Shown here piece after piece: positions 1 through 64,000 of a stretch of 64,000 bases of DNA. A program made the position numbers and the translations under genes. Numbering within the stretch: the stretch's first letter is position 1; each line of letters starts with the position of its first letter. Location of the stretch: sequence record NC_027399.1. The stretch is one strand, 5' to 3'. A model generated the notes under the pieces. The model made no database searches. It worked only from the letters and a program-made list of their open reading frames with translations, and was not told where the DNA came from.

Positions 1-2
1 AA

Positions 3-830
3 GAGATATTAAATTTTATAGAAAATCTTGGTATTGAATGTGTAACGAATACACGCTCTGTTTTAAAAAGTACTATGGAATTGGATATTTTTATACCTGA
101 CTTGAATGTTGCAATAGAAATTAATGGTATGTACTGGCATAGTACTGAATACAAAGAACGACTGTATCATCAAAACAAAATGTTGGAATGTAAAGAACAT
201 GGCATTCACTTAATACAGATATGGGAAGATGAATGGAATACCAAACAAGATTTGGTTAAATTTCGTTTGATGAATGTATTAAAATGCTCCAGTACTATAT
301 ATGCAAGAAAATGTAAAATAAAAGAAATCAATAAAAAAGAATGTGATAATTTTATTAATACATACCATATCCAAGGTTCTAGTTCATCATCTATTAGAAT
401 TGGTTTATATTACGAAAATGAATTATATGCAGTTATGACATTTGGAAAATCCAGATTTGATAAAACTGTTCAGTATGAATTGATACGATATTGTTCAAAA
501 AGTACAGTCGTTGGCGGTGCATCTAAATTATTAAAGTACTTTGAGAAGAAATACAAACCAGTGTCGTTGATTTCTTATGCAGATGCGTGTTGGAGTACTG
601 GTGATTTATATATTAAACTTGGTTTTACATATAATGGATTAACTGAACCTGGTTATTTTTATTACAAATCAAGTACTGGTAGAATTTCAAGGCATCAATG
701 TCAAAAGAAAAAACTAGTCAATCAGGGATATGATGAAAATTTATCAGAATATCAAATATGTACCACTGTACTTAAATATAACAAAATATTTGATTGTGGT
801 AATTTTAAATTCACTAAATATTACATATAA
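3..830 (+). CDS. Hef-like homing endonuclease (Vsr/DUF559-like nuclease + Mom-like GNAT domain), 5'-truncated by window edge
   Basis: Frame is open from base 3. LDIFIP..AIEINGMYWH..KMLEC..GIHLIQIWEDEW nuclease motif, followed by IYARKC..YAD..WSTG.LY.KLGF GNAT/Mom-like domain. Paralog of 18992..20701. Confidence 0.7.
   Translation, partial: EILNFIENLGIECVTNTRSVLKSTMELDIFIPDLNVAIEINGMYWHSTEYKERLYHQNKMLECKEHGIHLIQIWEDEWNTKQDLVKFRLMNVLKCSSTIYARKCKIKEINKKECDNFINTYHIQGSSSSSIRIGLYYENELYAVMTFGKSRFDKTVQYELIRYCSKSTVVGGASKLLKYFEKKYKPVSLISYADACWSTGDLYIKLGFTYNGLTEPGYFYYKSSTGRISRHQCQKKKLVNQGYDENLSEYQICTTVLKYNKIFDCGNFKFTKYYI
815..820 (+). promoter_or_regulatory. late promoter-like TAAATA
   Basis: TAAATA ~30 nt upstream of the 850 ORF; the same motif precedes other structural-looking genes. 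Confidence 0.45.
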
Positions 831-849
831 CTTATAAGGAATATATAAA

Positions 850-1473
850 ATGTCTGACATTAAAAAAATCATGGAAGCTGAAAATCGTGTAGAAGCACTG
901 AAGTTCATGCAGATTAATGAAAGTAATATTGAAAAACTGGAAGTGGTTCTCGCAATCAAATCTGGTATTGCCGATAAACTACAACGTGCTTCTGAGCAGT
1001 TGATGAACTACAGCGTTGACGTTCTCGGTCCAATTGTTGATCGTATTAAAGCAGAAGAAGGTATTGAAGTGGCCGAAGAATTTCAGTCCAGAGTTAAAAA
1101 CATCCTTCAACATGCAGCAGATGTAGTTATGGATGCTAAAGACCAGATCACTAACGAAACTCTTAAACTTACTGGTGATGTAGCTGATAATCCAGATGTG
1201 GCTGATATCGGTATTGATGATGATCTAACCGTTGATGAGGAAACCCCAACTTTTGATATGGAATCTGATGCTTCCTTTGATGATATTGAAGAACCTGTAC
1301 CGGAAGATCGTGCAATGAAAGAATCTGTACAATATACCCAAGTTGGTATCAAAATGGAAAGTACTAAAGGTACTATTGGTACAAAATATTTCAGTACTCA
1401 TAAAGAAGCTGAAAAATGGCTCAAAGAAAATGAATCTAAAGTCAAAAAAGTACTTGGGTTCGAGAAAAAATAA
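850..1473 (+). CDS. acidic late protein, probable virion/head-associated
   Basis: 207-aa ORF with a D/E-rich linker, downstream of TAAATA. Confidence 0.5.
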   Translation: MSDIKKIMEAENRVEALKFMQINESNIEKLEVVLAIKSGIADKLQRASEQLMNYSVDVLGPIVDRIKAEEGIEVAEEFQSRVKNILQHAADVVMDAKDQITNETLKLTGDVADNPDVADIGIDDDLTVDEETPTFDMESDASFDDIEEPVPEDRAMKESVQYTQVGIKMESTKGTIGTKYFSTHKEAEKWLKENESKVKKVLGFEKK

Positions 1474-1481
1474 GGTTAATT

Positions 1482-1832
1482 ATGAAATTTCGTGATATTG
1501 TAAAAATCACAGAAGATGCACCACCAAAAGATATTCGCAATATGATCACCAGTATTGCATTATCACTAGTTGCATCTGGTAGGGAAGAGGTTGGTATTCA
1601 GTCATTGGTTAATGAAATTAAGAAAAGGACTGGTATTGATGTTCCTTATAATGTGATGATGGATATTTTAAATTCGTTGCCATTTGTTCAGGATGCAAAT
1701 TCTGATAGAGTACAATTTTCAGGAACTGATACCAGTACTGACTTTAAGCAACCTAATTCAGAAGAAAGTTCTGAACAAAAAGTACAAGATATGGCTGGTA
1801 AAGCAGCCACCGACAGTATGAAATCACTATAA
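1482..1832 (+). CDS. hypothetical protein, possible internal head protein
   Basis: 116-aa ORF; N-terminus MKFRDIVKITE resembles T4-type capsid-targeting leaders. Confidence 0.5.
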   Translation: MKFRDIVKITEDAPPKDIRNMITSIALSLVASGREEVGIQSLVNEIKKRTGIDVPYNVMMDILNSLPFVQDANSDRVQFSGTDTSTDFKQPNSEESSEQKVQDMAGKAATDSMKSL

Positions 1833-1837
1833 AATTT

Positions 1838-1867
1838 TTGAACAAAAAGACAAAAATAAGCTATAAT
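1838..1867 (+). promoter_or_regulatory. sigma70-type early promoter
   Basis: TTGAAC-18-TATAAT. Confidence 0.6.
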
Positions 1868-1884
1868 TATGGAGTAACAAGGGA

Positions 1885-2592
1885 ATGTTTGTTCCACCTA
1901 TTATTAGCAGATATTCTTATGTTGATTATAAAAGAATTGAAGGCGGCTCTCAGGGTCGCCTTTATTCTACCCCAACCGGAAATCTGCCATCGGTAACTAC
2001 AATTCTAAGTGCCACATCCAATGATGAAGGATTGAAAAAATGGCGTGAATTTGTGGGAGAAGAAAAAGCCAATGCTATCACACTGGAAGCAACGACAATT
2101 GGTACCTTTATGCATGAAAATTTAGAAAATAGATTAAATTCTAAGCCAGATCATGAAGGTGGTATGCCAGTACGTGTATTAGCAAGAAAAATGGCTGATA
2201 AAATTCAAGAAGAAGCGTGGCCTAAAATTAATGAAGTATGGGGTCAGGAAGTACCACTGTACTATGAAGGTCTATGGGCTGGAACAACAGATTTGGTTGG
2301 AATTCATGACGGAATTCCAACCATCATGGATTACAAAAATTCTAGAAAAAAGAAAACATGGAATCATATTGAAAATTACCGTTTACAAATTGCCGCATAT
2401 GCGTTGGCTCATAACTATATGTATGGAACTGATATACGACGTGGTGTAATATTTGTTTGTGTAAGAGAAGATCCTCAAAATTTACAATATCAGGAATTTA
2501 TAATTGAAGGTGATGATTTTGATGAAGCCGTACAAATGTGGATTTCTAGAGTAGAGCAATATTATATAATGAATGGGCAAATTATAAATTAA
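1885..2592 (+). CDS. PD-(D/E)XK RecB-family exonuclease
   Basis: PSVTTIL, GT.MH, AGTTDL..IMDYK, YRLQIAAYALA motifs. Confidence 0.85.
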   Translation: MFVPPIISRYSYVDYKRIEGGSQGRLYSTPTGNLPSVTTILSATSNDEGLKKWREFVGEEKANAITLEATTIGTFMHENLENRLNSKPDHEGGMPVRVLARKMADKIQEEAWPKINEVWGQEVPLYYEGLWAGTTDLVGIHDGIPTIMDYKNSRKKKTWNHIENYRLQIAAYALAHNYMYGTDIRRGVIFVCVREDPQNLQYQEFIIEGDDFDEAVQMWISRVEQYYIMNGQIIN

Positions 2593-2612
2593 ATTAGCAA
2601 ACTGGAGTAACA

Positions 2613-3149
2613 ATGAAAGACAACGTATACATTTATATTATTAAAGTACTGGAAGGTAAAGGTTACAATATCAATGAAGTAATCAAGAAAAGCGATAAAG
2701 AAATCAAATCTCTTCCTCTATCTCGTCAGATTATTGAGGGTATTATTTCTTATAAAGAAAAAGGTTCCCCAAAACTAGAAGAAATCGAAAAGAAAATCTT
2801 TGATAAGAGATATAACCCAGACGTGGAAGTAAAAACTTCAGATATTATCGAATATGTAAAAAACACCGATGAACAAAATGAAGTCCTGGATAATATTAAA
2901 CAAGAACAACTTGAAGAAATTCCTGATGATGTAATTGTAATTAAACATACTGCTCCTAACAAAGAAGATTTGGATATCATCAAAGATGCCCTTCAACAAA
3001 AAGAACTCCGTACAATTGCAAAATATGTTAAACACCTGAAAGACACCGTTCCTTCTGCTATTATGTCTGCTGTTGATAGTGTGACTATTAATGACCTAAT
3101 TAATGCACGAATTGCAGAAGTAAAATCAGCAGAAGAAAAAACTAAATAA
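2613..3149 (+). CDS. hypothetical protein
   Basis: 178-aa ORF with GGAG RBS. Confidence 0.7.
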   Translation: MKDNVYIYIIKVLEGKGYNINEVIKKSDKEIKSLPLSRQIIEGIISYKEKGSPKLEEIEKKIFDKRYNPDVEVKTSDIIEYVKNTDEQNEVLDNIKQEQLEEIPDDVIVIKHTAPNKEDLDIIKDALQQKELRTIAKYVKHLKDTVPSAIMSAVDSVTINDLINARIAEVKSAEEKTK

Positions 3150-3180
3150 TCCTATAACGAACTTTGATTAAGGGTTTAAT

Positions 3181-3756
3181 ATGGCTCAACAACAAATCGC
3201 TTTACAACAAATCAGAACAGGTAAACAGCGTGATTTACCGGATGCGTTGGAAAAAGGACAACTAGGATTCAGTACTGACGTAGGTCGTATGTTCGTTGGT
3301 TTACCATCCTCATCTGATCCTGCAAGTTTAGTAGCAGGTCGTAATTGGGACAATGCACCAAATAGTGGGAAAGAAAATGTAGAAATTATTACGGAGTTTA
3401 CACCATGGCAGGTTGTTTCTAATATTGTAAACCGACCGTATGTATTCTCTGTACCGAAGGGTGGCAGTACGCAAATTTCAATTCAAAGTGATAATAGAGT
3501 GTTTCTTGATTATATGGCATATAACGATACTTCCAGTATTCTGGAAAGTGGTAATGTACAAATGTTGTGTAATGATTCAAAAACACTACTGGCACAATTT
3601 AATAATACAACTCAAGAAGAGGGTATCATTTCATTGACTTTCTCGGATGCAACATTCGATGAAAGTACTAAATTGATGGTATTCACTATCACTAATAATG
3701 ACACGGAAAGTGATTATAGTATAGAATTCGTATATAGAGGCTGGGATAAACCGTAA
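3181..3756 (+). CDS. virion structural protein with Mtd_N-like N-terminus
   Basis: IQ.R.G...LP..L..G.LG...D..RMFVG pattern typical of tail/baseplate N-terminal domains. Confidence 0.6.
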   Translation: MAQQQIALQQIRTGKQRDLPDALEKGQLGFSTDVGRMFVGLPSSSDPASLVAGRNWDNAPNSGKENVEIITEFTPWQVVSNIVNRPYVFSVPKGGSTQISIQSDNRVFLDYMAYNDTSSILESGNVQMLCNDSKTLLAQFNNTTQEEGIISLTFSDATFDESTKLMVFTITNNDTESDYSIEFVYRGWDKP

Positions 3757-3775
3757 AAGGCTCCCAGCCTTTTTA
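3757..3775 (+). terminator. rho-independent terminator
   Basis: AAGGCT-CCC-AGCCTT followed by T tract. Confidence 0.6.
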
Positions 3776-3824
3776 TCCCCTAAAATAATTAAAAACAATA
3801 AAAAAAAACTTAAAAGGATGTAAA

Positions 3825-6140
3825 ATGATTAACGTTATTAAACGTGATGGATCAAAAGAACCACTCGACCTTGATAAAATTCACCAGATTTTATTTTTTG
3901 CATGTGAAGGTATTTCTGGTGTGTCTGTGTCCGAAATTGAAATTCGTGCTAAATTGCAATTTCATGAAGGAATTAAAACTTCTGTAATTCATGATATCCT
4001 AATTAAAAGTTCATCAGAGCTTATTTCTGAAGATACTCCAAATTATCAATACGTAGCTGGTCGTCTTTTGAATTATAGTATTCGTAAAGAAGTTTATGGT
4101 CAGTATGAACCAATTCCTTACGGAGAATATGTAAATAACATGGTTCAAAAAGGTATATACGATCCTATCATTCTGGAAAAATATAATTCAGCAGAAATCG
4201 AAGAACTCGGGAAATGCATTAAACACAAACGTGATGATAAATTTACTTTTGTTGCAATGAGTCAATGGCAAGGTAAGTATCTGTGTAAAAACCGTGTAAC
4301 TAAAGAAATTTATGAAACACCACAAATGGCTTATATGACTATCGCTGCTACGATTTTCTCTGAATACAGTACTGAAATTCGTTTGTCATATGTTAAGAAG
4401 TTCTATGATGCTATTAGTACTTTTGATATTAGTTTACCAACTCCGATTATGTCCGGTCTTCGCACTAATACACGTCAGTTCTCAAGTTGTGTAGTACTGA
4501 ATGTTGGCGATAGTCTTGATAGTATTGGTTCCAGTAATCATGCAATCCTGCGTTATATTTCACGTAAAGCAGGGCTTGGTGTTAATATGGGACGTATTCG
4601 TGCAATTGATTCTGCAATTCGTGATGGCGATGCAGTACATACTGGTGTAGTACCATTCTTATCTGCATTAGCAAAAACTGTCAAAAGCTGTTCCCAGGGA
4701 GGTGTAAGAGGCGGGGCAGCAACCGTACATTTTCCAATGTGGCATTTGGAATTTGAAAATATTGTAGTACTGAAAAATAATAAAGGAACTGAATTTAACC
4801 GAGTAAGACAACTGGACTATTGCTTCCAAATCAATAAGACATTATATCAACGATTGATTGATGGAAAAGACATTACATTCTTTAGCCCACATGATGTTCC
4901 TGATCTATATGATGCATTTTGTGCTGATCAAGAAGAATTTGAACGTCTGTATATTAAGTATGAACTCGATGAAACTATTCGTAGGAAAACTATGCCAGCG
5001 ATTGAAGCATTTAGTCATCTAATACAAGAGCGTGCAGAAACTGGCCGCATTTATATTCAGAATATTGATAATGCCAATGAGCATGGTTCATTTATTCCAG
5101 AAATTGCACCAATTGAGCAAAGTAATTTGTGTCAGGAAATTGATTTACCATCTGTTCCATTTGAAGATATTAATAATGGTGAAGGTCTTATTAGCCTATG
5201 TACTTTGAGTGCTATTAACTGGGGTAATTTTGACAAACCCGAAGATATGGAAGAAGCGTGTGATTTGGCTGTCCGTGCCCTGGATGCTATTCTTGATTAT
5301 CAGGATTATCCAGTACTACATGCTGAACGAGCTACAAAGCTCTACAGACCACTTGGTGTTGGTATTATGAGCCTAGCCTATTTCCTGGCTAAACGTGGCT
5401 TAAAATACGATACAAACGCATTGAGCACTATTAACGAATGGTCAGAAGCGTGGTCTTATTATTTGATTAAAGCATCCGTAAACCTTGCAAAAGAAAAAGG
5501 GCATTGTGATGGATTTAAGAATACTAAGTACTCACTGGGTTTATTCCCACATGACACTTATAAATCAGATTCATATATCAATGAAATTGCACCATATGAA
5601 TTAAAACAAGATTGGGATTCCCTACGTGAAGAAATGATGGTGTATGGTATTCGTAATGCTACATTACATGCAAATATGCCAGGAGAAACATCATCACAAA
5701 TCAGTAATAGTACTGCTGGTATTGAAAAGATTCGTTCTCTTGTAACAGTAAAAACTTCTAAAGATGGTGTTCTTAAACAAGTTGTACCTGAAATTTCAAA
5801 ATTAAAGAACAAATATGACCTACTATGGGAACAATCTGATAATATTGGTTATCTTCAGGTGTGCGGCGTTATGCAGAAATACATGGATCAAGGTATAAGT
5901 ACTAATACGAGTTATAATCCTGAAAAGTTCCAAGATGGAAAAGTGCCAATGTCAGTACTGTTAACAGAACTTCTAATGGCTTATAAACTTAACACAAAAC
6001 AACTATACTATCATAACGTGTTGGACAATGCTTCTGAAGTTGATATTGACAAATATATGGAAGAAAAAAATAAATTAACAAAAAATGATATTGTTTTGCC
6101 TGAGCTACCAGAAGATGATTGTGAGAGTTGTAAATTGTAA
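3825..6140 (+). CDS. nrdA: class Ia ribonucleotide reductase alpha subunit
   Basis: ATP cone VIKRDG, PTPIMSG, RQFSSC, SQGGVRGGA, QSNLCQEI, C-terminal CESC. Confidence 0.97.
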   Translation: MINVIKRDGSKEPLDLDKIHQILFFACEGISGVSVSEIEIRAKLQFHEGIKTSVIHDILIKSSSELISEDTPNYQYVAGRLLNYSIRKEVYGQYEPIPYGEYVNNMVQKGIYDPIILEKYNSAEIEELGKCIKHKRDDKFTFVAMSQWQGKYLCKNRVTKEIYETPQMAYMTIAATIFSEYSTEIRLSYVKKFYDAISTFDISLPTPIMSGLRTNTRQFSSCVVLNVGDSLDSIGSSNHAILRYISRKAGLGVNMGRIRAIDSAIRDGDAVHTGVVPFLSALAKTVKSCSQGGVRGGAATVHFPMWHLEFENIVVLKNNKGTEFNRVRQLDYCFQINKTLYQRLIDGKDITFFSPHDVPDLYDAFCADQEEFERLYIKYELDETIRRKTMPAIEAFSHLIQERAETGRIYIQNIDNANEHGSFIPEIAPIEQSNLCQEIDLPSVPFEDINNGEGLISLCTLSAINWGNFDKPEDMEEACDLAVRALDAILDYQDYPVLHAERATKLYRPLGVGIMSLAYFLAKRGLKYDTNALSTINEWSEAWSYYLIKASVNLAKEKGHCDGFKNTKYSLGLFPHDTYKSDSYINEIAPYELKQDWDSLREEMMVYGIRNATLHANMPGETSSQISNSTAGIEKIRSLVTVKTSKDGVLKQVVPEISKLKNKYDLLWEQSDNIGYLQVCGVMQKYMDQGISTNTSYNPEKFQDGKVPMSVLLTELLMAYKLNTKQLYYHNVLDNASEVDIDKYMEEKNKLTKNDIVLPELPEDDCESCKL

Positions 6141-6237
6141 TATATTAATTACTAAAAATATCACAAATTAATATCAATAGTAAAAAGCTAAACACCATAT
6201 AACGGTTTTTACTTTCGAATACAAATAATAATATAAT

Positions 6238-6263
6238 AAATCCCACAATTAAGTGGGATTTTT
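6238..6263 (+). terminator. rho-independent terminator
   Basis: AAATCCCAC-AATTAA-GTGGGATTT plus T tract. Confidence 0.7.
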
Positions 6264-6290
6264 ATTCTATAAAACAAAGGAATGTAACAA

Positions 6291-7415
6291 ATGTCAGTGT
6301 TTCAAAAAAATACAAAATCACATTTAGAAAAGAATATGTTTTTTGATGAAGCGGTAGATATCCAACGCTTTGAAACTAACAAGTATTCTACCATTGAGAA
6401 ATTAACCGAACAACAAAAAGGATTTTTCTGGAGTCCCGGTGAAGTTGATGTAAATAAAGACAAAATTGATTTTACTAAATTATCTGAAGCGGAAAAGCAT
6501 ATTTTCACTTCCAACCTCAAACGTCAGATACTACTTGATTCAGTACAGGGTCGTGGTCCAAACACGGTACTTCTACCACTGGCTTCGTTACCGGAAGTAG
6601 AAAATTTTATTGAAACTTGGGCGTTCTTTGAAGGTGCAATTCATAGTAAATCATATACTCATATTATTCGTAACATCTACACCAATCCATCTGAAGTATT
6701 TGATACTATGCTTGATATTCCTGAAATTCTGGATTGTGCCGTTGACGTATCTAAGTACTATGATGATTTAGAAGAATACGGTACTTGGTATCGTATGCTT
6801 GGTGTTGGCACACATACTATCAATGGTAAAGAACTTGTTATTGACATGTATGAACTGAAAAAGAAACTGTGGTTGTGCTTAAATTCCATTAACGTATTGG
6901 AGGGTATACGATTTTATGTCTCATTCGCTGCATCCTTTGCATTTGGTGAAAATAAAATCATGGAAGGTAATGCCAAGATCATTAGACTAATTGCGAGGGA
7001 TGAGTCTCTCCATTTAGCAGCAACTCAAATGATGCTTCGTTTGTTGAAAAAAGAAGATCCAGACTTTGTTAAAATTTCTGAAGAATGCTATGATGAAGTC
7101 CAGAGTATGTTCCTGGATGCTATTAAGCAAGAAGAAGACTGGGCTGATTATCTATTTAAAGATGGTTCTATTATTGGTCTTAATGCTGAAATACTAAAAC
7201 AGTATGTTCGCTGGATTGGATCTAAACGTATGGCAGCAGTTGGAATTAAGTGTCCATATGCTGTAACGAAAAATAGCCCACTCCCATGGATGGAACATTG
7301 GATTAGTAGTGCGGGTGTGCAGGTTGCACCACAAGAAACTGAAATTAGTTCCTATGTAATTGGTGGTATCAAAGCCGATATTACAGAAAACACGTTCAGT
7401 ACATTTAAACTATAA
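6291..7415 (+). CDS. nrdB: class Ia ribonucleotide reductase beta subunit
   Basis: FFWSPGEV, LKRQILLDSVQGR, EGAIHSKSY, LEGIRFYVSF, RDESLH, VAPQETEISSY. Confidence 0.97.
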   Translation: MSVFQKNTKSHLEKNMFFDEAVDIQRFETNKYSTIEKLTEQQKGFFWSPGEVDVNKDKIDFTKLSEAEKHIFTSNLKRQILLDSVQGRGPNTVLLPLASLPEVENFIETWAFFEGAIHSKSYTHIIRNIYTNPSEVFDTMLDIPEILDCAVDVSKYYDDLEEYGTWYRMLGVGTHTINGKELVIDMYELKKKLWLCLNSINVLEGIRFYVSFAASFAFGENKIMEGNAKIIRLIARDESLHLAATQMMLRLLKKEDPDFVKISEECYDEVQSMFLDAIKQEEDWADYLFKDGSIIGLNAEILKQYVRWIGSKRMAAVGIKCPYAVTKNSPLPWMEHWISSAGVQVAPQETEISSYVIGGIKADITENTFSTFKL

Positions 7416-7422
7416 AATACAA

Positions 7423-7455
7423 AATTCAGTACTTAATCAGTACTGAATTTTTTTA
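7423..7455 (+). terminator. rho-independent terminator built on two AGTACT sites
   Basis: AAATTCAGTACT-TAATC-AGTACTGAATTT plus T tract. Confidence 0.65.
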
Positions 7456-7468
7456 TAAGGTATAAATT

Positions 7469-7660
7469 ATGGATGAAATAAATCATATTACAAAAGATGT
7501 TTTTACTATTGATTACGGGGTTGAATACAAATTCGTAATGCAAGGTGGGTTTGAAATTTTAGGAACCGTTGTTGATGTGTTTGATAACGGGATTGAGCTA
7601 TCAGATGGCACTCGACTGGTGCAGGAGCATATTCTTTTATTCAAAGCGATGAAACGATAA
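7469..7660 (+). CDS. small hypothetical protein
   Basis: 63-aa ORF with AAGG RBS. Confidence 0.55.
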   Translation: MDEINHITKDVFTIDYGVEYKFVMQGGFEILGTVVDVFDNGIELSDGTRLVQEHILLFKAMKR

Positions 7661-7665
7661 AATTT

Positions 7666-7695
7666 TTGAACAGACACAAATTCATGTGATATAAT
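7666..7695 (+). promoter_or_regulatory. sigma70-type early promoter
   Basis: TTGAAC-18-TATAAT. Confidence 0.6.
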
Positions 7696-7732
7696 AAACT
7701 TGATAAAACACCAACACTAAGGAAACAAACAA

Positions 7733-7975
7733 ATGAACGAACTAAACAAAGAAGCTCTAAATGAAATGGTAGAAAACAACATCGAAGCAGCACAAGAAGA
7801 AATTGGTTATGAATTGTCAGAAGAAGATCTGGCAAAATCTCGTGATATCATTGCTCAACTGACTAAGTACTACAACATCAAAGATCAGAAACAAGAACAT
7901 AACAAAAAGATCAAAGCACAACGCCGAGCTAAAAATAAAGTACAACGTAATTCTCGTCGTATTAACCGAAAATAA
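7733..7975 (+). CDS. small protein with acidic N-terminus and basic C-terminal tail
   Basis: 80 aa, ends RRAKNKVQRNSRRINRK; AAGGA RBS. Confidence 0.7.
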   Translation: MNELNKEALNEMVENNIEAAQEEIGYELSEEDLAKSRDIIAQLTKYYNIKDQKQEHNKKIKAQRRAKNKVQRNSRRINRK

Positions 7976-7990
7976 AAAGAGGTACCCAAG

Positions 7991-9108
<1,118 letters not shown>

Positions 9109-9111
9109 TAA

Positions 9112-9134
9112 AAAGGAGGACCGTTGTCCTCCTT
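9112..9134. terminator. bidirectional terminator between convergent genes
   Basis: AAGGAGGAC-CGTT-GTCCTCCTT with an A tract on the 5' side. Confidence 0.65.
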
Positions 9135-9777
9135 ATAGTTTATTTAATTCAGTACCAATGAACTGCATTTGATCTTTGATTTTATTGACAAGTAATTCAA
9201 CTTCGAATTTATTACAAGGTTTATCAACTGTAATCATTGTATATCCTACGATTTCATACCCTTTGGTGTCCAAAATAGGAATAGTGATAACAGTATCATA
9301 TGTGACCCTTGTGCTTTTAACATAAGCACATGTGAAGTTTTTCGGATCATAATTTTGACTACATTCGTTGTTTGAAGTATAGATATTTTCAAAATGTACT
9401 TTGTTTAAAAGTAATTCTTGAAAAGTATTATTTTTCTTGTCAATCAAATACATATAATTACTTATCTTTCTTTCTGGATAACGGTTTTTAAATGCTATCC
9501 CTTCTTGTGATACTATTATTTTTGTATTTTTATCTTTGTTAAATTTATATACAACTATATATTGTACTGAATCATCAAGATTTATAATTTCTTGCATATT
9601 GGTATCAATCCTGTTGATATGATAACTATATGGAAAAGCATTCTCTTGAATATGCGGAACTATTTGATTAACCAAAAAATCAGTTATTGTATCTTTATTG
9701 TAAATCATTAAAGAGAGTATAGTAACGAAAAACGCTATAATACAAAGCTTTGATAGACCATGTTTTGTGCTGAGCAT
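9133..9777 (-). CDS. T4 gpT-like holin paralog 2 (one N-terminal TM + periplasmic domain)
   Basis: One N-terminal hydrophobic helix; YIVVYKF and ITIPILD..GY.VGY.MI align with T-type AVYSF and SCPYF..AGTITM blocks. Confidence 0.5.
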   Translation of the reverse strand: MLSTKHGLSKLCIIAFFVTILSLMIYNKDTITDFLVNQIVPHIQENAFPYSYHINRIDTNMQEIINLDDSVQYIVVYKFNKDKNTKIIVSQEGIAFKNRYPERKISNYMYLIDKKNNTFQELLLNKVHFENIYTSNNECSQNYDPKNFTCAYVKSTRVTYDTVITIPILDTKGYEIVGYTMITVDKPCNKFEVELLVNKIKDQMQFIGTELNKL

Positions 9778-9789
9778 AAGTTTACCTCC

Positions 9790-10512
9790 TTAATATTCCA
9801 AATAATAACCAACATCATTCGCAATATTTTGTGCTATGTTGTTGAATTGCTCAACTTCAGCTTCATCTTTAGGAACTCTTTTGAAATATACAGCAATATA
9901 CCCAGTTATTGTTGCAAATTTAACAGGAGCAGAAACAAGATAAACATTTCCATCATTAACTAATGCAGGATAGTTAATCTGAGATGTATATTCGTTTCGT
10001 GTCTCATTACTATCTTTCAAATACTCTGTGTATATTTTTTTTATTTCAACATAATATATGTGATTATTCCATAATTTATTAGTTTCTGCAAGAAATGAAC
10101 TTAGTGGCAAGTTATCTAAATGGTAGACACTAATATCGTCTTTATTTGGTGGATTAACCTTATAGGTAACTAAAATACGTCTTTCTGAAAATTGTGTATT
10201 TTCAGGAACATACTTATAAACTAATATCATAGATATATCATTTGGATAAGCATTGATTGCTTTAGTTAGCCCTTTATCAATAGTATCTTTATTTTCTTTC
10301 TTTATAGTATACTTCGTAGAATTTCCTAGTTCTTCATGTTTATTGGGATTGTTTAATGTATTATTGATATATAATGTCCAAGAATCTGCTGTACTATATA
10401 TAATAAAACCAATAACCAAGCAAAAAAACACTGTAATTATTTTAGAAGTCTTCCATTTCGTGATCATATCAAGGAGTTTATTAATATTTTCACTATCAAA
10501 ATTGATATTCAT
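9790..10512 (-). CDS. T4 gpT-like holin paralog 1
   Basis: TM helix then ADSW, ILVYKYVPEN, SAPV..ITGYIAVYFKR and NIAQNIA, colinear with T4 holin T as I recall it; late promoter upstream. Confidence 0.6.
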   Translation of the reverse strand: MNINFDSENINKLLDMITKWKTSKIITVFFCLVIGFIIYSTADSWTLYINNTLNNPNKHEELGNSTKYTIKKENKDTIDKGLTKAINAYPNDISMILVYKYVPENTQFSERRILVTYKVNPPNKDDISVYHLDNLPLSSFLAETNKLWNNHIYYVEIKKIYTEYLKDSNETRNEYTSQINYPALVNDGNVYLVSAPVKFATITGYIAVYFKRVPKDEAEVEQFNNIAQNIANDVGYYLEY

Positions 10513-10543
10513 ATCTCAATCCCCATGAGTAGACTATATAGAG

Positions 10544-10549
10544 TATTTA
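10544..10549 (-). promoter_or_regulatory. late promoter-like TAAATA for holin-like operon
   Basis: TAAATA on - strand ~32 nt upstream of the 10512 start; GGGGA/GAG RBS. Confidence 0.5.
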
Positions 10550-10585
10550 CCCAAAAACTAATTTTACCATGAGATAATTCTTAAT

Positions 10586-10942
10586 ATGATAATTTTATAC
10601 TTTCTATGGATTAATATATTATTAGTACTGATAACTTCAGGATTTAGTACTACTGCAATTGTTGTTTATATTTTAAGTTCAGTGTTTATGATTATGAGAT
10701 CATTATCTATAATTTTCAGTACTGAATTAGCAAAAAAGAATAATGATTTTTATGTCTTTTTATCAGAACTCAAAGATGATAATCCAAAATTAACTAAAAG
10801 TAATATCGTGTGTTCTAATATAATACACTTGGTACTAATATTTGTATTTTTACATAGTTATATTGCATTGGGCTTTGTATTATTTAATGTTATTATTAGA
10901 CTTATCGAATCATATAAAATGGAGAAATTATTTAATGGCTAA
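10586..10942 (+). CDS. multi-pass membrane protein
   Basis: 118 aa with 3-4 hydrophobic segments. Confidence 0.55.
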   Translation: MIILYFLWINILLVLITSGFSTTAIVVYILSSVFMIMRSLSIIFSTELAKKNNDFYVFLSELKDDNPKLTKSNIVCSNIIHLVLIFVFLHSYIALGFVLFNVIIRLIESYKMEKLFNG

Positions 10943-11459
10943 AATTATTTTATGTACAGATAAAAATTACGGTATAGGATATAAAAATACAATTCCGTGG
11001 CATAGCAGTGAAGATTTTAAACACTTCAAAGAAGAAACTTTGAATAAAACTGTTGTGATGGGATATAATACATGGAAATCCCTACCAAATAAACCACTTT
11101 CAAAAAGACTTAATATTGTGCTTGTTAATCGTGCATATGAAGATCGTGATATGTATGATCAAACCAACGTCTTATTTCTGGATGAAGATAATTTAGAAAG
11201 TATTATTCGTAATAACCCTGATTGTGTTATTATTGGCGGTGCATCAATTTATAAAATGAGTTTGCCTCATGTAGATGAAATCGTACATAGTATAATTCCC
11301 AAAGAATTTGTATGTGATTGCTTTTTTGACTTCACTATTGATAAGCGTGTGATTATTGAACGTGAAAGTTGTAAAACACTTGATGATGGTATTATGGTGG
11401 ATTATTATAAATGCAAACCAAATCCAGATTATGATGATTACGTGGATTCATATCAATGA
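10935..11459 (+). CDS. folA: dihydrofolate reductase
   Basis: GIG.KNTIPWH..EDFKHFK..T..K.VVMG..TW.SLP.KPL..R.NIVL, IIGGASIY; start moved to ATG 10935 after GGAG. Confidence 0.95.
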   Translation: MAKIILCTDKNYGIGYKNTIPWHSSEDFKHFKEETLNKTVVMGYNTWKSLPNKPLSKRLNIVLVNRAYEDRDMYDQTNVLFLDEDNLESIIRNNPDCVIIGGASIYKMSLPHVDEIVHSIIPKEFVCDCFFDFTIDKRVIIERESCKTLDDGIMVDYYKCKPNPDYDDYVDSYQ

Positions 11460-12040
11460 AGATAAAGGATATGGAAGTTCATTTATGTGAGCGTGGTGAA
11501 ATTTCTTCATTCATTGAAGAACATCATTATTCTAAAAATATTAATGGTTGTATAACTGATTATTGTTTCAAATTAACATATAATAATGAAATAATTGGTG
11601 CTATGTTTTATGGAAAAATGGCTATGGCTAACCAATACAAAAGATTTGTTGATAGAGAAGAAGATTGTATTGAGTTGCGTAGATTATGCTGTATTGATGA
11701 TACACCAAAAAACACTGAAAGTTTTTTTATTGGTAAAACACTAAAATGGCTTAAAAAGAACACACAAATAAAGGTGGTTGTTAGTTATGCAGATCAAGAA
11801 TATGGTCATAGTGGTATAATTTATAAAGCATCTAATTTTGAATATAATGGATTTAAAAAAGGTGCTAAAGTTATAATCCACAATGGCAAACAATATCATG
11901 ATAAAGCTATTAGAACTAAGTATAAAGGGAAGTTAAAACCATTTGCACAAAGATTAAAAGATGCATTAGACAGTGGTGATGCTTATTATAAACAAACTGC
12001 TGGAAAACATACTTACACTTACAAGTTAAGGAAAACTTAG
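11456..12040 (+). CDS. Mom-family (GNAT) DNA modification protein
   Basis: HHYS, IELRRL..DDTPKNTESFFIG, VVSYAD..GHSGIIYKASNF.Y.G signature of Mom-like proteins. Confidence 0.75.
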   Translation: MKIKDMEVHLCERGEISSFIEEHHYSKNINGCITDYCFKLTYNNEIIGAMFYGKMAMANQYKRFVDREEDCIELRRLCCIDDTPKNTESFFIGKTLKWLKKNTQIKVVVSYADQEYGHSGIIYKASNFEYNGFKKGAKVIIHNGKQYHDKAIRTKYKGKLKPFAQRLKDALDSGDAYYKQTAGKHTYTYKLRKT

Positions 12041-12063
12041 TATCATATACTCAAGGAAGAATA

Positions 12064-13422
12064 ATGTCAATAAAAAAAGAAACTACAAAATTAAAACCCA
12101 CCGCAGATCAGAAAGTTATACTTGATGATTTTTTGGATAGAGTTGATAATTATCCAGGTAGGACTGAAGCTGTTCTTTCTGCACCTGCTGGTACTGGTAA
12201 AACGTTCACCACTGCTGAAATTATTAAATTACTTTATAAAGATTATAATATTGCGGTAACTTCTCCTACACACAAAGCAAATTCCGTAATTCAAAATATG
12301 CTTATCAACCAAGCAGGGATTACAAAAGAAGATGCAAAGGTAAGTACTATTCATTCTTTTCTTGGGCTTAAATTGGTACAGGAAAAAAATCATCAAGTAC
12401 TGAAGCACGATCCACATAGTAAATTATCAACAACCAACGTTGATGTTCTTATCGTGGACGAATGTTCTATGATTTCAGAAGAATTATATTTCCATATACA
12501 GAATCAATTACATCGTGTACGAAGGGCAGTGTTATACATTGGTGATAAATGTCAGTTACCACCAGTAGAAGCTGAAGTTATTGGTAAAGAAAAATTATCC
12601 CCAACCTTTGATGTTTCAGTACAGTATACATTAACTGAAGTACTACGTCAGGCAATGGACAATCCAGTACTATCAGTCGCTACTGCTATCAGAGAATGCA
12701 TCGGTACCAATAAAGATCCAATGCATATTATGGTCAATAACACAAAAGGCCATGATACTATCACACCCATTGATGATGAAGATTTATTTCTGAATGTATA
12801 TAAGGATTTTATTATTGAAAACAAAGGTAATAGTAATAAAATTTTTGATTTCGTGAATGAAAATAAAATCCTTGCATATACGAATATGAGAGTTAATATT
12901 GCAAACATGTATATCAGAAATCAATTATATGATGTACTTGATGAATTTGTAAAAGGGGAACCTATTGTATTTGAGAGTATTACCGAAAATAGTCCATATT
13001 CTGTTCAACAAATTATTCAGTGTCCAAGAGTGAGAAAAGAATCATTTATGGGTATTGATTGTTGGCAGTTTCAGTTACTTAATGGTAGTTTCATTTACGG
13101 TGTTGGTCCTTCATCACGTGCGGCAATGGAAGATCATTTACAGGATATGGTAAGAAAGATTGAAAAGAAAGTTTTTAATCCATTGACAAAACGACCATAT
13201 GTATGGCAGGATTATTATATCATTCGCAATAAAATGCATATCATTAATTACCCATACGCAACAACTGTCCACAAATCACAGGGTAGTACATTCGATAATA
13301 TTTGGTTTGATACTGATTTCATTGAGAGAATCCCAAACAATGATATGAAATGTCGAATTCTTTATACTGCAATGACACGTCCCAGATATAGTGTAATGTT
13401 AAGACAGAATGATTACTATTAA
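12064..13422 (+). CDS. dda: Dda/RecD2-like SF1B DNA helicase
   Basis: APAGTGKT, SPTHKA, STIHSFL, IVDECSM, GDKCQLPPV, EVLRQ, YATTVHKSQGST, LYTAMTR. Confidence 0.92.
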   Translation: MSIKKETTKLKPTADQKVILDDFLDRVDNYPGRTEAVLSAPAGTGKTFTTAEIIKLLYKDYNIAVTSPTHKANSVIQNMLINQAGITKEDAKVSTIHSFLGLKLVQEKNHQVLKHDPHSKLSTTNVDVLIVDECSMISEELYFHIQNQLHRVRRAVLYIGDKCQLPPVEAEVIGKEKLSPTFDVSVQYTLTEVLRQAMDNPVLSVATAIRECIGTNKDPMHIMVNNTKGHDTITPIDDEDLFLNVYKDFIIENKGNSNKIFDFVNENKILAYTNMRVNIANMYIRNQLYDVLDEFVKGEPIVFESITENSPYSVQQIIQCPRVRKESFMGIDCWQFQLLNGSFIYGVGPSSRAAMEDHLQDMVRKIEKKVFNPLTKRPYVWQDYYIIRNKMHIINYPYATTVHKSQGSTFDNIWFDTDFIERIPNNDMKCRILYTAMTRPRYSVMLRQNDYY

Positions 13423-13424
13423 AA

Positions 13425-13430
13425 TAAATA
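13425..13430 (+). promoter_or_regulatory. late promoter-like TAAATA
   Basis: TAAATA upstream of the 13462 start. Confidence 0.4.
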
Positions 13431-13461
13431 ACAAAAAGAACTCTATGTTTTGGAGAACAAG

Positions 13462-14022
13462 ATGAACAACCAAATGCATGTTTTTAAAATTACAGTACCA
13501 GGTAAAGTACTGGATGATAAACTATATTATCAATATACCGATTTCGAAGATGTAGTAGGTGATGCTACTAAACCACCAAGTGATGCACAAACTGTTGAGA
13601 AAAGTAAGGCGTATGTTCGTATGCGTTATTTCAATATTCAACTGGCATCTCTAATGATTCCTGTGTATGCTACATTTGAACCAACTACTGCTGGTACTTG
13701 TGCTGTTATTCCAGATACACCAGTACTGCACATTGGATACGTAAGTTATGAACCGTTCCTTAGTACTCTAAGTGATGCCGCACGTGCAGCCTTGGATACT
13801 GAAGACAAACGCACCGCTGCCGCAGCAAGTGTTATTGAACAACTTCTAATCGACGCCCTGGCTAAAGATCTGGTTGGTGAACAAGTACAAGTTCAAAAAA
13901 CCACCAATCGCACTACAAGTCCACTAACAACCACTGAGGTTGATTATCGTGAAATCAGTATCGTGGAACTTGATGTTCCAGGAAGTGAAGTATTAGTTAC
14001 TGTAGAATATGTAAAATTATAA
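13462..14022 (+). CDS. hypothetical late (probably virion) protein
   Basis: ATG after GGAG; downstream of TAAATA. Confidence 0.6.
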   Translation: MNNQMHVFKITVPGKVLDDKLYYQYTDFEDVVGDATKPPSDAQTVEKSKAYVRMRYFNIQLASLMIPVYATFEPTTAGTCAVIPDTPVLHIGYVSYEPFLSTLSDAARAALDTEDKRTAAAASVIEQLLIDALAKDLVGEQVQVQKTTNRTTSPLTTTEVDYREISIVELDVPGSEVLVTVEYVKL

Positions 14023-14043
14023 TTTTTCAATTGGAGTCTTGAC

Positions 14044-14232
14044 ATGCAGGATAAAAAATTCTATGATCGCATTATTGAAGATGAACAATTCTTTGATAAA
14101 GTAATCTATGATATTGAGCATTTTATTGAAAATGCTCCAACGGTGAAAGCACGTCAACTAGGCTATGCAGTAAAACAAGGCTTAGTTGAAATCAAAAAAA
14201 TTGCATCATACTATTCTGATGCTAAAAAATAA
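14044..14232 (+). CDS. small hypothetical protein
   Basis: 62 aa, GGAG RBS. Confidence 0.6.
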   Translation: MQDKKFYDRIIEDEQFFDKVIYDIEHFIENAPTVKARQLGYAVKQGLVEIKKIASYYSDAKK

Positions 14233-14300
14233 TGCTTTACTAATGTTTTAAAATAACATATAATACAATCTTACCAATAAAAAACGGAGTAGTATAATAC

Positions 14301-14810
14301 ATGAAAGAAATTATTGCCAATGACAAAATTATTGCTAAAACTGTTCGTTTAGTAATGGACGGTTCTAGTGAAGTAATGGCAATTGCTAAAGCACGTCAGG
14401 AAGCCGATAATTTGGGTCTTGATATTGTGGTTGTAAATAATGGGGATGTACCTGTAGTTAAAATTGTAGACCTTAACAAATACAAATACGAACTCAAACA
14501 ATCAGAAAAAGCATCTCTGAAAAAACAGCGTCAGAATGTTATCAGTACTAAGGAGATTCAATTCACTTTCGGTACTCAGGATAATGATTTGATCGTTAAG
14601 GCTAAATCTGCTACTAAGTTTTTATCAGAAGGTAAAAATGTATTAATTGTTATGAAAACCGTTGGTCGTGGAAATACACCTCAATTAGTTAAACAAAATA
14701 TTGATGCGATGAATGCTTTTGTGAAACGTCTTGGTGAAGTAGACTTTATCCAAAAAGTCGAATATCACGGCAAAAAAGTAACATGCACTGTCAAAAGTAC
14801 TGTAAAATAA
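14301..14810 (+). CDS. infC: translation initiation factor IF-3
   Basis: ND.I....VRLV, A...GLD.V.V....PVVKI.D..KYKYE, KEIQF......D...K......FL..G..V.I.M...GR; both domains present. Confidence 0.9.
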   Translation: MKEIIANDKIIAKTVRLVMDGSSEVMAIAKARQEADNLGLDIVVVNNGDVPVVKIVDLNKYKYELKQSEKASLKKQRQNVISTKEIQFTFGTQDNDLIVKAKSATKFLSEGKNVLIVMKTVGRGNTPQLVKQNIDAMNAFVKRLGEVDFIQKVEYHGKKVTCTVKSTVK

Positions 14811-15365
<555 letters not shown>

Positions 15366-15373
15366 TAATAAAA

Positions 15374-15990
<617 letters not shown>

Positions 15991-16002
15991 GGAGTAAATC
16001 CA

Positions 16003-16920
16003 ATGCCTAGTAAGAGTCAATCACAAGCACGATTATTTGCAGCAATGGCACATGATCCAGAAATTGCAAAACAACATGGTGTTTCTATGAGTACAGCAAC
16101 AGAATGGAATAAATCAGATGCAGAAATGGGTAATCTAAATAAAAGTTCTAAACTACCAAAGCATGTAAAAAAAGAAAAGACTGAAGAAAGTTCTACGCGT
16201 GACATTCTTGATTATCTCAATAATCTTGAATTACAGGACGAAATAGAACAAGAAGAGAAAGCGGTACAGTACAGTACAGAACGCTCTAGAATGCACCAAA
16301 AAGGCTGTCAGTGCGACGATTGTTCCAATAATGAGCACCACTATTACCCTGATGTACAACACGCCCATGATTGCTCCTGTGATGATTGTGCTTCACATAT
16401 TGAGTTACAGGAAATGCCGCAGAGATTTGACGCGTTTGCTGGACAAGACCGAGATGAATTCGTTGATAAAACCGCTGAAATGACAGGCCGACACAACATG
16501 GTTCCATTTGCTGAACATGCTGATTATACTGTGTATAAAAATAAAAACGGTTCAGGGTTTATTGCTTATGGTAAAGATGGTAAACAGCTTGCAGTACTTA
16601 GTGGGTATGTGAGTGATAATGCAGTACATGGAGTACCAAATGTATTTGTTGAAGAAGCAATTGCATCCAAGACTGGTACTAAGGGTGTAATTTATACTAT
16701 TTTCACTGATCTGTTAAATGCAGGATATAAAATTTTAAGTGATGAATTACATTCAGATGATGCAATTGCTTTTTGGTCTAAATTGATTTCATCTCATCAA
16801 GTATATGTGGTTGGTGACGGCGAAGTACTGGCTCGTGCTAATACTCAAAAATTACACAAGTATTGGAGTTCAGATGAAACAAGTCCAAGTGCAGAATTAC
16901 GTTTATTACTAGTAAAATAA
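16003..16920 (+). CDS. multidomain late protein (MPSKS..QAR leader, duplicated H-x-C-x-C-D-D-C motif, C-terminal GNAT-like domain)
   Basis: MPSKSQSQARLFAAMAHDPE phage motif; two CxCDDC motifs; ILSDELHSDDAIAFWSKL resembles the phage GNAT-like SD..QS....LW motif. Confidence 0.55.
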   Translation: MPSKSQSQARLFAAMAHDPEIAKQHGVSMSTATEWNKSDAEMGNLNKSSKLPKHVKKEKTEESSTRDILDYLNNLELQDEIEQEEKAVQYSTERSRMHQKGCQCDDCSNNEHHYYPDVQHAHDCSCDDCASHIELQEMPQRFDAFAGQDRDEFVDKTAEMTGRHNMVPFAEHADYTVYKNKNGSGFIAYGKDGKQLAVLSGYVSDNAVHGVPNVFVEEAIASKTGTKGVIYTIFTDLLNAGYKILSDELHSDDAIAFWSKLISSHQVYVVGDGEVLARANTQKLHKYWSSDETSPSAELRLLLVK

Positions 16921-16926
16921 AAAAAA

Positions 16927-16946
16927 ATGGGAGCTTATGCTCCCAT
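16927..16946 (+). terminator. terminator hairpin
   Basis: ATGGGAGC-TTAT-GCTCCCAT. Confidence 0.6.
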
Positions 16947-16954
16947 AAATATTT

Positions 16955-16984
16955 TTGAACAAAAACATTAAAATCAACTATAAT
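16955..16984 (+). promoter_or_regulatory. sigma70-type promoter
   Basis: TTGAAC-18-TATAAT upstream of topoisomerase. Confidence 0.6.
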
Positions 16985-17020
16985 TTATACGTTATAACAA
17001 AGATACAAAAGGATTTAATA

Positions 17021-18988
17021 ATGGCTAAGAAACAAGAAAGTTCAGTACTTCAAGAACATGATGTACAACGCCTTAATGATTATCAACATGCTCGTCTACG
17101 CAGTGAAATGTACTTAGGATCAAGAAGTATCCATGAAAGCCAAGTTCTCATTTTTGGGGAAAATTCATACCAAGTTACTAACATGGAATGGGTGCCTGCA
17201 TTACTTACTGCATGTCGTGAATTATGGGATAATTCACTTGATGAGTTTAAAAAAGCCGGTACTAAAGAACCGGTACTTAAAATTGAATTTGATGAAAATG
17301 AATTAACATTCAGTTGTATTGATAATGGACGCGGTATTCCGATTGATTATGTTCCAGATTTCAATACTAATCTCTGTACTATGGTAATGACTGAAACAAA
17401 GACTGGTAGAAACTTTGATGATTCAAAGCGTGATGAAACTATTGGTCAAAATGGTCTGGGTGGATCTGTGGCAATGCTTGTAAGTTCTAAAGCTGAAATG
17501 GAAATACATCGAAAAGGTCGTCCATATAAAACATCAGCGTCCAATGATTCATATGATGGATTTTATAAATTCAGTCAAAATTTTAAAGAAGGAACTGAAT
17601 TTATTCCAGAAATTCAAATTTCTGAACCAGTAATTAGAAAAATTAGTTCTGATAAAACAGGAACAAGTATTAGACTAACATTTAGTCCTTCTGTATTTCC
17701 TAACAGAAAATTACCAATTGAACTGTTGTATAGCATTCTTAAAGAAATGGCATCAGCAAATCCAACATATAAAATCTTTTTGAATAATAAACGAATTAAT
17801 GTTAAACCAACTCCAGAAAAAACATTATTTAATGCATCTAAACTAATGCAACTAAATGTTAACGATGAATCTTTTAACTTTAACAGTACTTTTTATATTA
17901 TTCCAAATGCTGTTAATAATATGAATACTAATTTTCATATGCATGGTTTAGTTAATAATGCACCAGCGTTCGATGGTGGTACTCATCTAGATACATTCAA
18001 GAAACATTTTTCACTTGGTATTGCTAATGCTCTTGAAAAAGAAGCGAAGAAGCGTAAGATGAAGCCAAACCGTTCAGATATTGAAGAAGGGCTTCTGATT
18101 TATAATGTAACTACAATGAAAGCACCTTCATTCAATTCACAAATTAAATCCAAATTAACTAACGAAAATGTAGTTAAACCAATTCAACAAGCAATGAGTA
18201 CTGAATGGTTCGAAGAATTAGTTAAAAAGAATAAAGATTGGGTTGATGAAATATTTGAACGTTGTGCTGCACGTACAAATAAAAAAGATGCAGAAGAAGA
18301 TCGTCGTCTTGCTAAAAAACTTCTTAAAGGTAAAGTTGCCAAACTACTTGATTCAGTTGGTACTGATCGTTCCAAATGTATTCTAATGTTGGCAGAAGGT
18401 GATTCTGCTATTTCTAACATGGCTAGTGCTCGTGATCCTAATATTCATGGTATCTTACCTTTACGTGGTAAAATTATGAATGTGAGTGGTGAAGAGAAAA
18501 CAAAAGAATTAATGGATTCTGATGCATTACATGATATCATGGCTAGTATTAACCTAGTTCCAGGTGTGAAGGCAAATCGTGATGAATTGAGTTTTGGTAA
18601 ATTATACATAGCAACGGATGAAGATACTGACGGCCTTAATATAGCCGCATTGATTTGTAATTTTCTTTATAAATTCTGGCCTGAACTATTTCAGGATGCC
18701 GATAATCCATTTGTGTATGTATTCAAAACTCCATTTATTATTCTGGAGAAAGGGAAAGAATCAAAATACTTCTATGGTTATAATGTTTCTGAATACAATC
18801 CTGAAGATTGGAAGGGTTGGAAAGCCACACGTGCAAAAGGATTAGGAACATTGGAAAAGAGTAATTTCAGAGACGCATTCACCAATAGTGTAGCGGTTGC
18901 AATTACCGATGATGGTAATTTAGGTGAAACACTGGATTTGATATTCAATAAAAAGAGAGCAGATGATCGTAAAGCATGGATGGCTTAG
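17021..18988 (+). CDS. 39: DNA topoisomerase II large subunit (T4 gp39+gp60 fused, GyrB-like)
   Basis: HARLRSEMYLGS, ELWDNSLDE, DNGRGIP, GQNGLGGS, LAEGDSA, PLRGKIMN, ATDEDTDG, RAKGLG; start moved to ATG 17021. Confidence 0.95.
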   Translation: MAKKQESSVLQEHDVQRLNDYQHARLRSEMYLGSRSIHESQVLIFGENSYQVTNMEWVPALLTACRELWDNSLDEFKKAGTKEPVLKIEFDENELTFSCIDNGRGIPIDYVPDFNTNLCTMVMTETKTGRNFDDSKRDETIGQNGLGGSVAMLVSSKAEMEIHRKGRPYKTSASNDSYDGFYKFSQNFKEGTEFIPEIQISEPVIRKISSDKTGTSIRLTFSPSVFPNRKLPIELLYSILKEMASANPTYKIFLNNKRINVKPTPEKTLFNASKLMQLNVNDESFNFNSTFYIIPNAVNNMNTNFHMHGLVNNAPAFDGGTHLDTFKKHFSLGIANALEKEAKKRKMKPNRSDIEEGLLIYNVTTMKAPSFNSQIKSKLTNENVVKPIQQAMSTEWFEELVKKNKDWVDEIFERCAARTNKKDAEEDRRLAKKLLKGKVAKLLDSVGTDRSKCILMLAEGDSAISNMASARDPNIHGILPLRGKIMNVSGEEKTKELMDSDALHDIMASINLVPGVKANRDELSFGKLYIATDEDTDGLNIAALICNFLYKFWPELFQDADNPFVYVFKTPFIILEKGKESKYFYGYNVSEYNPEDWKGWKATRAKGLGTLEKSNFRDAFTNSVAVAITDDGNLGETLDLIFNKKRADDRKAWMA

Positions 18989-18991
18989 GAT

Positions 18992-20701
18992 ATGAAACAT
19001 GATGAAGTAGTTAGTATAATTAAAAAATTTGCCAATGAAGTCAAGTCCAATGGGGAATCAGTACTAAAGCAAATTAAAAAGATGGATAGATATGAAGAAG
19101 TTATTTCATATCTAAAAAGCTATTATGGTGACTATGATATTAAAGTTCTAATTGGTTCAGTACTAAATGATTTAGATACCATTCCCATTGCTGCTTGTGG
19201 GAATGTATGTAGATTTGATGGATTAAAATTGAGGTACGTATGTACCTCATATAAAATGAACAAAGAAGAAACATGTCCTGAGTGTCATATTAAATTAAAA
19301 GAAATAATGAACAACAACAGAATGCAATCTGTGGAAATGAAGTACGGTACTCCATATATATCTAAAGTTCCAGAATTTAGAGAGAAAGCAAAAAATACAA
19401 TGTTTAATGAGTATGGTGTATATAATATTTCTAATTTGGATTCTGTGAAAAAGAAAAAAAGTGATAATTATCACAATAAAAGTTTAGAAGAAAAAGAACG
19501 TATTAAAGAAAAAAATAAGAAAAAAGTAATACAGACATATGGTGTTGATAACGTATCTAAATCTGAAATTGTAAAACAAAAGAAACTTGGTAATAAAAAT
19601 CCATTCAATAATAGTACTTTTAAAATTAAAAATATCATTAATACAACCAAACGAAGATATAATAGCATAACAGACTATTTAAAAACCAATGATAAACCAT
19701 ATACACTAACTTACATGCCATTTGCATATAAAGATGACCATGTATTTCAATGCAAGTGTGGTGAAATTATAAGTTGTAAAATACAATCGTTTGATACAAT
19801 ACGTTGTTATAAATGTTTCCCATTGGAAGTAAGTTCTGGTGAACTTTGGTTGAGACAAGAAATTGAAAATATTATAAGTAATACATCAACAAGTACTGAA
19901 ATGTTATTAAATCAAAGGTATGATTTTATTGATAACAGAGATATTGATATATACTTACCTGAATTGAAAATAGGTTTTGAATTCAATGGTTCGTACTGGC
20001 ATAATGATGAACACAAAGATAAGTACTATCATCAGAAGAAATCGATTTCTGCAAAAAACAATGGTATCAATTTAATACATATCCATGAATCTGATTATAA
20101 TAAAATAAAAGATAAAATTGTAATGAGATTAAAACATGTATTAAACAAAAATGATAAAACAATTTATGCAAGAAAATGTATTGTAAAAGAAGTATCATTT
20201 AAAGAAAGTGAAGTATTTTTGGATGAATATCATTTTCAACAATCATGTGTATCAGGTATAAGAATTGGATTATATTATGATAATGAATTAGTAGCATTGG
20301 CTACGTATGGAAAATCCAGATATGACAAAAAATATGAATATGAATTATTGAGATTCTGTACAAAGTATTCGGTACCGGGTGGATTTAGTAAAATAATGAA
20401 ATACTTTGAGCAAACATACAACCCTAAATCATTGATGACATATGCCGATCTGGACTGGAGTAATGGTAATGTTTATGAAAAAAATGGGTTTGAGTTTGTG
20501 AAATACACCGAACCAAGTTACTTTTACGTGGATAAATATCAAAATAAAATTTCAAGATATGATTGTCGTAAAACTGAATTATTAAAACTATATGATTGGG
20601 CTACCAATGATATGACGGAAACTGAAATCTGTAAAAAATTAAATTACAATAAAATATATTCATCTGGAAATATAGTTTATCGTAAAATATATAACAAATA
20701 A
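18992..20701 (+). mobile_element. free-standing Hef-like homing endonuclease gene between topoisomerase subunits
   Basis: YG-V-x-N repeats, CxC/CxxC motifs, IDIYLPELKIGFEFNGSYWH nuclease, C-terminal Mom-like GNAT; splits the 39/52 operon. Confidence 0.75.
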
Positions 20702-20716
20702 CAAAGAGGCAATGGA

Positions 20717-22123
20717 ATGGCTAAAAAAGAAAAAACTCAAGGTATTGATAATGCAACATTAACGCTATTAGATTACAACAGTTCTGAATATTTGAATAGC
20801 ACTTCACTAGAATATTCAATGTATACATTAGATCGTGCTATTCCCGGAATTGATGGTCTAAAGAGTTCACAACGAAAAGCAATTTTTACGCTAAGTAAAA
20901 TATCAGGTGAAATTAAAACAGTATCATGTGCTGGTCGCATGATTAGTGATGGTATCTATTTACATGGTGATTCATCTGCAAGTGGTACACTACAACAACT
21001 GGCATCACCTGTAGCAAACAATTATCCACTCATTGGTAAACGTGGTGGTTTTGGTACACAGGTAAACAGTACACCAGCATCCCCGCGATACACATATGTG
21101 AAGAAGAACAAAAGTACTGAAGAATTAATTCTTCGTGATATGGAAATTATCCCAATGCAAGAAAACTATGATGGTACCACTATGGAACCAACACATTTTC
21201 TTCCAATCATTCCATTATCGTTGTTTGGTAATGACAGTATGTCGGTTGGTTATAAGAGTACAATTCTTCCTTATAAAATTAAAGATATTATTGATAACTG
21301 TATCCGTGTTATTGATAAAACTGAACTAAGAGAAATGATCCCATATTATGTATCAGTTGGTGCAAGCGAAACTGTAACTAAACTTGATGAAAACAAATAT
21401 GAGTTCTATGGAACAGCAGAAGTTATTGATGCCAGTACCGTAAAAGTTACTGGATTGCCACCCAACTATAGCGTTGAAAAATTTGTTGAAAAATTAATTA
21501 AGATGGGTGATGATGGTGAAATTCGTGATTATGATAATGGTAGTACTGATACCATTGATATAACGATAAAATTACCACGTGGTACATCAAGCAAATGGAC
21601 TGAAAAGGATGTGATTGATTATTTTGGTCTATCCAAGAAAATTACACAAATTCTTACAGTACTCGATGCGAATGGTCGTGTTCGTGTATATGATAACACT
21701 TCTGACCTAATTAAAGATTTCGTCGAATTTCGTTTTGGCTATTACATTAAACGTTATGAGAAAAAAGTTAAAGATTGTACTGAAGAAGTTATATATAAAA
21801 TTCTAATTAAAGAATGCTTTGATAATGATATGATTGGTAAAGTTAAATCATTTAAGAATCGTGCTGAGTTAGTTGATTTTGTAACTAAACTCAATATTGA
21901 TATTGGGGCAAGTGAAGATAATATTCAAAGCATAGTTAATTATCCTTCTTATCGCTGGACACAAGAAAACTATAATGCAGTATTGAAAGATATTCAGGAT
22001 AATATGGATTTAATTGATAAGTACAACGATTTACTTAATAATAAAAATAAAATTTGGGATATCTACAAAGAAGAACTTAAAGAGCTTCGTAAGATTGATT
22101 TTACACCAAAACAAGAAAACTAA
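20717..22123 (+). CDS. 52: DNA topoisomerase II medium subunit (T4 gp52, GyrA-like)
   Basis: RAIPGIDGLKSSQRK, YLHGD, G.FG....PASPRYT with catalytic Tyr, GYKSTILP. Confidence 0.95.
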   Translation: MAKKEKTQGIDNATLTLLDYNSSEYLNSTSLEYSMYTLDRAIPGIDGLKSSQRKAIFTLSKISGEIKTVSCAGRMISDGIYLHGDSSASGTLQQLASPVANNYPLIGKRGGFGTQVNSTPASPRYTYVKKNKSTEELILRDMEIIPMQENYDGTTMEPTHFLPIIPLSLFGNDSMSVGYKSTILPYKIKDIIDNCIRVIDKTELREMIPYYVSVGASETVTKLDENKYEFYGTAEVIDASTVKVTGLPPNYSVEKFVEKLIKMGDDGEIRDYDNGSTDTIDITIKLPRGTSSKWTEKDVIDYFGLSKKITQILTVLDANGRVRVYDNTSDLIKDFVEFRFGYYIKRYEKKVKDCTEEVIYKILIKECFDNDMIGKVKSFKNRAELVDFVTKLNIDIGASEDNIQSIVNYPSYRWTQENYNAVLKDIQDNMDLIDKYNDLLNNKNKIWDIYKEELKELRKIDFTPKQEN

Positions 22124-22133
22124 TAATAAAGTC

Positions 22134-22161
22134 GGGAGCACATATAATAGTGCTCCTTTTT
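22134..22161 (+). terminator. rho-independent terminator
   Basis: GGAGCAC-ATATAATA-GTGCTCC plus T tract. Confidence 0.7.
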
Positions 22162-22163
22162 AG

Positions 22164-22169
22164 TAAATA
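22164..22169 (+). promoter_or_regulatory. late promoter-like TAAATA
   Basis: directly after the terminator, 28 nt before the 22197 start. Confidence 0.55.
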
Positions 22170-22196
22170 CCCTATATAAAACGGGAGAAAAGAAGA

Positions 22197-24524
22197 ATGG
22201 AAAATTTTACTCCTTTATGGGATATAAAATCGGAATCTGAATTTATTCAAGAGAGTGCTGACATATTAGTAACAACAAATATTAATAAAGATCCAGATGA
22301 TAAAAACACTTCGTATGTTCTCAAGGACGGGGAATATATACTAATTCAGTTTCTAATAGAAACAAAAAATAAAGATGATACCAGTTTTGTGGCAGAAGAC
22401 CATTATACGTTGTATGCCGGTGAAGATGTTAATAATTTGAAAAACATAACCACTGGTATTACTAAAAATAAATCAATCGCAGGAAATCACTATGCTAAAT
22501 TAACAAAAGAGCAATTTGATTTAATTGATGAAAATACATCACCCATCTGGTATTTCAAATTACATTGTAAAAATAACGGAACATTTGATAGTATTGAAAT
22601 TACTACATTTACAATAGTGAGTGTAACTCGCGTTTCTCCATCTGATAGCATTACCATTGGTACAATTACAACCAGTTCACAATCTATCACTTATAACAGT
22701 ACTGAATTTTGGGTAACTCCCGGTGTAGTTGTTGGTGATGATAACAATAATTATTGTATAGGTGATATTAGTTTCGGTAATGATAGTACTCTGTTTGTAC
22801 AGGCGTTTGGTCGTAAAGTACCAGGAACCACACCGAGAGTATTTTATCCAATTTATCGTTTAATGTCTATTACAGAAGATGAATTACCACAAACTGATAT
22901 TACTGGAAAGAGAGCAATTCTTTTTCCACAAAAAGAAGAATTCCCAATTACTGGCAATAACAAAGAAGTGAAAGTGAACATTCTTGATGAAACAACAAAA
23001 ACCTATGATACAGGTTTGGTGTTCAATCCAAATGGACAATTCTTACAAGCATTTTTATATGATTCATCACCATATGATTTGTATTTTAAAGTTCAAATAC
23101 AAGATATAGAAAGTTCGTATACTAATGATAGTGAGCGTTATGCAATTTCACAAAGTTTTAAATCCGGTCAGATGTTTTTATGTCCAAGTGAATTTGATTT
23201 CATTTATTCAAACGATGTTCCAGTCGCTAATCATTTATATCAGTTGAAATCTGGTGTTACTTACCCATATGTTGTTGACAGTGATACAGAAGACGGTTTG
23301 GAAAAACCCGTATTTAATAGTGATGACTGGGTTGATCTTGGTTTGTATGATAAAACACTGGGTACGGGGATTATTGGTGAAACAAAAATATTCAGAATGC
23401 TTGCAAACTCTGGTACTTCTGGTAAAATTAGTTTTATTACTGATAGTGATTTGGGTACTATTCATGTAGGTGAATATTTTGGTCACAGTACTTATCCTGT
23501 TATTGAAACAGATTCTGAATTTAACGTATCTTTTAAAATAGTATCAGGTTCTGATATTACAAAATATGGACTTGAATTAAAACCAAATGGTTATTTATGT
23601 GGTACTGCGTATGCTAAAAGTACTGATTTCACTGCAAATGATGATATCCCACTCGAATTTGAAGTTGAGGCTTATGATACTTCTGGTCTGAGAAATACAA
23701 AAACATTCCAATTAAGAATTATTCGTGGATTTGGAGAAAACTATATAAGTTCACATTTAGTACCATCTGTACAATTCGAAAGAGAATGGTTTAAATGTAT
23801 TAGTTCTACGATATTTGGTAATCAGCAATTATTCAGAATTTCTGACGAACGATATGGGTTACAAAAAGTTCCGCGTATTCTATTAAAAGAGAATTATGTT
23901 TCACAGGATTATAATTATAATACACTAAAAGAACTAAAAAGAGTACTAAGGAAAAATATTATTGATGAAAATAATATCCCACAAGGTACTTTCAATTTAG
24001 TAATGGGTAATTACAAAGTACTATCATGTCTTGACAATTTAGGAAATTTACAGTACGATTTATTATTCAGAGAAGTACACCCATCTGGTTCTATTATTTC
24101 AGTAAGTAATAATCCAAGAAGTTATTCGATTAAAAATTATACTTCTTTGACTGAAGTTTTTGGTTTAAGACAGAATTTGTTCAATGCTATTGGAGAAGAC
24201 ACTACCAATCTCATAACAGATCCAGATGATTTGAATAACAGGGGGTTATATGTAACGGGTTTGGACAGTTCACAAATGCTCGATACCGTTCCTCGTTTCA
24301 TGAATCATCCATATGAAGGTGATGGTCTTAGTTCTGAATTCATGGTATTAATACCGGTTGCTTACTGTTTGCCGGGTAAAGGCGATGATTTGTTCTATAA
24401 TCTCTATCAAAACAATGAGCACAAACTTATGGTAGGTACTGAATTTGAAGTTCCAGCAGTTGAATTTATTACTCATGTTGGCTATATGAAGGAAAAATTT
24501 CAAATTATTTTACAAAAATCTTAA
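22197..24524 (+). CDS. virion structural protein (baseplate/tail-like, beta-rich, Ig-like segment)
   Basis: 775 aa, S/T/G-rich; GLELKPNGYLCGT..FEVEAYD resembles a He_PIG/cadherin-like module; late promoter. Confidence 0.55.
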   Translation: MENFTPLWDIKSESEFIQESADILVTTNINKDPDDKNTSYVLKDGEYILIQFLIETKNKDDTSFVAEDHYTLYAGEDVNNLKNITTGITKNKSIAGNHYAKLTKEQFDLIDENTSPIWYFKLHCKNNGTFDSIEITTFTIVSVTRVSPSDSITIGTITTSSQSITYNSTEFWVTPGVVVGDDNNNYCIGDISFGNDSTLFVQAFGRKVPGTTPRVFYPIYRLMSITEDELPQTDITGKRAILFPQKEEFPITGNNKEVKVNILDETTKTYDTGLVFNPNGQFLQAFLYDSSPYDLYFKVQIQDIESSYTNDSERYAISQSFKSGQMFLCPSEFDFIYSNDVPVANHLYQLKSGVTYPYVVDSDTEDGLEKPVFNSDDWVDLGLYDKTLGTGIIGETKIFRMLANSGTSGKISFITDSDLGTIHVGEYFGHSTYPVIETDSEFNVSFKIVSGSDITKYGLELKPNGYLCGTAYAKSTDFTANDDIPLEFEVEAYDTSGLRNTKTFQLRIIRGFGENYISSHLVPSVQFEREWFKCISSTIFGNQQLFRISDERYGLQKVPRILLKENYVSQDYNYNTLKELKRVLRKNIIDENNIPQGTFNLVMGNYKVLSCLDNLGNLQYDLLFREVHPSGSIISVSNNPRSYSIKNYTSLTEVFGLRQNLFNAIGEDTTNLITDPDDLNNRGLYVTGLDSSQMLDTVPRFMNHPYEGDGLSSEFMVLIPVAYCLPGKGDDLFYNLYQNNEHKLMVGTEFEVPAVEFITHVGYMKEKFQIILQKS

Positions 24525-24537
24525 AAAGGAGTGTATA

Positions 24538-24846
24538 ATGTCTCATCCATTATTTGATGCCAGTGATTTTACAGATAAGGAATTATATGCTAAAATTAAT
24601 GAGCAAATTTTACGTATAGCAAAAGCACGCTCGATTGGTATGAGTGAATCAGTAATTAGTCAAATGCAGATGCTTTTGGATTCTTATTATACAGAAATTG
24701 AAAACAGATCAACCAAAAAGGTTATAAGTAAAATGGAAGATTCAGATCCTTGTGTGTTTGATTTGAGTTCATATCTGGAAGACAACGACGGTGTGAAGAA
24801 GAAAAATGAAAGTACAGGGAAACAGATATATAAGTCCCAATGGTGA
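24538..24846 (+). CDS. hypothetical protein
   Basis: 102 aa, GGAG RBS. Confidence 0.65.
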   Translation: MSHPLFDASDFTDKELYAKINEQILRIAKARSIGMSESVISQMQMLLDSYYTEIENRSTKKVISKMEDSDPCVFDLSSYLEDNDGVKKKNESTGKQIYKSQW

Positions 24847-25324
24847 TGTTAAATGTAATCTAAATGCAGTAGTTTATGCCATTAATTGTGGTGCTGATAT
24901 TCAGTACTTGCAATTAATGGATTTGGATGAAAGAGAAAGATTACTTTTCAATGATAACTGTAAGAAGTTTGGTTTAGAACAACGTATGTTGGACTACACA
25001 ATAGATCATGAACGTAATCATGAATTATGGTGCTATGATCCATTCTATGATAAAATCAACCTCAAAGAGTTCTTTTTGAGTAAATGTGAAACGCCAGAAG
25101 CAAGAGAGCGAGTTCTTTATGAACTGGAATTGTATGAATTTTACAATATGTCCAAATTACTTCGTTGTATGATTTGGTTGGTTGATTACTTTAAAGAAAA
25201 TAATATCTTTTGGGGTTTGGGTCGTGGTAGTTCAGTATCATCTTATTGTTTATTTTTGATTGGATTACATTTGGTGGATTCGTTGAAATACGATTTAGAT
25301 GTTAATGAATTTTTGAAATATTGA
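24806..25324 (+). CDS. stand-alone DNA polymerase III alpha (DnaE) fragment lacking catalytic PDxD
   Basis: RV.YEL..Y....FWGLGRGSSVSSYCLFLIGLH.VD.LKYDL....FL then stop. Confidence 0.75.
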   Translation: MKVQGNRYISPNGDVKCNLNAVVYAINCGADIQYLQLMDLDERERLLFNDNCKKFGLEQRMLDYTIDHERNHELWCYDPFYDKINLKEFFLSKCETPEARERVLYELELYEFYNMSKLLRCMIWLVDYFKENNIFWGLGRGSSVSSYCLFLIGLHLVDSLKYDLDVNEFLKY

Positions 25325-25327
25325 TTT

Positions 25328-25356
25328 TTGAACAAAAATCACAAAAATGATATAAT
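25328..25356 (+). promoter_or_regulatory. sigma70-type promoter
   Basis: TTGAAC-17-TATAAT. Confidence 0.65.
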
Positions 25357-25388
25357 AAAGAAAACAGTTAATAAAAAGGATTTTTAAA

Positions 25389-25736
25389 ATGGTAAAGCAC
25401 GTATCTTATCGTGGTAAAGTTGTTGATATGGAATTACTTAAATCACAAAACCAATATAAAGCTGCAATTGGTAATGCACAACTAAATGCTCGTGGTGATA
25501 AAATTGGTCGAGGTGGTACGGTCATTAAAACGCGTGAACAATTGATGCAAGAACGTGAAGCTGCATTACAGGTTCCTGATTTTATTCCAGTACAGAATTC
25601 TTCCAGTACTGAATATTCAACTGAATGGGATGATTCACAATTTAATGCATTTCCTGACATTACGGAATCGCCACAAGAAGCCCCAGCAGAAGTTCAGACG
25701 AAAAAAGCTGCACCACGTAGGACAAAAAAGGGTTAA
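25389..25736 (+). CDS. conserved phage hypothetical protein
   Basis: S.RGKVVDME.L..N...AIGN...NARGD.IGRGG.VIKTRE motif familiar from large myophages. Confidence 0.7.
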   Translation: MVKHVSYRGKVVDMELLKSQNQYKAAIGNAQLNARGDKIGRGGTVIKTREQLMQEREAALQVPDFIPVQNSSSTEYSTEWDDSQFNAFPDITESPQEAPAEVQTKKAAPRRTKKG

Positions 25737-25740
25737 AGCA

Positions 25741-26073
25741 ATGAATGATAAAGTATTGAAAGCATGTAGAGGTAAAGTACTCGTAACTGATTTGGAAGTA
25801 GGTGAGCGAGTAACAAATGGTGGTATTGTTTTAACTAATGACAACGGTCGCAGTCGAGGCATTCGTTCCCGATGGGCTAAAGTTTATTCAATTGGTGAAG
25901 GCGTAACTGGTATTGAAGAAGGTCAATGGATTTTAATTGATCATGGTCGATGGAGCCGCACTATTGAAGTTGACGGTATTAAACTAAATCTAGTTGATTA
26001 TCCAGCTTCGGTAATGTTAGTGTCAGATGACGACCCACGCCAGCGATGCACTTCATTTGGTTATTTTTCTTAA
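25741..26073 (+). CDS. groES: GroES-like co-chaperonin
   Basis: GKVLV..GERVTNGGIVL..R.AKV.SIG.G....G.W.L; start at ATG 25741. Confidence 0.85.
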   Translation: MNDKVLKACRGKVLVTDLEVGERVTNGGIVLTNDNGRSRGIRSRWAKVYSIGEGVTGIEEGQWILIDHGRWSRTIEVDGIKLNLVDYPASVMLVSDDDPRQRCTSFGYFS

Positions 26074-26081
26074 TATTATTA

Positions 26082-26110
26082 AAAGTCCAGAATATTCTGG
26101 ACTTTATTTT
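26082..26110 (+). terminator. rho-independent terminator
   Basis: AAAGTCCAG-AATATT-CTGGACTTT plus T tract. Confidence 0.65.
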
Positions 26111-26124
26111 TTAATGAGGAAAAT

Positions 26125-26394
26125 ATGATAACACCAGAAGGACAATTCAGCTTCAAAGATATTATATTAGTGTCAAAGAATAATAGATTTATGCTGGAAG
26201 ACAGAAAAAGAAAAAACAAAGTATATGAAGTACAACACGATACTTTTAAAACTATGTTAGTACTTGCTGCACAAGCAAAGGGGAGAGGATTTACTAAAAA
26301 AGTAAATTCATTTGAGTTTTTATATAACCAATTAGAAGTTACAGAAGATTTATTTACTGCATTAATGTATGATTTTACTGATTGGACTGATTAA
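26125..26394 (+). CDS. hypothetical protein
   Basis: 89-aa ORF, GAGG RBS. Confidence 0.65.
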   Translation: MITPEGQFSFKDIILVSKNNRFMLEDRKRKNKVYEVQHDTFKTMLVLAAQAKGRGFTKKVNSFEFLYNQLEVTEDLFTALMYDFTDWTD

Positions 26395-26405
26395 AGGAAA
26401 AATAA

Positions 26406-27365
26406 ATGAGTAGTAGTACTTTATGGACAGAAAAATATCGCCCACTTACAATGGATGATTATGTTTCAAAAAATGACGCCCTTCGTCAAAAAATGGAAGA
26501 ATGGATCCGTACTGGTGATATTCCCCATATTGGATTTTTTGGTCCAGCAGGAACTGGTAAAACCAGTGCAATTGGTGTTTTACTGAATGGATTGGAACAA
26601 AACGGTCACATTGATATGGGTGATGTGACTATTCTTAATATGAGTTCAGAAGGTATGGATGCTATTCGTGAAAAAATCGAAAGCACAGCACAGTTATCAT
26701 GTTATGGAAGATACAGGATTTTTGTTCTCGAAGAGTTTGAAACTACTTCACAGCGTTCACAAGGTTCAATGAAACGTATTATGGAAGATTATCATGAAAC
26801 TTCTCGCTTCATCATTACCAGTAATGAACCACATAAAATCCAAAAACCTATCATTTCCCGATTACAAGTAATTAATATCGAAAAACATGATATTGACCAA
26901 TTCATGACGCGAGTACTCGATATCCTTATCAAAGAAGGTGTTGAACTTGATACAGAAGAAAGTATTAATACAGTACAGGAATACATCAAAGCATCATACC
27001 CAGATTTTCGTAAAACACTAAATGTATTGCAACAAAATGTCATTAATGGTAAACTTGTCCACATGGAAGATAGTATTGAATCTTCTGCAACGTACAGAAC
27101 CGAGATAGTAGAAGCACTGAAAAACGGTACTATTCGTGCAATGCGTGAAAAAATTGTACAAAGTATTCCAGAAGATGAGATGGATGCATTCTTTTCTTAT
27201 CTGTACCGCAATGCTGAAATGTTCAGTACTGAACCTGTTACTCTGATGAAAATCAAAGTAAAAATTCGTGATGCAGTTGTTAAACAAGCTACTGTATCAG
27301 ACCGAGAAATGAATCTAAGTGCTTTACTTTGTGAAATAGATTTGATCTGTTCAGGGAATATGTAA
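26406..27365 (+). CDS. 44: sliding clamp loader ATPase subunit (gp44/RFC-like)
   Basis: LWTEKYRP, GPAGTGKTS, degenerate Walker B FVLEEFE, FIITSN, ISR, YPDFRK.LN.LQ. Confidence 0.92.
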   Translation: MSSSTLWTEKYRPLTMDDYVSKNDALRQKMEEWIRTGDIPHIGFFGPAGTGKTSAIGVLLNGLEQNGHIDMGDVTILNMSSEGMDAIREKIESTAQLSCYGRYRIFVLEEFETTSQRSQGSMKRIMEDYHETSRFIITSNEPHKIQKPIISRLQVINIEKHDIDQFMTRVLDILIKEGVELDTEESINTVQEYIKASYPDFRKTLNVLQQNVINGKLVHMEDSIESSATYRTEIVEALKNGTIRAMREKIVQSIPEDEMDAFFSYLYRNAEMFSTEPVTLMKIKVKIRDAVVKQATVSDREMNLSALLCEIDLICSGNM

Positions 27366-27368
27366 AAA

Positions 27369-27992
27369 ATGAATAAACAAGATTGTCTTGTATTTGATTG
27401 TGATGAAGTTCTTCTTAACCACTTAGGGGCTTTTCGCTCCTTTGTTTTTGAACATTACAATATCACACCGAATACTGAATACCCCGTTGAATATAATTTG
27501 GGATCGTGGTTTGATGTTTCTAACACTGAAATTAATGAAATGATCAAACACTTCAATGAACGTTCTTATCAATTCGGATTACTAGAACCATTACAGCACA
27601 ATACAGTAGAAGTAATGCATGAATTGCGAAGAGAATTCCCTAAAAATAAAATTGTAGTATTAACTAAATCAGGAACTGGTGGTCATGGTGAAGTACTTAG
27701 AAAAGTAAATTTAATTAATGTCTTCGGGTATATATTCGATGACATTATTATAATTGAAATGTATGAATCCAAAAAAGGTGCACTATATCAATTACAACAA
27801 AAATATAATGTAAAATTTTTAGTTGATGATTATATTAAAAATATCAAGGATGCTATGCAATTGGGAATTCGTGGTATTATGCTTAAATCCACATATAATG
27901 AAATTTACAGTTCAAGTACTGAATTTGATTATGTAAATAACTGGAGTGAGCTTAGATTAAAAATATACGAAATTTTGAACAGTAGTAAATAG
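27369..27992 (+). CDS. HAD-family 5'(3')-deoxyribonucleotidase-like phosphatase
   Basis: DCDEVL motif I, LT motif II, K..LVDD motifs III/IV. Confidence 0.75.
   Translation: MNKQDCLVFDCDEVLLNHLGAFRSFVFEHYNITPNTEYPVEYNLGSWFDVSNTEINEMIKHFNERSYQFGLLEPLQHNTVEVMHELRREFPKNKIVVLTKSGTGGHGEVLRKVNLINVFGYIFDDIIIIEMYESKKGALYQLQQKYNVKFLVDDYIKNIKDAMQLGIRGIMLKSTYNEIYSSSTEFDYVNNWSELRLKIYEILNSSK
27986..27991 (+). promoter_or_regulatory. late promoter-like TAAATA
   Basis: upstream of the 28030 gene pair. Confidence 0.45.
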
Positions 27993-28029
27993 TATATATG
28001 ATTGTAGATTTATAAAGGAATATAAAATT

Positions 28030-28575
28030 ATGCAAAACCCACAATCTACTATACAACAGTTATACGATAATCAGGGAATGTTGGATATTCTTATTGCTAT
28101 TGAAAAATATTTTGAAGATAATGATTTATATGCATATAAAGATATTCAAAGTGGTGAGATAGTTGAAGGCCCAAATATTGAAAAATACTGGGTAGAAATT
28201 GTACTGAAATATTATCGTGAAAATTTTCCAGATCCTGCTGCATTTAAAATTCTGGAACGTCATGGTACTAAAGTTAAAGTTAAAGGTGATTATGAAATTC
28301 GCCCAATTGAACACCCACGTTCCCGTAGAGATATGGAGCAAGTTCCTGCACAAAATGGTACTGTTTCTATGCCCAAAGAAGAACGAGTACCAGTACTTTT
28401 AGTTAGAGTTCAAATTCCACGAAGTGTTATTAATCCAGAAAGCTTTGATGAATACAAACTAAGTATTGCTGAATTGAATAAATCTCAAATTCAGGATGTA
28501 TCAGAATTTGAATCTGATGTGGAACAAGATGCTCCGGTGTCAGATGATGAACAATCAAATGCCGGGGGTATGTAA
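28030..28575 (+). CDS. conserved hypothetical protein of large myophages
   Basis: E.YF...DLYAY.....GEIVEGPNI..YWV....PDP motif. Confidence 0.7.
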   Translation: MQNPQSTIQQLYDNQGMLDILIAIEKYFEDNDLYAYKDIQSGEIVEGPNIEKYWVEIVLKYYRENFPDPAAFKILERHGTKVKVKGDYEIRPIEHPRSRRDMEQVPAQNGTVSMPKEERVPVLLVRVQIPRSVINPESFDEYKLSIAELNKSQIQDVSEFESDVEQDAPVSDDEQSNAGGM

Positions 28576-29252
28576 TGAAAGAACAACTAAATGAACAAGG
28601 ACTGCGACCAAATATTCTTCATGATTTGGTATATCCAATTATTAGTATAGATGAATATGAACCTAAAATTAATCAAGATAATATCGTGGTTATGTTTCAG
28701 GTATTGAATAATTATGATGCAGCATATGATTTATCTTCTTTTATTGAGAAGACAAGTAAAAATGCCATTGATACTGAAGCAGCGGAAACACCTAATCTTG
28801 ATGGTCGTTATACTGTATTTGTCGAGATGCCACGAAATGTTGAATTTCCAGAAGCATTGTATGATATGATCGTTAATATTCAAAATCTGTGTCCAGATCC
28901 GAGTTGGAAATTACAGTTATATGGGGTTAATGATCCAATTGATTTGGATGTAAAGGAAATCACCAAACTGATTAATTTGAGTTCACCTGAGAGTATTAAA
29001 GAATTTTTAGATGTAGAAGACGTAAAAATACTAAATGAGGGTGTTTTACAAATTTCAGTACACAATAAGGATTTGTATTATAGTACCGCATCTGCATTTG
29101 GTTCGGAAGATTATGTAAAAAAACTTCTTTCCGAAAATGTTGATATTGATAACACACCTTTATCTAATTATCTGAGTACTGATTTTACTGTTGTTAGAAG
29201 TAATGACAAGTACATTGTTGAAAAGAATGGGAAATATTTAATACTTAAATAG
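28575..29252 (+). CDS. conserved hypothetical protein of large myophages (partner of the upstream gene)
   Basis: GLR...L.DLV...ISIDEY.PK...IV..F.V....A.DL..FIE..D.E...G.Y.VFVE.PR. Confidence 0.7.
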   Translation: MKEQLNEQGLRPNILHDLVYPIISIDEYEPKINQDNIVVMFQVLNNYDAAYDLSSFIEKTSKNAIDTEAAETPNLDGRYTVFVEMPRNVEFPEALYDMIVNIQNLCPDPSWKLQLYGVNDPIDLDVKEITKLINLSSPESIKEFLDVEDVKILNEGVLQISVHNKDLYYSTASAFGSEDYVKKLLSENVDIDNTPLSNYLSTDFTVVRSNDKYIVEKNGKYLILK

Positions 29253-29263
29253 GGATTTATTGT

Positions 29264-30079
29264 ATGAGAGTATTGAAATATGTACAAGCATTACACCAGA
29301 ATACTAAAATTGATGAATTCAAAAAAGAAAACGTCAAGAAACATGACAACAAAGATATAGCTATTAGGATGTATCTTCGTCGATTTGAGGTTAATCGAAT
29401 TGGAAAAAACTGGAGTGGTGAAGTAAGAGAAGATTTGGATACTGATGCAATACTAAAATCATATCTAGCCCGAAAAATTTACATCAACGAAAAGAGAATT
29501 TATATAGATCACTATCGTGAAATGGAAGAAAAGTTCACCGCTGGGTTATGGAAAATCTGGAGTATTGAACAATTTGGACACGAAGTACCTGAATTGAATG
29601 TACCAACTACATTCGAAGAATTACATAATATTTTAGTTAACAAAAATATTCATGATAAATTTTCTTTGAAAGATACTATAGATTTAGCATTGACACACAG
29701 TATGCTACATGGATACAATGGTTTCTTCGAAACGTTTGATGAATTCGATTTACTATGTGCACTACCAGGAGAGAAAAGTTGGACTTTGAGTCAAACATTT
29801 TCTCAAAAAAGCGATAACCGAAAACTGAGTCCACAACGCTGTATTCAAGTTGCTATTGCTATGTATAAACTGGACTATCTGAATTGTTCAGAACCATATC
29901 CACACTTCTGGAAGCAAAAAGCAATGGAATGTATGAACTATGCTTTGTGTAATATGGAAAAAAGTTATGAAATAAAATTCAGGAACGCAACTGTATACGA
30001 CAATCCTGAAATTTGTGAGAACCCAGACAGATACCCTCCACCAAAACCAATAGCTGAATACATCAAAAAAAGGACGTGA
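29264..30079 (+). CDS. hypothetical protein
   Basis: 271-aa ORF. Confidence 0.7.
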   Translation: MRVLKYVQALHQNTKIDEFKKENVKKHDNKDIAIRMYLRRFEVNRIGKNWSGEVREDLDTDAILKSYLARKIYINEKRIYIDHYREMEEKFTAGLWKIWSIEQFGHEVPELNVPTTFEELHNILVNKNIHDKFSLKDTIDLALTHSMLHGYNGFFETFDEFDLLCALPGEKSWTLSQTFSQKSDNRKLSPQRCIQVAIAMYKLDYLNCSEPYPHFWKQKAMECMNYALCNMEKSYEIKFRNATVYDNPEICENPDRYPPPKPIAEYIKKRT

Positions 30080-30093
30080 AAACGTCCTTTTTT
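30066..30093 (+). terminator. rho-independent terminator
   Basis: AAAAGGACG-TGAAAA-CGTCCTTTT plus T tract. Confidence 0.7.
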
Positions 30094-30095
30094 AT

Positions 30096-30124
30096 TTGAC
30101 AAATCATTTCAAAAGAGTTATAGT
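30096..30124 (+). promoter_or_regulatory. sigma70 promoter
   Basis: TTGACA-17-TATAGT. Confidence 0.7.
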
Positions 30125-30162
30125 ACTGAAAATGTTTAATTGAATAGGACGGATAAACCCAA

Positions 30163-31278
30163 ATGAAAGGTAAATTTTTCTTCAAAGAAAAAGGTAAAGA
30201 AATCGAAATCCAGGAGTTTGATTTCGAATACGTTCTTAATTCTTTGTGTAAAGAATATAATCGCCATTCCAACAAAGAGTATTGCTATACTGTGATTGTT
30301 AGTAGAACTTATAATTCTATTGGGGAACCAGTTTTTGATGTTCGCACATTAAATTTAAAAGAAATTTATTACGACAATGTTCGTTTGTGTGTATACGATC
30401 TCATGATGGACAAAATTGCATTTCGCCGTCCAGAAATCAAAAACTTACCAGTTCCTGCATTACAGAAAGAATACCAGGAATGGAAAGAAGGTAAAGTTAA
30501 AAAATCGAGTACGCCAGTTGTTGTCGATATTCCTTTTAAAGAACTAAAACGTACTGAAATCTCCAGTAACGATCATCGTATTCCAGATATTATGTCACAA
30601 TTTAATGTGGATAGTTCTAAAGCATTAAAAGTACTGGACTGGATTGTTAATCTTCCAGTATGTACACAAGAAGTTACAATTAAAGTTCAAAACATCAGTA
30701 CAAGACAACTGGAACTCAATGATGCATTACAACAACACAGTGAATATATTCATAAACTAATGAATAACTTAACATCTGCGTTAGAAACATTATTTCCATT
30801 AAAGCCAACATTTACTCAGAAGTTATTTGGTAAACAACCAGTTATTAAAATAGAACAATCTGATTTAAAAAATGTGATGGATACATTGAAGAAAGCAGTA
30901 CAGTATGACACCACTAAGTTTAATGGTATTGATACTATGTTTTCTTCTTTAATTAGTGATATTCGTGCAATGCAGGACGAATTTGGTACAGCAGAAAATG
31001 CATGTGATTTTGCTATCAGTACATTAGAAGATAACTTTGAATTTGAATTAATGAAAAATCGCATTCTGAAAATGTCGATTACTAATACATCATCAGAAGC
31101 TGCACTAATTGGGTTCAATAAGAAATACAGAATAGATGTGGATCAAATGGTTGATATTCAAACAACAACGATTCCATGGATTATCATGCGTTTGCAGAAT
31201 CAGGTAGGACAAACTGTTGATTCTGAAACAGTTGATATTCTTAAAAATTTGGCATACGGTAAAAAAGATGACAAATAA
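30163..31278 (+). CDS. TelA/KlaA-like helical protein with N-terminal extension
   Basis: C-terminal helical region with TFTQKLFGK and TTTIPW resembling TelA-family segments; adjacent to a clear TelA. Confidence 0.45.
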   Translation: MKGKFFFKEKGKEIEIQEFDFEYVLNSLCKEYNRHSNKEYCYTVIVSRTYNSIGEPVFDVRTLNLKEIYYDNVRLCVYDLMMDKIAFRRPEIKNLPVPALQKEYQEWKEGKVKKSSTPVVVDIPFKELKRTEISSNDHRIPDIMSQFNVDSSKALKVLDWIVNLPVCTQEVTIKVQNISTRQLELNDALQQHSEYIHKLMNNLTSALETLFPLKPTFTQKLFGKQPVIKIEQSDLKNVMDTLKKAVQYDTTKFNGIDTMFSSLISDIRAMQDEFGTAENACDFAISTLEDNFEFELMKNRILKMSITNTSSEAALIGFNKKYRIDVDQMVDIQTTTIPWIIMRLQNQVGQTVDSETVDILKNLAYGKKDDK

Positions 31279-31281
31279 CGG

Positions 31282-31309
31282 TTGACACAGTAACAGAGTG
31301 CTGTATAAT
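31282..31309 (+). promoter_or_regulatory. sigma70 promoter
   Basis: TTGACA-16-TATAAT. Confidence 0.65.
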
Positions 31310-31370
31310 CTTTTATATCGAAACAACATACAGCACTTAAAACTTTTAATTCACCGAAGGAAACATTACA

Positions 31371-32498
31371 ATGTCCGAGAAAGAAATTAATCCCACTAAA
31401 GCAGCCAAGAAAACTAACACTAAAACACGTAAAGCTCTAGCTATGGATGATTCTATCCTGGAAACTCCAAAAAAGAATCTACCGTCAAATGTTGCTTTGC
31501 GTGATACAAAAGGTACTCAACTCGCATTAACTATTGAAAACATCAATAGCATTGGTACTGTAACTGGTACTAAAGTTGCTGCATTAAGCAATGACATTCT
31601 AACTAAAGTCAATGCAAGTGATACCAGTACTGAATTTGGTAAATCAGTATCCACTATTCTGAATCTTACTCGTTCAGTTGATATTGAATCACTTGTACAG
31701 GATAAAAGCCTTATCGGTTGGTTGCGTTCTAAATTTGTTGATGTTAAACAAAAAGTAGGCGACCAGTACAAAAATAGTAAAGAACAAATTGATGAAATTC
31801 TTACAACTATGGAACGCGGTATTATCCGCCAACAAGGTGAGCAGACGTGGCTTGAAAATTCTTATAATGAAAGTAAGAACTATCTCTTTGAATTACGTGA
31901 TTCACTTGATAATTTGCTTGAAGTAACTGCTGAACAACAATCTATTCTTACTGAATACCAGAAAGATGAAAATGTTGATGTATATGTTATTCAAGATCAA
32001 AAAGCAATCGTGGATGCATTGGAACGTCAGGTTGATACCGTTCGTCGACTGATTCTGATGGTGGAAATTAATATTCCACAGATCGCGGCGATGAAGAAAG
32101 TTAATCTCAGTACTATCTCAAAATTCCATGATATGAAAACTATCATGATTCCGAGTTGGACTACTACTCTTAGTCAGAACTTGATCAGTGACCGTCAGAA
32201 AAAAGATCAAGAACTTACTGAATTGTTGGCTAATGAAACAAACCGTATGTTGCGTGTGGGAAGTGAAATGGTTGGTAAGAATATGATCGCAGCAGCTAAA
32301 GCAGCAGGTCGAGGTGTAGTTGATGTTGAAACTCTTCGTATTGCACAGAAAAACATCGTCGATGGTATGACTCAAGTTATTCATGAAGAGAAGAAACTGA
32401 AAGAAGAACGTGCTAATGCTGCAATTGAAATGAGTAAAATGTCACTTGAGTTAAAAGAAACTCTTCGTGATATTGCAGAGAAATCCGGTAAAATCTAA
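31371..32498 (+). CDS. telA: TelA/KlaB toxic anion resistance family protein
   Basis: coiled-coil; IPSW..L, TN.ML...E....AAK.AGRGVVDVETL..ER..A C-terminal TelA signature. Confidence 0.75.
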   Translation: MSEKEINPTKAAKKTNTKTRKALAMDDSILETPKKNLPSNVALRDTKGTQLALTIENINSIGTVTGTKVAALSNDILTKVNASDTSTEFGKSVSTILNLTRSVDIESLVQDKSLIGWLRSKFVDVKQKVGDQYKNSKEQIDEILTTMERGIIRQQGEQTWLENSYNESKNYLFELRDSLDNLLEVTAEQQSILTEYQKDENVDVYVIQDQKAIVDALERQVDTVRRLILMVEINIPQIAAMKKVNLSTISKFHDMKTIMIPSWTTTLSQNLISDRQKKDQELTELLANETNRMLRVGSEMVGKNMIAAAKAAGRGVVDVETLRIAQKNIVDGMTQVIHEEKKLKEERANAAIEMSKMSLELKETLRDIAEKSGKI

Positions 32499-32519
32499 TA
32501 CACAATCATACTCACAGTT

Positions 32520-32550
32520 AAAAAGGTTCCACTTCTGGAACCTTTTTTTA
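32520..32550 (+). terminator. rho-independent terminator
   Basis: AAAAGGTTCCA-CTTC-TGGAACCTTTT plus T tract. Confidence 0.75.
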
Positions 32551-32566
32551 ATATTGGAGGTTATTA

Positions 32567-33247
32567 ATGACAAAGTTGTTATCACTTGATATTGAATCAT
32601 TTGGTGTACCTGAACGTTCTGGGTATAATATCGTAGTACCAAATTATGCGGTTGTGCTTATCCCAGATAATCCCATGCATTTAATTGAATCTTTTTCGTA
32701 TGTAAAACTACCATTTCAACCACAAGTAGAAAATGGGTTAAAAGTTGATGCAGGTTCGATGGATTTTTGGTTCAATGAATGTAGGAAGTATTACCCAAAT
32801 GCACTAAATGAAGTTACAAGTACGTTCAATTTAAAAGAACCTGAAGTTTATCAAGTAACAAAATCTTCTAGATTTAAATCCAATGATGTTATTTCTATGT
32901 GGAAAGACCTAAGATATAATATCTATGGTGAAGAAGAATCGTTGGAAATTTGGGGCAATGGTTGTAACTTTGATTGTAGTATTTTACAAGCAAATCATTT
33001 ACTTCAATTCAATAAAGGTGACTTGTGGAATTATGCTTCACCACAAAACGCCCGTTCTTTAAAACGATTGTTAAGTGCTGAAGAGCGTGAAGAAATGGAT
33101 GAAATTGTTAAAAAACAGTTATTAAAATTCACTGACTTTGCAGCAGGGCATGGTTTTAACGCACTGGAACTGCATCACCCATTATATGATGCAGCACGAG
33201 AAGCCATTCAGATTTCTTATTGCTTGAATAAAAAATCATCAAAATAA
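32567..33247 (+). CDS. DEDDh 3'-5' exonuclease (T4 DexA-like)
   Basis: LDIES, IWGNGCNFDCSIL, HHPLYDAAR. Confidence 0.85.
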   Translation: MTKLLSLDIESFGVPERSGYNIVVPNYAVVLIPDNPMHLIESFSYVKLPFQPQVENGLKVDAGSMDFWFNECRKYYPNALNEVTSTFNLKEPEVYQVTKSSRFKSNDVISMWKDLRYNIYGEEESLEIWGNGCNFDCSILQANHLLQFNKGDLWNYASPQNARSLKRLLSAEEREEMDEIVKKQLLKFTDFAAGHGFNALELHHPLYDAAREAIQISYCLNKKSSK

Positions 33248-33312
33248 AAGTTGAAAAAATTTTGAATACAGGATATACTAGTTATATCCTTTTTAATTTA
33301 AGAGATGATCAA

Positions 33313-34410
33313 ATGTTAAGTTATGTCATTTTGTTACTACCTGCACTTATTGTTATGTTTGTGATGAAATACATTTATAACAAAGAAATTAGTACTAAAG
33401 AATTTTTGATTCATGGGGCTATTTGTATTATTAGTGCAACTGTTGTATTGGCACTTTCTTATGCAATAAATTACGCTTCATTGACTGATACCCAGATTTT
33501 AAATGGTAAAGTACTAAGTAAGAACAAACACGTTGAGACTTGTACTCAATATAGCTCGTGTGAGCATTATTATGTAAAAGAAAAATGTCATTATTACACA
33601 GATAGTAAAGGAAAACGTCACAAAAGTTGTGAAACATATAAAGTGTTTGATTATCCGTATGAAGTTGACTGGTATGTCAATACCAGTGTGGGTGACTTCA
33701 AAATTAAACGAGTCAACCGACAAGGTACTACAACACCAAATAGATGGTCAGTTGTTAAAATAAATGATTATGCAAGTAATACTTCATATTATATAAATTA
33801 TCTTCTTTCTGATAAAAATTCATTATTCAGTACTGAAAATGATATCAAAAATTACAGCGAAAAATATTTGAATTCTCTACCAGAATATCCTGAAATTTTT
33901 GATTATTATCATACTGAACATGTAATCAATACAACAAAAGCAGATGTTTCTGGTTTTGATGAATACATTAAAGATGAACTGAAAGATTTGGGATCATCTA
34001 AACAAGTAAACATTGAAATATTAATTTATGATTACAAAGATGTTGACTTTGTTGATGCAGTATTGTTAAAATGGAAGGGTGGTAAGAAAAATGATGTTAT
34101 CATGTTCTTTGGTATTGATGAAAATTCAATTGTAAAATCTTTCGTAAGTACATCTTTCGCCAAAGGGGTTGGTAATGAAGAATTACATTCCAAAATGAGA
34201 ATTGATGCATTACAAGAGAAATTAAATCTTGACTTAATCAAGAAAGAAGTACATAATATCAGTACAAAGTTCGTAAGACAACCAAATGAAAACTTTTCTT
34301 ATCTAGCAACAAAACTGGAACCAAGAAAAGATGTGATGATTTTGGTGTCTATTATACTGTTAATTCTGTCCTATTTCGTTGGACTATACATGAGAGATAA
34401 TGAAGTATGA
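33313..34410 (+). CDS. membrane protein with large soluble domain (2 N-terminal TM, 1 C-terminal TM, TPM-like part)
   Basis: hydrophobic termini; W.GGKKNDVI.F motif; start moved to ATG 33313 after promoter TTGAAA-17-TATACT. Confidence 0.65.
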   Translation: MLSYVILLLPALIVMFVMKYIYNKEISTKEFLIHGAICIISATVVLALSYAINYASLTDTQILNGKVLSKNKHVETCTQYSSCEHYYVKEKCHYYTDSKGKRHKSCETYKVFDYPYEVDWYVNTSVGDFKIKRVNRQGTTTPNRWSVVKINDYASNTSYYINYLLSDKNSLFSTENDIKNYSEKYLNSLPEYPEIFDYYHTEHVINTTKADVSGFDEYIKDELKDLGSSKQVNIEILIYDYKDVDFVDAVLLKWKGGKKNDVIMFFGIDENSIVKSFVSTSFAKGVGNEELHSKMRIDALQEKLNLDLIKKEVHNISTKFVRQPNENFSYLATKLEPRKDVMILVSIILLILSYFVGLYMRDNEV

Positions 34411-34961
34411 ATAAAAATCTAATTGCTGTTTGTGCTGGACTGGTTTTAATTTTTTTGTGTGCAGTAGGTTATGTATCGATGTATAGTTCTGCTCATGATA
34501 CTGCTGTGTCATTTGAAGAGAATATTAAAAAGTACTACGATGCTAGTGAATCACAATTGAGTACATATACACTGACTATTCAGGAAAAAGTACAAATTTC
34601 CGACAAATATAAAGATGGCCTGAAAGAAGTAATTGAATCATATTTCAAAGGTCGTGAAGGTGCAGATCAAAACTTTGTAATGTCATATGTTCAACAGCAT
34701 GTCCCAAATCTTGATCCTAAAATGTATCAAGAACTAATGGTGACGATTGATTCAGGGCGAGAGAAGTTTAACAATCTTCAGAAAATGAAAATCGAGCAAT
34801 GTACTGAATATGGTAAATTCAGAAAAGGATTCTGGAATTCCAAAATTCTGGATAAGGATGTATTCCCAGGTAAAGATATTGAACATTACTGTGCAGTGGT
34901 ATCCGATACACGTACCAAGAATGCAATGAAAACTGGAGTACAAGAAGTTATTAAATTATAA
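34407..34961 (+). CDS. LemA-like membrane-anchored protein
   Basis: N-terminal TM then helical bundle; translationally coupled (ATGA) to the upstream membrane gene. Confidence 0.5.
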   Translation: MNKNLIAVCAGLVLIFLCAVGYVSMYSSAHDTAVSFEENIKKYYDASESQLSTYTLTIQEKVQISDKYKDGLKEVIESYFKGREGADQNFVMSYVQQHVPNLDPKMYQELMVTIDSGREKFNNLQKMKIEQCTEYGKFRKGFWNSKILDKDVFPGKDIEHYCAVVSDTRTKNAMKTGVQEVIKL

Positions 34962-34964
34962 TTT

Positions 34965-34993
34965 GAAGGGGAGACGAAAGTCTTCCCTTTTCT
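34965..34993 (+). terminator. rho-independent terminator
   Basis: AAGGGGAGAC-GAAA-GTCTTCCCTT plus T tract. Confidence 0.7.
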
Positions 34994-35007
34994 TGTTAGG
35001 TGAATAT

Positions 35008-35598
35008 ATGTATCACAATGAAACAATAGAGCTATTTGAAATAATCAACTCATTTGAGCCGGAGATGTTAAAAACATTACCCAGTTATGATGTACAACAC
35101 AACGGACGTTCTTTCAGTTATATTTCAACATATGCAGAATCAGAACATCCAATAAAATACAACGAATTTACGGTTAAATGGGTAACAGAAAGGGAAGATG
35201 AAGTTGTACCAACTATTTCAGTTGGTTCTTCAACTTTAACATCATTGACTCGTACTTACAATAATGTCAGTACTGATTTATTGAATACTTGTACAGTACT
35301 TGTATCAAGTGATTTATCCAGATTGATTTCAGTACAATGGGAAATGGGCTTGAATAGCAATATGATTTACCCACAGGCTATGATTAGTTCTACAATTATT
35401 AAAAAAACAACATCTGAAATGAAATTGATGAATGCGTTGTATTTGCGAAATGAAAGTGTATTAATTAATGGTGTACTTTATGATTTAAATGCAAATGCAA
35501 ATGCATTCACTGAAGATATTAGTGATGATAAATCACATTTTTCTATACTAAACGTCATTAATTTAAGGAACATTTTTAATGAATTACGATTGGCTTGA
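35008..35598 (+). CDS. hypothetical protein
   Basis: ATG 35008 after AGGTG RBS. Confidence 0.65.
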   Translation: MYHNETIELFEIINSFEPEMLKTLPSYDVQHNGRSFSYISTYAESEHPIKYNEFTVKWVTEREDEVVPTISVGSSTLTSLTRTYNNVSTDLLNTCTVLVSSDLSRLISVQWEMGLNSNMIYPQAMISSTIIKKTTSEMKLMNALYLRNESVLINGVLYDLNANANAFTEDISDDKSHFSILNVINLRNIFNELRLA

Positions 35599-36142
35599 AA
35601 CCCTTATTAACGAATCATGTAATGCACTAAAAGAATATGATATTTCAGTGTTTTTCAATCCACTATTCAATGATCACAAATTTGAATCATTTGATATAGA
35701 AAAAAGAGATAATTTTATTATCTTAAAAAATGGTATTAGTCAGAAAGAAGTCGTGACATATAAAAAGAATTCAAGTCCTTATAATATTAGTACTGCGATA
35801 GTTGGTAGTTCTGCGATAAATGGTAATATCAATGTTTATAACAAAAATCCATTTCATGATGATTTACCTGATTATCACAGTATTGAGTATGTAAATTACA
35901 CTTATTCATTTGTTTTCAGACAAGACGGTTTTATCGGGTTTGATGTAAAGAAAAAATCAGAAACTCTATTGAATATTATTGTTGGAAATAGTGATATTTT
36001 GATATACAATGAAAAAGGTTATAACTGGTACAACAAAGAAACATTTGAAGAATTTTCATTTCAAAATTCATTAATTGAACCAAGAAAAAATTTTGATTTA
36101 TTTTATATTAATTCTGTACTTAAAAATTTTAAATTAGTTTAA
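35579..36142 (+). CDS. FQxS-motif family protein
   Basis: C-terminal TFEEFSFQNSLIEP. Confidence 0.6.
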   Translation: MNYDWLETLINESCNALKEYDISVFFNPLFNDHKFESFDIEKRDNFIILKNGISQKEVVTYKKNSSPYNISTAIVGSSAINGNINVYNKNPFHDDLPDYHSIEYVNYTYSFVFRQDGFIGFDVKKKSETLLNIIVGNSDILIYNEKGYNWYNKETFEEFSFQNSLIEPRKNFDLFYINSVLKNFKLV

Positions 36143-36152
36143 GGATAATAAA

Positions 36153-36515
36153 ATGTGGTATATTATTAGTGTAGTAGTACTTTCTGTTTTGGTTGGTATT
36201 GTATTACTGAAAGGTGTAACGTATACAATGTCTAAAATAGACAAGTACCAGGAAAATTCAGTAATCGATTTGTTTATTGATTACCCAAAAAGCATCATTG
36301 CTTTTCTGTTTGTTATGGTACTGATTGGTTTTTATATGGTATCTCATCAAATTGGAGAAATGTACACTTGTGCCATCCGAAGTAGTTCACAGAATGTAGA
36401 AACCGAATATAGTTGGTATTTTGATAAATGTCGCTTCAAAAATAAAGATGGTGCATGGGTAGATATTGATCGTTTATTGGGTATGCCAGATGGCAAAGAA
36501 CATGAACAGCAATGA
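36153..36515 (+). CDS. two-TM membrane protein
   Basis: two hydrophobic helices, C-terminal CxnC. Confidence 0.65.
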   Translation: MWYIISVVVLSVLVGIVLLKGVTYTMSKIDKYQENSVIDLFIDYPKSIIAFLFVMVLIGFYMVSHQIGEMYTCAIRSSSQNVETEYSWYFDKCRFKNKDGAWVDIDRLLGMPDGKEHEQQ

Positions 36516-37026
36516 ACATAAATTCTTCATAGAGCCAGAAGATGAAATAGACTATTTTGATGCAATAGACAGTACTGAAGATGGATATACACATATCAAT
36601 ATATATAGTAAAGGTAAAACTAAATTAGGACGCGATTTATCTAATTTTAGTCCCTATAGTTTTACGCTTGAACCATATGGATGGTTTCCATCAGTAGAGT
36701 CATTTTATTTCTGGTTTTTAACTGGACAAAAACACCATGAGCTACGTAAGCTCTCTGGGGCGGCAGCTAAGGCTGCTGCGGAAAAGTATACCCATGACAG
36801 GCTTGAGATGACCGATGAGCGTCTTGGTGTGATACAGGCCGCTATTTGTGCCAAGATAGTACAGAACCCCGACTTAGCAGAGCGTTTAAAGAAAAGTACA
36901 TTAGCTTTTAAGCATTATTATTGCTATGGTACTAAAGTAATAAACGTGGAAGATGAACATGGGTGGTTTGTTCAAACAATCGAAGATATAAGGACTGCAT
37001 TAAAAGAAGGAGATGAACATGAATAA
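36502..37026 (+). CDS. NADAR-family protein (T4 gp30.3-like)
   Basis: HINIYSKGKTKLGRDLSNFS, FPSVESFYF, AKIVQNP, F.HYY.YG. Confidence 0.75.
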   Translation: MNSNEHKFFIEPEDEIDYFDAIDSTEDGYTHINIYSKGKTKLGRDLSNFSPYSFTLEPYGWFPSVESFYFWFLTGQKHHELRKLSGAAAKAAAEKYTHDRLEMTDERLGVIQAAICAKIVQNPDLAERLKKSTLAFKHYYCYGTKVINVEDEHGWFVQTIEDIRTALKEGDEHE

Positions 37027-37252
37027 TACACAGTTTGAATCATTTGATATAGAGAGTATATTAAAACCAACTGATAACTGTACTGTACTTATGAATATGT
37101 ACTGGATAGTCAAAGATGAAAAAGTCTTTAGATCATTACGAACTAAAGTATGGCAATGCAATAAATTTGAGAGTGTAGTTAAACATGTAATCGAATCTTA
37201 TCCCGGTTGTGAGGTTCGTTTTCTTGAATATGCTTATGTAAAGAAGGATTGA
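37013..37252 (+). CDS. hypothetical protein
   Basis: 79-aa ORF in coupled operon. Confidence 0.6.
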   Translation: MNMNNTQFESFDIESILKPTDNCTVLMNMYWIVKDEKVFRSLRTKVWQCNKFESVVKHVIESYPGCEVRFLEYAYVKKD

Positions 37253-37695
37253 TTATGAAATATTATATGGTAACGGAAGGTGATTCGAGTGGTATTCATT
37301 TTTTATGGTCTTATTATGAATTACTTGACTGTTGCACCGTAGAAGATGCAGAAGATTTATACAGAGAAGAAAATGGATATTCACTGGATGCACCTTATGG
37401 ATTGAGAATTTATAGTAAAGAAATTACAGAAAAAGAATATCATGATGGATTGCATTTTAACGATTATTATGGTGTTAGAACGCTAATTACCGAATTGATG
37501 TTTAAAAATAACATTTTCCCACTAAAAAGTTGGGCTTTAATGTTTGCAAATCCAAAAAAACCTGTTAGAATAGGGTTTCCTGGTTCACATCTAGTCTATC
37601 GTATGAATGATAAACGAGAGCTTAGCTACCAGTATGATTATGATTCACATAAGTTTGGTCTTCTACCAGCATTTAAAGGTTTGACAAATGAGTAA
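37249..37695 (+). CDS. hypothetical protein
   Basis: 148-aa ORF. Confidence 0.65.
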   Translation: MIMKYYMVTEGDSSGIHFLWSYYELLDCCTVEDAEDLYREENGYSLDAPYGLRIYSKEITEKEYHDGLHFNDYYGVRTLITELMFKNNIFPLKSWALMFANPKKPVRIGFPGSHLVYRMNDKRELSYQYDYDSHKFGLLPAFKGLTNE

Positions 37696-38023
37696 AGATT
37701 CATTAGAATTTATTTTACGTTGTGATTGTGGTGAAAAATCAGATCATGTAATTCACATTGCACAGTACGATCTAGACGAAGAGTACGGTGATAATAAACT
37801 TGGCACTTGTTTAATCAGTGCTCGTTTAGAACCATGTTTTACATGGTATGAACGTGTTTGGATTGGTATCAAATACATCTTTGGTTACAATAGTTATCAG
37901 TATATGGATACAATGGTTGATGTTGATATCCTACGTGAAGTAGTACAACAGTTAAAAGATGAACGTTCAGAAGAAGACAAAAAAGCTTCTCGTGAAAAAC
38001 GCTCAGAGGTTAAGGTTCTATGA
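37688..38023 (+). CDS. conserved phage hypothetical protein
   Basis: CDC..H motif; W.ER.WIGIKYIFGY motif. Confidence 0.7.
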   Translation: MSKDSLEFILRCDCGEKSDHVIHIAQYDLDEEYGDNKLGTCLISARLEPCFTWYERVWIGIKYIFGYNSYQYMDTMVDVDILREVVQQLKDERSEEDKKASREKRSEVKVL

Positions 38024-38214
38024 GTGTGTTATTTGAAAAGAAATATTGTACTAAATGCTTGACAGCTTATACAATTCAGGGTATGATTTGTTGCTCAAAC
38101 TGTCAAAGCACAGATGCTCAAACGTTTTTGGTTGATGATCGTTACACCGATTTAATTCAATTCAAAGCGAATCGAAATTTAAAACATTTTAGTGCTTTAC
38201 ACGACAAAGATTGA
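38020..38214 (+). CDS. small zinc-ribbon protein
   Basis: CTKC..CSNC. Confidence 0.6.
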   Translation: MSVLFEKKYCTKCLTAYTIQGMICCSNCQSTDAQTFLVDDRYTDLIQFKANRNLKHFSALHDKD

Positions 38215-38259
38215 ATGCTATAATCATCTTAACTTAAACAAAAACAGGAATTACTTTAT

Positions 38260-38751
38260 ATGACTAACGTTAATACCAATCTAGTAACTGATATCAAAAA
38301 AGTTATTACTTCTCATCATTTCTTTGCACCAGAAAAACAACGAGTCATCTCTGATATCAAAGAAGATGAACTTAGTATTATTATTCGTTTTAAAGAACCT
38401 GGTGATGAAATTTCATCACAGTTCACTGTACTTCGTGGTAAATTCCGCGAAGAAGGCGTTGACAAGATCCCAGCTTACATTCTTTTTATTACACTTGGTA
38501 GTGTAATTAAGCTGGAAATTGATGAAAATCTGGAGCGTTCATATAAATTCATGCTTGCACCAGTTACAGATGATGATAACATTGAACTGGATTTCAAGAA
38601 TGATTTCACTGAAGAAGAATTCTTTCAGCAAAGTACAATCCATGATTTCCGTTCAGTAACTTATGAACATGTCGAACTTATCAAAGATATGATTGAACCA
38701 GTTACCAGTTACGAGAAATATCTCGATGGTCAAGCTGAAGGCAACGAATAA
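38260..38751 (+). CDS. FQxS-motif family protein
   Basis: FTEEEFFQQSTIHDF; early promoter TTTACA-17-TATAAT upstream. Confidence 0.75.
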   Translation: MTNVNTNLVTDIKKVITSHHFFAPEKQRVISDIKEDELSIIIRFKEPGDEISSQFTVLRGKFREEGVDKIPAYILFITLGSVIKLEIDENLERSYKFMLAPVTDDDNIELDFKNDFTEEEFFQQSTIHDFRSVTYEHVELIKDMIEPVTSYEKYLDGQAEGNE

Positions 38752-38755
38752 AAAT

Positions 38756-38784
38756 AAATAACCCACTTCGGTGGGTTATTTTCT
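38756..38784 (+). terminator. rho-independent terminator
   Basis: AAATAACCCAC-TTCG-GTGGGTTATTT. Confidence 0.75.
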
Positions 38785-38801
38785 ATATAAGGATATAAAT
38801 T

Positions 38802-39359
38802 ATGTTAAAAGAAATTCAAAAATTAACAAATTCAATTGTAGATTTTCTTAAAGATAAAAATGGTTTTAGTACTGAAGTATCAAAACAGGGTGTTCAGCTA
38901 ATCGTTAAAAATCCTAATGGTACTGAAACTTTGTATGATGTTTATGAATTGCTTTTATATAAACTTAGTGCTAATAAACTAGGTGGTGATATTCAGTTAA
39001 ACATTAATGATAGTACTGAGGGTAAGATTTTTGCAATTAACACGAATGTAAATTTTGATATTCATTCTAAAATCCTCGAAATTAATAATTCATTTGATGA
39101 TTTCAAACACGATACCATTCGTGGTGTTTTTGTTAGTACTCAATTGTCTGAAAGTACAAATCCGTTTTCGGTACTAACTATGTATAAAAATGGTACATGG
39201 GTTCGTTACGATTTAACACTGTCGGAATTACTGTACGCTTGTGTAAATGGGTATAAATTACAATTGAACGATTCAGGTTTTGTATACAATGAATTACGTG
39301 AATTGTGTGAAAATGTAAAAAAAGAAATGAAGCAAGAAGAAAATACAATATCCAAATAA
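38802..39359 (+). CDS. hypothetical protein
   Basis: 185-aa ORF, AAGGA RBS. Confidence 0.7.
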   Translation: MLKEIQKLTNSIVDFLKDKNGFSTEVSKQGVQLIVKNPNGTETLYDVYELLLYKLSANKLGGDIQLNINDSTEGKIFAINTNVNFDIHSKILEINNSFDDFKHDTIRGVFVSTQLSESTNPFSVLTMYKNGTWVRYDLTLSELLYACVNGYKLQLNDSGFVYNELRELCENVKKEMKQEENTISK

Positions 39360-39375
39360 TGAGGTAGATCTCTGT

Positions 39376-39798
39376 ATGACATTACATGAAGTACTGAATA
39401 GTTTCTTTGAATTGAATATTTCAGAAATGAAAACCAAACAAAATAGACACCAACATAGTGTTTGGTATGATGCCCAACCACAACCGTTTTTAATCAATTT
39501 TAAAGAAACTGAAACATACACAATAATGAGATTTCATCATTTTGATGGTGAAAATAATTACAGGGTATCATATGATGCAGGAACTGATCGACTGATTTAC
39601 ACAGTAATGGGTACCATTTCATCAACCATTACGATTGGAAACTTCTCTTCTTATAAATCAGAAGATAATTTTTTTCAGGATTCACTGATTAATGATTACA
39701 ATGATTTATCATTCGAAGATATTGACAAAATGATGAATATGTTCTATAATGTAAAAAATACAAGTTTATCCCTATTTGGTGAAGATGATGAAATTTGA
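39376..39798 (+). CDS. FQxS-motif family protein
   Basis: KSEDNFFQDSLINDY. Confidence 0.7.
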   Translation: MTLHEVLNSFFELNISEMKTKQNRHQHSVWYDAQPQPFLINFKETETYTIMRFHHFDGENNYRVSYDAGTDRLIYTVMGTISSTITIGNFSSYKSEDNFFQDSLINDYNDLSFEDIDKMMNMFYNVKNTSLSLFGEDDEI

Positions 39799-40225
39799 TT
39801 TAGAAAAATTTCTGGATTTGGATTTAGATTCATTTTATATCAGAAAGTTTATTTTTAAACCACACACAAATGTGGTTGATTATGCTGTGATTGAACTACA
39901 TGAATCAGACTATACAATTTGGTACGATGTTGATGATTGTATTCAACTAAAGGAATGTGATGAATGTAAAGGTTATGTTCTGTTGTATGACCTCAATACA
40001 AATGAAATTACATTAAAAACTTCACATTATGATGAATACGGTATTATAACAAGACGTGAATGCGTTGCATTTTCACATGATGATTACACAGAAGAATCAT
40101 TTTTTATGATTAGTACCTTACATGATGTTGGAGAATTTACATTTGAAACTTTCGATAAATTTAATAAAATTTTGAAAAAGATTAAATCAATGATCAAGGA
40201 AATTGAAAATGAACAGTCCAAGTAA
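39788..40225 (+). CDS. FQxS-motif family protein
   Basis: YTEESFFMISTLHDV. Confidence 0.7.
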   Translation: MKFDLEKFLDLDLDSFYIRKFIFKPHTNVVDYAVIELHESDYTIWYDVDDCIQLKECDECKGYVLLYDLNTNEITLKTSHYDEYGIITRRECVAFSHDDYTEESFFMISTLHDVGEFTFETFDKFNKILKKIKSMIKEIENEQSK

Positions 40226-40622
40226 ATGTTATATTGTTATTCGTAATGATTTGGATATGCCAGAAGGTAAATTTGGTGCACAAATCGGCCATGGCATCGA
40301 CGCAGTATGGAAAGAGGTTTTGGTAGCCGGTACAATGGTGCGTGCTGCAAATATAGCCAATGAACAACCAAAAGAGCGTGATATCAAAATACAGGATGAA
40401 ATTTCTAAATGGGTGAGTGACGGTAGTAGAAAGATTATTCTAAAAACAAAATCAGAAGACGAATTACTGAAAATTTATAAAAAGGTATTGTCTGAAGGTT
40501 GTATTTGTACTAAAATTTATGATTATGGATTTAATTTTTTTGATGGTTTAACTTTAACTGGTATTGTTGTACATCCATGTTCAGAAGAAATTAAAACATT
40601 AAAACGAGTACGCTTATGGTAA
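40209..40622 (+). CDS. peptidyl-tRNA hydrolase type 2 (PTH2)-like
   Basis: YIVIRNDLDMPEGKFGAQIGHG, W...G.RKIILK..SE.EL, DYG, T.I...P. Confidence 0.85.
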   Translation: MNSPSKCYIVIRNDLDMPEGKFGAQIGHGIDAVWKEVLVAGTMVRAANIANEQPKERDIKIQDEISKWVSDGSRKIILKTKSEDELLKIYKKVLSEGCICTKIYDYGFNFFDGLTLTGIVVHPCSEEIKTLKRVRLW

Positions 40623-40990
40623 ATGAACATTTAAAAGAATTATGTTCTTTATGGAAATCATCTGATGTAAAATTTGAACCTGTACCCAAAAATAAAGATA
40701 ACTGGCATAATTCTATTGTTATGGGGTCTTGTGGTTTTTTTCTTTTACCTATGGTACTAAAAGATAAAAAAATAGGTATTGTTGTTTTATACAATGATCT
40801 TATATATTATTTTTTGTACGAAGATGAAATTCAGTACGTACATAATAATATGACACATACATACAAAAGAGATACCACACATGAAGAACTATTCCAACTA
40901 AGTACTTTATACGATGAAGTAATTCAGTACGAAAACTTAATAGAAGTTTTTAACTTATATGATTCCGTAATGGAGGTAATTGAAAGATGA
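40616..40990 (+). CDS. FQxS-motif family protein
   Basis: TTHEELFQLSTLYDE. Confidence 0.7.
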   Translation: MVNEHLKELCSLWKSSDVKFEPVPKNKDNWHNSIVMGSCGFFLLPMVLKDKKIGIVVLYNDLIYYFLYEDEIQYVHNNMTHTYKRDTTHEELFQLSTLYDEVIQYENLIEVFNLYDSVMEVIER

Positions 40991-41328
40991 TGAGTCATTG
41001 TAAATTCTGGCTTCCTGTTATGGTTGTTCTGTTTATTATTTTTACAGTAGTAAACTATAAAATCCACAATTCTATCCCAAGACAGCCTACAGCAGAAGAA
41101 TTAGCTATTCATCAAAATAGTGGTTTATATGCTGAAGTACTCAATAAAATCAAAAACAAATGTACTGGTATCAGTGATAATGAAAGGAATACATTCTATA
41201 CATGCCAGGACGGTTCTAAAGTATCAGTGATTTACTGGAAACGTCAAGATAGAAGTGGGTATGTCACTCGTGATTTTGATAAGGATGGGAAATTAATTTC
41301 GATTTATGGACACCCAGATGATATCTAA
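40987..41328 (+). CDS. membrane-anchored hypothetical protein
   Basis: N-terminal TM helix. Confidence 0.65.
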   Translation: MMSHCKFWLPVMVVLFIIFTVVNYKIHNSIPRQPTAEELAIHQNSGLYAEVLNKIKNKCTGISDNERNTFYTCQDGSKVSVIYWKRQDRSGYVTRDFDKDGKLISIYGHPDDI

Positions 41329-41770
41329 AGAACAACATAAATTTTTATTCAAAATATTGAATTCTTATAAAGTTAATAAGTTCAGTACTAAACACGTTCA
41401 CAATCCAAAAATTGTTATTAGCACAAGACGATATATAGGAAATAACAATTTTGAAATATACTTATATAAAGGAACTATTTCATTAGAAATTCAAAGATAT
41501 GGTATTATTTTATTATTAATTGAGTATAATCCAATTTCTGACAATATGACGTTATTATTCAATGATAATGAACATTGTTCTGAAATCGTTTATCGTATAA
41601 ACGATGTGTCGGAAATTCTTGAAGAAGATGGTTATTTTCAACAAAGTCTTGTACAAAATCTTCCATTGGAATATAATGATTTTTGTAAAATGATGGATGA
41701 TATCACAACCATCAAAAATTCAATGCTGGAACGTTTTGAGTTAACAGAGCAAGTGTGCGACAATGACTAA
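41306..41770 (+). CDS. FQxS-motif family protein
   Basis: LEEDGYFQQSLVQNL. Confidence 0.7.
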   Translation: MDTQMISKEQHKFLFKILNSYKVNKFSTKHVHNPKIVISTRRYIGNNNFEIYLYKGTISLEIQRYGIILLLIEYNPISDNMTLLFNDNEHCSEIVYRINDVSEILEEDGYFQQSLVQNLPLEYNDFCKMMDDITTIKNSMLERFELTEQVCDND

Positions 41771-42017
41771 AGTAGTTAGAAAGCGTAGAGTACTTGATAA
41801 TGATGAATTCAAATCATTAGAGATTCATCGTCAATTGTTTCACCGTCTTTGTGCTGGTGAGAAACAAATTGTAGTTACTGAAACATATGAAGAACCAGAA
41901 AATATTTTCGGTAACTATTTCCCTGTATTCAATTTGTATATTAAACGCGGTCTATTGGAAGTAATTACAATAGATCAGTTACCGGAAGATGAACATGAAT
42001 TTACTGTTATCAAATAA
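41763..42017 (+). CDS. hypothetical protein
   Basis: 84-aa ORF. Confidence 0.6.
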   Translation: MTKVVRKRRVLDNDEFKSLEIHRQLFHRLCAGEKQIVVTETYEEPENIFGNYFPVFNLYIKRGLLEVITIDQLPEDEHEFTVIK

Positions 42018-42078
42018 AGAACCATTAGATCGTGATGATGATTTTTATGATGAACGTTATGGTGAATCGGAGGAATAA

Positions 42079-42633
42079 ATGGGATTAGATATCTATAAAT
42101 GTAAAATTAGTTCTACTAAACAAGAACATGGTTTTATTACATGTTCACAAGAAGAAATTGATTCTAATAAATCAATGAAAGAACTATTCCAGAAATATAA
42201 AAATTATATCAATATCGGCACTGAAGAATACATTGATATTGAACAAAGTTTAATCAAATTTAATCTTTCTGATGAATGGTTTTTATCTGGATATGAGTTC
42301 AATGAAGATGAGGATTCATATTATGCAGTATTTGATTGTACTCTACCATTGTTCGATTCCGTAAAAGTATTATATAATGAACTCATCACAAAAGATGAAA
42401 AAGTTTATACATTATATTACACAGAAATTGGCTATCAACGTAGAGATTATAAACCTGGAATCTATGCTGATCTTTGGGGATGTGACCAGGACGATCATGA
42501 CGGATATTACAGCTTAAATGTAGTAACAGATAATTCAGTACTTGAACTTGTTAAAATGTATGCGAATGAAAATTCTCCACTTAGTCAATGGGTACTAAAC
42601 GATAATGATGAATTTATTATCTTCGATTATTGA
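42079..42633 (+). CDS. hypothetical protein
   Basis: 184 aa, MGLDIY phage N-terminal motif, GGAGG RBS. Confidence 0.75.
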   Translation: MGLDIYKCKISSTKQEHGFITCSQEEIDSNKSMKELFQKYKNYINIGTEEYIDIEQSLIKFNLSDEWFLSGYEFNEDEDSYYAVFDCTLPLFDSVKVLYNELITKDEKVYTLYYTEIGYQRRDYKPGIYADLWGCDQDDHDGYYSLNVVTDNSVLELVKMYANENSPLSQWVLNDNDEFIIFDY

Positions 42634-42663
42634 GATTTCTAAATAAAATAAAACATAACAAGG

Positions 42664-43557
42664 ATGTTTATGAAACCTATTACAGTACTGTCATTATTCA
42701 ATGGGATGAGTGTTGGGTATATGGCACTAAAGAATGCTGGAATTCCAGTACAGAAATATTACTCATCAGAAATTGATAAATTTGCTATTGCTGAATCGCA
42801 AGCCAACTACCCTGATATTATTCAGTTAGGTGATATAACTAAATGGGAAGATTGGGATATCGACTGGGGTAGTATTGACCTACTTATTGGTGGAAGTCCT
42901 TGCACTGATGTAAGTTTTGCGGGAAAACAAGAGGGGTTAGTGAAACCAGATGAAAACGGTGATGGTGGAACAAGAAGTGGTTTATTTTATATAATGATTG
43001 ACATATTCAATCATATTAAATCGATAAATCCAGATTTAAATTTTTTATTTGAAAATGTCAAGATGAAAAAAGAACATCTTGAAGAATTTAATAATAATAT
43101 AGGGGTTGATCCTGTTCTAATCAATTCTGAATTATATACTGCTCATTACAGACAGAGATATTACTGGATTAGCTCAAATAAGCTAATTCTCAATCCCACC
43201 TACAAAGCCCCAGTACTTCAAGATATTATTGTTAATGCATATACTGACAGGAATAAATCATATTGCATTGATGCCAATTACTGGAAAAAGGGGAATATCA
43301 CACAGTACTTACGCAAATCAAGAAGACAGATTGTTTATCTAAGAGACGATCATGATTTATTCAGTACTGAAGAAAAAATTAACACATTTAAACTCAATGT
43401 TGACTATAGACATTTAACAGTAGACGAAGTATGTTTATTACAGGGTGTACCTGTTGGATTTTTTAAAGTAAGTAGTGCAACACAAGCATACAAAATGCTA
43501 GGTAATGGATGGACATGTCCAGTTATTGAACATCTATTAAAGGAAATTTTCTTTTAA
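42664..43557 (+). CDS. C5 cytosine DNA methyltransferase
   Basis: motif I VLSLFNG, IV GGSPC, VI FENV, VIII R.RYYW, X LGNGW; TAAATA at 42640. Confidence 0.92.
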   Translation: MFMKPITVLSLFNGMSVGYMALKNAGIPVQKYYSSEIDKFAIAESQANYPDIIQLGDITKWEDWDIDWGSIDLLIGGSPCTDVSFAGKQEGLVKPDENGDGGTRSGLFYIMIDIFNHIKSINPDLNFLFENVKMKKEHLEEFNNNIGVDPVLINSELYTAHYRQRYYWISSNKLILNPTYKAPVLQDIIVNAYTDRNKSYCIDANYWKKGNITQYLRKSRRQIVYLRDDHDLFSTEEKINTFKLNVDYRHLTVDEVCLLQGVPVGFFKVSSATQAYKMLGNGWTCPVIEHLLKEIFF

Positions 43558-43586
43558 TTAATAATTTAAAATGGAAAATAATATCA

Positions 43587-43796
43587 ATGATTAGTAAAGT
43601 ATACCTTGATGAAAATATTTCTAACGAAAAGACACAATATGCAGTTTATGATTCCTTGACTGATAAAGTACTAACAGAGAGTATTCATTCTTATAAAGCA
43701 GATGTTGAAGATTTTATGACACACAAATATGGTGCTGACTGGCGTACAACACATGCATTATATAGTATTCGTGAAATTAAAATCGTAGTGTTATAA
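43587..43796 (+). CDS. small hypothetical protein
   Basis: 69-aa ORF. Confidence 0.6.
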   Translation: MISKVYLDENISNEKTQYAVYDSLTDKVLTESIHSYKADVEDFMTHKYGADWRTTHALYSIREIKIVVL

Positions 43797-43849
43797 ACAT
43801 AAAAAATCCACCACATGTGGATTTTTTTCTATTTGAGATTAAATTAAAC

Positions 43850-44287
43850 ATGCACAATGAAGAAATAATTCATTTTCTTAAATTTTATTTAAAATGTATC
43901 AATGCTGTTCAAAAATTAATGGAATGTGAAATGATTAATGATTTTAATGATCATTTTGGATATATAAGTACAGATTTATATCCCGTCCCTGTTCGTGCAA
44001 AATGGAATTATGATCAAGATGCATATGCAATGCAACTGGATTTTGATTTATTCGGACTACCATCTAAATTTAATATAGAAACTATTTGTTTTGATAAAAA
44101 TGATGGTTTGATTTTAATTTGTTATAACAATAAAACAGAAGTTGATTTAAAATACAGAGAATGGTTAACCGAAGAATCGTATTTTCAGTCCTCATTAATT
44201 TATGATTTGGGTAGTACTGATTTACAGTACTGGAAAAAATGCATTGATTTATTTGAAAAGATTGAAGGAGTAATGACAGGTGTTTAA
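43850..44287 (+). CDS. FQxS-motif family protein
   Basis: WLTEESYFQSSLIYDLGSTDLQYWKKC; close paralog of 54399..54863. Confidence 0.7.
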   Translation: MHNEEIIHFLKFYLKCINAVQKLMECEMINDFNDHFGYISTDLYPVPVRAKWNYDQDAYAMQLDFDLFGLPSKFNIETICFDKNDGLILICYNNKTEVDLKYREWLTEESYFQSSLIYDLGSTDLQYWKKCIDLFEKIEGVMTGV

Positions 44288-44675
44288 AATAAAACTAATT
44301 TATACCACCGGTGATACATTCGAAACACGTGAAGTAGAAAGATTTATTAATTGCGAATGGGATACAGAAGAGAAAGCTATTCATGAAATGAATAAAATCC
44401 GAGAGCACTGGATTTTCAATAAAAAAATTAGTTCTACTCGTGATAAAGGCACAAAGAAGAGATTGGTATCACAAGCTATTATGCAATCATGGTATAAACC
44501 TGGTAATTCTGAATATACTATTCTGCTAGTTGATAATGATGGAAATTCTTTTGAGATGTATGCTGCATGGTTAGGGTATTTTGAAATTCTTCATAGTACT
44601 GAAGTAGTCAATACAAACCAATTAGACAACTATATTGATTTCGATGAATTAAGATCAAACATGGGATTGTGGTAA
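44280..44675 (+). CDS. conserved phage hypothetical protein
   Basis: I.Y.TGDTF..W.GYFE.LH; GTG start after GGAG. Confidence 0.65.
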   Translation: MFKIKLIYTTGDTFETREVERFINCEWDTEEKAIHEMNKIREHWIFNKKISSTRDKGTKKRLVSQAIMQSWYKPGNSEYTILLVDNDGNSFEMYAAWLGYFEILHSTEVVNTNQLDNYIDFDELRSNMGLW

Positions 44676-45109
44676 TGAATGGTCCAACTGTACTAAAAAT
44701 CCTTCGTAAATTTAAACACCCAATATTGGTCGGTCGCTGGAAATCATTAAAAGAAAATAAAAATACCGACGATCAAAAAAATATCAATTATAGATGGTAT
44801 TGGGATTATTCTAAAGATTATGGTGATTCACTTTGTGTAAAAATTAAATTCAATAATTATAATAAATGGTCTAGAGATAAAAAATATGTATATTCATATG
44901 ATATTCACTTATCAAAGGAACATGTATTTATTTTTCATAGAAGTTACAACAAATTTTCAACTAAACATTATGTACTATTTTCTATAAATGAATTATATGA
45001 AGATTTAGAAAGTGTATTATTTCAGCAATCATTATTGACTTCTACTGGTATGGTGAGTACTCAAGAAATTGAAGTACTTAAAGAATTAAAAGATATATAT
45101 TTTACATAA
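44669..45109 (+). CDS. FQxS-motif family protein
   Basis: DLESVLFQQSLLTS. Confidence 0.65.
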   Translation: MVMNGPTVLKILRKFKHPILVGRWKSLKENKNTDDQKNINYRWYWDYSKDYGDSLCVKIKFNNYNKWSRDKKYVYSYDIHLSKEHVFIFHRSYNKFSTKHYVLFSINELYEDLESVLFQQSLLTSTGMVSTQEIEVLKELKDIYFT

Positions 45110-45128
45110 TACAAATTGAGGATAATAA

Positions 45129-45656
45129 ATGTTTGGTATTTTATATAAATGCAATGATGGTAGAGACTATTATTGTACGTCTTCGAGATTTGCACATTTC
45201 TCAGAAGATATTGAATCGATTGCTGAATTTGCACAACAAAAAACTGCTGAAAAAATTGCAAACCATTTTACCAAAACAAATGATTTTGAAGAATTATATG
45301 GTACTGGTAAATTGTTAGTGATTAAAGTAGTTAAAGTGCCTTTAAGTCTAAAGGAAATTCCATTGATTAAACTAAAATCTGGATACCGAATTTATTCAGA
45401 AGAAAATGATGAATATTATAGTGGTAATAAAAATCCAAAAAGTTTCAATCATTTAAATCTTGATGATTTACATTGTAGTACTGTTTATAAGTCAGAAAAA
45501 GAAGCACAAAAAACGATTGATGCTATGATTAAAGAATTTTATGATTATGCATTCAACACTTATGAACCAGGTCATAGTCGTTATGAATATCACGTAAAGA
45601 TATATGAAACAGATTACCTCATTGCTTCTAAATTAAAAATTGTTTATATTGAATAA
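45129..45656 (+). CDS. hypothetical protein
   Basis: 175 aa; internal duplication-like A..F..K.A / .YKSEKEA pattern. Confidence 0.7.
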   Translation: MFGILYKCNDGRDYYCTSSRFAHFSEDIESIAEFAQQKTAEKIANHFTKTNDFEELYGTGKLLVIKVVKVPLSLKEIPLIKLKSGYRIYSEENDEYYSGNKNPKSFNHLNLDDLHCSTVYKSEKEAQKTIDAMIKEFYDYAFNTYEPGHSRYEYHVKIYETDYLIASKLKIVYIE

Positions 45657-45719
45657 AAAGCTTGACATATAAATTGACAATGATATAATAATTGCAAATC
45701 AACCAAAGAGTGAATTTGT

Positions 45720-45959
45720 ATGAAATATTATAATGGCTTTAGTGATATTGGTGTAAAGTTTGAAAATGGTAAAGGATACTATTTCCATGGTATGTCACCT
45801 TGGATTGAAACCAATGTATCTGAAGGATTAATTAAGTCCCTTGCATACTATAAAAAACTTAATGAATATGATATTCCTATGCGTGAAAAATCATCATTCA
45901 GTACTTCAATCGTTGATAACAAAGATCTTCTTATGGAGAAATTTAATGCCTTATCGTAA
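45720..45959 (+). CDS. hypothetical protein
   Basis: 79 aa after a TTGACA..TATAAT promoter (45662-45691). Confidence 0.6.
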   Translation: MKYYNGFSDIGVKFENGKGYYFHGMSPWIETNVSEGLIKSLAYYKKLNEYDIPMREKSSFSTSIVDNKDLLMEKFNALS

Positions 45960-46104
45960 AAGTCGCGGTAAAATGAATCCTGAAACAAAAGCTGCATTAA
46001 TTAATACGATGCTGATCGGAACAAATTATCATTGTATTGTTATTAATGGTGAAGTACATAAAATTAATGTCAAAGAAATCCTTGACGAACGTCCTGATCT
46101 TTGA
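45946..46104 (+). CDS. small hypothetical protein
   Basis: ATG 45946 after GGAG. Confidence 0.5.
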   Translation: MPYRKSRGKMNPETKAALINTMLIGTNYHCIVINGEVHKINVKEILDERPDL

Positions 46105-46110
46105 TATAAT
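46082..46110 (+). promoter_or_regulatory. sigma70 promoter
   Basis: TTGACG-17-TATAAT. Confidence 0.6.
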
Positions 46111-46152
46111 CGTTTACATCATCTACTGATACTATTAATTAAAGGAAATACC

Positions 46153-46584
46153 ATGAAATCTAAAATTCAGATGCGTCGTGCCAAACATATGATTGCTATT
46201 TGGTTAAAACCAGGTGATAAAGAATCATTAAAAGATGCATTTGATACTGCTAAACGTTGCTGGAATCGTTCTTCACAACGTGTATTGAAAACATGGGCTA
46301 AGGAACTCTATAAGAATCCCGAACGTTATGAATTCACTGGTATGGCACATAAAGAGTTGAAATTGGAAGATTTCTTCACTGAAGATGATTGTCAATATGT
46401 ACTTGATACTGTACAAGAACACGTATCAGGTAGTGACAATCATTATGCTATTCGTAGTATTATCCAACACAAATGGGTTTATGGACTTAGCACTGATTAC
46501 GCTATCCAATATGGCTTAGAAGCATACTTTGGCAAAGGTTTAAAATTTCGCCCTAAACGTCCAGTACTGAAAGGTATCAAATAA
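46153..46584 (+). CDS. hypothetical early protein
   Basis: 143 aa, AAGGA RBS. Confidence 0.75.
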   Translation: MKSKIQMRRAKHMIAIWLKPGDKESLKDAFDTAKRCWNRSSQRVLKTWAKELYKNPERYEFTGMAHKELKLEDFFTEDDCQYVLDTVQEHVSGSDNHYAIRSIIQHKWVYGLSTDYAIQYGLEAYFGKGLKFRPKRPVLKGIK

Positions 46585-46940
46585 TGAAACAATATGCTAT
46601 CAAATATAAACCCAATGGGAAAATCATTTCTTTGTATAATACAAAAGAAGCTGCATTGGAACGTTGTAAGTTTATTGGTGGTGATTCTAATGTATTTGGT
46701 GTATTTGAAGTATTTGTATATTTCGACCGTTATGATTCATCATATGAATGGATCGGTGTAGTACTGAAATCTAATAATACTGTATTGAATATCTTTGCTG
46801 ATACTGGTGAAATTTCTAATAGTTGCCAGTACTTAATTAAAAACAAGCATTGCTATACCAAAAAAGTACAGATCCGTACTAATGGAAAAGAAATCAAAGC
46901 ACCAAAAGTCAAAAAAGATGAGTTTTCATTTGAGGATTAA
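46584..46940 (+). CDS. hypothetical protein
   Basis: 118 aa, TAATG coupling. Confidence 0.7.
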   Translation: MKQYAIKYKPNGKIISLYNTKEAALERCKFIGGDSNVFGVFEVFVYFDRYDSSYEWIGVVLKSNNTVLNIFADTGEISNSCQYLIKNKHCYTKKVQIRTNGKEIKAPKVKKDEFSFED

Positions 46941-46943
46941 ATA

Positions 46944-47486
46944 ATGGCTGGTATTGAAAAAGTTTGTGAATATAGTGGTGAATATCCGGGCGGTTTAATG
47001 TATGGATATAAGCGTAATCATATTCAGGTTATTCCAAAATATCGCAAAGAATTTCGTGGTAAGAAAGCAACACTGCATGTATTTAAAAATGGTTTAAAAG
47101 AAGTATATAAATGTGGTGCACGAAGTGATGCAGAACTCAAATGCATAAATCCTAATCCATCCGAAGAGAATTGGGATAATCATGAGTACTATCGAATGGG
47201 TAAACGTACTCCCTGGGGAAAACCAGAAGTTTATGGTGTGTTCTTTGAAAATATCAAAGAATATAAAAATGCATTGAAGCAATATCATCAACGCCTTCTA
47301 ATGGAATATGCTTATATTCTTGAAGTTCCAGAAGTACAAGGCGAAGTCAATGGTTTGTACAGTAATTACAGTACAGATCTGACTTCGGTAAAACGCCGTA
47401 TGCGTCGTTTGGTTGGACGAAAAAACTTGACAATCATTTATCATGATTGTACAATGTACGAATTCTATGAATCATTGGGGTATTAA
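46944..47486 (+). CDS. conserved phage hypothetical protein
   Basis: MAGIEKVCEYSGEYPG.LMYGYKRNHIQV motif. Confidence 0.75.
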   Translation: MAGIEKVCEYSGEYPGGLMYGYKRNHIQVIPKYRKEFRGKKATLHVFKNGLKEVYKCGARSDAELKCINPNPSEENWDNHEYYRMGKRTPWGKPEVYGVFFENIKEYKNALKQYHQRLLMEYAYILEVPEVQGEVNGLYSNYSTDLTSVKRRMRRLVGRKNLTIIYHDCTMYEFYESLGY

Positions 47487-47487
47487 T

Positions 47488-47754
47488 ATGAAAAAGATTA
47501 TCATTGCAGCATTGCTCTGTACTCTAACTGGAGTAGTATCCAGTACAGCAAATGCTTCTCTTCTTGGTAATAACAACAATAAAGAAGAACAAAAAGGAAA
47601 ATACCATATTACATGTTGGCATCCAAATGGTAGTGAATACGTCAATCGTGATATTAAAGACTTTTATTCTTATAATTCTTTACTATTGAAGATTATCAAT
47701 TTAAATGATAGTGTTGACTATGTTAATAGTGAATGTTATATTGAAAAATATTAA
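47488..47754 (+). CDS. secreted/periplasmic small protein
   Basis: MKKIIIAALL..ANA signal peptide, two Cys. Confidence 0.65.
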   Translation: MKKIIIAALLCTLTGVVSSTANASLLGNNNNKEEQKGKYHITCWHPNGSEYVNRDIKDFYSYNSLLLKIINLNDSVDYVNSECYIEKY

Positions 47755-47770
47755 CTCTATTTCGAGAAAT

Positions 47771-47944
47771 ATGGTTTGGTTAATACAATCGATATTTCTT
47801 ACTATATTGACATTGTTGATTTTATTTACACCATCCATGATATATGTATATTTTGGTGGTAGTGATCCAAATATTGAATTTTCATGCAGAGTATTGGGAT
47901 TTATTATTTGGTTGACCATTCTTTTGTATATAATGAGAAAATAA
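47771..47944 (+). CDS. small membrane protein
   Basis: two hydrophobic segments; start uncertain (47705 or 47771). Confidence 0.45.
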   Translation: MVWLIQSIFLTILTLLILFTPSMIYVYFGGSDPNIEFSCRVLGFIIWLTILLYIMRK

Positions 47945-47945
47945 T

Positions 47946-48775
<830 letters not shown>

Positions 48776-48779
<4 letters not shown>

Positions 48780-49048
48780 AAATTTTAAAACTTCGTGTAT
48801 CTGATTTTAGTTCAGAAATTTATGTTGGTAATGATTTTAGCCCAGATCCCCTCGAAATGCTTGAAAAGATTCGCACTGCTGGTGCTATTGGGACTGAAAC
48901 AGATCGTACAATGCATTTTATTACTGAATCCAAAGATAAATTCGAAAAAGCACAAGAAGATGTAAAAAAGCTCTTGACAAAGAATGGTTATGTACTATAT
49001 AATCCATGTACTGTCCTAATTGATTGTAAGACTGGGAAGAGAAAATAA
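48776..49048 (+). CDS. hypothetical protein
   Basis: 90 aa, ATGA coupling. Confidence 0.65.
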
Positions 49049-49049
49049 T

Positions 49050-49346
49050 ATGTCAGAATTGCAAGAAAAATACATCTCTCTTAAAAAAGAACTCAACTCT
49101 GCTAAAGAGCAGAAAGAAAAATTGTTACCTCGTTATAAAGAACTCAACGAACTAGATAATAACGGGTATAGTGTTGCACTAAATGATTTGATAAACAAAC
49201 GCACCAAAGCAGAAGAACGTGAGTTCAATAACCTAAGCAAAAATATTAGTGCATTAAATAGCAAAATCACTGGATTGCAGAAAACGATCATCAAACTCGG
49301 TTCTGAAATCATTGAAGAAATCGCTAAAAAAGCTGAACAAAATTAA
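49050..49346 (+). CDS. coiled-coil protein
   Basis: heptad-rich 98 aa. Confidence 0.65.
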   Translation: MSELQEKYISLKKELNSAKEQKEKLLPRYKELNELDNNGYSVALNDLINKRTKAEEREFNNLSKNISALNSKITGLQKTIIKLGSEIIEEIAKKAEQN

Positions 49347-49446
49347 TTTTTAGTGATATAATATAAACATCAGTAAAAAAGCTGATAAACATGGCGTCTC
49401 AATGAAGAGACATTCTATAAAAGAAACAAAAAAGGGTTATACAACA

Positions 49447-49647
49447 ATGGCTAATGAAGTAAACAACAACGAACTAATCGATATCACCGATGTTGAACGT
49501 ACTGAAAACTACATTCAGTTCCAAATCTCTCAAGCAGAATCGATGTTGGAAGAACATCATCGCGTTGGTTCCAGGCCATTTATTTTCCACCACATTGTGA
49601 CGTGGAAGAAAAATCTTCAATCTGAGCTTGATGCTCTTCGTAAGTAA
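49447..49647 (+). CDS. small hypothetical protein
   Basis: ATG 49447; promoter-like CTGAAC..TATAAT upstream. Confidence 0.6.
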   Translation: MANEVNNNELIDITDVERTENYIQFQISQAESMLEEHHRVGSRPFIFHHIVTWKKNLQSELDALRK

Positions 49648-49655
49648 TATCAAAT

Positions 49656-49688
49656 CAAGCCACTACGTATATGTAGTGGCTATTATTT
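49656..49688 (+). terminator. terminator hairpin
   Basis: AAGCCACTAC-GTATAT-GTAGTGGCTT. Confidence 0.65.
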
Positions 49689-49726
49689 TAAGTACATGTT
49701 TAAGTACATTACAAAGGTGAATTATC

Positions 49727-50230
<504 letters not shown>

Positions 50231-50258
50231 TATTTTATAATAAAAAGGGATATTTTAT

Positions 50259-50504
50259 ATGAATGAAAAAATTGTAAAACTAAACACTTTACTACAAGAA
50301 ATTGTAGATCTAAGTTCTCACATGGATGATACACATATTCATATGGTTGAGGAATTATGTTCATCTGTACTTGCAGTATTTGCTGATCATGATTATGTTC
50401 CTATGGTACACGTAGAGGCACCTGAAGAAGACGGCGAAACTGAAATTTCTCCTGGTGTATTTGCTGTTCGCAAGGACAATAAAATTACGATTGTTAAAAA
50501 ATAA
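50259..50504 (+). CDS. small acidic hypothetical protein
   Basis: 81-aa ORF followed by hairpin AAGGAGACT/AGTCTCCTT. Confidence 0.6.
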   Translation: MNEKIVKLNTLLQEIVDLSSHMDDTHIHMVEELCSSVLAVFADHDYVPMVHVEAPEEDGETEISPGVFAVRKDNKITIVKK

Positions 50505-50549
50505 TATTAAGGAGACTGCTAATAGTCTCCTTTATTTTTGGATAGATTT

Positions 50550-51436
<887 letters not shown>

Positions 51437-51438
51437 AT

Positions 51439-51645
51439 ATGCATGTAAAAATTAACCCAGAAAAGAACTTTTATAATGAAGTATTCGGTTCTGAAGATTT
51501 AGTACGTCATTTTCCTGAATTAGAAACAACTGGCGTCGAAGTTTATTATGATGGTGACTTGTATCATATCATTAAAGATGGTAAACTAGCTGGAGATTGC
51601 TGTTTCTTTGATGAAGAAGAAATGGAACATCTTACCATTCTATAA
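51439..51645 (+). CDS. small hypothetical protein
   Basis: 68-aa ORF. Confidence 0.6.
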   Translation: MHVKINPEKNFYNEVFGSEDLVRHFPELETTGVEVYYDGDLYHIIKDGKLAGDCCFFDEEEMEHLTIL

Positions 51646-51654
51646 ATAAAAAAA

Positions 51655-52055
51655 ATGGAGGCGACTGTATTCAGTACTGAATCAATTGATCGTTGCGTAA
51701 TCAGATTCAGTTAGCGTAGTATTAGCTGGGACGCGTACTTGTGAGCCGCAACCACAACGTACTTAAAATCCAACGCGTGGAGGGTAAGCATTCTGTACTG
51801 AATAGCAGAAGGGCTACAAAAACTTATACTTCAAAAAGGTTCGGGAAGTATTCGTAATAAACCGTTTAATCGTCTTATCAGTACTATGAACAACCAATAT
51901 ATTTGTGGTGGATATTATTGGACTCAAGTAGATGATGTTATCTTTGTACGCTTTCTAACCAAAAGGTCAGATAATAAAAATGTAAGAAAATTTCAGTACT
52001 GATAGCTGGAACCTTACTATAGTAAAAAGACCTGATATGACTCGCTTAGGTCTTT
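51655..52055 (+). ncRNA. putative structured non-coding region (unassigned)
   Basis: No ORF over 60 aa; GC higher than flanks; stems CTGAATC/GATTCAG, GTAC-TTGTG/CACAA-GTAC, TTCTG/CAGAA, ATACTT/AAGTAT; TATAAATA at 51641; ends with hairpin AAAGACCT/AGGTCTTT. Confidence 0.35.
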
Positions 52056-52067
52056 AAATTATATAAT

Positions 52068-52145
52068 GCGAGGGACGCTACGCCTTAGTTTAGGGCTAAA
52101 TCGTAAGGATTGAGTACTAAACCGCCTTGAGAGTCCCAAGGCAAC
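52068..52145 (+). ncRNA. putative pseudoknotted small RNA
   Basis: GCCTTG/CAAGGC hairpin whose loop AGAGTCC can pair with 5' GGACGCT; internal CCTTA/TAAGG and TTTAG/CTAAA stems; follows TATAAT. Confidence 0.45.
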
Positions 52146-52258
52146 TTTTAATTTAAATGAATTTGTACAAAACACAAAAAGGTGATATAATGATTCTATC
52201 TGAAGAAGATTGGGGTGTTTATCCTAAAGACGAATTTGATGGATTTTAATAAAAAATC

Positions 52259-52288
52259 TTGAACAAAAACAAAATAATGTGATATAAT
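52259..52288 (+). promoter_or_regulatory. sigma70-type promoter for ncRNA A1
   Basis: TTGAAC-18-TATAAT. Confidence 0.65.
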
Positions 52289-52291
52289 ATT

Positions 52292-52422
52292 AGTACTGAA
52301 TGAGGATAGGTGCAGTTGGTGAGATACCGCATGAGAAATCATAGACACCGTAGAAAGCGAAGGGCTTGGTGAGCGACGGCAATAGACAAGCATAGTAGAG
52401 GCTTGAAGAACTCATTAGTACT
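52292..52422 (+). ncRNA. small RNA family A, copy 1
   Basis: terminal stem AGTACTGAATGAG/CTCATTAGTACT; identical 18-mer and 20-mer shared with 53021..53120. Confidence 0.7.
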
Positions 52423-52526
52423 TTTTTAATTTAAAGAATTATGCACTAGTTGTTTTAAATCAGTAAAACACCGAAGATGCAAGTACTATATAGTATGTCA
52501 AAATCAAATACAATAAGAGTATACAT

Positions 52527-53000
52527 ATGAAAGTCGAATTGGGAAGTACTATCAAAGCAGGTTATACTGTTTCAGTTACAACGTGGGAAAATGATGGAGA
52601 TAATTATCAAACAAATGACATTGTGGGTTTATCTAAAGAAGATGCCAAAATGTTTATTGATACTTTACCCATTTTTAAATCCGTTAATAGTAAAAAGAAA
52701 GGTCTTGGAAACAAAGAACTTAATATTAACCAGTACTTGGGTAAGTTCGAAGACCTAATCAATAACAATATTATCACAGTGTCATTTGCTGAAAAATATT
52801 TTGGTTATATTAACCCAAATAGTGATTATGATGAAGATGAACAACAAGACACGATTATTGAAGCATTGTCTGAAATTCTAGGATATCCAGTTGAATACGA
52901 TTATGGTTTTATCAGAGTCGTTGAAAAAGTTCAAGTACTCTACTTCGATGAAGATACCGTAATTCCTTCAGGTTTGAAAGTAGACACCAGTACTTTATAA
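52527..53000 (+). CDS. conserved phage hypothetical protein
   Basis: IKAGY.VSVTTWENDGDNY..G motif. Confidence 0.75.
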   Translation: MKVELGSTIKAGYTVSVTTWENDGDNYQTNDIVGLSKEDAKMFIDTLPIFKSVNSKKKGLGNKELNINQYLGKFEDLINNNIITVSFAEKYFGYINPNSDYDEDEQQDTIIEALSEILGYPVEYDYGFIRVVEKVQVLYFDEDTVIPSGLKVDTSTL

Positions 53001-53020
53001 CATATAAAATACAGAACAAA

Positions 53021-53120
53021 TACTGAATGAGGATAGGTCATTGTGACCGGATGAAGTGAAAGGCTTGGTGAGCGACGGCAAAACCCAACCGTAGTAGAAG
53101 CTCTAGGAACTTATTCAGTA
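53021..53120 (+). ncRNA. small RNA family A, copy 2
   Basis: terminal stem TACTGAATGAG/CTTATTCAGTA; GGTCA/TGACC, GGCTT/AAGCT and ACGG/CCGT stems; lies directly 5' of tRNA-Leu. Confidence 0.7.
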
Positions 53121-53140
53121 CATTTTAATTTAAGAATTAA

Positions 53141-53228
53141 GGCCGTATGTCCAAATTGGTAAAGGAGACAGACTTAAAATCTGTTGGTGATATTCACCTT
53201 CTCGATTCGAGTTCGAGTGCGGCTACCA
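53141..53228 (+). tRNA. tRNA-Leu(TAA)
   Basis: acceptor GGCCGTA/TGCGGCT, anticodon arm ACAGA-CTTAAAA-TCTGT, long variable arm, T arm CTCGA-TTCGAGT-TCGAG, encoded CCA. Confidence 0.93.
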
Positions 53229-53257
53229 AATTTATAGTACTTCATTAGGTAAACAAT

Positions 53258-53581
53258 ATGTGTACTGAAGCAAGAAGATATGTTTATATTTTGGTTCGCA
53301 AAGATTTAGAACTAAAGGATATTATTGTTCAAACTGCTCATGCTTCATATGAAAGTGCAAAAGAATTTAAAAATAATGCTGATAGAACATCTATTATAGT
53401 TTTAGAAGTCAAGGACTTATACAAACTAAATGATGCTAAAAGTTATTTAAATTCTAATGGCATTAATTGGACTGTGTATACTGAAAAATCTTTAGGATTT
53501 GGAGAAACTGCTATCAGTACTGAAGCACTCAATAACGAACAACGAAAAATTATGCGTAAGTTCCAATTATTGAAAATATAA
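53258..53581 (+). CDS. PTH2-like protein (second, divergent class)
   Basis: YVYILVRKDL....VQTAHA, IIVLEV, F.E...TAI...L..R..L.LL. Confidence 0.7.
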   Translation: MCTEARRYVYILVRKDLELKDIIVQTAHASYESAKEFKNNADRTSIIVLEVKDLYKLNDAKSYLNSNGINWTVYTEKSLGFGETAISTEALNNEQRKIMRKFQLLKI

Positions 53582-53594
53582 ATATAATAACAAA

Positions 53595-53670
<76 letters not shown>

Positions 53671-53675
53671 AATTC

Positions 53676-53772
53676 AACAGGTAGTAACGCTCTTAGGTGT
53701 ACATTAATATAGGAATAAGGGTTAACAGTACTGTACACAAACGAGTAACCCCGAAAGACCCGAAACCTGTTA
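53676..53772 (+). ncRNA. small RNA B (7-bp closing stem, possible pseudoknot)
   Basis: AACAGGT/ACCTGTT+A; GTGTACA/TGTACAC hairpin; loop GGGTTA can pair with downstream TAACCC. Confidence 0.55.
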
Positions 53773-53781
53773 AAGTTTTAC

Positions 53782-53832
53782 GGATGATTATAAATCTGAA
53801 TTGACAGAAACAGCTAAAACTGTTATTATCCT
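53782..53832 (+). ncRNA. 50-nt tRNA-like mini RNA, copy 1
   Basis: GGATGAT/ATTATCC, TCTG/CAGA, AACAG/CTGTT; covaries with copies 2 and 3. Confidence 0.75.
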
Positions 53833-53839
53833 ATTTTAT

Positions 53840-54024
53840 TCCACAATCAGACGTATATGGTGTAAGTTACGTCGATGAAATCCAGAACAAGATCTCTGGT
53901 ACTCTAGGAAGTGGTGAATGTTAACCTAGACGGGTTTGTTAATTGGACGATAAGCAATTAATACTTGACTAGCAGGTTTAAACTAGAGGTGACTGTCCTT
54001 CACTAAACTGGAAAACCGGGTGGA
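53840..54024 (+). ncRNA. small RNA D (~185 nt, multi-hairpin)
   Basis: TCCAC/GTGGA closing stem; GACGT/ACGTC, CCAGA/TCTGG, CTAGG/CCTAG, TTAATTG/CAATTAA, CTAG/CTAG, GTGA/TCAC stems; no ORF. Confidence 0.55.
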
Positions 54025-54079
54025 CTTTTAATTAAAAAAGTGTTGAACAAAAAGTTCAATAATGATATAATAAGTACCA

Positions 54080-54155
54080 ATGTAAGGCGTGGAACAATGT
54101 TTACATAAGTTACTTAGTAGCCTGTACGCCCCACGTCAAGGTAGCCGAAAGGCAA
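54080..54155 (+). ncRNA. small RNA C
   Basis: starts right after promoter 54043-54071; GGCGT/ACGCC or CGTGG/CCACG stem; GCC-GAAA-GGC GNRA hairpin. Confidence 0.45.
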
Positions 54156-54162
54156 GTTTAAT

Positions 54163-54213
54163 GGGTGGTTATAAATCTGAATTGACAGAGACTATTAAAA
54201 CAGTCACCATCCA
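54163..54213 (+). ncRNA. 50-nt tRNA-like mini RNA, copy 2
   Basis: GGGTGGT/ACCATCC, TCTG/CAGA, GACT/AGTC, then A and AATTTTAATTT. Confidence 0.75.
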
Positions 54214-54235
54214 AATTTTAATTTAATAGTTTAGT

Positions 54236-54379
54236 ATGAATAAAAAACAGATACATAAACAATATGATGAAATTGCAGTGAAGGTTTTTCGTGGTGAATT
54301 AGGTTATAAACCATCTGTTAAATCTAAATATTCAAAATCTTCTTCACTAAAGTTCAATCATAAAATAGAGTTTAAATAA
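54236..54379 (+). CDS. small basic hypothetical protein (47 aa, not in ORF track)
   Basis: open frame MNKKQIHKQYDEIAVKVFRGELGY...; weak RBS. Confidence 0.35.
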   Translation: MNKKQIHKQYDEIAVKVFRGELGYKPSVKSKYSKSSSLKFNHKIEFK

Positions 54380-54398
54380 TACTGGACAATAATATATA

Positions 54399-54863
54399 AT
54401 GAATATCACTAATGTAAAAGATTTTTTAGAATATTTTATTAAGAATACTCGTGCACGTGATGAATTAGAAAAGAATGGATTCATCCAAGGTAACGATTAC
54501 AGTAATTTCTTTTATAGTATTGATAAACATGAATATTATGTCGATGCAACTTTAAGTGATAATCCATATTATATAAAAGATGGGTATTGCATTGGATTTA
54601 CGTTTGAAGATAAATCAGTAGATGCACCAATAAACTTTTATGCATTATATTATAATAAAAAAGATAATATTTTGAAATTAGGATTTACTAGTGACATGGA
54701 TGAAGATGTTGTATTCAATTGTAACACATGGTTGGAACATGATTCATTCTTTCAAAGTACATTAATTCATAACTTTATGACAACAGATTTAGAGTACTGG
54801 AAAAATTGCATAGAATTACTTAATGTAATTTATAATGAACAAATCAAACAAAAATGGCAATAA
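54399..54863 (+). CDS. FQxS-motif family protein
   Basis: WLEHDSFFQSTLIHNFMTTDLEYWKNC. Confidence 0.7.
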   Translation: MNITNVKDFLEYFIKNTRARDELEKNGFIQGNDYSNFFYSIDKHEYYVDATLSDNPYYIKDGYCIGFTFEDKSVDAPINFYALYYNKKDNILKLGFTSDMDEDVVFNCNTWLEHDSFFQSTLIHNFMTTDLEYWKNCIELLNVIYNEQIKQKWQ

Positions 54864-54960
54864 TAGCAGGACGGTTCAGTATTTGGTAGTATGTTTGGCT
54901 GAATAAACGTGTAAAAAAGTGTTGAACAAAAAGTTCAGTACTATATAATTGACTTACTAC

Positions 54961-55034
54961 GTCCCCTTAGTTCAGTTGGATAGAACAACTGCCTTCTAAG
55001 CAGTAGGTCACTGGTTCGAGTCCAGTAGGGGATA
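54961..55034 (+). tRNA. tRNA-Arg(TCT)
   Basis: GTCCCCT/AGGGGAT, D arm GTTC/GAAC, ACTGC-CTTCTAA-GCAGT, ACTGG-TTCGAGT-CCAGT; CCA lies 2 nt past the discriminator. Confidence 0.93.
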
Positions 55035-55047
55035 TACCATACAATAT

Positions 55048-55071
55048 GGGAATAGTTAGAAGATATTCCCA
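55048..55071 (+). other. acceptor-like microhelix
   Basis: GGGAATA-GTTAGAAGA-TATTCCC+A followed by the same ATTTTAATTT trailer as the RNA genes. Confidence 0.3.
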
Positions 55072-55181
55072 ATTTTAATTTAAAAAGCGTTGAACAAAAA
55101 GTTCAATAATGATATAATGGTATTATAAAATGTTGTAATACTTAATATTAACTTTTAAGAAGATAATTAGTATCATACACA

Positions 55182-55273
<92 letters not shown>

Positions 55274-55331
55274 TAAAATTCAATTAAAAAAGTGTTGAAC
55301 AAAAAGTTCAATGCTGATATAATAAAAGAAT

Positions 55332-55422
<91 letters not shown>

Positions 55423-55430
55423 GATTTTAT

Positions 55431-55481
55431 GGATAGTTATAAAGTTGAATTAACAGCGACACTTAAAATTGTCACTATCCA
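55431..55481 (+). ncRNA. 50-nt tRNA-like mini RNA, copy 3
   Basis: GGATAGT/ACTATCC, GTTG/CAGC, GACA/TGTC, then A and AATTTTAATTT. Confidence 0.75.
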
Positions 55482-55540
55482 AATTTTAATTTAAATAGTA
55501 CTTGACAAAAATGTTCAGTACTGATACAATAAAGAATATT

Positions 55541-55618
55541 GGCCCTTTACTCTCAAGTGGTTAGAGAATCCGACTCATAATCGGTAGGCTCTGAGTTCGA
55601 ATCTCAGAAGGGCCACCA
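55541..55618 (+). tRNA. tRNA-Ile2(CAT) (lysidine-type; Met less likely)
   Basis: GGCCCTT/AAGGGCC-A-CCA and GACTCATAATC arm closely resemble enterobacterial tRNA-Ile2; own promoter TTGACA-17-TACAAT. Confidence 0.88.
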
Positions 55619-55637
55619 AATTTTAAAACATAATATA

Positions 55638-56345
55638 ATGAAAATACAATTACAATATCCATATAATCAAGATTGGGATACAGGTTCATTAACAATTAAT
55701 CCCGAAGGTCGAAGAACTGTTATTTTATATAACAAAACTACAAAAATCACAAGTAGTACTGCTTATGCACGATATTTGTTAGCAGTGCACAATAACAGAT
55801 ATTTAACTGAAAATGAAGAAGCTGACCATATTGATGAAGATTTCACTAATGATGATATATCTAATCTTCAAATTTTGACAATAGAAGAACATAGAGCTAA
55901 ATCAATTGCGAATGGGATTCAAGCTAAATATGATGAATTTGTGTGTAAAGGTTGTGGAATAAAATTTTTAAGAAGACATAATCAAGTTAAGTCATATACA
56001 AAATATTGTAGTAAAAAATGTTCTTGGAAAAATAATCCTCCACCAACAAAAACAAAAAATGGTGACACGACAATCGATTATGATAAAGTAAAAGAATATA
56101 TAAACGATGGATTGTCAGATACTGAAATTGCAAAGAAAATGAATATAAATCGCAATTCAGTACTAAATTATAGAACTAAACACAATATACCTTCTAAAAA
56201 ATTTGCTAATGTGAATATTTTAGAAGATAATATTGATGAAATAAAACAACGTTTGCTTTCTGGTGAAAAGAAAGTTGATATATACAAAAGCTATGGTTCT
56301 TCAAAAAATGTTTTTGCAAGATTTTTAAAGAGACATGGATTATAA
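55638..56345 (+). mobile_element. HNH homing endonuclease in tRNA cluster
   Basis: EADHIDEDFTNDDISNLQILT..EH HNH motif, CxxC..CxxxC zinc finger, two C-terminal HTH-like segments. Confidence 0.8.
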
Positions 56346-56354
56346 TAGAATAAT

Positions 56355-56427
56355 GACTCTGTAGCACAATCGGTGGTGCGATTGACTGTTAATCAATTGG
56401 TTGGGGATTCGAGTTCCTCCAGAGTCG
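56355..56427 (+). tRNA. tRNA-Asn(GTT)
   Basis: GACTCTG/CAGAGTC, GCAC/GTGC D arm, ATTGA-CTGTTAA-TCAAT, G73, no encoded CCA. Confidence 0.9.
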
Positions 56428-56445
56428 CTTAACAAACCAAAGAAT

Positions 56446-56593
56446 TGTACCTAAATAACGAGTATATGGATTCTCTATGATTGTCCCTGTATGAGTTAGA
56501 GAGATTATTCATAAGAAGTCGAGTGTATAGATTCTCAAAGAAATGATTGTTTATACATGAGTTATCTTAAAACGAATATCTCAAGGTACACCA
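56446..56593 (+). ncRNA. CCA-ended ~147-nt RNA with two tandem repeated hairpin modules
   Basis: GTACCT/AGGTAC-A-CCA; two modules CGAGT.TAT.GATTCTC..ATGATTGT..ATGAGTTA. Confidence 0.6.
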
Positions 56594-56600
56594 AACAATT

Positions 56601-56649
56601 GACTCTGTAGTTCAGTTGGTAGATCTTATATAGTTACCAACCAGAGTCG
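56601..56649 (+). pseudogene. internally deleted tRNA-Asn-like remnant or mini RNA
   Basis: same acceptor GACTCTG/CAGAGTC-G-CTT as tRNA-Asn; D-arm-like TAGTTCAGTTGGTAGA; no anticodon or T arm. Confidence 0.6.
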
Positions 56650-56657
56650 CTTACAAT

Positions 56658-56722
56658 GGAAGGTGGTAATACATCAGTATTACCTTTTAAGACAGAAGAT
56701 ATGAGTATCTTCCCTTCCACCA
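56658..56722 (+). ncRNA. 65-nt CCA-ended tRNA-Ser-like mini RNA
   Basis: GGAAGG/CCTTCC-A-CCA, GGTAATAC/GTATTACC hairpin, GAAGAT/ATCTTC hairpin stacked on acceptor (6+6 bp). Confidence 0.6.
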
Positions 56723-56724
56723 CA

Positions 56725-56812
56725 CATTGTACTCTTCTCCCGTAAGGAGAATGACAAAAAACTATCCGAAAGATAGAAAGCCTGAAATAACAGGGTGCAA
56801 TTAAATTACAAT

Positions 56813-56813
<1 letters not shown>
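56725..56813 (+). ncRNA. three-hairpin cloverleaf-like RNA
   Basis: CATTGTA/TACAATG encloses TTCTCC/GGAGAA, CTATC/GATAG and CCTG/CAGG hairpins. Confidence 0.5.
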
Positions 56814-56877
<64 letters not shown>

Positions 56878-56882
56878 ATTTT

Positions 56883-57007
56883 GGACAAATCGTACTGAAT
56901 TAGTACTGTAATAATAGACACTTATTGCTGTAAACTGGAATGCGGTATACATTCCTTCAGATACAGAGTGTGACAGTATGATGTTAAAGGTATCCTTTGA
57001 CTGTCCA
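56883..57007 (+). ncRNA. multi-hairpin small RNA
   Basis: GGACA/TGTCC+A; ACACT/AGTGT, CTGTA/TACAG, GGAATG/CATTCC, GACAGT/ACTGTC, AAAGG/CCTTT stems. Confidence 0.45.
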
Positions 57008-57033
57008 AATTAATTTAAATGGAGTACTGAATA

Positions 57034-57234
57034 ATGTCCAAATATGTTAATCGACAAAAACGAAAAGCACGTTCCAAGGATGAAATTCTTCAATTGATTC
57101 AAGAAAATAAAAAAGATGTAGTGATTGATGAATATATTTTTCAGTATGGTAATCAACGAGGAATGGTACAAGAAAGTAATGGTAAGTATCATTCTGAGCA
57201 TTACGATCTTATTAAAAGAATTCTATTGAAATAA
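57034..57234 (+). CDS. small hypothetical protein
   Basis: 66 aa, GGAG RBS. Confidence 0.6.
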   Translation: MSKYVNRQKRKARSKDEILQLIQENKKDVVIDEYIFQYGNQRGMVQESNGKYHSEHYDLIKRILLK

Positions 57235-57244
57235 GGAGAATTAC

Positions 57245-57439
57245 ATGTTTTGGAACCTAGTTTGTTTATTTGGTCGTACATTTGTATTAGCTGTTATTCA
57301 TTCTCCTGGTATTAAAAACTTTGTTTCATACGAATTCAAAGAATCGTATCACAATAATACTGAAAAGCGTTCAGTTCAAATGTGCAAAGACTTTGGCATT
57401 GAGATGAAAGAGCCATTCAAAAAATATAGTGATGAATAA
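57245..57439 (+). CDS. small hypothetical protein
   Basis: 64 aa, AAGGAG RBS. Confidence 0.6.
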   Translation: MFWNLVCLFGRTFVLAVIHSPGIKNFVSYEFKESYHNNTEKRSVQMCKDFGIEMKEPFKKYSDE

Positions 57440-57454
57440 AGAAAGTAATCAATA

Positions 57455-57580
57455 ATACCTATCATCTAATATCAGTACTGATGCGTATCAGCAGATGGCT
57501 TGATGGGCAGTACTGACAGGATACATCGTTCGCCGGGTGCGGGTTCGGTGGATATACGTAAAGTCGTATTGGGTATGCCA
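57455..57580 (+). ncRNA. 126-nt CCA-ended RNA with tRNA-like acceptor/T-arm 3' domain
   Basis: ATACCTA/TGGGTAT-G-CCA with adjacent ATACG-TAAAGT-CGTAT hairpin (7+5 bp); internal TCAGTACTG/CAGTACTGA arm. Confidence 0.65.
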
Positions 57581-57603
57581 AATATAATAATAAAAATATG
57601 TAA

Positions 57604-57679
57604 TAATGTGATAGCTCAAATAGGTAGAGCGGGAGGCCATAGTGCTGACTAGTTTGTGAGTTCAATTCTCACCCATTAT
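57604..57679 (+). pseudogene. pseudo-tRNA
   Basis: TAGCTCAAATAGGTAGAGC D arm and GTGAG-TTCAATT-CTCAC T arm intact; acceptor and anticodon stems disrupted; CAT in loop region. Confidence 0.55.
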
Positions 57680-57690
57680 TAATAAAATTG

Positions 57691-57725
57691 TAAGCTACCC
57701 TGTTATTTGGGTAGCTTTTTCTTTT
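57691..57725 (+). terminator. terminator ending the RNA island
   Basis: AGCTACCC-TGTTATTT-GGGTAGCT plus T tract. Confidence 0.7.
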
Positions 57726-57744
57726 TATAACAAGAGAGATTATC

Positions 57745-58161
57745 ATGAGTAATGTTACTTTACTGAATATTTTACAAGAATGCTATGAAAAACTTGAAAA
57801 TTCCAATCCAAGTGTCATATTCAACTCATCATTTGATAATTATTCTACTATAAATTATAGAGTAAAAATTTTAGTATATAATCACTTTGATTTATCATCA
57901 TTAAGTGATTGTAGTAACATTTACTTGCACATTAGTGATTATGATGGTGTGGGTGAATATACTATGTCGATTGATATTTACAAAGGATATTTCTATTATA
58001 AAAACAAAAAATTTGACAATTTTGAAAATTTATTCCCGTTGACTGAAGATACAATGTTTCAGTACTCAACACTTTATGACACATCATCCTTGACAATCGA
58101 TGAGTTAAATTTTATAATGTCTATTAGTTTGGATATTCCAATTTATGAAGCATCATTATAA
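57745..58161 (+). CDS. FQxS-motif family protein
   Basis: LTEDTMFQYSTLYDT. Confidence 0.7.
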   Translation: MSNVTLLNILQECYEKLENSNPSVIFNSSFDNYSTINYRVKILVYNHFDLSSLSDCSNIYLHISDYDGVGEYTMSIDIYKGYFYYKNKKFDNFENLFPLTEDTMFQYSTLYDTSSLTIDELNFIMSISLDIPIYEASL

Positions 58162-58178
58162 AATCTAGGAGCATTTTT

Positions 58179-58337
58179 ATGAAAATTAAGTGTTGTGTAT
58201 GTGATTGTGAAATTGATGAAAAGCATGTATATGGCGAATGGGATGATTACTGCTCCGATTGCTGGGAATCTGAAGGACGTGATGCAGAACTATGGGAAGA
58301 TGAGAGTGAGTGGGATGAGGATGAGGATGAAGAATAA
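58179..58337 (+). CDS. 52-aa zinc-finger protein with highly acidic tail (not in ORF track)
   Basis: MKIKCCVCDC..YCSDCW..WEDESEWDEDEDEE; AGGAG RBS. Confidence 0.7.
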   Translation: MKIKCCVCDCEIDEKHVYGEWDDYCSDCWESEGRDAELWEDESEWDEDEDEE

Positions 58338-58433
58338 ACGTATGTTTAAAGTACTGTTTCTTCATGCGTTTTAATTTATAGAGGCTGATTCATTGAATCG
58401 GCCATTTTCTTTGTTAAAAAAAGAGATAAAAAT

Positions 58434-58841
58434 ATGAAAAAATTTCTTTCAAAAGAACACGAAGAAAATATTCTTAATGCATTGAGTGTATTTCCAGAGA
58501 GTGTTATAAGTAATAATAAGAATTCTACATATTATTATGGTAAAGGTAATTGGTTTTATTTTAGCGACAGTTCATATATGTGTGTATTAAATCTATGTAC
58601 TGAAGAATATTCTTATTGTTTGAGGATCGATCCTCGTTATAAATTAATCCTACTATGCGAAAAGAATGATGAATTTTATGAAAGTGAGATAGATGATACC
58701 GATTCATATATTAGTAATTTTTATCTCGAAGAAGATGTTTATTTTATGGATAGTACTGTGAATGAAATTACTATTCCTTTTAGTATAATGAAACGTTCAC
58801 ATGAATTTCTAAAATACAGCAGAGAAAAATTTCATGACTGA
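58434..58841 (+). CDS. FQxS-motif family protein
   Basis: LEEDVYFMDSTVNEI. Confidence 0.65.
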   Translation: MKKFLSKEHEENILNALSVFPESVISNNKNSTYYYGKGNWFYFSDSSYMCVLNLCTEEYSYCLRIDPRYKLILLCEKNDEFYESEIDDTDSYISNFYLEEDVYFMDSTVNEITIPFSIMKRSHEFLKYSREKFHD

Positions 58842-59205
58842 TATAAATGAAGTTATTGAGCATTTTTATAATTGGGTACTAACGGATCCAATAAAAACTG
58901 GATTAATTGAAAAATATAACTGCTCTATGTATTCTTATTGTTCAAATAAAGCTACGATGTATAGTAAGGATGTTGATAATTATTTACTAATCTCTGACGA
59001 TGTAGTTTATGATGTATTTGACAATGAAATTGTCATTGATGGTGGTGATGTTGATATTGTAAAATTACATGATATGGATTTCTCATGTACTGAATCAGCG
59101 GCGTTTCAATTAAGCACATTATATGATTTCCGATGCAGTACTGAAAGTATTGTATTATTATTGAAAATAGTACATATTTTAAGAAAAAAGAGAATGGTAT
59201 TATAA
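58834..59205 (+). CDS. FQxS-motif family protein
   Basis: CTESAAFQLSTLYDFRCSTE..LLLKIV. Confidence 0.7.
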   Translation: MTDINEVIEHFYNWVLTDPIKTGLIEKYNCSMYSYCSNKATMYSKDVDNYLLISDDVVYDVFDNEIVIDGGDVDIVKLHDMDFSCTESAAFQLSTLYDFRCSTESIVLLLKIVHILRKKRMVL

Positions 59206-59621
59206 TGGTGGAATTTAATGTTCAAGATTTTTATGATTTTGTAATGAAAGCCGAAAAGAATAATCGTGAATATATTAAAACAATTGGGGATAATATATAT
59301 GAACACTTCTGTTATTCTTTAAAGGAGGGAATGTCTGCATTTTCAAATTCAACTATGGATAATGCATTATATAATTTATTAATGCATAATTGTCATTATG
59401 TATTTGATATTTACAGTGATCAAATAATTTATAAAATTATGTTTTTTGATAAAAAACAAATTGAAAATACAATTAATTTGGATTGTTATGATTCTGAATC
59501 AAAAGAAGGATTTGCTTTTCAGTTATCAGTTTCATATGATTTCCCATTTAGTACTGAAGATTATATTTTAATGTTAAAGATTGTTGATAAATTAAGACTA
59601 AACGAAAGGAATTTCAAATGA
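59205..59621 (+). CDS. FQxS-motif family protein (tandem paralog of upstream gene)
   Basis: SKEGFAFQLSVSYDFPFSTE..LMLKIV. Confidence 0.7.
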   Translation: MVEFNVQDFYDFVMKAEKNNREYIKTIGDNIYEHFCYSLKEGMSAFSNSTMDNALYNLLMHNCHYVFDIYSDQIIYKIMFFDKKQIENTINLDCYDSESKEGFAFQLSVSYDFPFSTEDYILMLKIVDKLRLNERNFK

Positions 59622-59702
59622 ACATTACTAGTGTTAAACTAATTTTTGAAAACTGTGAAGCAATAGACATTCCTTTTAATGATATATTGTTTTTGCATAT
59701 AG
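59618..59702 (+). CDS. 5' part of a gene interrupted by an assembly gap
   Basis: ATGA coupling, AAGGA RBS, MNITSVKLIFENCE.. runs into N's. Confidence 0.5.
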
Positions 59703-59709
59703 NNNNNNN
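59703..59709. other. assembly gap (7 N)
   Basis: nnnnnnn in sequence. Confidence 0.99.
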
Positions 59710-59711
59710 GA

Positions 59712-60047
59712 ACTTTTAATTCTTTGTCTATAGAAACAGTTTTAAAAGAATTTGCTATTGCACTGAATAAGGATATTGAATGTAATTTCTGGAATAACCA
59801 GAGCATCGAAGAAAGACTTGCTATGCGTGATATAACATGGGTAGAACTGTGCAATAATAATGAGAAAGTATCATATTATATTGAATGGCCTGAATACGAT
59901 GAGTATTATAGTACTGCACAACGTTTGCAGTACACACCAGATGGTAATTTAATTTTTACCAGTTCCACACAATCATTCATCAAAATCGAAACTGATGATA
60001 TCGATCATATGGCTAAATCAATTGGGATGTACGGACATGAAAAATGA
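59712..60047 (+). CDS. hypothetical protein, 5' end in the gap
   Basis: frame of the 59724 ORF is open back to the gap. Confidence 0.55.
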   Translation, partial: TFNSLSIETVLKEFAIALNKDIECNFWNNQSIEERLAMRDITWVELCNNNEKVSYYIEWPEYDEYYSTAQRLQYTPDGNLIFTSSTQSFIKIETDDIDHMAKSIGMYGHEK

Positions 60048-60480
60048 TAACGATGGGGATTTTATAAAAATTCATTTAAAAAGAACCTGGACAGATGTTG
60101 CATCAGGTGATATAATGAACGTAGAATATAGCACAGAAAAGATTTTAGTTAAAAACCAACTTAATGCAAATGATGAAGCAAATGATTTCATTGAAAAAAA
60201 TGTTGGCGTTTATGTTCTTGATGGAATAGAATATAAAACTGAACTCATCGAAAAAGATGTTATGCAAGATAAACAGGTCTTTTTAACTAAAGAACAAATG
60301 TTCGATTTTATTCTCAATAATACTGTGACAATCATTCCAGATAACACCATCTGGACTGATGAAAATGGTAATAAAGTCAAAAAGAAATATACAGTATCGA
60401 TTAATTCAACATCAATGTGTGGGTTTGACTTAGAAGATGCTATTAATTACTACGTAAACAATAGGAGTTCAATGAAATGA
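60037..60480 (+). CDS. hypothetical protein
   Basis: ATG 60037. Confidence 0.65.
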   Translation: MKNDNDGDFIKIHLKRTWTDVASGDIMNVEYSTEKILVKNQLNANDEANDFIEKNVGVYVLDGIEYKTELIEKDVMQDKQVFLTKEQMFDFILNNTVTIIPDNTIWTDENGNKVKKKYTVSINSTSMCGFDLEDAINYYVNNRSSMK

Positions 60481-60806
60481 TATTCATCATTGTAGCAGTT
60501 ATTTGTTGTGTTACGGTTATTATATGTAAATCAATTCAGGTAAAAAGTTATCATAAAGCACTGGAGATGGAAAAGAATTTATATAGTACTGAAATTCTTT
60601 GTGAAGACCCTAATGCGAAAAAATCACCATATTCACTAACAAGAGAACTCCATGTAGAATCAGAAACATGGGGATGGACTGTAAACAGAAACGGTGAAAA
60701 AGTCAAAAGTTCAAATGGTTATTATCAAATTCTCAACTTAGATAAAGCACAAGAACTGATGAATACTATGGAAAAAATTGATGGATACAAAATAACCAAA
60801 TTTTAA
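60477..60806 (+). CDS. membrane-anchored hypothetical protein
   Basis: N-terminal TM; GGAG RBS. Confidence 0.65.
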   Translation: MIFIIVAVICCVTVIICKSIQVKSYHKALEMEKNLYSTEILCEDPNAKKSPYSLTRELHVESETWGWTVNRNGEKVKSSNGYYQILNLDKAQELMNTMEKIDGYKITKF

Positions 60807-60822
60807 TCCAGGAGAAATATAT

Positions 60823-61161
60823 ATGGATATTAGTAGTACTATAAAATTCTTGGCAGAGAATTTTGAAAAGATTATCACAAGGGGTGGTTTAATAGTTCAC
60901 CCCAATACGAATATTATGTATCAAATTAGGTTTGACACTCAGTCTTACGATCAAGTACTTGTATTTTCCAAGTTCAATGATTATAAAGAAGTAGTAATGT
61001 TTTGTTGTACAGAATTTGGTGTATATATCAAAGATACTGAAACTCAAACAATTTCCCATTACTTTTACCATACATTAATGGGCACTGATTTATTTGGTCT
61101 TAAATTTAATGATTTGGCTAATTTACATTACATGTTCAAACACTATCCACACACTAATTAA
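60823..61161 (+). CDS. hypothetical protein
   Basis: 112 aa, AGGAG RBS. Confidence 0.65.
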   Translation: MDISSTIKFLAENFEKIITRGGLIVHPNTNIMYQIRFDTQSYDQVLVFSKFNDYKEVVMFCCTEFGVYIKDTETQTISHYFYHTLMGTDLFGLKFNDLANLHYMFKHYPHTN

Positions 61162-61170
61162 GGAAGTACA

Positions 61171-61998
61171 ATGAAAAATATTATTTTTAAAAACGTTGCG
61201 TTTGTAAAAGATCTATACACTGGTGCATATGTATCTGGTAATAAACTAATTATCTCTGCTGGTAATGATTATGAAGTGCAATTTGAGTCCAGTGATAAGG
61301 CATTTGAAGGTTTAACTGAACTAGATAGTCTGTTGAATGCAGAAGAACATACCAAATCACCAAAAGCAAATACTGTTTCTGATGAAATTACTTCTCTCTT
61401 GAACGGTATTAAAAACGGTTCAGTACTGAATACTATTAACGGCATTAATGATAAACTTCGTAATAAAGTAAGTTCATTTAAAAACGATGCACAAGAAAAA
61501 GCAATGGAAATCGCATTTGAAAAACTATTTAAAGAAGGTTCACTTGCTATCGATAAAGCTATTTCTGATCTGGACAACGCTTTCAACGTTCTGTTCCCTG
61601 AAGATGAAACAGAAACACCAAAACAACCAAATACAACTAGCACAAAAACCACTGAAAGCACAGAAAATGTTAAATCCAAAAAATTTAACATTGATGATAT
61701 TTTTAGTACTCTAAATGTTGGTCAGGATCAAAGTGTACTAACTTTTGATAAAATCATGGCTTCTGATAAGATCATTGATGATATGACAAGTACTGAACTT
61801 CGTCGTATTATTGAGATTTTCATTGATGAAATTGTGAATTCCGAAAAAGGTAAAGAGATGATTGATTCAATCAAAACCAATTTTGGTACAGCAGAAGTTG
61901 ATGCCGCGATCCAGAAAATCAAAGATACTGCATATCAGGTTTGTATTGAAAATTCAAAACTAACATTTGCTGATGTGATGCAAAAATATTTCTTTTAA
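61171..61998 (+). CDS. hypothetical multidomain protein
   Basis: 275 aa, beta-rich N-terminus, T/P/K linker, helical C-terminus; AAGGA RBS. Confidence 0.75.
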   Translation: MKNIIFKNVAFVKDLYTGAYVSGNKLIISAGNDYEVQFESSDKAFEGLTELDSLLNAEEHTKSPKANTVSDEITSLLNGIKNGSVLNTINGINDKLRNKVSSFKNDAQEKAMEIAFEKLFKEGSLAIDKAISDLDNAFNVLFPEDETETPKQPNTTSTKTTESTENVKSKKFNIDDIFSTLNVGQDQSVLTFDKIMASDKIIDDMTSTELRRIIEIFIDEIVNSEKGKEMIDSIKTNFGTAEVDAAIQKIKDTAYQVCIENSKLTFADVMQKYFF

Positions 61999-62018
61999 TG
62001 TATAAAATTTGATATAAT

Positions 62019-62048
62019 AAAAGCCTCCCTTCGTGGAGGCTTTTTTCG
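62019..62048 (+). terminator. rho-independent terminator
   Basis: AAAGCCTCC-CTTCGT-GGAGGCTTT plus T tract. Confidence 0.75.
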
Positions 62049-62072
62049 TTCTTTTTTAATTTAAATTGAGTC

Positions 62073-62101
62073 TTGACAAATAATACATTTTTATGTATAA
62101 T
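62073..62101 (+). promoter_or_regulatory. sigma70 promoter
   Basis: TTGACA-17-TATAAT perfect consensus. Confidence 0.8.
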
Positions 62102-62136
62102 AATCCTAATAATTAGAAAAGTATCAGGTGTGATTT

Positions 62137-62721
62137 ATGTTAAGTACTTTTAAGCGAGTTTATTTAAGAAACAACAAAATGCAAGTTCGTTTACACAAAG
62201 ACGAAGCTGATTCGTTTATGGCTAAAGCTATTGTTAAATCTGAATTGTACAAACGCCTTTCACCAAAAGAAAGCTCGCCATATGGATTTAATCACCCACA
62301 CAGCCATTATGTTGGATTGGTGTGTGAACACGCTGCTTATGTGTTGTTCACGGAACTGGAAGAAATGACTGGCATCAAATACGATATCGATCCAGCATTC
62401 CAGAATAGTAAAAGAGATGGTGAATGTGATTTAATTGTTAACAATCTACGTATAGAAGTGAAGGGTATTAAGTACAAATCATGGACTAATTATGGTCCGT
62501 GTATCAGTACAAGACAATTAAAGAATATTGAGAAAAAAGCAGATATCATTCTGTGGGTTTTGTATAATGAAAAACGTCATGAATTTTCGTTTGAAGGTTT
62601 TAATTATGTAAAAGATGTACATACTGTACCAGTTAAAATTACTGGTGCTAAAGGTAAACCACAAATTAAAAATCATCCAGTTATTGATATTATTAAACCA
62701 TTACAGGAATTACCAATATGA
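62137..62721 (+). CDS. restriction-endonuclease-like PD-(D/E)XK nuclease
   Basis: G..CE.A helix, CDL..N..IEVK, D..LW.L pattern. Confidence 0.6.
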   Translation: MLSTFKRVYLRNNKMQVRLHKDEADSFMAKAIVKSELYKRLSPKESSPYGFNHPHSHYVGLVCEHAAYVLFTELEEMTGIKYDIDPAFQNSKRDGECDLIVNNLRIEVKGIKYKSWTNYGPCISTRQLKNIEKKADIILWVLYNEKRHEFSFEGFNYVKDVHTVPVKITGAKGKPQIKNHPVIDIIKPLQELPI

Positions 62722-62975
62722 TCAAATGTAATATCGTAGTGTATAATTATGAGATTAATTCACGCGATGGAAGTGAAGAATTAGTGAATTCATATTTAGA
62801 ATATGTAGTTAATTTTCCAGTACTGCCAGCGATTGGTTCTGAATTGAAAATTTATACATACAATGAAAAAGTATATGTAGTACTGGATATTGAATACAGA
62901 ACACGTATTATGGACTGTCATAATGTTGACAATCCAAGTACTATGGAAATTAATATCATTGTTAAGGAAGTATAA
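62718..62975 (+). CDS. small hypothetical protein (paralog of next gene)
   Basis: PVLPAIGSELKI....Y.V.DIE motif. Confidence 0.6.
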   Translation: MIKCNIVVYNYEINSRDGSEELVNSYLEYVVNFPVLPAIGSELKIYTYNEKVYVVLDIEYRTRIMDCHNVDNPSTMEINIIVKEV

Positions 62976-63217
62976 TGAACCAACAATACATGATTAAAGT
63001 GGTTTTGTACAAAAATGATAATCAGAGAACTAAAATCTGTTCTTCTTATGTTCAGTCATTACCAAGAACCGGAGAACTTATTACAGTACTTAATGATAAA
63101 TTCATTGTTGAACAGATTGAACACACACTGTATCCAATTAGTACAACCGATACTGTTTCGTGGAATATGAATCAACATTCTGAATCTGGTATTGCTATTA
63201 TTTGTACAAAAACATAA
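62975..63217 (+). CDS. small hypothetical protein (paralog of previous gene)
   Basis: QSLPRTGELITV....F.V.QIE motif. Confidence 0.6.
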   Translation: MNQQYMIKVVLYKNDNQRTKICSSYVQSLPRTGELITVLNDKFIVEQIEHTLYPISTTDTVSWNMNQHSESGIAIICTKT

Positions 63218-63227
63218 GGTACCACAT

Positions 63228-63674
63228 ATGATGTATTTTATATTTCTGTACTTAATATGTCACCTTGTTATTGTTACTATTATGGACAGACATTCACACT
63301 TTGGATATAGTTATAAAGTTGCTAAGATTTATGGTTTTAAATCTTATTTTGTTGCACTATTTTATAGTTATATACTCGATCCAAAGTATATGATATTGTC
63401 TCTTATACTACAAAAAGAAGCAAACATTGATACTATTTCTAAAATAGAATTCGTATGTAGGCGATTTCTTAATTCAGATGATAAATGTTCAGTTAAATTT
63501 CATTCGGATAAAGTTATTTTTGTATATAACAATGTATTCACTTGTGGTATTGAATTAAATCAGGTATTAGGTATAGTTGATATTTCATGGAATCATAACG
63601 TCATTATGCATCCAAGAACTATCAAGCTAATAGAAGCATGTAAAATAAAAGTTGACAGCGACACAAAGAGATGA
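63228..63674 (+). CDS. membrane-associated hypothetical protein
   Basis: two hydrophobic segments; ATG 63228 after AAGG. Confidence 0.55.
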   Translation: MMYFIFLYLICHLVIVTIMDRHSHFGYSYKVAKIYGFKSYFVALFYSYILDPKYMILSLILQKEANIDTISKIEFVCRRFLNSDDKCSVKFHSDKVIFVYNNVFTCGIELNQVLGIVDISWNHNVIMHPRTIKLIEACKIKVDSDTKR

Positions 63675-63710
63675 TATTATATAGAATAAACACATATTAA
63701 AGAGGTGTAT

Positions 63711-64000
63711 ATGGATGCTTTAGCTACTCTATTCAAACTGAATACTTCAGAAAAAGAAGGTTATTTGAGTATCAGTGATCTTGAAAATACAAGTGAATAT
63801 ATTTTCAAAAATACAATCAAAATTAAAGCTAATAAGGATAAAAGCAATACACATTTCACAAAATGGATTGCTTATTGGGAGGGTGTTAATTTCGCAGTTG
63901 AAATGACAGTTCTACCAAAAGTATTAAGTACCGGATTTGTTAAAGTTGTTATTATTGATAAAAATCTTCGACCAATTTCAGAAATTGGTGAATACCCGGT
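63711..64000 (+). CDS. hypothetical protein, 3'-truncated by window edge
   Basis: GAGGTG RBS, MDALATLFKLN.. open to end of window. Confidence 0.65.
   Translation, partial: MDALATLFKLNTSEKEGYLSISDLENTSEYIFKNTIKIKANKDKSNTHFTKWIAYWEGVNFAVEMTVLPKVLSTGFVKVVIIDKNLRPISEIGEYP

Follow-up and report, generated by a model that had tools for sequence, protein, structure and literature searches.

The palindrome AGTACT of RaK2-like jumbo phages looks like a selected DNA "self" signal with a putative reader

Phages are expected to lose short palindromes, which raises the question of why the 6-bp palindrome AGTACT is so abundant in the DNA of Klebsiella phage K64-1. We analyzed a window of 64,000 nt from this phage (bases 124001–188000), and the window counts given below cover that stretch only.

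1..64000, no strand: 157 dispersed AGTACT sites, mean spacing 404 bp

The first-pass annotation of this DNA had counted 22 copies in bases 1 to 6000 and proposed a roughly 10-fold excess. The count is correct, with all listed coordinates present, and the excess is borne out. The 157 copies compare with 21.2 expected from base composition (7.4-fold) and 13.5 from a first-order Markov model, and none of 100 dinucleotide-preserving shuffles, which contain 13.42 ± 3.56 copies, reaches the observed number (11.7-fold). Coding sequences hold 138 of the sites, whereas shuffling synonymous codons, with the protein sequence and codon usage held constant, gives 35 to 40 (about 37; z 15–19), and even a very conservative dicodon shuffle expects just 75 to 95 (z 8–11). 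Codon- and dinucleotide-aware models do not account for the count, nor are other hexamers equally enriched: AGTACT is the top outlier, ranking first among all 4096, while no other 6-bp palindrome exceeds 2.1-fold and many are absent. An extended form, (T)nC-AGTACT-Gn(A), is favored in the window, wherein CAGTACTG occurs 32 times versus 0.5 expected.

A 99%-identical genome carries 945 copies versus 117 expected (8.1-fold), with enrichment in every 10-kb bin, and codon shuffling of a related genome predicts 240 sites where 760 are found (z 40). The contrast that had been drawn with the avoidance of restriction sites by phages is real, as CTGCAG (0 versus 58), CAGCTG (0 versus 48), and ACTAGT are avoided in the same genome.

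Several observations indicate that selection acts on the DNA and not on the protein, as had been suggested from the occurrence of the site in all three reading frames. The frames are indeed all used in the window (70 sites as AGT-ACT, 52 as xxA-GTA-CTx, and 14 as xAG-TAC-Txx), 19 sites are intergenic, and the density is 2.4/kb in coding sequences and 3.0/kb between genes. The corresponding values for the related genome are 424, 257, and 79 sites, with 2.38/kb in coding and 2.62/kb in noncoding DNA when the hot region is left out. Ser-Thr and Val-Leu dipeptides are in excess, whereas no such excess is seen for the reverse dipeptides or in the Vibrio outgroup; through these dipeptides, the abundance of AGTACT has reshaped the phage proteins. 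The flank preferences are two-fold symmetric (left versus reverse-complemented right log-enrichments, r = 0.92), even though 464 of 514 genes (about 90%) lie on one strand. Because the excess survives codon models, is matched in noncoding DNA, creates dipeptides, and has symmetric flanks, we conclude that the selected entity is the DNA word itself.

The two halves of the word also contribute separately. Relative to codon shuffles, xGTACy occurs at 0.71 when both flanks are wrong, 1.32 when one is right, and 3.13 when both are, and inner one-mismatch variants of AGTACT are not enriched. Half-sites are thus graded and roughly additive, which is weight-matrix behavior rather than all-or-none hexamer recognition. 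A claimed presence in noncoding RNAs was not confirmed, since Rfam and ARAGORN give only seven tRNAs in the window and none of the seven contains a site.

AGTACT ranks first in seven relatives, among Asteriusvirus, Mimasvirus, and Eneladusvirus, Salmonella phage Munch, and Xanthomonas phage XbC2, and its excess is 5- to 8-fold across at least five genera. A syntenic Vibrio relative shows no enrichment, and the unrelated coliphage alia avoids the word (0 versus 8.4 expected). That the trait is kept in a Xanthomonas-infecting member and absent in the Vibrio relative points to a clade-specific reader and not to a general host factor.

Density is maintained in these phages while individual sites turn over. 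Only 11 to 27% of sites are common to the compared relatives, about 2 to 2.6 times the rate of composition-matched hexamers (27% versus 12.7%, p = 7e-4; 21% versus 7.9%; 21% versus 8.3%), with these figures somewhat inflated by independent re-creation of sites; conservation is lower in CBB and does not reach significance in BF. The sites are spaced more evenly than random (coefficient of variation 0.895 versus 1.014 ± 0.039; gaps below 40 bp, 5.5% versus 9.0 ± 1.1%), and this slight evenness fits diminishing returns from neighboring sites. Between genomes diverged by 1.2%, 6 substitutions fall in sites where 10.5 are expected, and sites were lost 6 times and gained 4 times. Constraint on the single site is therefore weak, which counts against the explanation that we favor below, as does the fact that horizontally acquired tail-spike genes, which show no excess (about one site in 3 kb), evidently work without it.

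The density of the sites triples in the ~20-kb terminal-repeat/pre-early region, wherein AGTACT is built into sigma-70 promoters, adjoining the −10 and −35 elements. In a non-circular test on OU509535.1 (30–50 kb), AGTACT lies in the spacer beside −10 in 19 of the 21 best sigma-70-like promoters, and on the first T of −35 in 7 of the 21. With a looser promoter definition, the word is present in 24 of 35 promoters in this region versus 3 of 112 elsewhere; 18 of 26 carry it in E. coli phage EC22.5-2 and 9 of 24 in the measured terminal repeat of CBB. Promoters from three genera thus hold the palindrome fixed at −35/−10, as is typical of an operator in co-regulated promoters, and the same architecture recurs in RaK2, 121Q, Serratia phage BF, Yersinia phage fHe-Yen9-04, and three uncultivated jumbo contigs. 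There is also a tandem array of six copies of ATTCAGTACT with a period of 10 bp, and the physical left end of CBB carries clusters of AGTACT. Most published CBB promoters lack the word, however, which again speaks against our favored explanation.

The window itself contains four such regulatory elements, in line with the earlier claim that sites occur in terminators and promoters.

7421..7457, plus strand: intrinsic terminator 3′ of the ribonucleotide reductase beta-subunit gene, with sites 7428 and 7439
30096..30127, plus strand: promoter-like element TTGACA-17-TATAGT upstream of gp213, read directly from the sequence
54922..54949, plus strand: sigma-70-type promoter TTGAAC-16-TATAAT upstream of tRNA-Arg
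55502..55530 (55497..55530 with its sites), plus strand: sigma-70-type promoter TTGACA-17-TACAAT with TG, upstream of tRNA-Met

In the terminator, two AGTACT-containing arms form a 13-bp stem with a 5-nt loop and a U-run (−13.6 kcal/mol, z −4.8). The site at 54937–54942 lies in the spacer of the tRNA-Arg promoter, 1 nt upstream of the −10 hexamer, and in the gp213 element the final three bases of −10 fall within the site at 30122. The tRNA-Met promoter has two sites, 55497 and 55517, exactly 20 bp apart, the former ending on the first T of −35 and the latter giving the T of the extended −10 TG. This is the architecture of the terminal-repeat promoters.

On these grounds we tentatively favor, as the best available explanation, that AGTACT is the site of a clade-specific, two-fold symmetric reader of double-stranded DNA, acting both as a pre-early operator and as a genome-wide mark of phage DNA. 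The putative reader would be specific to the enterobacterial RaK2-like clade, would have its optimum near TnCAGTACTGnA, and would most likely be a dimeric DNA-binding protein encoded by the phage. Within the pre-early region (~20 kb), one putative operator adjoins or overlaps −35 and the other sits in the spacer, touching −10 or the extended −10; given these positions, a bound reader would compete with sigma-70 and so switch pre-early transcription. Elsewhere in the genome, each of the roughly 900 sites would be under weak selection, enough to hold the density at about one per 400 bp. The word occurs at 2.5/kb in the phage versus 0.22/kb in an E. coli sample (CAGTACTG, 246 versus 0), and with a density ~12 times that of the host, the same reader would coat or mark phage rather than host DNA. 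A binding site for a DNA-coating or packaging protein, one of the roles first suggested for AGTACT, is compatible with these findings and lies near this explanation.

A bolder proposal, which we regard as possible but doubtful, is that of a sequence-encoded identity, wherein a reader of (C)AGTACT(G) would tell phage from host by density, without modified bases. The contrast available to it would be ~12-fold for the hexamer and far larger for the octamer. Such a reader may set the timing of pre-early transcription that starts in the terminal repeat, and may also confine a genome-wide activity, whether coating, protection, replication, or packaging, to the DNA of the phage.

Among the candidates considered for the reader, a Cro-type helix-turn-helix (HTH) regulator of CBB has no homologue in the K64-1-type genome, and an early protein resembling H-NS occurs only in phages of Klebsiella, Escherichia, and Salmonella. 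The phyletic distribution of an 89-aa pre-early protein (phrog_14550) fits exactly, but is one that would be common to many clade-specific genes, and the protein shows no recognizable fold (predicted structure with pLDDT 61 and no Foldseek match).

A point against an operator-binding dimer is that 6 to 8 well-defined bases are short for a typical HTH dimer and typical of restriction-modification enzymes. Consistent with an enzyme of that kind, the core has sharp 6-bp limits and coincides with the palindromic ScaI site, most restriction enzymes fail on RaK2 DNA, and these phages have several methyltransferases, including a PF05869 Dam-family adenine methylase. Moreover, since an unrelated coliphage fully avoids AGTACT, an enriched phage would need protection from ScaI-type enzymes. 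A phage methyltransferase, base modifier, or nickase might then target AGTACT, with the density of modified or nicked sites mattering for methyl-dependent promoter timing, for clamp-loading or recombination nicks, or for self-marking. We consider this unlikely, because a modification target needs no enrichment, because graded flanks and additive half-sites are unlike all-or-none recognition, and because the neighbors expected from deamination are not depleted (AGTATT 0.96, AATACT 0.82). The first-pass annotation had pointed to two enzymes encoded in the window.

11456..12040, plus strand: Mom-family gene gp190 (Pfam PF25680)
42664..43557, plus strand: C5 cytosine methyltransferase gp237 (Pfam PF00145), 100% identical to RaK2 gp194

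Neither family tracks the enrichment. The RaK2 C5 methyltransferase is reported to produce m5CpG (PMC3622015), which is the sole reported modification, and AGTACT contains no CpG; a homologue of gp237 is present in alia, which has no AGTACT. PBECO4, GAP32, and Munch have RNase H in the place of gp190 and show the same degree of enrichment. Neither enzyme belongs to the feature; of that early interpretation, the selection on DNA is supported and the link to the named enzymes is not.

The distribution of the sites also recalls a replication, recombination, or packaging signal, such as a priming or helicase-loading site, a terminal-repeat recombination hotspot for concatemers, or a terminase-binding motif. 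Being a palindrome, the word would work on either strand and in either direction; density is uniform on all DNA irrespective of coding status and is kept despite turnover, spacing is slightly even, and the terminal repeat is densest, with clusters and arrays beside the physical end. Nonetheless, this account seems improbable to us. It leaves the base-exact −35/−10 placement in pre-early promoters unexplained, the Vibrio relative shares the replication genes, in syntenic order, but not the enrichment, and tail-spike genes with their sparse sites are still replicated and packaged; we know of no primase or Chi system that uses a 6- to 8-bp palindrome. An oriented Chi- or KOPS-like signal, the former among the roles first suggested, requires an asymmetric, strand-biased word, and is excluded because AGTACT and its flanks are palindromic. 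Biased mutation, repair, or gene conversion specific to the clade could produce a functionless excess, much as very-short-patch repair enriches CCWGG in E. coli. The weak single-site constraint, the lack of positional conservation for most sites, and the recently acquired tail-spike genes without excess, as slow amelioration predicts, all agree with this. The excess alters amino acids, however, and all 18 one-mismatch neighbors lie in the normal range (0.62–1.58); very-short-patch-type repair in particular requires a depletion of precursors that AGTATT (0.96) and AATACT (0.82) do not show. Conservation ~2-fold above composition-matched controls, under-dispersed spacing, and exact promoter placement conserved across genera would not arise from a repair drive, which we judge very unlikely. 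Least probable of all is a host protein, whether the nucleoid-occlusion factor SlmA, the lead candidate, or another enterobacterial regulator. The core of the SlmA consensus, GTGAGTACTCAC, is identical to AGTACT, and only phages of Enterobacterales and close relatives show the trait. SlmA depends on G1, T2, and a purine at position 3 (PMC3020112), and the phage sites do not conform to the half-site (G1, T2, purine 3, A4, G5): at position 3 they favor C (3.0-fold) and are depleted of G (0.45-fold). Only 2 degenerate SlmA sites and no full ones occur in 347 kb, and SlmA sites are not supported as the cause. Furthermore, the Vibrio phage is not enriched although Vibrio is described as also encoding SlmA (PMC5519180), XbC2, reported on Xanthomonas, is enriched, and another coliphage avoids the word.

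We found no earlier report of AGTACT enrichment in the searchable literature. More than 70 jumbo phages of the clade have been sequenced, and several are candidates for phage therapy against Klebsiella and E. coli. About 900 copies have accumulated per genome at a cost visible in the phage proteins, which implies a strong, unstudied pressure and a putative reader molecule, for which the promoter-embedded pairs offer a readily testable handle. The word is also a one-line diagnostic for the clade, finds the terminal repeat in assemblies, and, because tail spikes lack it, marks recently acquired genes.

Known systems resemble AGTACT in parts. Sites subject to restriction avoidance belong to the same class of word, a 6-bp palindrome such as the ScaI site, with opposite sign to the 8-fold excess here. 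The DUS of Neisseria and USS of Haemophilus are "self" words at ~1 per kb in genes, with a peptide imprint, often in inverted pairs that form terminators, and a dedicated protein uses them to read own versus foreign DNA; they are asymmetric 9- to 12-mers for natural transformation, whereas AGTACT is a palindrome in a lytic phage. The proposed reader would act like phi29 p6 and SPO1 TF1, which bind phage DNA genome-wide and repress early promoters, those of SPO1 being clustered in its terminal redundancy. However, p6 recognizes bendability and TF1 hydroxymethyluracil DNA, whereas the specificity here would be a sequence word. SlmA sites of E. coli share the core as 12-bp palindromes read by a dimer (PMC3020112), but the phage flanks are opposite to what SlmA needs and its sites are not enriched in the phage. 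The closest likeness is to HIP1 (GCGATCGC), the highly iterated palindrome of cyanobacteria, whose conservation above control motifs has been read as selection and not biased repair (PMC5861425, PMC4390886). Both are short palindromes that are hyper-abundant clade-wide, found inside genes in all frames and between them, and conserved above control motifs; like HIP1, AGTACT is the top outlier of its genome. No cognate orphan methyltransferase of the HIP1 kind is apparent for AGTACT, the C5 enzyme being reported as CpG-specific, and HIP1 is characterized by a 10- to 90-kb periodicity, whereas AGTACT spacing was analyzed at short range. If true, a sequence-encoded identity would amount to a viral version of uptake sequences and of HIP1, and a small lytic system could illuminate the 30-year-old question of what HIP1-like palindromes do. 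AGTACT differs from HIP1 in belonging to a virus and not a cell, in being a hexamer with an 8-fold rather than a 15- to 300-fold excess, and in having a defined place in promoters and a density that triples in the terminal repeat.

The window is identical to bases 124001-188000 of the genome of Klebsiella phage K64-1 (NC_027399.1/AB897757.1), an Alcyoneusvirus and RaK2-like jumbo myovirus of 346.6 kb. Genes for replication, nucleotide metabolism and numerous small virion proteins are found in it, together with many small ORFs, a C5 methyltransferase gene, a Mom-family gene and a tRNA cluster. This cluster comprises seven tRNA genes at window positions 53141-56428 (Leu, Gly, Arg, two Ser, Met and Asn), and promoters of the TTGAAC/TTGACA-17-TATAAT type lie upstream of several of them. 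The adjacent 51.6-53.1 kb interval is without a credible ORF, and other RNAs outside Rfam may be located there. A run of seven N nucleotides at 59703-59709 is already present in the deposited K64-1 record.

AGTACT occurs 157 times in the window, where 21.2 occurrences are expected from base composition and 13.5 from a first-order Markov model. Dinucleotide-preserving shuffles yield 13.42±3.56, and none of 100 attains the observed number. The 22 sites counted in bases 1-6000 by the first-pass annotation, and all coordinates it listed, were verified. The sites are distributed among the reading frames as AGT-ACT (70), xxA-GTA-CTx (52) and xAG-TAC-Txx (14), and 19 are intergenic. The terminator and the two promoters that were said to carry the site are real; the statement that it also occurs in ncRNAs did not hold, in that no detected RNA gene has one. 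When synonymous codons are shuffled within genes, which preserves every protein and codon usage, 35-40 sites are expected versus 138 in coding sequence (z 15-19), and even the much more conservative dicodon shuffle predicts only 75-95 (z 8-11). Among all 4096 hexamers, AGTACT is the strongest outlier from the codon model, followed by CAGTAC and GTACTG, and it is the only 6-bp palindrome in the window to exceed 2.1x, with about thirty others at zero. The expectation from a maximal-order Markov model (140) is uninformative because AGTACT itself enriches its pentamers and other sub-words.

The enrichment claimed from the window alone extends well beyond it. OU509535.1, an unannotated genome 99% identical to K64-1, contains 945 AGTACT sites versus 117 expected (8.1x), all of its 10-kb bins are enriched, and codon shuffles of this genome give 240 expected versus 760 observed (z 40). 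In each of the relatives listed below, AGTACT again ranks first among hexamers.

AGTACT counts in enriched relatives
PBECO4: 86 observed, 16 expected
EC22.5-2, first stretch: 245 observed, 17 expected
EC22.5-2, second stretch: 135 observed, 17 expected
GAP32: 104 observed, 14 expected
CBB: 67 observed, 8.8 expected
Serratia BF: 67 observed, 9.0 expected
Salmonella Munch: 86 observed, 14 expected
Xanthomonas XbC2: 62 observed, 8.7 expected

In contrast, the syntenic stretch of the distantly related Vibrio phage 2.275.O is not enriched (13 versus 13.6 expected, rank 1956), alia, an unrelated coliphage with a homologous C5 methyltransferase, has no site where 8.4 are expected, and a 50-kb sample of E. 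coli K-12 shows no excess (11 versus 12.6 expected). The AGTACT excess is therefore a derived trait, and it characterizes the RaK2-like clade of enterobacterial phages.

The word has left an imprint on proteins. Ser-Thr dipeptides are 1.4-1.76x overrepresented in the enriched phages, with the exception of Munch (0.97), and Val-Leu dipeptides 1.25-1.53x, whereas the reverse pairs Thr-Ser and Leu-Val are near 1. AGT-ACT encodes roughly half of the Ser-Thr pairs, and neither the Vibrio relative nor alia has a Ser-Thr or Val-Leu bias of this kind. Proteins are altered by the DNA word AGTACT, and a codon or protein artefact is ruled out by the shuffles together with the asymmetry between each dipeptide and its reverse. 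The proposal that selection acts on the DNA itself is supported by this imprint and by the codon-aware shuffles. Outside the hot region, a ~20-kb terminal-repeat and pre-early stretch with raised AGTACT density, coding and non-coding DNA are equally dense in sites (2.38 and 2.62 per kb), and site density stays level around the starts and stops of genes.

The flanks of the site are mirror images of each other. At -1, C is favored (3.0x) and G disfavored (0.45x); at +1, G is favored (2.8x) and C disfavored (0.37x); farther out, T is favored at -3 and A at +8. Left and mirrored right preferences correlate with r=0.92, despite 90% of genes lying on one strand, and CAGTACTG is observed 246 times versus 3 expected. 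Mimas- and Eneladusvirus flanks favor A/T besides C/G, and a -1 G or a +1 C is disfavored in all phages compared. Relative to codon shuffles, GTAC stands at 0.71 with neither correct flank, 1.32 with one and 3.13 with both, and inner one-mismatch variants are at about 1. The two half-sites contribute in a graded and roughly additive way, as would be expected if a symmetric dimer read the double-stranded DNA.

Individual sites turn over freely. In codon-aligned orthologues, only 11-27% of K64-1 sites are shared with other genera, which is 2-2.6x the rate of 179 composition-matched hexamers (p = 7e-4, 4e-3, 2e-3 and 0.03; not significant for BF). Genomes 1.2% apart show 6 substitutions in sites where 10.5 are expected; 6 sites are lost and 4 gained. 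With hot and cold regions excluded, spacing is more even than for random placement at the same local density (CV 0.895 versus 1.014±0.039), and short gaps (<40 bp) account for 5.5% versus 9.0±1.1%. No short-range periodicity of sites is found except for 20-bp promoter pairs and a 10-bp array. The tail-spike genes (beta-helix/Peptidase_S74), which the RaK2 authors describe as kin to podovirus genes (PMC3622015), are 42% GC and contain roughly one site every 3 kb, close to what chance predicts. Site sharing, changes between near-identical genomes, spacing and the tail-spike deficit together point to weak selection on density, free positional turnover and slow action on any resident DNA. AGTACT scarcity is usable as a marker of recently acquired DNA.

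Tail-spike/depolymerase genes at 133-142 kb of OU509535.1 (L008:33270-41699) have 42-43% GC and hardly any AGTACT. The type II topoisomerase genes of the window (17021-22123) lie on either side of a gene for a 570-aa 'hef-like' homing endonuclease (18992-20701), which is missing from PBECO4, GAP32, Munch, CBB, BF and the Vibrio phage; its AGTACT density is normal nonetheless (5 sites). The gp173 gene (window 3-830, truncated by the start of the window), annotated as a homing endonuclease, has 6 sites in 830 bp, and its product gives weak, below-threshold Pfam matches to REase_MTES_1575, a PvuRts1I-like N domain (restriction-endonuclease-like) and a Mom-family domain.

Within the hot region, AGTACT is integrated into promoters. 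In OU509535.1, this 20-kb region lies at 30.0-50.3 kb and contains 158 sites; its K64-1 counterpart runs from about 217 kb to at least 243 kb. The GC content of the region is 36%, and all its ORFs are small. For the 21 best plus-strand promoters of OU509535.1, predicted by their two hexamers alone, 19 have a spacer AGTACT ending 1-3 bases before the -10 element, and 7 carry, exactly 20 bp upstream, a second AGTACT whose last T is also the first T of TTGACA. Under a looser promoter definition, the spacer site is present in 24 of 35 promoters within the hot region versus 3 of 112 elsewhere in the genome. EC22.5-2 has an equivalent region and architecture (18 of 26 promoters). The experimentally determined 22,456-bp terminal repeat of CBB carries 6.4 sites per kb versus 2.5 per kb in two distant sampled stretches (228-254 kb and 326-336 kb), and 9 of its 24 promoters contain AGTACT, in the form AAAGTACT-TTGACA-N10-AGTACT-T-TATAAT. 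The first 1.5 kb of CBB, at its physical left end, is mostly non-coding and packed with AGTACT, and four further sites lie within 120 bp ahead of the repeat start. In K64-1-type genomes, six copies of ATTCAGTACT with a 10-bp period are found at the hot-region edge. The tRNA-Met promoter in the window has the same double-site architecture. Because the sites share bases with the -35 element and the extended -10 TG, anything bound to them would compete with sigma-70, and the double-site layout, as read from the sequence, is that of an operator.

An exact-pattern scan of IMG/VR recovered the double-site promoter in RaK2, 121Q, Serratia BF and Yersinia fHe-Yen9-04, as well as in three uncultivated jumbo contigs with local enrichment of 17-23x; the remaining matches are at chance level. 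Matches in unrelated 44-47% GC contigs were set aside, since they comprise one homologous family and singletons, approximately the chance expectation for 17 fixed bases. This family (L025:6829-6890, on an IMG/VR contig, and seven homologous contigs) has AGTACT-TTGAC-N10-AGTACT and no AGTACT excess; in L025, the sole contig whose ORFs were examined, the element lies upstream of a YqaJ-like exonuclease gene. Such contigs could point to a known regulator family, and one family is within chance for the scan. Separately, several copies of a Fur-box-like sequence (gagaatgataatgattctcatt), some directly upstream of AGTACT, occur at the non-coding start of the terminal-repeat region of OU509535.1, outside the window (L006:31020-31600).

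Most economically, though tentatively, we explain the excess by a symmetric reader of double-stranded DNA that is specific to this clade. This predicted reader would use AGTACT as an operator in terminal-repeat promoters and as a dense mark across the whole phage genome. A possible alternative, ranked first, is that AGTACT is recognized by an enzyme. The first-pass annotation had linked the site to the C5 methyltransferase and Mom-like enzymes, and this link is unsupported: the methyltransferase gp237 is reported to be CpG-specific and has a homologue in alia, which lacks AGTACT, and the Mom-like gp190 is missing from equally enriched relatives. In OU509535.1, CpG has an observed/expected ratio of 0.75 with TG (1.29) and CA (1.17) in excess, a pattern that fits the signature to be expected of the m5CpG methylation reported for RaK2 DNA (PMC3622015). 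A Dam-family adenine methylase is present among the candidates examined. Ranked next is a possible replication, recombination or packaging signal, and third a host factor that reads AGTACT. SlmA sites share the core, but their flanks are opposite, there are 0 full sites, and published base requirements exclude them (PMC3020112). A neutral drive producing the excess is also possible and ranks fourth; pure repair drive fits poorly and was rejected, because no depleted neighbor word of AGTACT was found.

Scans of 24 candidate proteins with Pfam and PHROG detected no DNA-binding domain. The Cro-type HTH_37 regulator of CBB was rejected as the reader for want of a homologue in the K64-1-type genome; an H-NS-like early protein was rejected because it is confined to three host genera. 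The latter is a 166-aa pre-early product (L006:35725-36225 in OU509535.1; K64-1 230004-230501) whose annotation reads 'DNA-binding protein'. It combines an N-terminal H-NS oligomerisation domain (PF22470, 27.2 bits) with a C-terminal stretch loosely resembling the H-NS DNA-binding motif, and within the clade it is limited to phages of Klebsiella, Escherichia and Salmonella. An 82-aa pre-early protein (L006:46449-46697) with a ParE-like toxin domain (PF24732, E 2.4e-10) is kept in the E. coli relative. An 89-aa pre-early protein (phrog_14550) is a candidate reader that we offer as a lead, not a finding. It is found in 70 records, matching the enriched clade genus by genus, and is missing from the Vibrio phage; in CBB and in Yersinia and Erwinia phages, its gene is located 2-3 kb from the left end. 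Its conservation is unusually high, at 75% between Alcyoneus- and Asteriusvirus versus a mean of 58% for the window's proteins. It has no family annotation, a low-confidence AlphaFold model and no Foldseek match.

Other words are depleted in these genomes. TAAATA/TATTTA is strongly depleted inside genes (16 versus 61 expected in window coding sequence; 95 versus 293 and 101 versus 266 across OU509535.1), a pattern consistent with these phages avoiding spurious late promoters of the T4 type (TATAAATA), which the CBB paper predicts for the group. AAAAAA is also depleted (141 versus 248). Palindromes depleted in the manner of restriction avoidance include, by codon shuffles of OU509535.1, CTGCAG (0 versus 58), CAGCTG (0 versus 48), ACTAGT (29 versus 103) and CGTACG (0 versus 13), and, in the window, CTTAAG (0 versus 21).

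No earlier report of an AGTACT excess in phages was found in the searchable literature. The nearest known phenomenon is HIP1 of cyanobacteria (PMC5861425, PMC4390886).

What the first reader, a model, noticed from the sequence alone, without database searches (positions are those of the whole stretch)
35579..59621. At least 15 dispersed paralogs with hypervariable N-termini and a shared C-terminal E-x-x-F-Q-x-S-[TL] module
Seen: fifteen 120-190 aa ORFs, mostly unrelated-looking in their N-terminal parts, carry the same motif 28-59 aa from the C-terminus, followed by an amphipathic helix. They are 35579 SFQNSLI, 38260 FFQQSTIHD, 39376 FFQDSLIND, 39788 FFMISTLHD, 40616 LFQLSTLYD, 41306 YFQQSLVQN, 43850 YFQSSLIYD, 44669 LFQQSLL, 50550 YFQLLTSED, 50945 IFMQSTVQD, 54399 FFQSTLIHN, 57745 MFQYSTLYD, 58434 YFMDSTVNE, 58834 AFQLSTLYD and 59205 AFQLSVSYD, usually preceded by acidic E-E/E-D. 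Recent duplicates exist (43850/54399, 58834/59205). Inference: a variable domain plus a constant docking module is the architecture of adaptor libraries (compare F-box-type viral families). These could recruit many host targets, such as defence proteins, to one common phage or host partner, or share a localisation signal. This would be an undescribed modular system.
Basis: partly seen in the sequence, partly recalled or inferred. Interest (0 to 1): 0.86.

Follow-up and report, generated by a model that had tools for sequence, protein, structure and literature searches.

The report
Giant single-fold paralog family in jumbo phage
The motif marks one real, undescribed family of small, mostly acidic single-domain proteins that Klebsiella jumbo phage K64-1 carries in about 46 copies (13-15 in this window); the motif is a core helix of one fold, not a docking tag on unrelated domains, and the function is unknown.

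Summary
The window is Klebsiella phage K64-1 (Alcyoneusvirus, RaK2-like), bases 124001-188000. F[QM]x S[TLV] occurs 13 times in + strand ORFs against 0.86 expected, always 27-58 residues from the C-terminus. A profile built only from outside relatives recovers 13 of the 15 listed ORFs (E 3e-25 to 2e-4). ORF 50550 is borderline and 35579 is unproven.

An AlphaFold2 model (pLDDT 95.8) gives one compact domain: N-terminal helix, seven-strand antiparallel sheet, the motif helix, then a long C-terminal helix. Profile matches and independent models of paralogs cover the full length, so the N-termini are diverged homologues, not unrelated domains.

The family is far larger than reported: 46 members in K64-1 in two arrays, and 61 in a 121Q-like E. 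coli jumbo phage. It has no Pfam, NCBIfam or PADLOC match and is split over at least 22 PHROGs of unknown function. The nearest fold by topology is Mam33/p32, but only weakly (Foldseek E at least 0.13).

Members evolve faster than their neighbours but under purifying selection, and lie in regions rich in sigma-70-type promoters. My best inference, not shown, is an early-expressed repertoire of diversified binders built on a constant helical backing.

The parts
38260..38751 (+). Family member (RefSeq gp227, 163 aa, pI 4.6)
   Evidence: Outside-only profile E 3.4e-19. Has a clear ortholog in the E. coli jumbo phage (137 bits).
39376..39798 (+). Family member (gp229, 140 aa, pI 4.6); this is the modelled member
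   Evidence: Outside-only profile E 2.8e-25. AF2 pLDDT 95.8, pTM 0.88; order of elements: helix 3-11, seven strands 19-87, helix 96-105, helix 113-133.
39658..39696 (+). Motif helix of gp229 (residues 95-107)
   Evidence: Column shares over 155 members: T/S95 68%, E96 83%, E97 73%, F100 99%, Q101 92% (otherwise almost always Met), S103 91%, T/L104 95%, V/I/L105 96%, D/N107 82%. Positions 98, 102 and 106 are free.
39712..39774 (+). C-terminal amphipathic helix of gp229 (residues 113-133)
   Evidence: DSSP on the model. Hydrophobic share is 0.85-0.99 at positions 113, 116, 119, 122 and 126.
39788..40225 (+). Family member (gp230, 145 aa; Met in place of Gln)
   Evidence: Outside-only profile E 2.7e-21. 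The BFVD model of its RaK2 ortholog gives TM 0.72 over 146 columns.
40616..40990 (+). Family member (gp232, 124 aa)
   Evidence: Outside-only profile E 6.5e-12, full length.
41306..41770 (+). Family member (gp234, 154 aa)
   Evidence: Outside-only profile E 2.9e-14.
43850..44287 (+). Family member (gp239, 145 aa); closest paralog of 54399
   Evidence: Outside-only profile E 2.1e-21. BLASTP to 54399: E 5e-14, 29% identity over 136 aa.
44675..45109 (+). Family member (gp241, 144 aa; basic, pI 9.2)
   Evidence: Outside-only profile E 2.7e-6, aligned over residues 13-145. hhalign probability 66%.
50957..51436 (+). Family member (gp258, 159 aa; basic, pI 9.6; Met in place of Gln)
   Evidence: Outside-only profile E 1.2e-23. 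The BFVD model of its RaK2 ortholog gives TM 0.75.
54399..54863 (+). Family member (gp270, 154 aa), lying inside the tRNA cluster
   Evidence: Outside-only profile E 6.7e-13.
57745..58161 (+). Family member (gp284, 138 aa, pI 4.2)
   Evidence: Outside-only profile E 1.1e-9.
58434..58841 (+). Family member (gp286, 135 aa; Met in place of Gln)
   Evidence: Outside-only profile E 4.5e-6. Recruited by jackhmmer.
58834..59205 (+). Family member (gp287, 123 aa); tandem paralog of 59205
   Evidence: Outside-only profile E 3.7e-12. BLASTP to 59205: E 4e-7.
59205..59621 (+). Family member (gp288, 138 aa)
   Evidence: Outside-only profile E 2e-4. Genome-wide profile E 1.1e-18.
50550..50948 (+). Borderline member (gp257, 132 aa; degenerate motif)
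   Evidence: Genome-wide profile E 0.006, aligned over residues 10-127. hhalign probability 5%.
35579..36142 (+). Unproven member (gp220, 187 aa; motif present)
   Evidence: Profile E 0.35. hhalign probability 1.5%, motif region only. The family-guided AF2 model has pLDDT 57.6; residues 98-186 (pLDDT 63-78) form six strands plus two helices, and 24-94 is unreliable.

Best explanation
SHOWN: the listed ORFs belong to one ancient, fast-diverging paralog family of small (about 110-225 aa), mostly acidic proteins. All share one compact fold: a short N-terminal helix, a seven-strand antiparallel sheet, the motif helix, and a long amphipathic C-terminal helix. The E-x-x-F-Q-x-S-[TL] motif is that penultimate helix. 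Its constraint pattern fits a structural keystone packed between the sheet and the other helices. K64-1 holds 46 profile-supported members in two arrays. One array is in this window and a larger one lies at about 245.7-276 kb of the genome. A 121Q-like E. coli jumbo phage holds 61. About half of the K64-1 copies have one-to-one orthologs there, so most of the expansion predates the genus split, with some later duplication. INFERRED: the genes are read early by host RNA polymerase. Each paralog presents a different solvent-facing sheet surface and loops on the same helical backing. The family would then be a repertoire of diversified binders or inhibitors for host takeover or counter-defence, each copy kept for its own target.
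For: Family reality. Reversed and shuffled controls give 0 hits, and all 46 real hits are on the coding strand. Single fold: the AF2 model has pLDDT 95.8; profile matches in 61 outside relatives are mostly full length; BFVD paralog models give TM 0.72-0.79. Keystone helix: column shares, a single free stripe, Gln replaced only by Met. Copy numbers: 46 and 61. Age of the expansion: 25-26 of 46 copies have a better match or reciprocal best hit in the other genus, and synteny is kept in a 48-63% identical relative. Faster but constrained evolution: orthologs are on average 55% identical against 76% for interspersed neighbours, and pooled dN/dS is 0.29 against 0.13. Strand positions alternate hydrophobic and highly variable residues; the outward-facing ones are only 14% identical between orthologs, against 59% for the motif helix. 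Early-region context: 18 near-consensus sigma-70 promoters on the + strand against 3 on the - strand and 3.9 expected, concentrated genome-wide at 153-282 kb where both arrays lie. No member is annotated as a virion protein. Eleven of the 13 have pI 4.2-5.0.
Against: No function has been tested for any member or relative. Nothing matches Pfam, NCBIfam, PADLOC or the PDB by sequence. I had no model coordinates, so burial of the motif residues is inferred from helix periodicity and substitutions, not measured. Exposed residues vary fastest in any protein, so variable outward-facing positions do not prove diversifying selection, and pooled dN/dS is below 1. Five polar residues kept at 65-92% across such divergence is more than fold stability usually needs. 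That leaves room for a shared ligand, partner or oligomer interface. Promoter matches are consensus scans, not expression data.
Confidence: 0.55

Rival explanations
1. One reading: an adaptor library. The constant motif helix and C-terminal helix dock every paralog onto one common phage or host partner, or act as a common localisation signal, while the variable part recruits different targets.
For: The motif is far more conserved than the rest: 47% pairwise identity among paralogs against 10-18% elsewhere. It includes polar residues E, E, Q, S and D at 65-92%. Dozens of copies probably coexist in one cell.
Against: There is no separable module; the protein is one compact domain. About 240 degrees of the helix circumference is constrained, including four hydrophobic positions spread around it, and Gln is exchanged for Met. 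This fits burial, not an exposed docking peptide. No partner has been identified.
Confidence: 0.15
2. Mam33/p32-like acidic chaperones or decoys. The proteins form homo- or mixed trimers through the conserved helices and bind basic proteins or nucleic-acid-binding factors through an acidic face, as eukaryotic p32-family proteins do.
For: The order of elements matches the Mam33-like fold: N-terminal helix, 6-7 antiparallel strands, then C-terminal helices with one lying on the sheet (one search compared with PMC2881812). About 15 of the top 33 Foldseek PDB hits are p32-family chains aligned over 145-181 columns. Most members are acidic. In p32-family trimers the interface is mainly helical.
Against: Every one of those hits is statistically weak (E 0.13-1.5, TM at most 0.35, rmsd 9-17 A). 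No match to the Pfam MAM33 model was returned among 60 members. Two window members are basic. The helices are much shorter than those that build the p32 trimer, and a bacterial Mam33-like protein lacking the long C-terminal helix and with a shorter N-terminal one is monomeric.
Confidence: 0.15
3. A family of enzymes or small-ligand or metal binders whose site is made by the conserved E-E, Q, S and D residues.
For: A cluster of conserved acidic and polar residues sits on one helix.
Against: Gln is replaced by Met in 8% of members, including three in this window. No other conserved polar residue exists anywhere in the domain to complete a site. No enzyme fold was matched.
Confidence: 0.05
4. Virion or assembly components, for example decoration proteins or assembly chaperones for the unusually complex fibres of these phages.
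For: RaK2-like phages have elaborate tail-fibre and whisker structures (PMC5259590, PMC10253068). One annotated virion protein gene (37688-38023) lies among the members.
Against: No member carries the 'virion structural protein' label in either array. The arrays lie away from the structural modules, in the sigma-70-promoter-rich region.
Confidence: 0.05

Closest known systems
Mam33 / p32 / gC1qBP family (Mam33-like fold; includes T. brucei p22 and a monomeric Vibrio protein)
   Same: Same order of secondary-structure elements: N-terminal helix, 6-7 consecutive antiparallel strands, then C-terminal helices with one lying across the sheet. Small and acidic. It is the only family that recurs among the top PDB fold hits.
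   Different: No sequence relation. Superposition is poor (TM at most 0.35). The helices are shorter. The family's defining motif helix has no known counterpart there. Trimer formation is untested.
Lineage-specific expansions in jumbo phages, e.g. the roughly 35-copy zinc-ribbon family of Bacillus phage G (PMC7824862)
   Same: One small domain multiplied to dozens of copies within one phage genome, function unknown.
   Different: Different fold. More copies here (46-61). Here the expansion is shown to be shared by at least two genera and largely predates their split.
Multigene families of large eukaryotic DNA viruses
   Same: Many diverged paralogs in arrays in accessory genome regions, evolving faster than core genes. 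This is a comparison from general knowledge.
   Different: Those are two-module proteins with a separable docking domain. Here there is a single domain and no known partner.
Arrays of diverged immunity-protein paralogs in bacteria (polyimmunity loci, e.g. SUKH-type)
   Same: Tandem arrays of small, highly diverged single-domain paralogs of one fold, thought to bind different targets. This is general knowledge.
   Different: No sequence match to such families. The only immunity-protein fold hit is weak and partial: 74 columns, E 0.67. These genes are phage-encoded.

Membership tests
Mam33/p32 (Pfam MAM33) | Sequence match to the family model | tested here: not met
   No MAM33 hit was returned for 10 members at E up to 1, or among 60 members at E up to 10 (top 25 of 40 families shown, each matched by a single member). 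The PDB profile search gave nothing at E below 0.17.
Mam33/p32 (Pfam MAM33) | Topology: N-terminal helix, 6-7 antiparallel strands, C-terminal helices backing the sheet | tested here: met
   Model: helix 3-11, seven strands 19-87, helices 96-105 and 113-133. Compared with the description in PMC2881812.
Mam33/p32 (Pfam MAM33) | Significant three-dimensional similarity | tested here: inconclusive
   p32-family chains dominate the top hits but only at E 0.13-1.5 and TM at most 0.35.
Mam33/p32 (Pfam MAM33) | Strongly acidic protein | tested here: met
   Eleven of the 13 window members have pI 4.2-5.0; two are basic. The median for all 65 retrieved proteins under 300 aa (close homologues and outside relatives) is 4.8.
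Mam33/p32 (Pfam MAM33) | Homotrimeric doughnut | not testable with these tools
   No multimer prediction and no model coordinates were available.
Adaptor library (variable domain plus constant docking module, F-box-like) | Two separable structural modules | tested here: not met
   One compact domain. Full-length similarity in structure and profile between paralogs.
Adaptor library (variable domain plus constant docking module, F-box-like) | Conserved module exposed and bound to one common partner | not testable with these tools
   Indirect only: the constraint pattern suggests burial. No partner search was possible.
Phage internal proteins with a shared targeting signal (T4 type) | Conserved short signal at the N-terminus, and presence in the virion | tested here: not met
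   The N-terminus is not conserved and the motif lies in the C-terminal third. No member is annotated as a virion protein; this rests on annotation only.
DNA-mimic anti-restriction proteins (Ocr/ArdA type) | A known mimic fold or family match | tested here: not met
   No such hit among the hits returned (top 25 families or top 50 structures shown) in Pfam, PDB sequence or PDB fold searches. Acidity alone is shared.

The most novel reading that the evidence does not exclude
The conserved motif helix and C-terminal helix are a common interface. It would let about 50 co-expressed paralogs assemble into mixed Mam33-like oligomers, or plug into one shared phage or host machine.
Probability: 0.12. 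Interest if true: 0.85.

Novelty: new member of a known kind. Interest (0 to 1): 0.58.

Why it matters
RaK2-like jumbo phages of Klebsiella, E. coli, Salmonella, Yersinia, Erwinia and Cronobacter are widely isolated, some of them as therapy candidates. Most of their genes are still 'hypothetical'. This work merges at least 22 separate unknown PHROGs into one superfamily. That assigns a common fold and origin to about 7% of K64-1's annotated features (46 of 683) and to 61 genes in a 121Q-like phage. The copy number exceeds the roughly 35-copy expansion that a 224-genome survey called unprecedented. It gives a defined set of genes, with a confident model and a diagnostic motif, for structural and expression studies of what such phages do with their accessory genome.

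Tried and rejected
**Searches that found nothing**
- Pfam, NCBIfam and PADLOC scans of 60 members gave no recurring family.
- The PDB profile search gave one chance-level hit at E 0.17, which I did not pursue.
- The Foldseek PDB search gave nothing at E up to 1e-3.
- A 1253-aa 'relative' with 10 matched stretches is a beta-propeller protein and a false positive.
- Three literature searches and four papers mention no such family. One search was badly framed and wasted.

**Explanations rejected**
- A DNA-level repeat as the cause of the motif: rejected on codon evidence.
- An ADP-ribosyltransferase-like active site: considered and dropped, because the order of the motifs and the fold do not fit. 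This rests on reasoning only.

**Left unresolved**
- Membership of 35579. It has only two near-identical homologues, so the model had to lean on the family alignment and is of low confidence.
- The third fold search and the third large protein search were not used, because no remaining question justified them.

This breaks the 'no sequence from memory' rule.


Full report
**Identity of the window.** Megablast places window 35579-45579 at 100% identity on Klebsiella phage K64-1 (AB897757.1 / NC_027399.1) positions 159579-169579. The window is therefore genome bases 124001-188000 of this 346.6-kb Alcyoneusvirus, a RaK2-like jumbo myovirus. RefSeq calls all 15 listed ORFs 'hypothetical protein': gp220, 227, 229, 230, 232, 234, 239, 241, 257, 258, 270, 284, 286, 287 and 288.

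**Check of the observation.**
- The pattern F[QM]x S[TLV] occurs 13 times in + strand ORFs and never in - strand ORFs. It occurs 0.86 +/- 0.94 times (maximum 5) in 500 shuffles of the same ORFs.
- All hits fall between 35.5 and 59.6 kb and lie 27-58 residues from the C-terminus.
- Pairwise BLASTP sees little. The best pairs are 43850/54399 (E 5e-14, 29% identity) and 58834/59205 (E 4e-7, 39%). These 'recent duplicates' are the closest pairs but are old.
- jackhmmer run blind on all 221 window ORFs connects 12 of the 15 and nothing else.
- A profile of the 12 was searched against 1.84 billion representative proteins. It found 61 proteins at E up to 1e-3. Nearly all are 115-190 aa, most match over nearly the whole profile, and 57 of the 60 genuine ones carry the motif. 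One 1253-aa hit is a beta-propeller false positive.
- An HMM built only from 48 of those outside proteins recovers 13 window ORFs (E 2.8e-25 to 2e-4), including 44669/44675. The next ORF scores E 0.22.
- ORF 50550 reaches E 0.006 only with the later genome-wide profile. ORF 35579 stays in the noise (E 0.35; hhalign 1.5%).
- ORF 35579 has only two near-identical homologues in 5.8 billion proteins. A model guided by the family alignment is poor overall (pLDDT 57.6). It does place six strands and two helices at residues 98-186 with pLDDT 63-78. This ORF is possible but unproven.
- The motif is kept at protein level, not as a DNA repeat: the conserved Ser uses AGY in 7 members and TCA in 5.

**What the proteins are.**
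- AlphaFold2 on gp229 (39376-39798) with a 60-sequence family alignment gives pLDDT 95.8 and pTM 0.88.
- The model is a single domain: helix 3-11, seven consecutive strands 19-87, helix 96-105 (the motif), and helix 113-133.
- In the BFVD library, the only good matches are uncharacterised proteins of RaK2, Yersinia fHe-Yen9-03/-04, Cronobacter GAP32, Pectobacterium CBB, E. coli PBECO4 and Erwinia phages.
- Independently modelled paralogs there, the RaK2 orthologs of 39788 and 50957, superpose at TM 0.72-0.75 over their full length despite 15-16% identity.
- So the 'unrelated-looking' N-terminal parts are diverged versions of the same helix-plus-sheet, not different domains.

**Conservation across 155 members.** The set is 46 from K64-1, 61 from an E. 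coli phage and 48 metagenomic. Numbering follows gp229.
- The only strongly conserved columns are T/S95 (68%), E96 (83%), E97 (73%), F100 (99%), Q101 (92%, otherwise almost always Met), S103 (91%), T/L104 (95%), V/I/L105 (96%) and D/N107 (82%).
- The free positions 98, 102 and 106 form a single i/i+4/i+8 stripe. Hydrophobic residues at 99, 100, 104 and 105 are spread around the helix.
- T/S95 followed by acidic residues has the pattern of a helix N-cap. This is my inference.
- Together with the Gln-to-Met exchange, the pattern points to a helix wedged into the core as a structural keystone. I could not measure burial because model coordinates are not exposed.
- Strand positions alternate between hydrophobic residues (facing the helices) and highly variable polar ones.
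- Between 21 intergeneric ortholog pairs, identity is 59% in the motif helix, 26% at inward strand positions, 18% in loops and 14% at outward strand positions.

**Size and age of the family.**
- I read the rest of the K64-1 genome in separate pieces and iterated the profile over all 1193 ORFs of at least 50 aa. The search converged on 46 members, all on the coding strand.
- The same procedure gives zero hits on reversed or shuffled ORFs.
- Thirteen members are in this window. Five are scattered. Twenty-eight form a second, denser array at genome 245.7-275.9 kb.
- In that second array many members are longer (160-224 aa) and have a longer tail after the motif. All are annotated 'hypothetical'.
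- Several more motif-bearing ORFs in the block fall just below threshold, so 46 is a floor.
- A 352-kb 121Q/PBECO4-like E. coli phage (OR844650.1) holds 61 members, again in two arrays.
- Of the 46 K64-1 members, 25 score higher against an E. coli-phage protein than against any K64-1 paralog, and 26 have a reciprocal best hit there. In the window these orthologs are collinear. Much of the expansion therefore predates the genus split.
- tblastn with gp229 finds only Klebsiella, Escherichia and Salmonella jumbo phages. Outside relatives sit on metagenomic contigs up to 333 kb long.

**Evolutionary mode.**
- In a syntenic metagenomic relative (L002), each family gene keeps its position. Family genes are 48-63% identical (mean 55%), against 58-98% (mean 76%) for the interspersed non-family genes.
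- Against a 98%-identical genome, pooled dN/dS is 0.29 for 12 family genes (38 synonymous, 50 non-synonymous changes). It is 0.13 for 37 other genes (161 and 89).
- The family is therefore under purifying selection, but its proteins change about twice as fast as their neighbours.

**Context.**
- Near-consensus sigma-70 promoters (at least 11 of 12 bases) number 18 on the + strand of the window, against 3 on the - strand and 3.9 +/- 2.2 in Markov simulations.
- Genome-wide these promoters concentrate at about 153-282 kb, which contains both arrays. This suggests early transcription by host polymerase. That is an inference from consensus matches only.
- Neighbours include a WWE-domain protein, a PTH2 peptidyl-tRNA hydrolase, a DNA methyltransferase, an HNH endonuclease and seven tRNA genes.

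**Comparison with known families.**
- No Pfam, NCBIfam or PADLOC family recurs among 60 members.
- PHROGs splits the family into at least 22 groups, all of unknown function.
- The PDB sequence search gives nothing meaningful.
- Foldseek against the PDB finds nothing at E up to 1e-3.
- About 15 of the top 33 PDB fold hits are Mam33/p32-family chains aligned over 145-181 columns, at E 0.13-1.5 and TM at most 0.35.
- The published description of that fold matches the model's topology: a long N-terminal helix, six or seven antiparallel strands, and C-terminal helices, one lying on the sheet. Those proteins are acidic and usually trimeric, with a monomeric bacterial member (PMC2881812).
- Eleven of the 13 window members are acidic.
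- I therefore describe the family as Mam33-like in topology. I do not file it as a member: the sequence criterion fails and the 3D criterion is inconclusive.

**Mechanism.**
- Shown: one fold, a keystone motif helix, dozens of anciently diverged copies kept in position, faster-than-neighbour protein evolution, and location in the promoter-rich accessory region.
- Inferred: an early-expressed repertoire of binders or inhibitors that use the variable open sheet face and loops.
- Its core idea, a shared partner or interface at the conserved helices, is not excluded. Five polar residues kept at 65-92% is more than stability alone usually demands.

**Literature.**
- The RaK2 paper notes only that about 10% of its gene products are paralogues (PMC3622015).
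- The CBB paper notes 22 paralogous ORFs (PMC5259590).
- A survey of 224 jumbo phages calls a roughly 35-copy zinc-ribbon expansion in phage G 'unprecedented' and, in the passages I searched, does not mention this family (PMC7824862).

Noticed in passing
K64-1 genome 245.7-276 kb (L007:9255-39361; L019): A second and larger array of the same family lies outside the window. It has 28 profile-supported members plus several sub-threshold motif-bearing ORFs. Many are 160-224 aa with a longer tail after the motif. From gp544 to gp564 nearly every gene is a member.
   Followed up: partly
window 53141-56428: A cluster of seven tRNA genes: Leu-taa, Gly-tcc, Arg-tct, Ser-gct, Ser-tga, Met-cat and Asn-gtt. 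A family member (54399-54863) and an HNH endonuclease gene (55638-56345) are embedded in it.
   Followed up: partly
window 29690-63680, + strand: Fourteen of the window's 18 near-consensus sigma-70 promoters lie here. Perfect 12/12 matches start at 31282, 39722, 45662, 48974, 58090 and 62073. Genome-wide such sites concentrate at 153-282 kb.
   Followed up: partly
window 50259-50504, 52527-53000, 55638-56345, 57245-57439: These four small genes, including the HNH endonuclease, have no match in the part I fetched of the 98%-identical genome OU509535.1. This points to gene-content differences around the tRNA cluster between close relatives.
   Followed up: no
window 75-830, 11456-12040 and 18992-20701: A separate paralog set. 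ORF 18992-20701 shares 47% identity over 253 aa with ORF 75-830, which is the end of an annotated putative homing endonuclease. It also shows weaker similarity to 11456-12040.
   Followed up: no
window 36153-36515, 40209-40622, 42664-43557: Interspersed non-family genes are annotated as a WWE-domain protein, a PTH2-type peptidyl-tRNA hydrolase and a DNA methyltransferase. A WWE domain is unusual in a phage.
   Followed up: no
window 43801-43827 and 50509-50532: Symmetrical hairpins that score as terminator-like on both strands, each lying just upstream of a family gene (43850 and 50550).
   Followed up: no
window 37688-38023 and 44280-44675: Two neighbouring ORFs, one annotated as a virion structural protein, give the best sub-threshold scores with the family profile (E 0.15-0.45). 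They may be very diverged relatives or chance matches.
   Followed up: no

Follow-up and report, generated by a model that had tools for sequence, protein, structure and literature searches.

A predicted, previously undescribed structured RNA family at the 5′ edge of the tRNA cluster of RaK2-like jumbo phages

Since T4, phage tRNA clusters have been known to encode small stable RNAs, for which no explanation has ever been found. The locus described here raises the question of what two related elements are that flank one open reading frame at the edge of such a cluster, and what they might do. The DNA analyzed (the window) is a 64,000-nt stretch of sequence record NC_027399.1. By megablast, its positions 52000–53300 were 100% identical to positions 176000–177300 of Klebsiella phage K64-1, an Alcyoneusvirus with a genome of 346.6 kb. 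The two elements, which we term RNA A copy 1 and copy 2, are located at the 5′ edge of the K64-1 tRNA cluster, which comprises seven tRNA genes on the + strand (53141–56428). The locus is composed of the following features:

52292..52423, + strand: RNA A copy 1, long form, 132 nt (covariance model R1, 87.9 bits, E 1.6e-23; fold)
52527..53000, + strand: 157-aa open reading frame between the copies (ORF157), phrog_2290, not part of the RNA
53020..53122, + strand: RNA A copy 2, short form, 103 nt (R1, 106.5 bits; folds)
53141..53228, + strand: tRNA-Leu(UAA), first gene of the cluster

The covariance model R1 detected no further RNA A copies in the window. A gene for a PTH2-like hydrolase lies nearby which, together with the tRNAs, makes this a translation-related neighbourhood. 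ORF157 encodes an acidic protein without a Pfam match; its closest relatives are unnamed and its Atlas model is of low confidence. It was rejected as a partner of RNA A or a toxin, because phrog_2290 is its only assignment, no Pfam family matches it and most RNA A genomes lack it.

An earlier note on this DNA had described the two elements as a small RNA family, and its reading of the letters proved accurate, with coordinates that were off by 1–2 nt (the common 18-mer begins at 52294, not at 52292). Both copies contain the identical 18-mer TACTGAATGAGGATAGGT (first base 52294 in copy 1, 53021 in copy 2), the identical 20-mer GGCTTGGTGAGCGACGGCAA (exact at 52363–52382 and 53062–53081), and the block TAGTAGA(G/A)GCT (52393–52403 and 53092–53102). 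Sharing of the 20-mer is expected 0 times by chance; no third site was present in the 64-kb window at ≤3 mismatches, and 100 shuffles yielded no match at all. The copies align end to end, except for an insertion of ~30 nt (33 nt) in the GGT..ACC arm of copy 1. In copy 2, this variable arm is a hairpin of 13 nt that closes on a 3-nt loop. The suggested pairing of the 5′ end with the 3′ end was also found: copy 1 forms 12 bp with a single bulge, and copy 2 forms 11 bp.

The range of the family was determined by BLAST and by exact-core pattern scans of phage, viral-contig, metagenome and bacterial-genome collections, with R1 as the filter. Eleven distinct RNA A sequences from 5–6 lineages were recovered. 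Two copies each are present in K64-1, Muenster, RCIP0023, KP13-7 and phiKp_21, and one copy each in RaK2 and OU509535. RNA A was also found in the Salmonella phages 7t3 and SE_PL, and in three uncultured lineages (L005=L044, ~360 kb; L009=L037, 366 kb; and L042). Megablast of the 366-kb L009 genome matched no cultured phage outside the small RNA adjacent to RNA A. Across all of these collections, members were confined to RaK2-like jumbo phages, and no bacterial copy was found when the genome collections were scanned with the exact-core pattern and the R1 filter. The remaining exact-core pattern matches in the viral, metagenome and genome collections were unrelated chance matches, mostly in G+C-rich coding DNA, and two looser patterns applied to the viral collection again yielded only RaK2-like contigs plus chance matches. 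A 19-bit match (L053) was discarded, as it lies inside a repetitive protein-coding gene. With the filters off, R1 gave only noise (≤12.3 bits) in the GAP32, CBB and BF tRNA regions, in fENko-Kae01 and in the T4 regions. The designation of a two-copy family therefore applies to some Alcyoneusvirus genomes, whereas the other lineages have a single element. The counterpart of this single element in K64-1 is copy 2, the short, conserved form linked to tRNA-Leu.

RNA A lies 5′ of tRNA-Leu(UAA) on the same strand in every lineage, including 7t3, L005, L009 and L042. The element that directly follows it on the 3′ side varies: ORF157 after copy 1, tRNA-Leu after copy 2 and in RaK2, and an 80-nt cloverleaf RNA (RNA B) in 7t3, L005, L009 and L042. 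The gene order in the non-Klebsiella lineages is promoter, RNA A, RNA B and tRNA-Leu(UAA). RNA A and RNA B are separable units, and RNA B follows RNA A in most lineages.

RNA A is very probably a real structured RNA gene. It folds as a three-way junction, in which helix P1 seals the 5′ and 3′ ends, P2 forms the variable arm, and the second arm is a stack of P3, the internal loop GAA/AGUAG and P4. The parts of the two K64-1 copies were assigned as follows:

52292..52304, + strand: copy 1 P1 5′ strand, pairs with 52411–52422 (12 bp, one bulged G)
52309..52349, + strand: copy 1 P2 arm, GGTG/CACC stem around the 33-nt insertion at 52313–52345 (alignment)
52355..52361, + strand: copy 1 tentative P3 5′ strand AAGC (with GCTT at 52401–52404), followed by GAA (RNAalifold)
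52364..52391, + strand: copy 1 P4 hairpin, stem 52364–52368 with 52387–52391 (covariation)
52370..52382, + strand: family-invariant TGAGCGACGGCAA within the 18-nt apical loop of copy 1 P4 (alignment)
52394..52410, + strand: copy 1 AGTAG opposite GAA, GCTT (P3 3′ strand), and purine-rich junction strand ending in GAA before P1
52411..52434, + strand: copy 1 P1 3′ strand (52411–52422), running directly into TTTTTTAATTTAA
53021..53031 with 53110..53120, + strand: copy 2 P1 (11 bp)
53036..53048, + strand: copy 2 P2
53058..53060 and 53093..53097, + strand: copy 2 GAA and AGTAG
53065..53068 with 53085..53088, + strand: copy 2 P4, apical loop 53069–53084

Covariation was computed on a model-guided alignment of the 11 distinct sequences, with 23 pairs. 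Standard pairs accounted for 93.3% of the pair cells, compared to 21–42% when the partners were slid by 1–3 columns. Compensatory changes, i.e., changes on both sides of a pair, occurred in 11 of the 23 pairs, and the observed covariation score was reached by 0 of 500 shuffles. In addition, ~20 G-U cells fit only the + strand. Folding z-scores were only about −2.

P1 was present in every member as a helix of 10–13 bp, built from three unrelated types of sequence: ACTGAATGAG in the Klebsiella phages, TATCAG(G)A in 7t3 and L005, and ACAGGAAGG in L009 and L042. Between 7t3 and L005, this helix differs by an indel of a whole base pair. At the position of the P1 bulge, K64-1 copy 1 has an unpaired G; Muenster and OU509535 form a G-U pair at this site, and copy 2 forms a G-C pair. 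P2 is formed by GGTN/NACC, where the fourth pair covaries (C-G, G-C or U-A). P4 is a 4–5 bp helix with four different sequences, and 5 of its 7 pairs show changes on both sides. P3 (AAGC/GCTT) was obtained from RNAalifold; it shows no covariation and its register is uncertain. The insertion in the P2 arm of copy 1 appears to resemble a decayed duplicate of the P4 hairpin.

One alternative to a functional RNA is that the elements are recombination cassettes or debris derived from a genome-wide AGTACT palindrome. The P1 arms of K64-1 do contain AGTACTGAA, a sequence with 57 occurrences in the window where 0.67 would be expected, and repeats mediated the deletions in RaK2 and OU509535. However, P1 is retained as a helix with wholly different sequences, P2 and P4 covary, and the interior of RNA A is conserved between genomes that otherwise lack similarity at the megablast level. 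The covariation largely refutes this origin, which we regard as very unlikely.

The most conserved parts of RNA A are unpaired. The P4 apical loop (UGAGCGACGGCAA) was identical in all members, and the loop 13-mer, the GAA and UAGUAG strands (5′ and 3′, respectively) of the internal loop under P4, and the GAAC before the P1 3′ strand stayed constant while the helices varied; the one exception is the GAA, which is TAA in RaK2. The invariant 20-nt core of the earlier note has to be redrawn accordingly: the 13-nt apical loop belongs to it, along with UAGUAG, GAA and GAAC, whereas the first bases of the 20-mer form a covarying helix. A GAA opposite AGUA with a flanking C-G pair is what we take to be the sequence signature of an S-turn or loop E, and the GAA/AGUAG internal loop below P4 may be said to resemble loop E in this respect. 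Because these bases are invariant, P3 and the loop-E reading lie outside the covariation check. Inspection by eye for loop-loop kissing between P2 and P4, or for pseudoknots with the junction strands, revealed no consistent complementarity.

The flanks of RNA A were inspected for signals of its expression, with the following assignments:

52259..52288, + strand: copy 1 promoter of sigma-70 type, TTGAAC, 18-nt spacer, TATAAT, TG-extended −10 (consensus)
52981..53010, + strand: weak promoter-like site 10 nt upstream of copy 2, TAGACA, 18-nt spacer, TAAAAT (consensus match only)
53123..53133, + strand: 3′ flank motif ATTTTAATTTAA after copy 2, common to copy 1

Copy 1 starts 4 nt 3′ of its promoter, the one that the earlier note had pointed out, and transcription is predicted to start at the first P1 base or no more than 3 nt from it. 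An equivalent promoter is located 4–7 nt before P1 in K64-1, 7t3, L005, L009 and L042, so the transcript is predicted to begin at P1 in these lineages. Instead of being transcribed from the weak promoter-like site, copy 2 might be excised from the ORF157 transcript. The end of copy 2 is separated by 18 nt from the start of tRNA-Leu(UAA), which agrees with the earlier description of this copy as running into the tRNA. A T6 run comes directly after P1 in copy 1; the T-run is weak in most lineages. The 3′ flank motif is probably a terminator or a processing tract.

The K64-1 tRNA region is made up of repeated cassettes, in which a promoter that is almost the same each time (AAAAAGTGTTGAACAAAAAGTTCA..TGATATAAT) is followed by an RNA gene, a hairpin and ..AAATTTTAATTTAA. 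The promoter of copy 1 belongs to the AAAAA..TTGAACAAAAA..TGATATAAT cassette that is common to the promoters of tRNA-Arg and both tRNA-Ser genes, and the 3′ flank of RNA A (TTTTAATTTAA) is of the same cassette type as those of the neighbouring tRNA and small-RNA units. In RNA A, P1 takes the hairpin position of the cassette. Given this promoter and the 3′ flanks of both copies, RNA A looks like another RNA gene unit of the cluster. An island of small-RNA genes appears to be present here in these RaK2-like jumbo phages, in which current annotations place spurious ORFs of 20–40 aa. The K64-1 tRNA cluster contains further unannotated RNA units.

Membership in known RNA classes was examined by Rfam 15 scans, both at the gathering threshold and at E ≤ 10, of the window, a 1.35-kb region and two ~112-nt slices. 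No family overlapped either copy at the gathering threshold or at E ≤ 10, and only tRNAs reached the threshold in the window. The sole Rfam overlap in the L009 slice (2965–3080) at E ≤ 10 was an 11-bit chance match to a microRNA. On this basis, membership in a riboswitch, ribozyme, tRNA-like or YrlA family or in a known phage or bacterial small RNA family was excluded. The same holds for 5S rRNA (RF00001), which gave no cmscan match at E ≤ 10 in window positions 53015–53126 and L009 positions 2965–3080.

Further candidates were rejected on other grounds. The antitoxins of type III toxin-antitoxin systems are tandem repeats of ~35–45 nt immediately upstream of a gene for a ToxN-type endoribonuclease; the RNA A copies are 103–132 nt long and not in tandem, and ORF157 is absent in most lineages. 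Coding for a small peptide was rejected because the short ATG frames vary from lineage to lineage in both frame and length, and the substitutions are helix-like. A CsrA-type GGA sponge was dismissed, as the GGA motifs are not conserved. Infernal searches, which the earlier note had named as a check, thus gave no match in Rfam and, among phage genomes, only members in RaK2-like jumbo phages. A literature search on small RNAs of RaK2-like phages returned nothing, nor did it turn up a transcriptome of a RaK2-like Klebsiella or Salmonella phage. The proposal of an uncharacterized RNA class was upheld by the covariation that supports the fold, by the lack of an Rfam match at E ≤ 10 and by the flanks of tRNA cassette type. 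As judged from sequence comparison, RNA A is a real, previously undescribed RNA family with a narrow phylogenetic range.

Two activities that would be intrinsic to the RNA were weighed against these results. RNA A could be a ligand aptamer, either a riboswitch with P1 as its terminator stem or a free sponge for a small molecule. An aptamer would be in keeping with the three-way junction, with invariant junction strands that are rich in purines, with a peripheral arm of variable length and with the T6 run directly after P1 in copy 1. However, no Rfam riboswitch matches, the downstream element is a protein gene, a tRNA or a tRNA-like RNA, and most lineages have a weak T-run and lack a separate expression platform. 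Such downstream elements are not functionally coherent, and a riboswitch was rejected as the kind of RNA; we consider an aptamer of any sort quite improbable. RNA A could also be a self-cleaving ribozyme that separates the units of a polycistronic RNA, a role in keeping with its compact size, the conserved core in the junction and the position of copy 2 between an mRNA and a tRNA. This is extremely unlikely, since no known ribozyme class matches, and the promoter that places the start at P1 in five lineages leaves no upstream piece for a ribozyme to remove.

The history of the copies indicates how much the phages depend on them. RaK2 has a single hybrid copy with the crossover in or after the invariant core, and OU509535 a single copy with the crossover in the P1 3′ strand; ORF157 is missing from both. 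The two cases represent independent deletions, caused by recombination between direct repeats, in which ORF157 was lost too. The RaK2 copy has two P1 mismatches and the change of GAA to TAA (UAA in the RNA), and selection is therefore relaxed in at least one lineage. In Munch and fENko-Kae01, the core is absent, but the promoter persists together with a hairpin that resembles P1 and has a 9-nt loop; BLAST comparison revealed that PHA46 also lacks the RNA A part. The phages without the core, together with the loss of copies, suggest that RNA A is accessory. The hairpin at the 5′ end of the transcript may have a role of its own.

These observations bear on the possibility that RNA A is a cis-acting 5′ leader, in which the sealed P1 protects and organizes the tRNA-Leu(UAA) precursor (or that of RNA B elsewhere) and sets its processing sites and yield, with the released RNA as a by-product. 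RNA A is always located directly 5′ of tRNA-Leu(UAA), the promoter puts P1 at the 5′ end, and a purely cis role within the tRNA-Leu precursor fits this conserved position equally well. The retention of a P1-like hairpin in Munch and fENko-Kae01 after loss of the core suggests that the hairpin itself is needed. On the other hand, a protective stem leaves the 13 invariant loop bases and the invariant junction bases unexplained, copy 1 of K64-1 precedes a T-run and a protein gene rather than a tRNA, and the core was lost without loss of the tRNA in Munch and fENko-Kae01. We rate a cis-acting leader as somewhat unlikely.

We favor a different reading, with a probability of roughly 0.4, namely that RNA A is a trans-acting RNA whose invariant loops would bind a conserved protein. 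Invariant, purine-rich, single-stranded surfaces displayed on variable helices suggest recognition by a macromolecule that is either conserved across hosts or encoded by the phage. RNA A would be an independently transcribed, structured RNA of ~105–135 nt at the head of the tRNA cluster. A host-type sigma-70 promoter would start it at P1, and it would be released as a discrete, nuclease-resistant molecule with a 5′ end that derives from initiation. Its 3′ end could be generated by termination, by RNase E in the A/U tract or by RNase P at tRNA-Leu. The sealed 5′-triphosphate end and the closed P1 are predicted to yield a stable RNA, which could then act in trans as a scaffold or a decoy. The protein that docks on it would be conserved across Klebsiella, Salmonella and related hosts or be phage-encoded, and would most plausibly come from the translation or RNA-processing machinery. 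The function is expected to be accessory, not essential.

A specific form of decoy, which we regard as speculative and unlikely, would be an aptamer that captures a conserved host factor. This could be a ribosomal or RNA-processing protein, for which a 5S-like layout would be fitting, or a component or signal of an anti-phage defence. Such capture would explain the accessory nature of RNA A, which is duplicated in some phages and lost in others. If true, the decoy would be an RNA-based device for host takeover or counter-defence.

The same unpaired loop would also be compatible with a base-pairing regulatory RNA, with the apical loop as the seed for a conserved host or phage transcript. In its exposed, unchanging 13 nt on a stem that varies, the loop has a form typical of antisense seeds. 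However, the best non-self duplex in the 64-kb window was −16.8 kcal/mol, within the −15.3 to −21.2 kcal/mol of shuffled loops, and BLAST against the E. coli rrn operon gave similarity or complementarity of ≤11 nt, which is a chance length. The loop is also purine- and G/C-rich within an A/T-rich genome. We therefore consider pairing with a transcript a doubtful explanation.

RNA A was also compared with known systems. Y RNAs and YrlA-type RNAs are small RNAs with a long stem that closes the 5′ and 3′ ends and a conserved unpaired platform for a protein. RNA A shares with them the long closing stem, the unpaired conserved elements and an adjoining tRNA-like module, here RNA B. It differs in that Rfam gives no match and the helix signature for Ro binding is not evident. 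The promoter/stem-loop cassettes (PeSL) of T4-type phages consist of regulatory DNA modules that surround protein genes. The K64-1 RNA genes resemble them in their near-identical flanking promoter and T-rich 3′ modules, and in the repeats that mediated the deletion of ORF157. In contrast to PeSL, it is the transcribed RNA itself that is conserved and covaries in RNA A.

The 5S rRNA was compared by eye, using the E. coli sequence (L129, 5057–5176). Both RNAs are of similar size and form a three-way junction closed by a 5′/3′ helix, with a short junction-proximal helix, a 3′ arm that has an AGUA-type internal loop, a helix and a hairpin, and GAAC before the 3′ strand of the terminal helix. The 5′ arm of RNA A is a 13-nt hairpin without an equivalent of loop C or helix III of 5S rRNA. 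The 5S model failed to match, and the 5S-like layout is thus a lead only; the likeness is architectural and does not amount to membership.

The closest parallel in genomic terms is provided by rnaC (species 1) and rnaD (species 2) of T4, the small stable RNAs whose function is still unexplained (PMC3014915, PMC9697503). Like RNA A, they are non-coding RNAs of ~120–140 nt in a phage tRNA cluster, on the strand of the tRNAs, and both kinds come as pairs. The T4 RNAs follow tRNA-Arg at the 3′ end of the cluster, whereas RNA A has a promoter of its own and occupies the 5′ end; a tRNA-like T-arm end is present in rnaC and missing from RNA A. R1 found nothing in T4 positions 69500–74500 at E ≤ 10, whether the default filters were used or switched off, and no common motifs were seen by eye. 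The precedent that the earlier note had drawn from rnaC and rnaD consequently stands for genomic context and not for homology. RNA A adds a new case to the small RNAs of phage tRNA clusters that still lack an explanation. It forms an independent family, supported by covariation, whose fold is defined and whose invariant surface is sharply bounded. Natural controls exist in Munch and fENko-Kae01 without the core, in the decaying copy of RaK2, and in phages with one or two copies. With such controls and a defined family, the old question raised by the T4 RNAs becomes testable in culturable Klebsiella and Salmonella phages.

Two genomes related to Klebsiella phage K64-1 carry a single copy of RNA A, the structured small RNA found 5' of tRNA-Leu(UAA) in RaK2-like jumbo phages, and in two others its position is occupied by no more than a P1-like hairpin, which has a 9-nt loop and resembles the terminal helix of RNA A:

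L002 (RaK2), 2008-2140: single RNA A copy
L128 (OU509535), 893-1025: single RNA A copy
L016 (fENko-Kae01), 6010-6045: P1-like hairpin only
L142 (Munch), 478-512: P1-like hairpin only

The point at which copy 1-type and copy 2-type sequence cross over is not the same in RaK2 and OU509535, and both phages are missing the 157-aa ORF that separates the two copies in K64-1. The single copies are the result of two independent deletions via recombination between direct repeats. In fENko-Kae01 and Munch, the P1-like hairpin is preceded by the same promoter as RNA A. This remnant is a natural deletion of the RNA A core and provides a handy control.

Within copy 1 of K64-1, the variable P2 arm contains an insertion (52313-52345) with a GAAA-capped hairpin. 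The insertion is similar to the P4 hairpin, which bears the invariant apical loop (TTGGTGAGATACCGCA compared to TTGGTGAGCGACGGCA, with ATAGACA common to both), and RCIP0023 has an additional internal duplication at this site. Two uncultured lineages (L009, about 2930-2965; L042, about 738-772) have a perfect inverted repeat, GGGACAAAA..TTTTGTCC, as the spacer of their RNA A promoter. This repeat overlaps the -35 element, abuts the -10 element and may be an operator.

Between RNA A and tRNA-Leu lies a cloverleaf of ~80 nt, termed RNA B, composed of an acceptor-like stem of 6 bp, a D-like arm and two further arms, one with a 15-nt loop and the other, which is T-like, with a 9-nt loop. RNA B was located at the following positions:

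L009, 3079-3165
L001, about 3083-3165
L042, about 888-970
K64-1 record, 195176-195242 (outside the window)

RNA B of K64-1 shares 95.5% identity with its counterparts in genomes that cannot be aligned with K64-1 elsewhere. Neither ARAGORN nor Rfam gave a tRNA call for RNA B.

The tRNA region (52000-55700) is built of repeated cassettes, in which a near-identical promoter (AAAAAGTGTTGAACAAAAAGTTCA..TGATATAAT) is followed by an RNA gene, a hairpin and ..AAATTTTAATTTAA. The sequence TTTAATTTAA occurs here in six copies on the + strand, from 52147 to 55494. RefSeq annotates 20-40-aa 'hypothetical proteins' in this region, which are probably spurious. Three further units that are not tRNAs also have cassette-type flanks. 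They are candidates for additional small RNAs, and Rfam returned no match for any of them:

52066-52150: own TATAAT, terminator at 52124-52142, conserved in RaK2
about 53830-54030
about 54072-54226

The AGTACT palindrome occurs at 157 sites in the 64-kb window (about 29 expected), 8 times the median of hexamers of the same composition. Its extended form, TTCAGTACTGAA, is present 12 times compared to 0.1 expected. The sites are found in both orientations, and most fall in coding regions, spread over several reading frames. Examples in the window are:

10715-10726
27222-27233
51670-51681

AGTACT is likewise enriched in the 7t3, fENko-Kae01, GAP32, CBB and BF loci (loci beyond the window showing enrichment: L001, L005, L009 and L016-L019). 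We found no literature on this over-representation, which looks like a DNA-level signal across the whole phage clade.

Shortly after tRNA-Leu, the ORF at 53258-53581 matches the peptidyl-tRNA hydrolase PTH2 (Pfam E-value 5e-6, above the curated cut-off). The tRNA cluster thereby includes a translation-related gene.

Follow-up and report, generated by a model that had tools for sequence, protein, structure and literature searches.

Stable RNAs other than tRNAs, among them species 1 and 2 of T4, were recognised in phage tRNA clusters as early as the 1970s. In the T4 record, rnaC and rnaD are annotated as small stable RNAs. Northern blots have shown T4 RNAs C and D to be expressed, and both are described as being 'of yet unknown functions' (PMC9697503). 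Small (119-139 nt), non-decoding, lying in a tRNA cluster beside a homing-endonuclease gene and with their 5′ and 3′ ends paired, they are the closest known kind to the RNA described in this work, a candidate stable RNA that also lies in a tRNA cluster and has the boundary syntax of tRNA genes. On the best reading it resembles them in kind, not in sequence. T4 rnaC has a canonical T arm, whereas the present RNA has none, and homology to rnaC or rnaD was rejected, as the covariance model of the family finds 0 candidates in the T4 genome and the folds differ. The similarity of the 5′ string of the module to a 9-mer repeated in T4 rnaC is judged coincidental, because in T4 the 9-mer is part of ordinary helices and not of tandem-G.A modules.

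The stretch studied here (the window, 64,000 nucleotides of record NC_027399.1) is a tRNA island from an Alcyoneusvirus, a jumbo phage of Klebsiella similar to RaK2 and K64-1, with blastn identities over positions 56300-56800 of 100% to K64-1 and 99.6% to RaK2. ARAGORN and Rfam place seven tRNA genes on the + strand of the window, between 53141 and 56428, and the K64-1 RNA begins 18 nt 3′ of an intact tRNA-Asn gene (56355-56428). No ORF of at least 40 aa overlaps the 147 nt of the RNA, and the ORFs flanking it are an HNH endonuclease and small ORFs without family match. The same stretch is unannotated in the RaK2 record and, taking the RaK2 and K64-1 records together, is either blank or under doubtful ORFs, and 'hypothetical protein' calls overlap it in some E. 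coli phage records. In two of these, UE-S1 (L165) and BAU.Micro_ELP-22 (L167), a short 'hypothetical protein' CDS overlaps tRNA-Ser as well as the RNA's start, both being probably mis-annotations.

Features of the RNA and its boundaries (positions in the window)
Feature	Position	Strand	Description and basis
tRNA-type 5′ leader	56439..56446	+	A-rich, U at -1
Predicted mature RNA	56447..56593	+	147 nt, from G+1 to the encoded CCA; ends by analogy with neighbouring tRNA genes
P1, acceptor-like terminal stem	56446-56452 with 56584-56590	+	MFE fold, alignment
Linker			Three A residues between P1 and module 1
Module 1 hairpin	56456..56498	+	57.1 bits with the module covariance model
Module 1, build	tandem G.A/A.G at 56460-61 with 56493-94		4-bp base, tandem G.A/A.G, 8-bp stem, A-U and U-G pairs
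Module 1, top			U-rich bulge, then small apical loop
P3, helix carrying module 2	56501-56510 with 56574-56582	+	MFE fold
P4	56512-56516 with 56565-56569	+	Homology-based structure
Module 2 hairpin	56520-56561	+	66.9 bits with the module covariance model; tandem G.A at 56521-22 with 56559-60
Spacer			One A; homology-based structure
Discriminator	A56590		If G56447 is +1
Encoded CCA, 3′ tail after the 3′ strand of P1	56591..56593	+	Sequence

Folded on the + strand, the RNA reaches an MFE of -39.4 kcal/mol (z -4.42), which 0/200 shuffles equal, and the − strand -25.9 kcal/mol (z -0.83); the hand-drawn, homology-based structure, calculated on a slightly longer piece, reaches -40.2 kcal/mol. Many invariant G.U/U.G pairs fit the + strand only, and they fix it as the strand that would be transcribed. 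Fold and alignment show a three-way junction made of the acceptor-like P1, a first arm (module 1) and a second arm consisting of P3, P4 and module 2. The original prediction, of a discrete CCA-ended RNA in which a terminal stem encloses two hairpins, the second of them supported by a further helix, is well borne out: every sequence string it had named is present, the terminal stem and the helix around module 2 both appear in the MFE fold, and a structured RNA with a tRNA-like CCA end is supported.

The two hairpins are formed by two families of direct repeats, 56459-56480/56520-56541 (82% identity) and 56477-56498/56543-56564 (77% identity), which together make up the two paralogous modules. 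Invariant in the module alignment are the 5′ CGAGU, GAUUCUC, AUGAUUGU and AUGAGUUA, and the combined loop pattern occurs 2 times in the window, where 100 shuffles give an expectation of 0.00. Each module runs, in order, through a C-G pair, a symmetric tandem G.A/A.G, a G.U and a U-A pair, six further pairs, an A-U and a U-G pair, after which come a U-rich bulge and a small apical loop. The internal loop formerly described as GAG/UGA is present, but is really a symmetric 2x2 tandem G.A/A.G enclosed by C-G and G.U pairs, and the 'conserved loop strings' are likewise present, but their conserved part is mostly an irregular internal helix, the apical loops being variable. In the 8-bp stem above the tandem G.A loop, five pairs differ between the modules and pairing is kept.

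What varies and what does not is informative about the possible mode of recognition. Apical loops change in sequence and length both between modules and between lineages, whereas an internal core is invariant in all lineages (5′ GAGU, 3′ AU-(G/A)A-G, closing G, A-U/U-G pairs and, after them, UUGU), and the family alignment lacks conserved single-stranded antisense seeds. Variable apical loops with an invariant non-canonical core favour a protein that reads the shape of the RNA, or a tertiary interaction, over antisense pairing. Kink-turns of the L7Ae type have a 3-nt bulge 5′ of the tandem G.A/A.G on the bulged strand. This motif was rejected for the modules, whose loop is a symmetric 2x2; where module 2 of the E. 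coli phage copies does have a bulge, the alignment places it 3′ of the G.A on the bulged strand.

By blastn, the RNA matches only K64-1, RaK2 (where it is single-copy and 100% identical) and one near-identical assembly. More distant relatives emerge with covariance models, of which three were used: one of the module, one built from the K64-1 sequence and structure only, and one of the family. The module model gives one strong match in the genome of TH47, an Asteriusvirus phage of E. coli, and, in an unfiltered search of that locus, a second and weaker one 60 nt from the first. The TH47 copy lies between tRNA-Ser(GCU) and an intron-bearing tRNA-Met, and the 150-nt spacer of the TH47 type is present in 17 E. 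coli jumbo phages (Asteriusvirus) at 95-100% mutual identity; all copies fetched from these phages are aligned end to end by the K64-1-only model, at E values of 1e-8 to 1e-10. A pattern scan of IMG/VR added a third lineage, on a 366-kb contig of an uncultured phage (L292:993-1138), between tRNA-Arg(UCU) and tRNA-Met, at 106 bits. With the family model the K64-1 RNA scores 126.5 bits. The identity of K64-1 to each of the two further lineages is 61-63%, and that between those two is 84%. Scans of IMG/VR with the loop pattern otherwise returned chance matches only, without the flanking stem, and a scan of bacterial genomes with the pattern that had found L292 returned no true member, its 18 matches (mostly one cyanobacterial sequence) being rejected for lacking the stem and failing the module model. 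Searches of 5,426 E. coli genomes and of plasmids turned up no counterpart of the RNA.

The covariation alignments are fitted to the model and hold effectively three lineages, and, read in that light, 91.0% of the 435 cells in the alignment guided by the K64-1-only model are standard pairs, and both sides have changed in 17 of the 50 pairs. When the columns of this alignment are shuffled, 0/500 shuffles reach any of the five measures, and sliding the 3′ partners by 1-3 columns brings pairing down to 31-55% and double changes to 0-4. With the third lineage included, 89.8% of cells are paired and 15 pairs are changed on both sides (again 0/500 shuffles). Every helix holds at least one compensated pair: P1 has one (A-U vs U-A between lineages), and five invariant pairs; helix 2, in module 1, has 4 pairs changed on both sides and 97.8-98.4% of cells paired; in P3 three to six pairs are changed on both sides across lineages; and in the stretch of P4 and module 2, helix 5 has two to three such pairs and helix 6 three, with 93% of the helix 6 cells paired. 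The innermost two pairs of each module are lost in L292, and likewise in the model alignment of module 2. Covariation is found, in other words, in P1, in module 1 and in P3/P4/module 2, as a new family calls for. Conservation of its repeats in relatives was one condition on which the original prediction stood or fell, and both modules are kept in all three lineages. As far as sequence comparison can tell, with good evidence for the fold and for the family, this is a real, conserved RNA gene of an uncatalogued family, living in the tRNA islands of jumbo phages of the RaK2/K64-1 type and of the 121Q type (Asteriusvirus).

The limits of the gene are written in the same way as those of the tRNA genes around it. 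The tRNA genes of the island have an A-rich leader, a G as first base and a terminal N-CCA with AA behind it; identical syntax is seen in the RNA, in two neighbouring mini-RNAs and in a 126-nt RNA at 57455-57580. A leader of the form AAAGAAU..U precedes G+1 likewise at tRNA-Ser(UGA), tRNA-Met, tRNA-Asn and tRNA-Leu of the window, and the last five bases of the RNA's own leader are invariant in 10/10 members of the family. Packing is tight in the E. coli phages and in L292, with 4 nt between the CCA of the preceding tRNA and the RNA, and 5-8 nt between the end of the RNA and the following tRNA. The residue after P1 is always A across the family, and the tail reads ACCA in K64-1, Ecwhy_1 and L292, and ACCC, AUCC or AUCA in other members; most E. 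coli phage copies do not encode the CCA. True tRNA genes vary likewise, the CCA of tRNA-Ser(GCU) being encoded in TH47 and not in K64-1, and a nucleotidyltransferase of the PolyA_pol family (CCA-adding type, 369-387 aa) is found in RaK2 (15164-15526, L286) and in TH47 (334062-334424, L285). In E. coli and T4, tRNAs are matured by RNase P at the 5′ end, while their 3′ end is trimmed by exonucleases and its CCA repaired. From this circumstantial evidence we infer that the RNA is probably matured as if it were a tRNA; given that it has no T-loop or elbow, its recognition by RNase P would be by analogy only. A 12-nt direct repeat (at 56436 and 56590) flanks the RNA. It was rejected as a target-site duplication or MITE, since it equals the 'CCA end plus leader' of the boundary syntax, and it is not enriched at one mismatch (3 found vs 5.2 expected in the window).

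The nearest good promoter of sigma-70 type is at 55502-55530, before tRNA-Met, with a weaker one just before tRNA-Asn, and the next terminator-like site is at 57692-57717. The one true metatranscriptome with a near-identical piece covers 56864-57115, outside the RNA, in contigs of low depth, which is not evidence of absence. In public DNA runs, two natural relatives differ from the window by 14 and 12 substitutions in 1352 and 829 shared nt, with 0 inside 56446-56593 in either of them; as the chance of finding no change in 148 nt is roughly 0.1-0.2 per strain, this is weakly supportive of conservation. In two natural relatives (runs X10 and X12), and apparently also in OU509535, positions 55531-56348, with tRNA-Met and the HNH gene, are replaced by 754 other bases. 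A wastewater contig (run X18) joins 57231 to 57446 and is without the 64-aa ORF at 57245-57439.

The distribution of the family is patchy. Searches of whole records with the module model or the family model gave nothing significant in 121Q, Muenster, RCIP0023, KP13-7, GAP32, CBB, BF, Hallingskeid and T4, and absence from the first four, which are close relatives of holders, implies that the RNA is dispensable. The upstream tRNA differs by lineage, being Asn in K64-1, Ser(GCU) in the E. coli phages and Arg(UCU) in L292, which points to a cassette that is independent and dispensable, set in a region that homing endonucleases have reshuffled. The unit formed by the HNH gene and tRNA-Asn is common to K64-1 and TH47 at 88% nucleotide and 71% protein identity, and this 88% unit in TH47 suggests lateral exchange. 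A protein partner was sought among all ORFs present in the holders RaK2 and TH47 and missing from the non-holders 121Q and Muenster. What remained was the HNH gene that precedes tRNA-Asn, an ORF lying antisense within that gene, and a pair of tiny ORFs. The HNH gene was rejected because it is missing from holders such as E9.1, and the tiny ORFs because among holders they are restricted to RaK2 or to RaK2 and TH47. Across holders, this presence/absence screen found no phage protein co-occurring with the RNA, so that a protein partner, if there is any, should be a host protein or a core phage protein.

Compared with catalogued RNAs, the sequence has no match in Rfam 15 even at E<=10, and literature searches found no description of it. 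It is like a tRNA (RF00005) in its acceptor stem of 6-7 bp, A discriminator, CCA, flanks and location, but the cloverleaf, D arm, anticodon loop and T loop are all missing; ARAGORN places no tRNA on it, nor does Rfam even at E<=10, and tRNA identity was rejected, the fold being a three-way junction with two long arms. The 126-nt RNA mentioned above, which is tRNA-derived and non-decoding, resembles it in boundary syntax, acceptor-like stem, A-CCA tail and location. Bacterial Y RNAs (YrlA) are modular, with a tRNA-like part and an Ro/Rsr-binding helix near the paired ends, and some are phage-encoded. The present RNA differs in having no T-arm mimic and no Rfam match, and this identity was also rejected, as RaK2 and TH47 have no TROVE gene (PF05731) although control genomes do match.

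Repeated units within one RNA are what it has in common with the CsrB/RsmZ sponges and with ToxI, the systems to which it had originally been likened. CsrB and RsmZ expose many GGA motifs in hairpin loops. ToxI is a head-to-tail array of near-identical repeats of 34-45 nt, found beside, or directed at, an endoribonuclease of the ToxN type. A CsrB/Rsm-like multivalent protein sponge, or else a pseudo-ToxI decoy, would account for two near-identical modules in one stable RNA; however, the K64-1 RNA has a single, unconserved GGA, at the top of the module 1 stem (56468-56470). Module 2 lacks the motif, and so do the module loops in the copies from E. coli phages. The units are only two, imperfect, 43-50 nt long, 61-66 nt apart and set in separate junction arms instead of head to tail, no endoribonuclease or toxin-like gene is found among the flanking ORFs, and neither Csr/Rsm nor ToxI of Rfam matches at E<=10. 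Neither analogy survives this comparison, and the reading is hardly credible. Functionless debris, left by the decay or rearrangement of a tRNA gene in homing-endonuclease traffic, or by an inverted-repeat insertion with its 12-nt duplication, would suit an island so full of rearrangements (the HNH gene, a 54-nt tRNA-Asn remnant at 56600-56653 and the 12-nt repeat itself) and an HNH-tRNA-Asn cassette common to TH47 at 88%. Debris, however, is not expected to keep its fold through compensatory changes across lineages that are ~62% identical, or to keep both modules everywhere, and the 12-nt repeat is normal boundary syntax, unenriched at one mismatch, all of which makes this origin very improbable.

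With moderate confidence, we regard the RNA as one of an uncatalogued family of stable RNAs of tRNA clusters, with tRNA-like maturation and two copies of a putative docking helix. It would be co-transcribed with the neighbouring tRNAs from host-type promoters, cut by RNase P before G56447 and trimmed at the 3′ end to an A-CC(A) tail, and any unencoded final residues could be completed to CCA by a host enzyme or by the phage nucleotidyltransferase; the closed P1 stem and the CCA end would then confer stability. Acting in trans, it may offer as docking site two copies of the conserved non-canonical helix (C-G, tandem G.A/A.G, G.U, U-A, covarying stem, A-U, U-G and U-rich bulge). It is reasonable to suppose that the identical sites may each take up one copy of the same putative protein, and the likely ligand would be two copies, or a dimer, of an RNA-binding protein of the host or of the phage core. 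Alternatively, the cassette could be a processing or spacer element working in cis (an entry site for RNase P, RNase E or RNase III, for example), which organises cleavage of the polycistronic tRNA transcript or protects it and has no trans function after release. Its position, always tight between tRNA genes, its tRNA-type boundaries, its long irregular helices as possible nuclease sites and its dispensability in close relatives would all agree with such a role. Yet its neighbours differ in every lineage, so no single tRNA is served; the tRNAs of the non-holder 121Q abut with few bases between them, so a spacer is unneeded; and a duplicated, sequence-invariant, non-canonical core exceeds what a spacer needs, leaving a cis element not very likely. 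An anti-defence decoy, which would lure a host defence enzyme or one targeting tRNAs by offering the acceptor/CCA end, or the helix of a host RNA, that such an enzyme recognises, is unlikely as well: an accessory gene of patchy distribution, common to E. coli and Klebsiella phages and with a tRNA-like end, would fit it, and a host ligand is plausible where no phage protein co-varies, but no similarity to host RNA or plasmid sequence was found, and the RNA has neither an anticodon-loop nor a T-loop mimic.

A docking-helix RNA of the preferred kind could in principle go further and be a bivalent decoy, matured by the tRNA machinery, that titrates a protein of E. coli or Klebsiella; candidate targets would be a nuclease or transferase of a defence directed at tRNA or other RNA, or a housekeeping protein that binds RNA. 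Such a role is improbable, but if it were true, the RNA would be an RNA-based factor of host takeover or anti-defence carried as a mobile cassette of jumbo-phage tRNA islands, and the first function would be at hand for RNAs like the long-unexplained species 1 and 2 of T4. Whatever the function, this work adds a well-defined, covariation-supported RNA family from phages culturable on E. coli and Klebsiella, and corrects the annotation of the stretch in RaK2, K64-1 and some E. coli phage records. The duplicated putative recognition element is simple, mutable and usable as bait, and this makes the role of such RNAs directly testable.

Other elements of these islands deserve mention in their own right. 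The tRNA-Met(CAU) gene is split by a group I intron in Muenster (L003, 2710-2958; Rfam 104 bits), where it is unannotated as a tRNA, and an intron-split tRNA-Met in TH47 (L004, from about 2057) is missed by tRNA finders; that of K64-1 (55541-55618) is without intron, and the one downstream of the RNA in L292 (1140-1231) is unusually large, at 92 nt, and receives no Rfam tRNA call. In the window, the RNA is followed at 56600-56653 by a 54-nt piece in which 13-nt and 21-nt repeats of the intact tRNA-Asn gene supply the two acceptor strands. With a single internal hairpin and no CCA, this piece could be a remnant of tRNA-Asn or a mini-RNA. Next, at 56657-56725, comes a 65-nt CCA-ended RNA of two hairpins (z -4.8) with the acceptor of tRNA-Ser(UGA), occupying the position of the tRNA-Met gene of Muenster and 121Q and variable among natural relatives at 56673, 56694 and 56701. 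An element of ~85 nt with three hairpins (56717-56800, z -3.4), directly after a CCA end and without Rfam match, forms the spacer between tRNA-Met and tRNA-Asn in 121Q and Muenster, and is kept at 84-98% in >20 jumbo phages of Klebsiella, E. coli and Erwinia.
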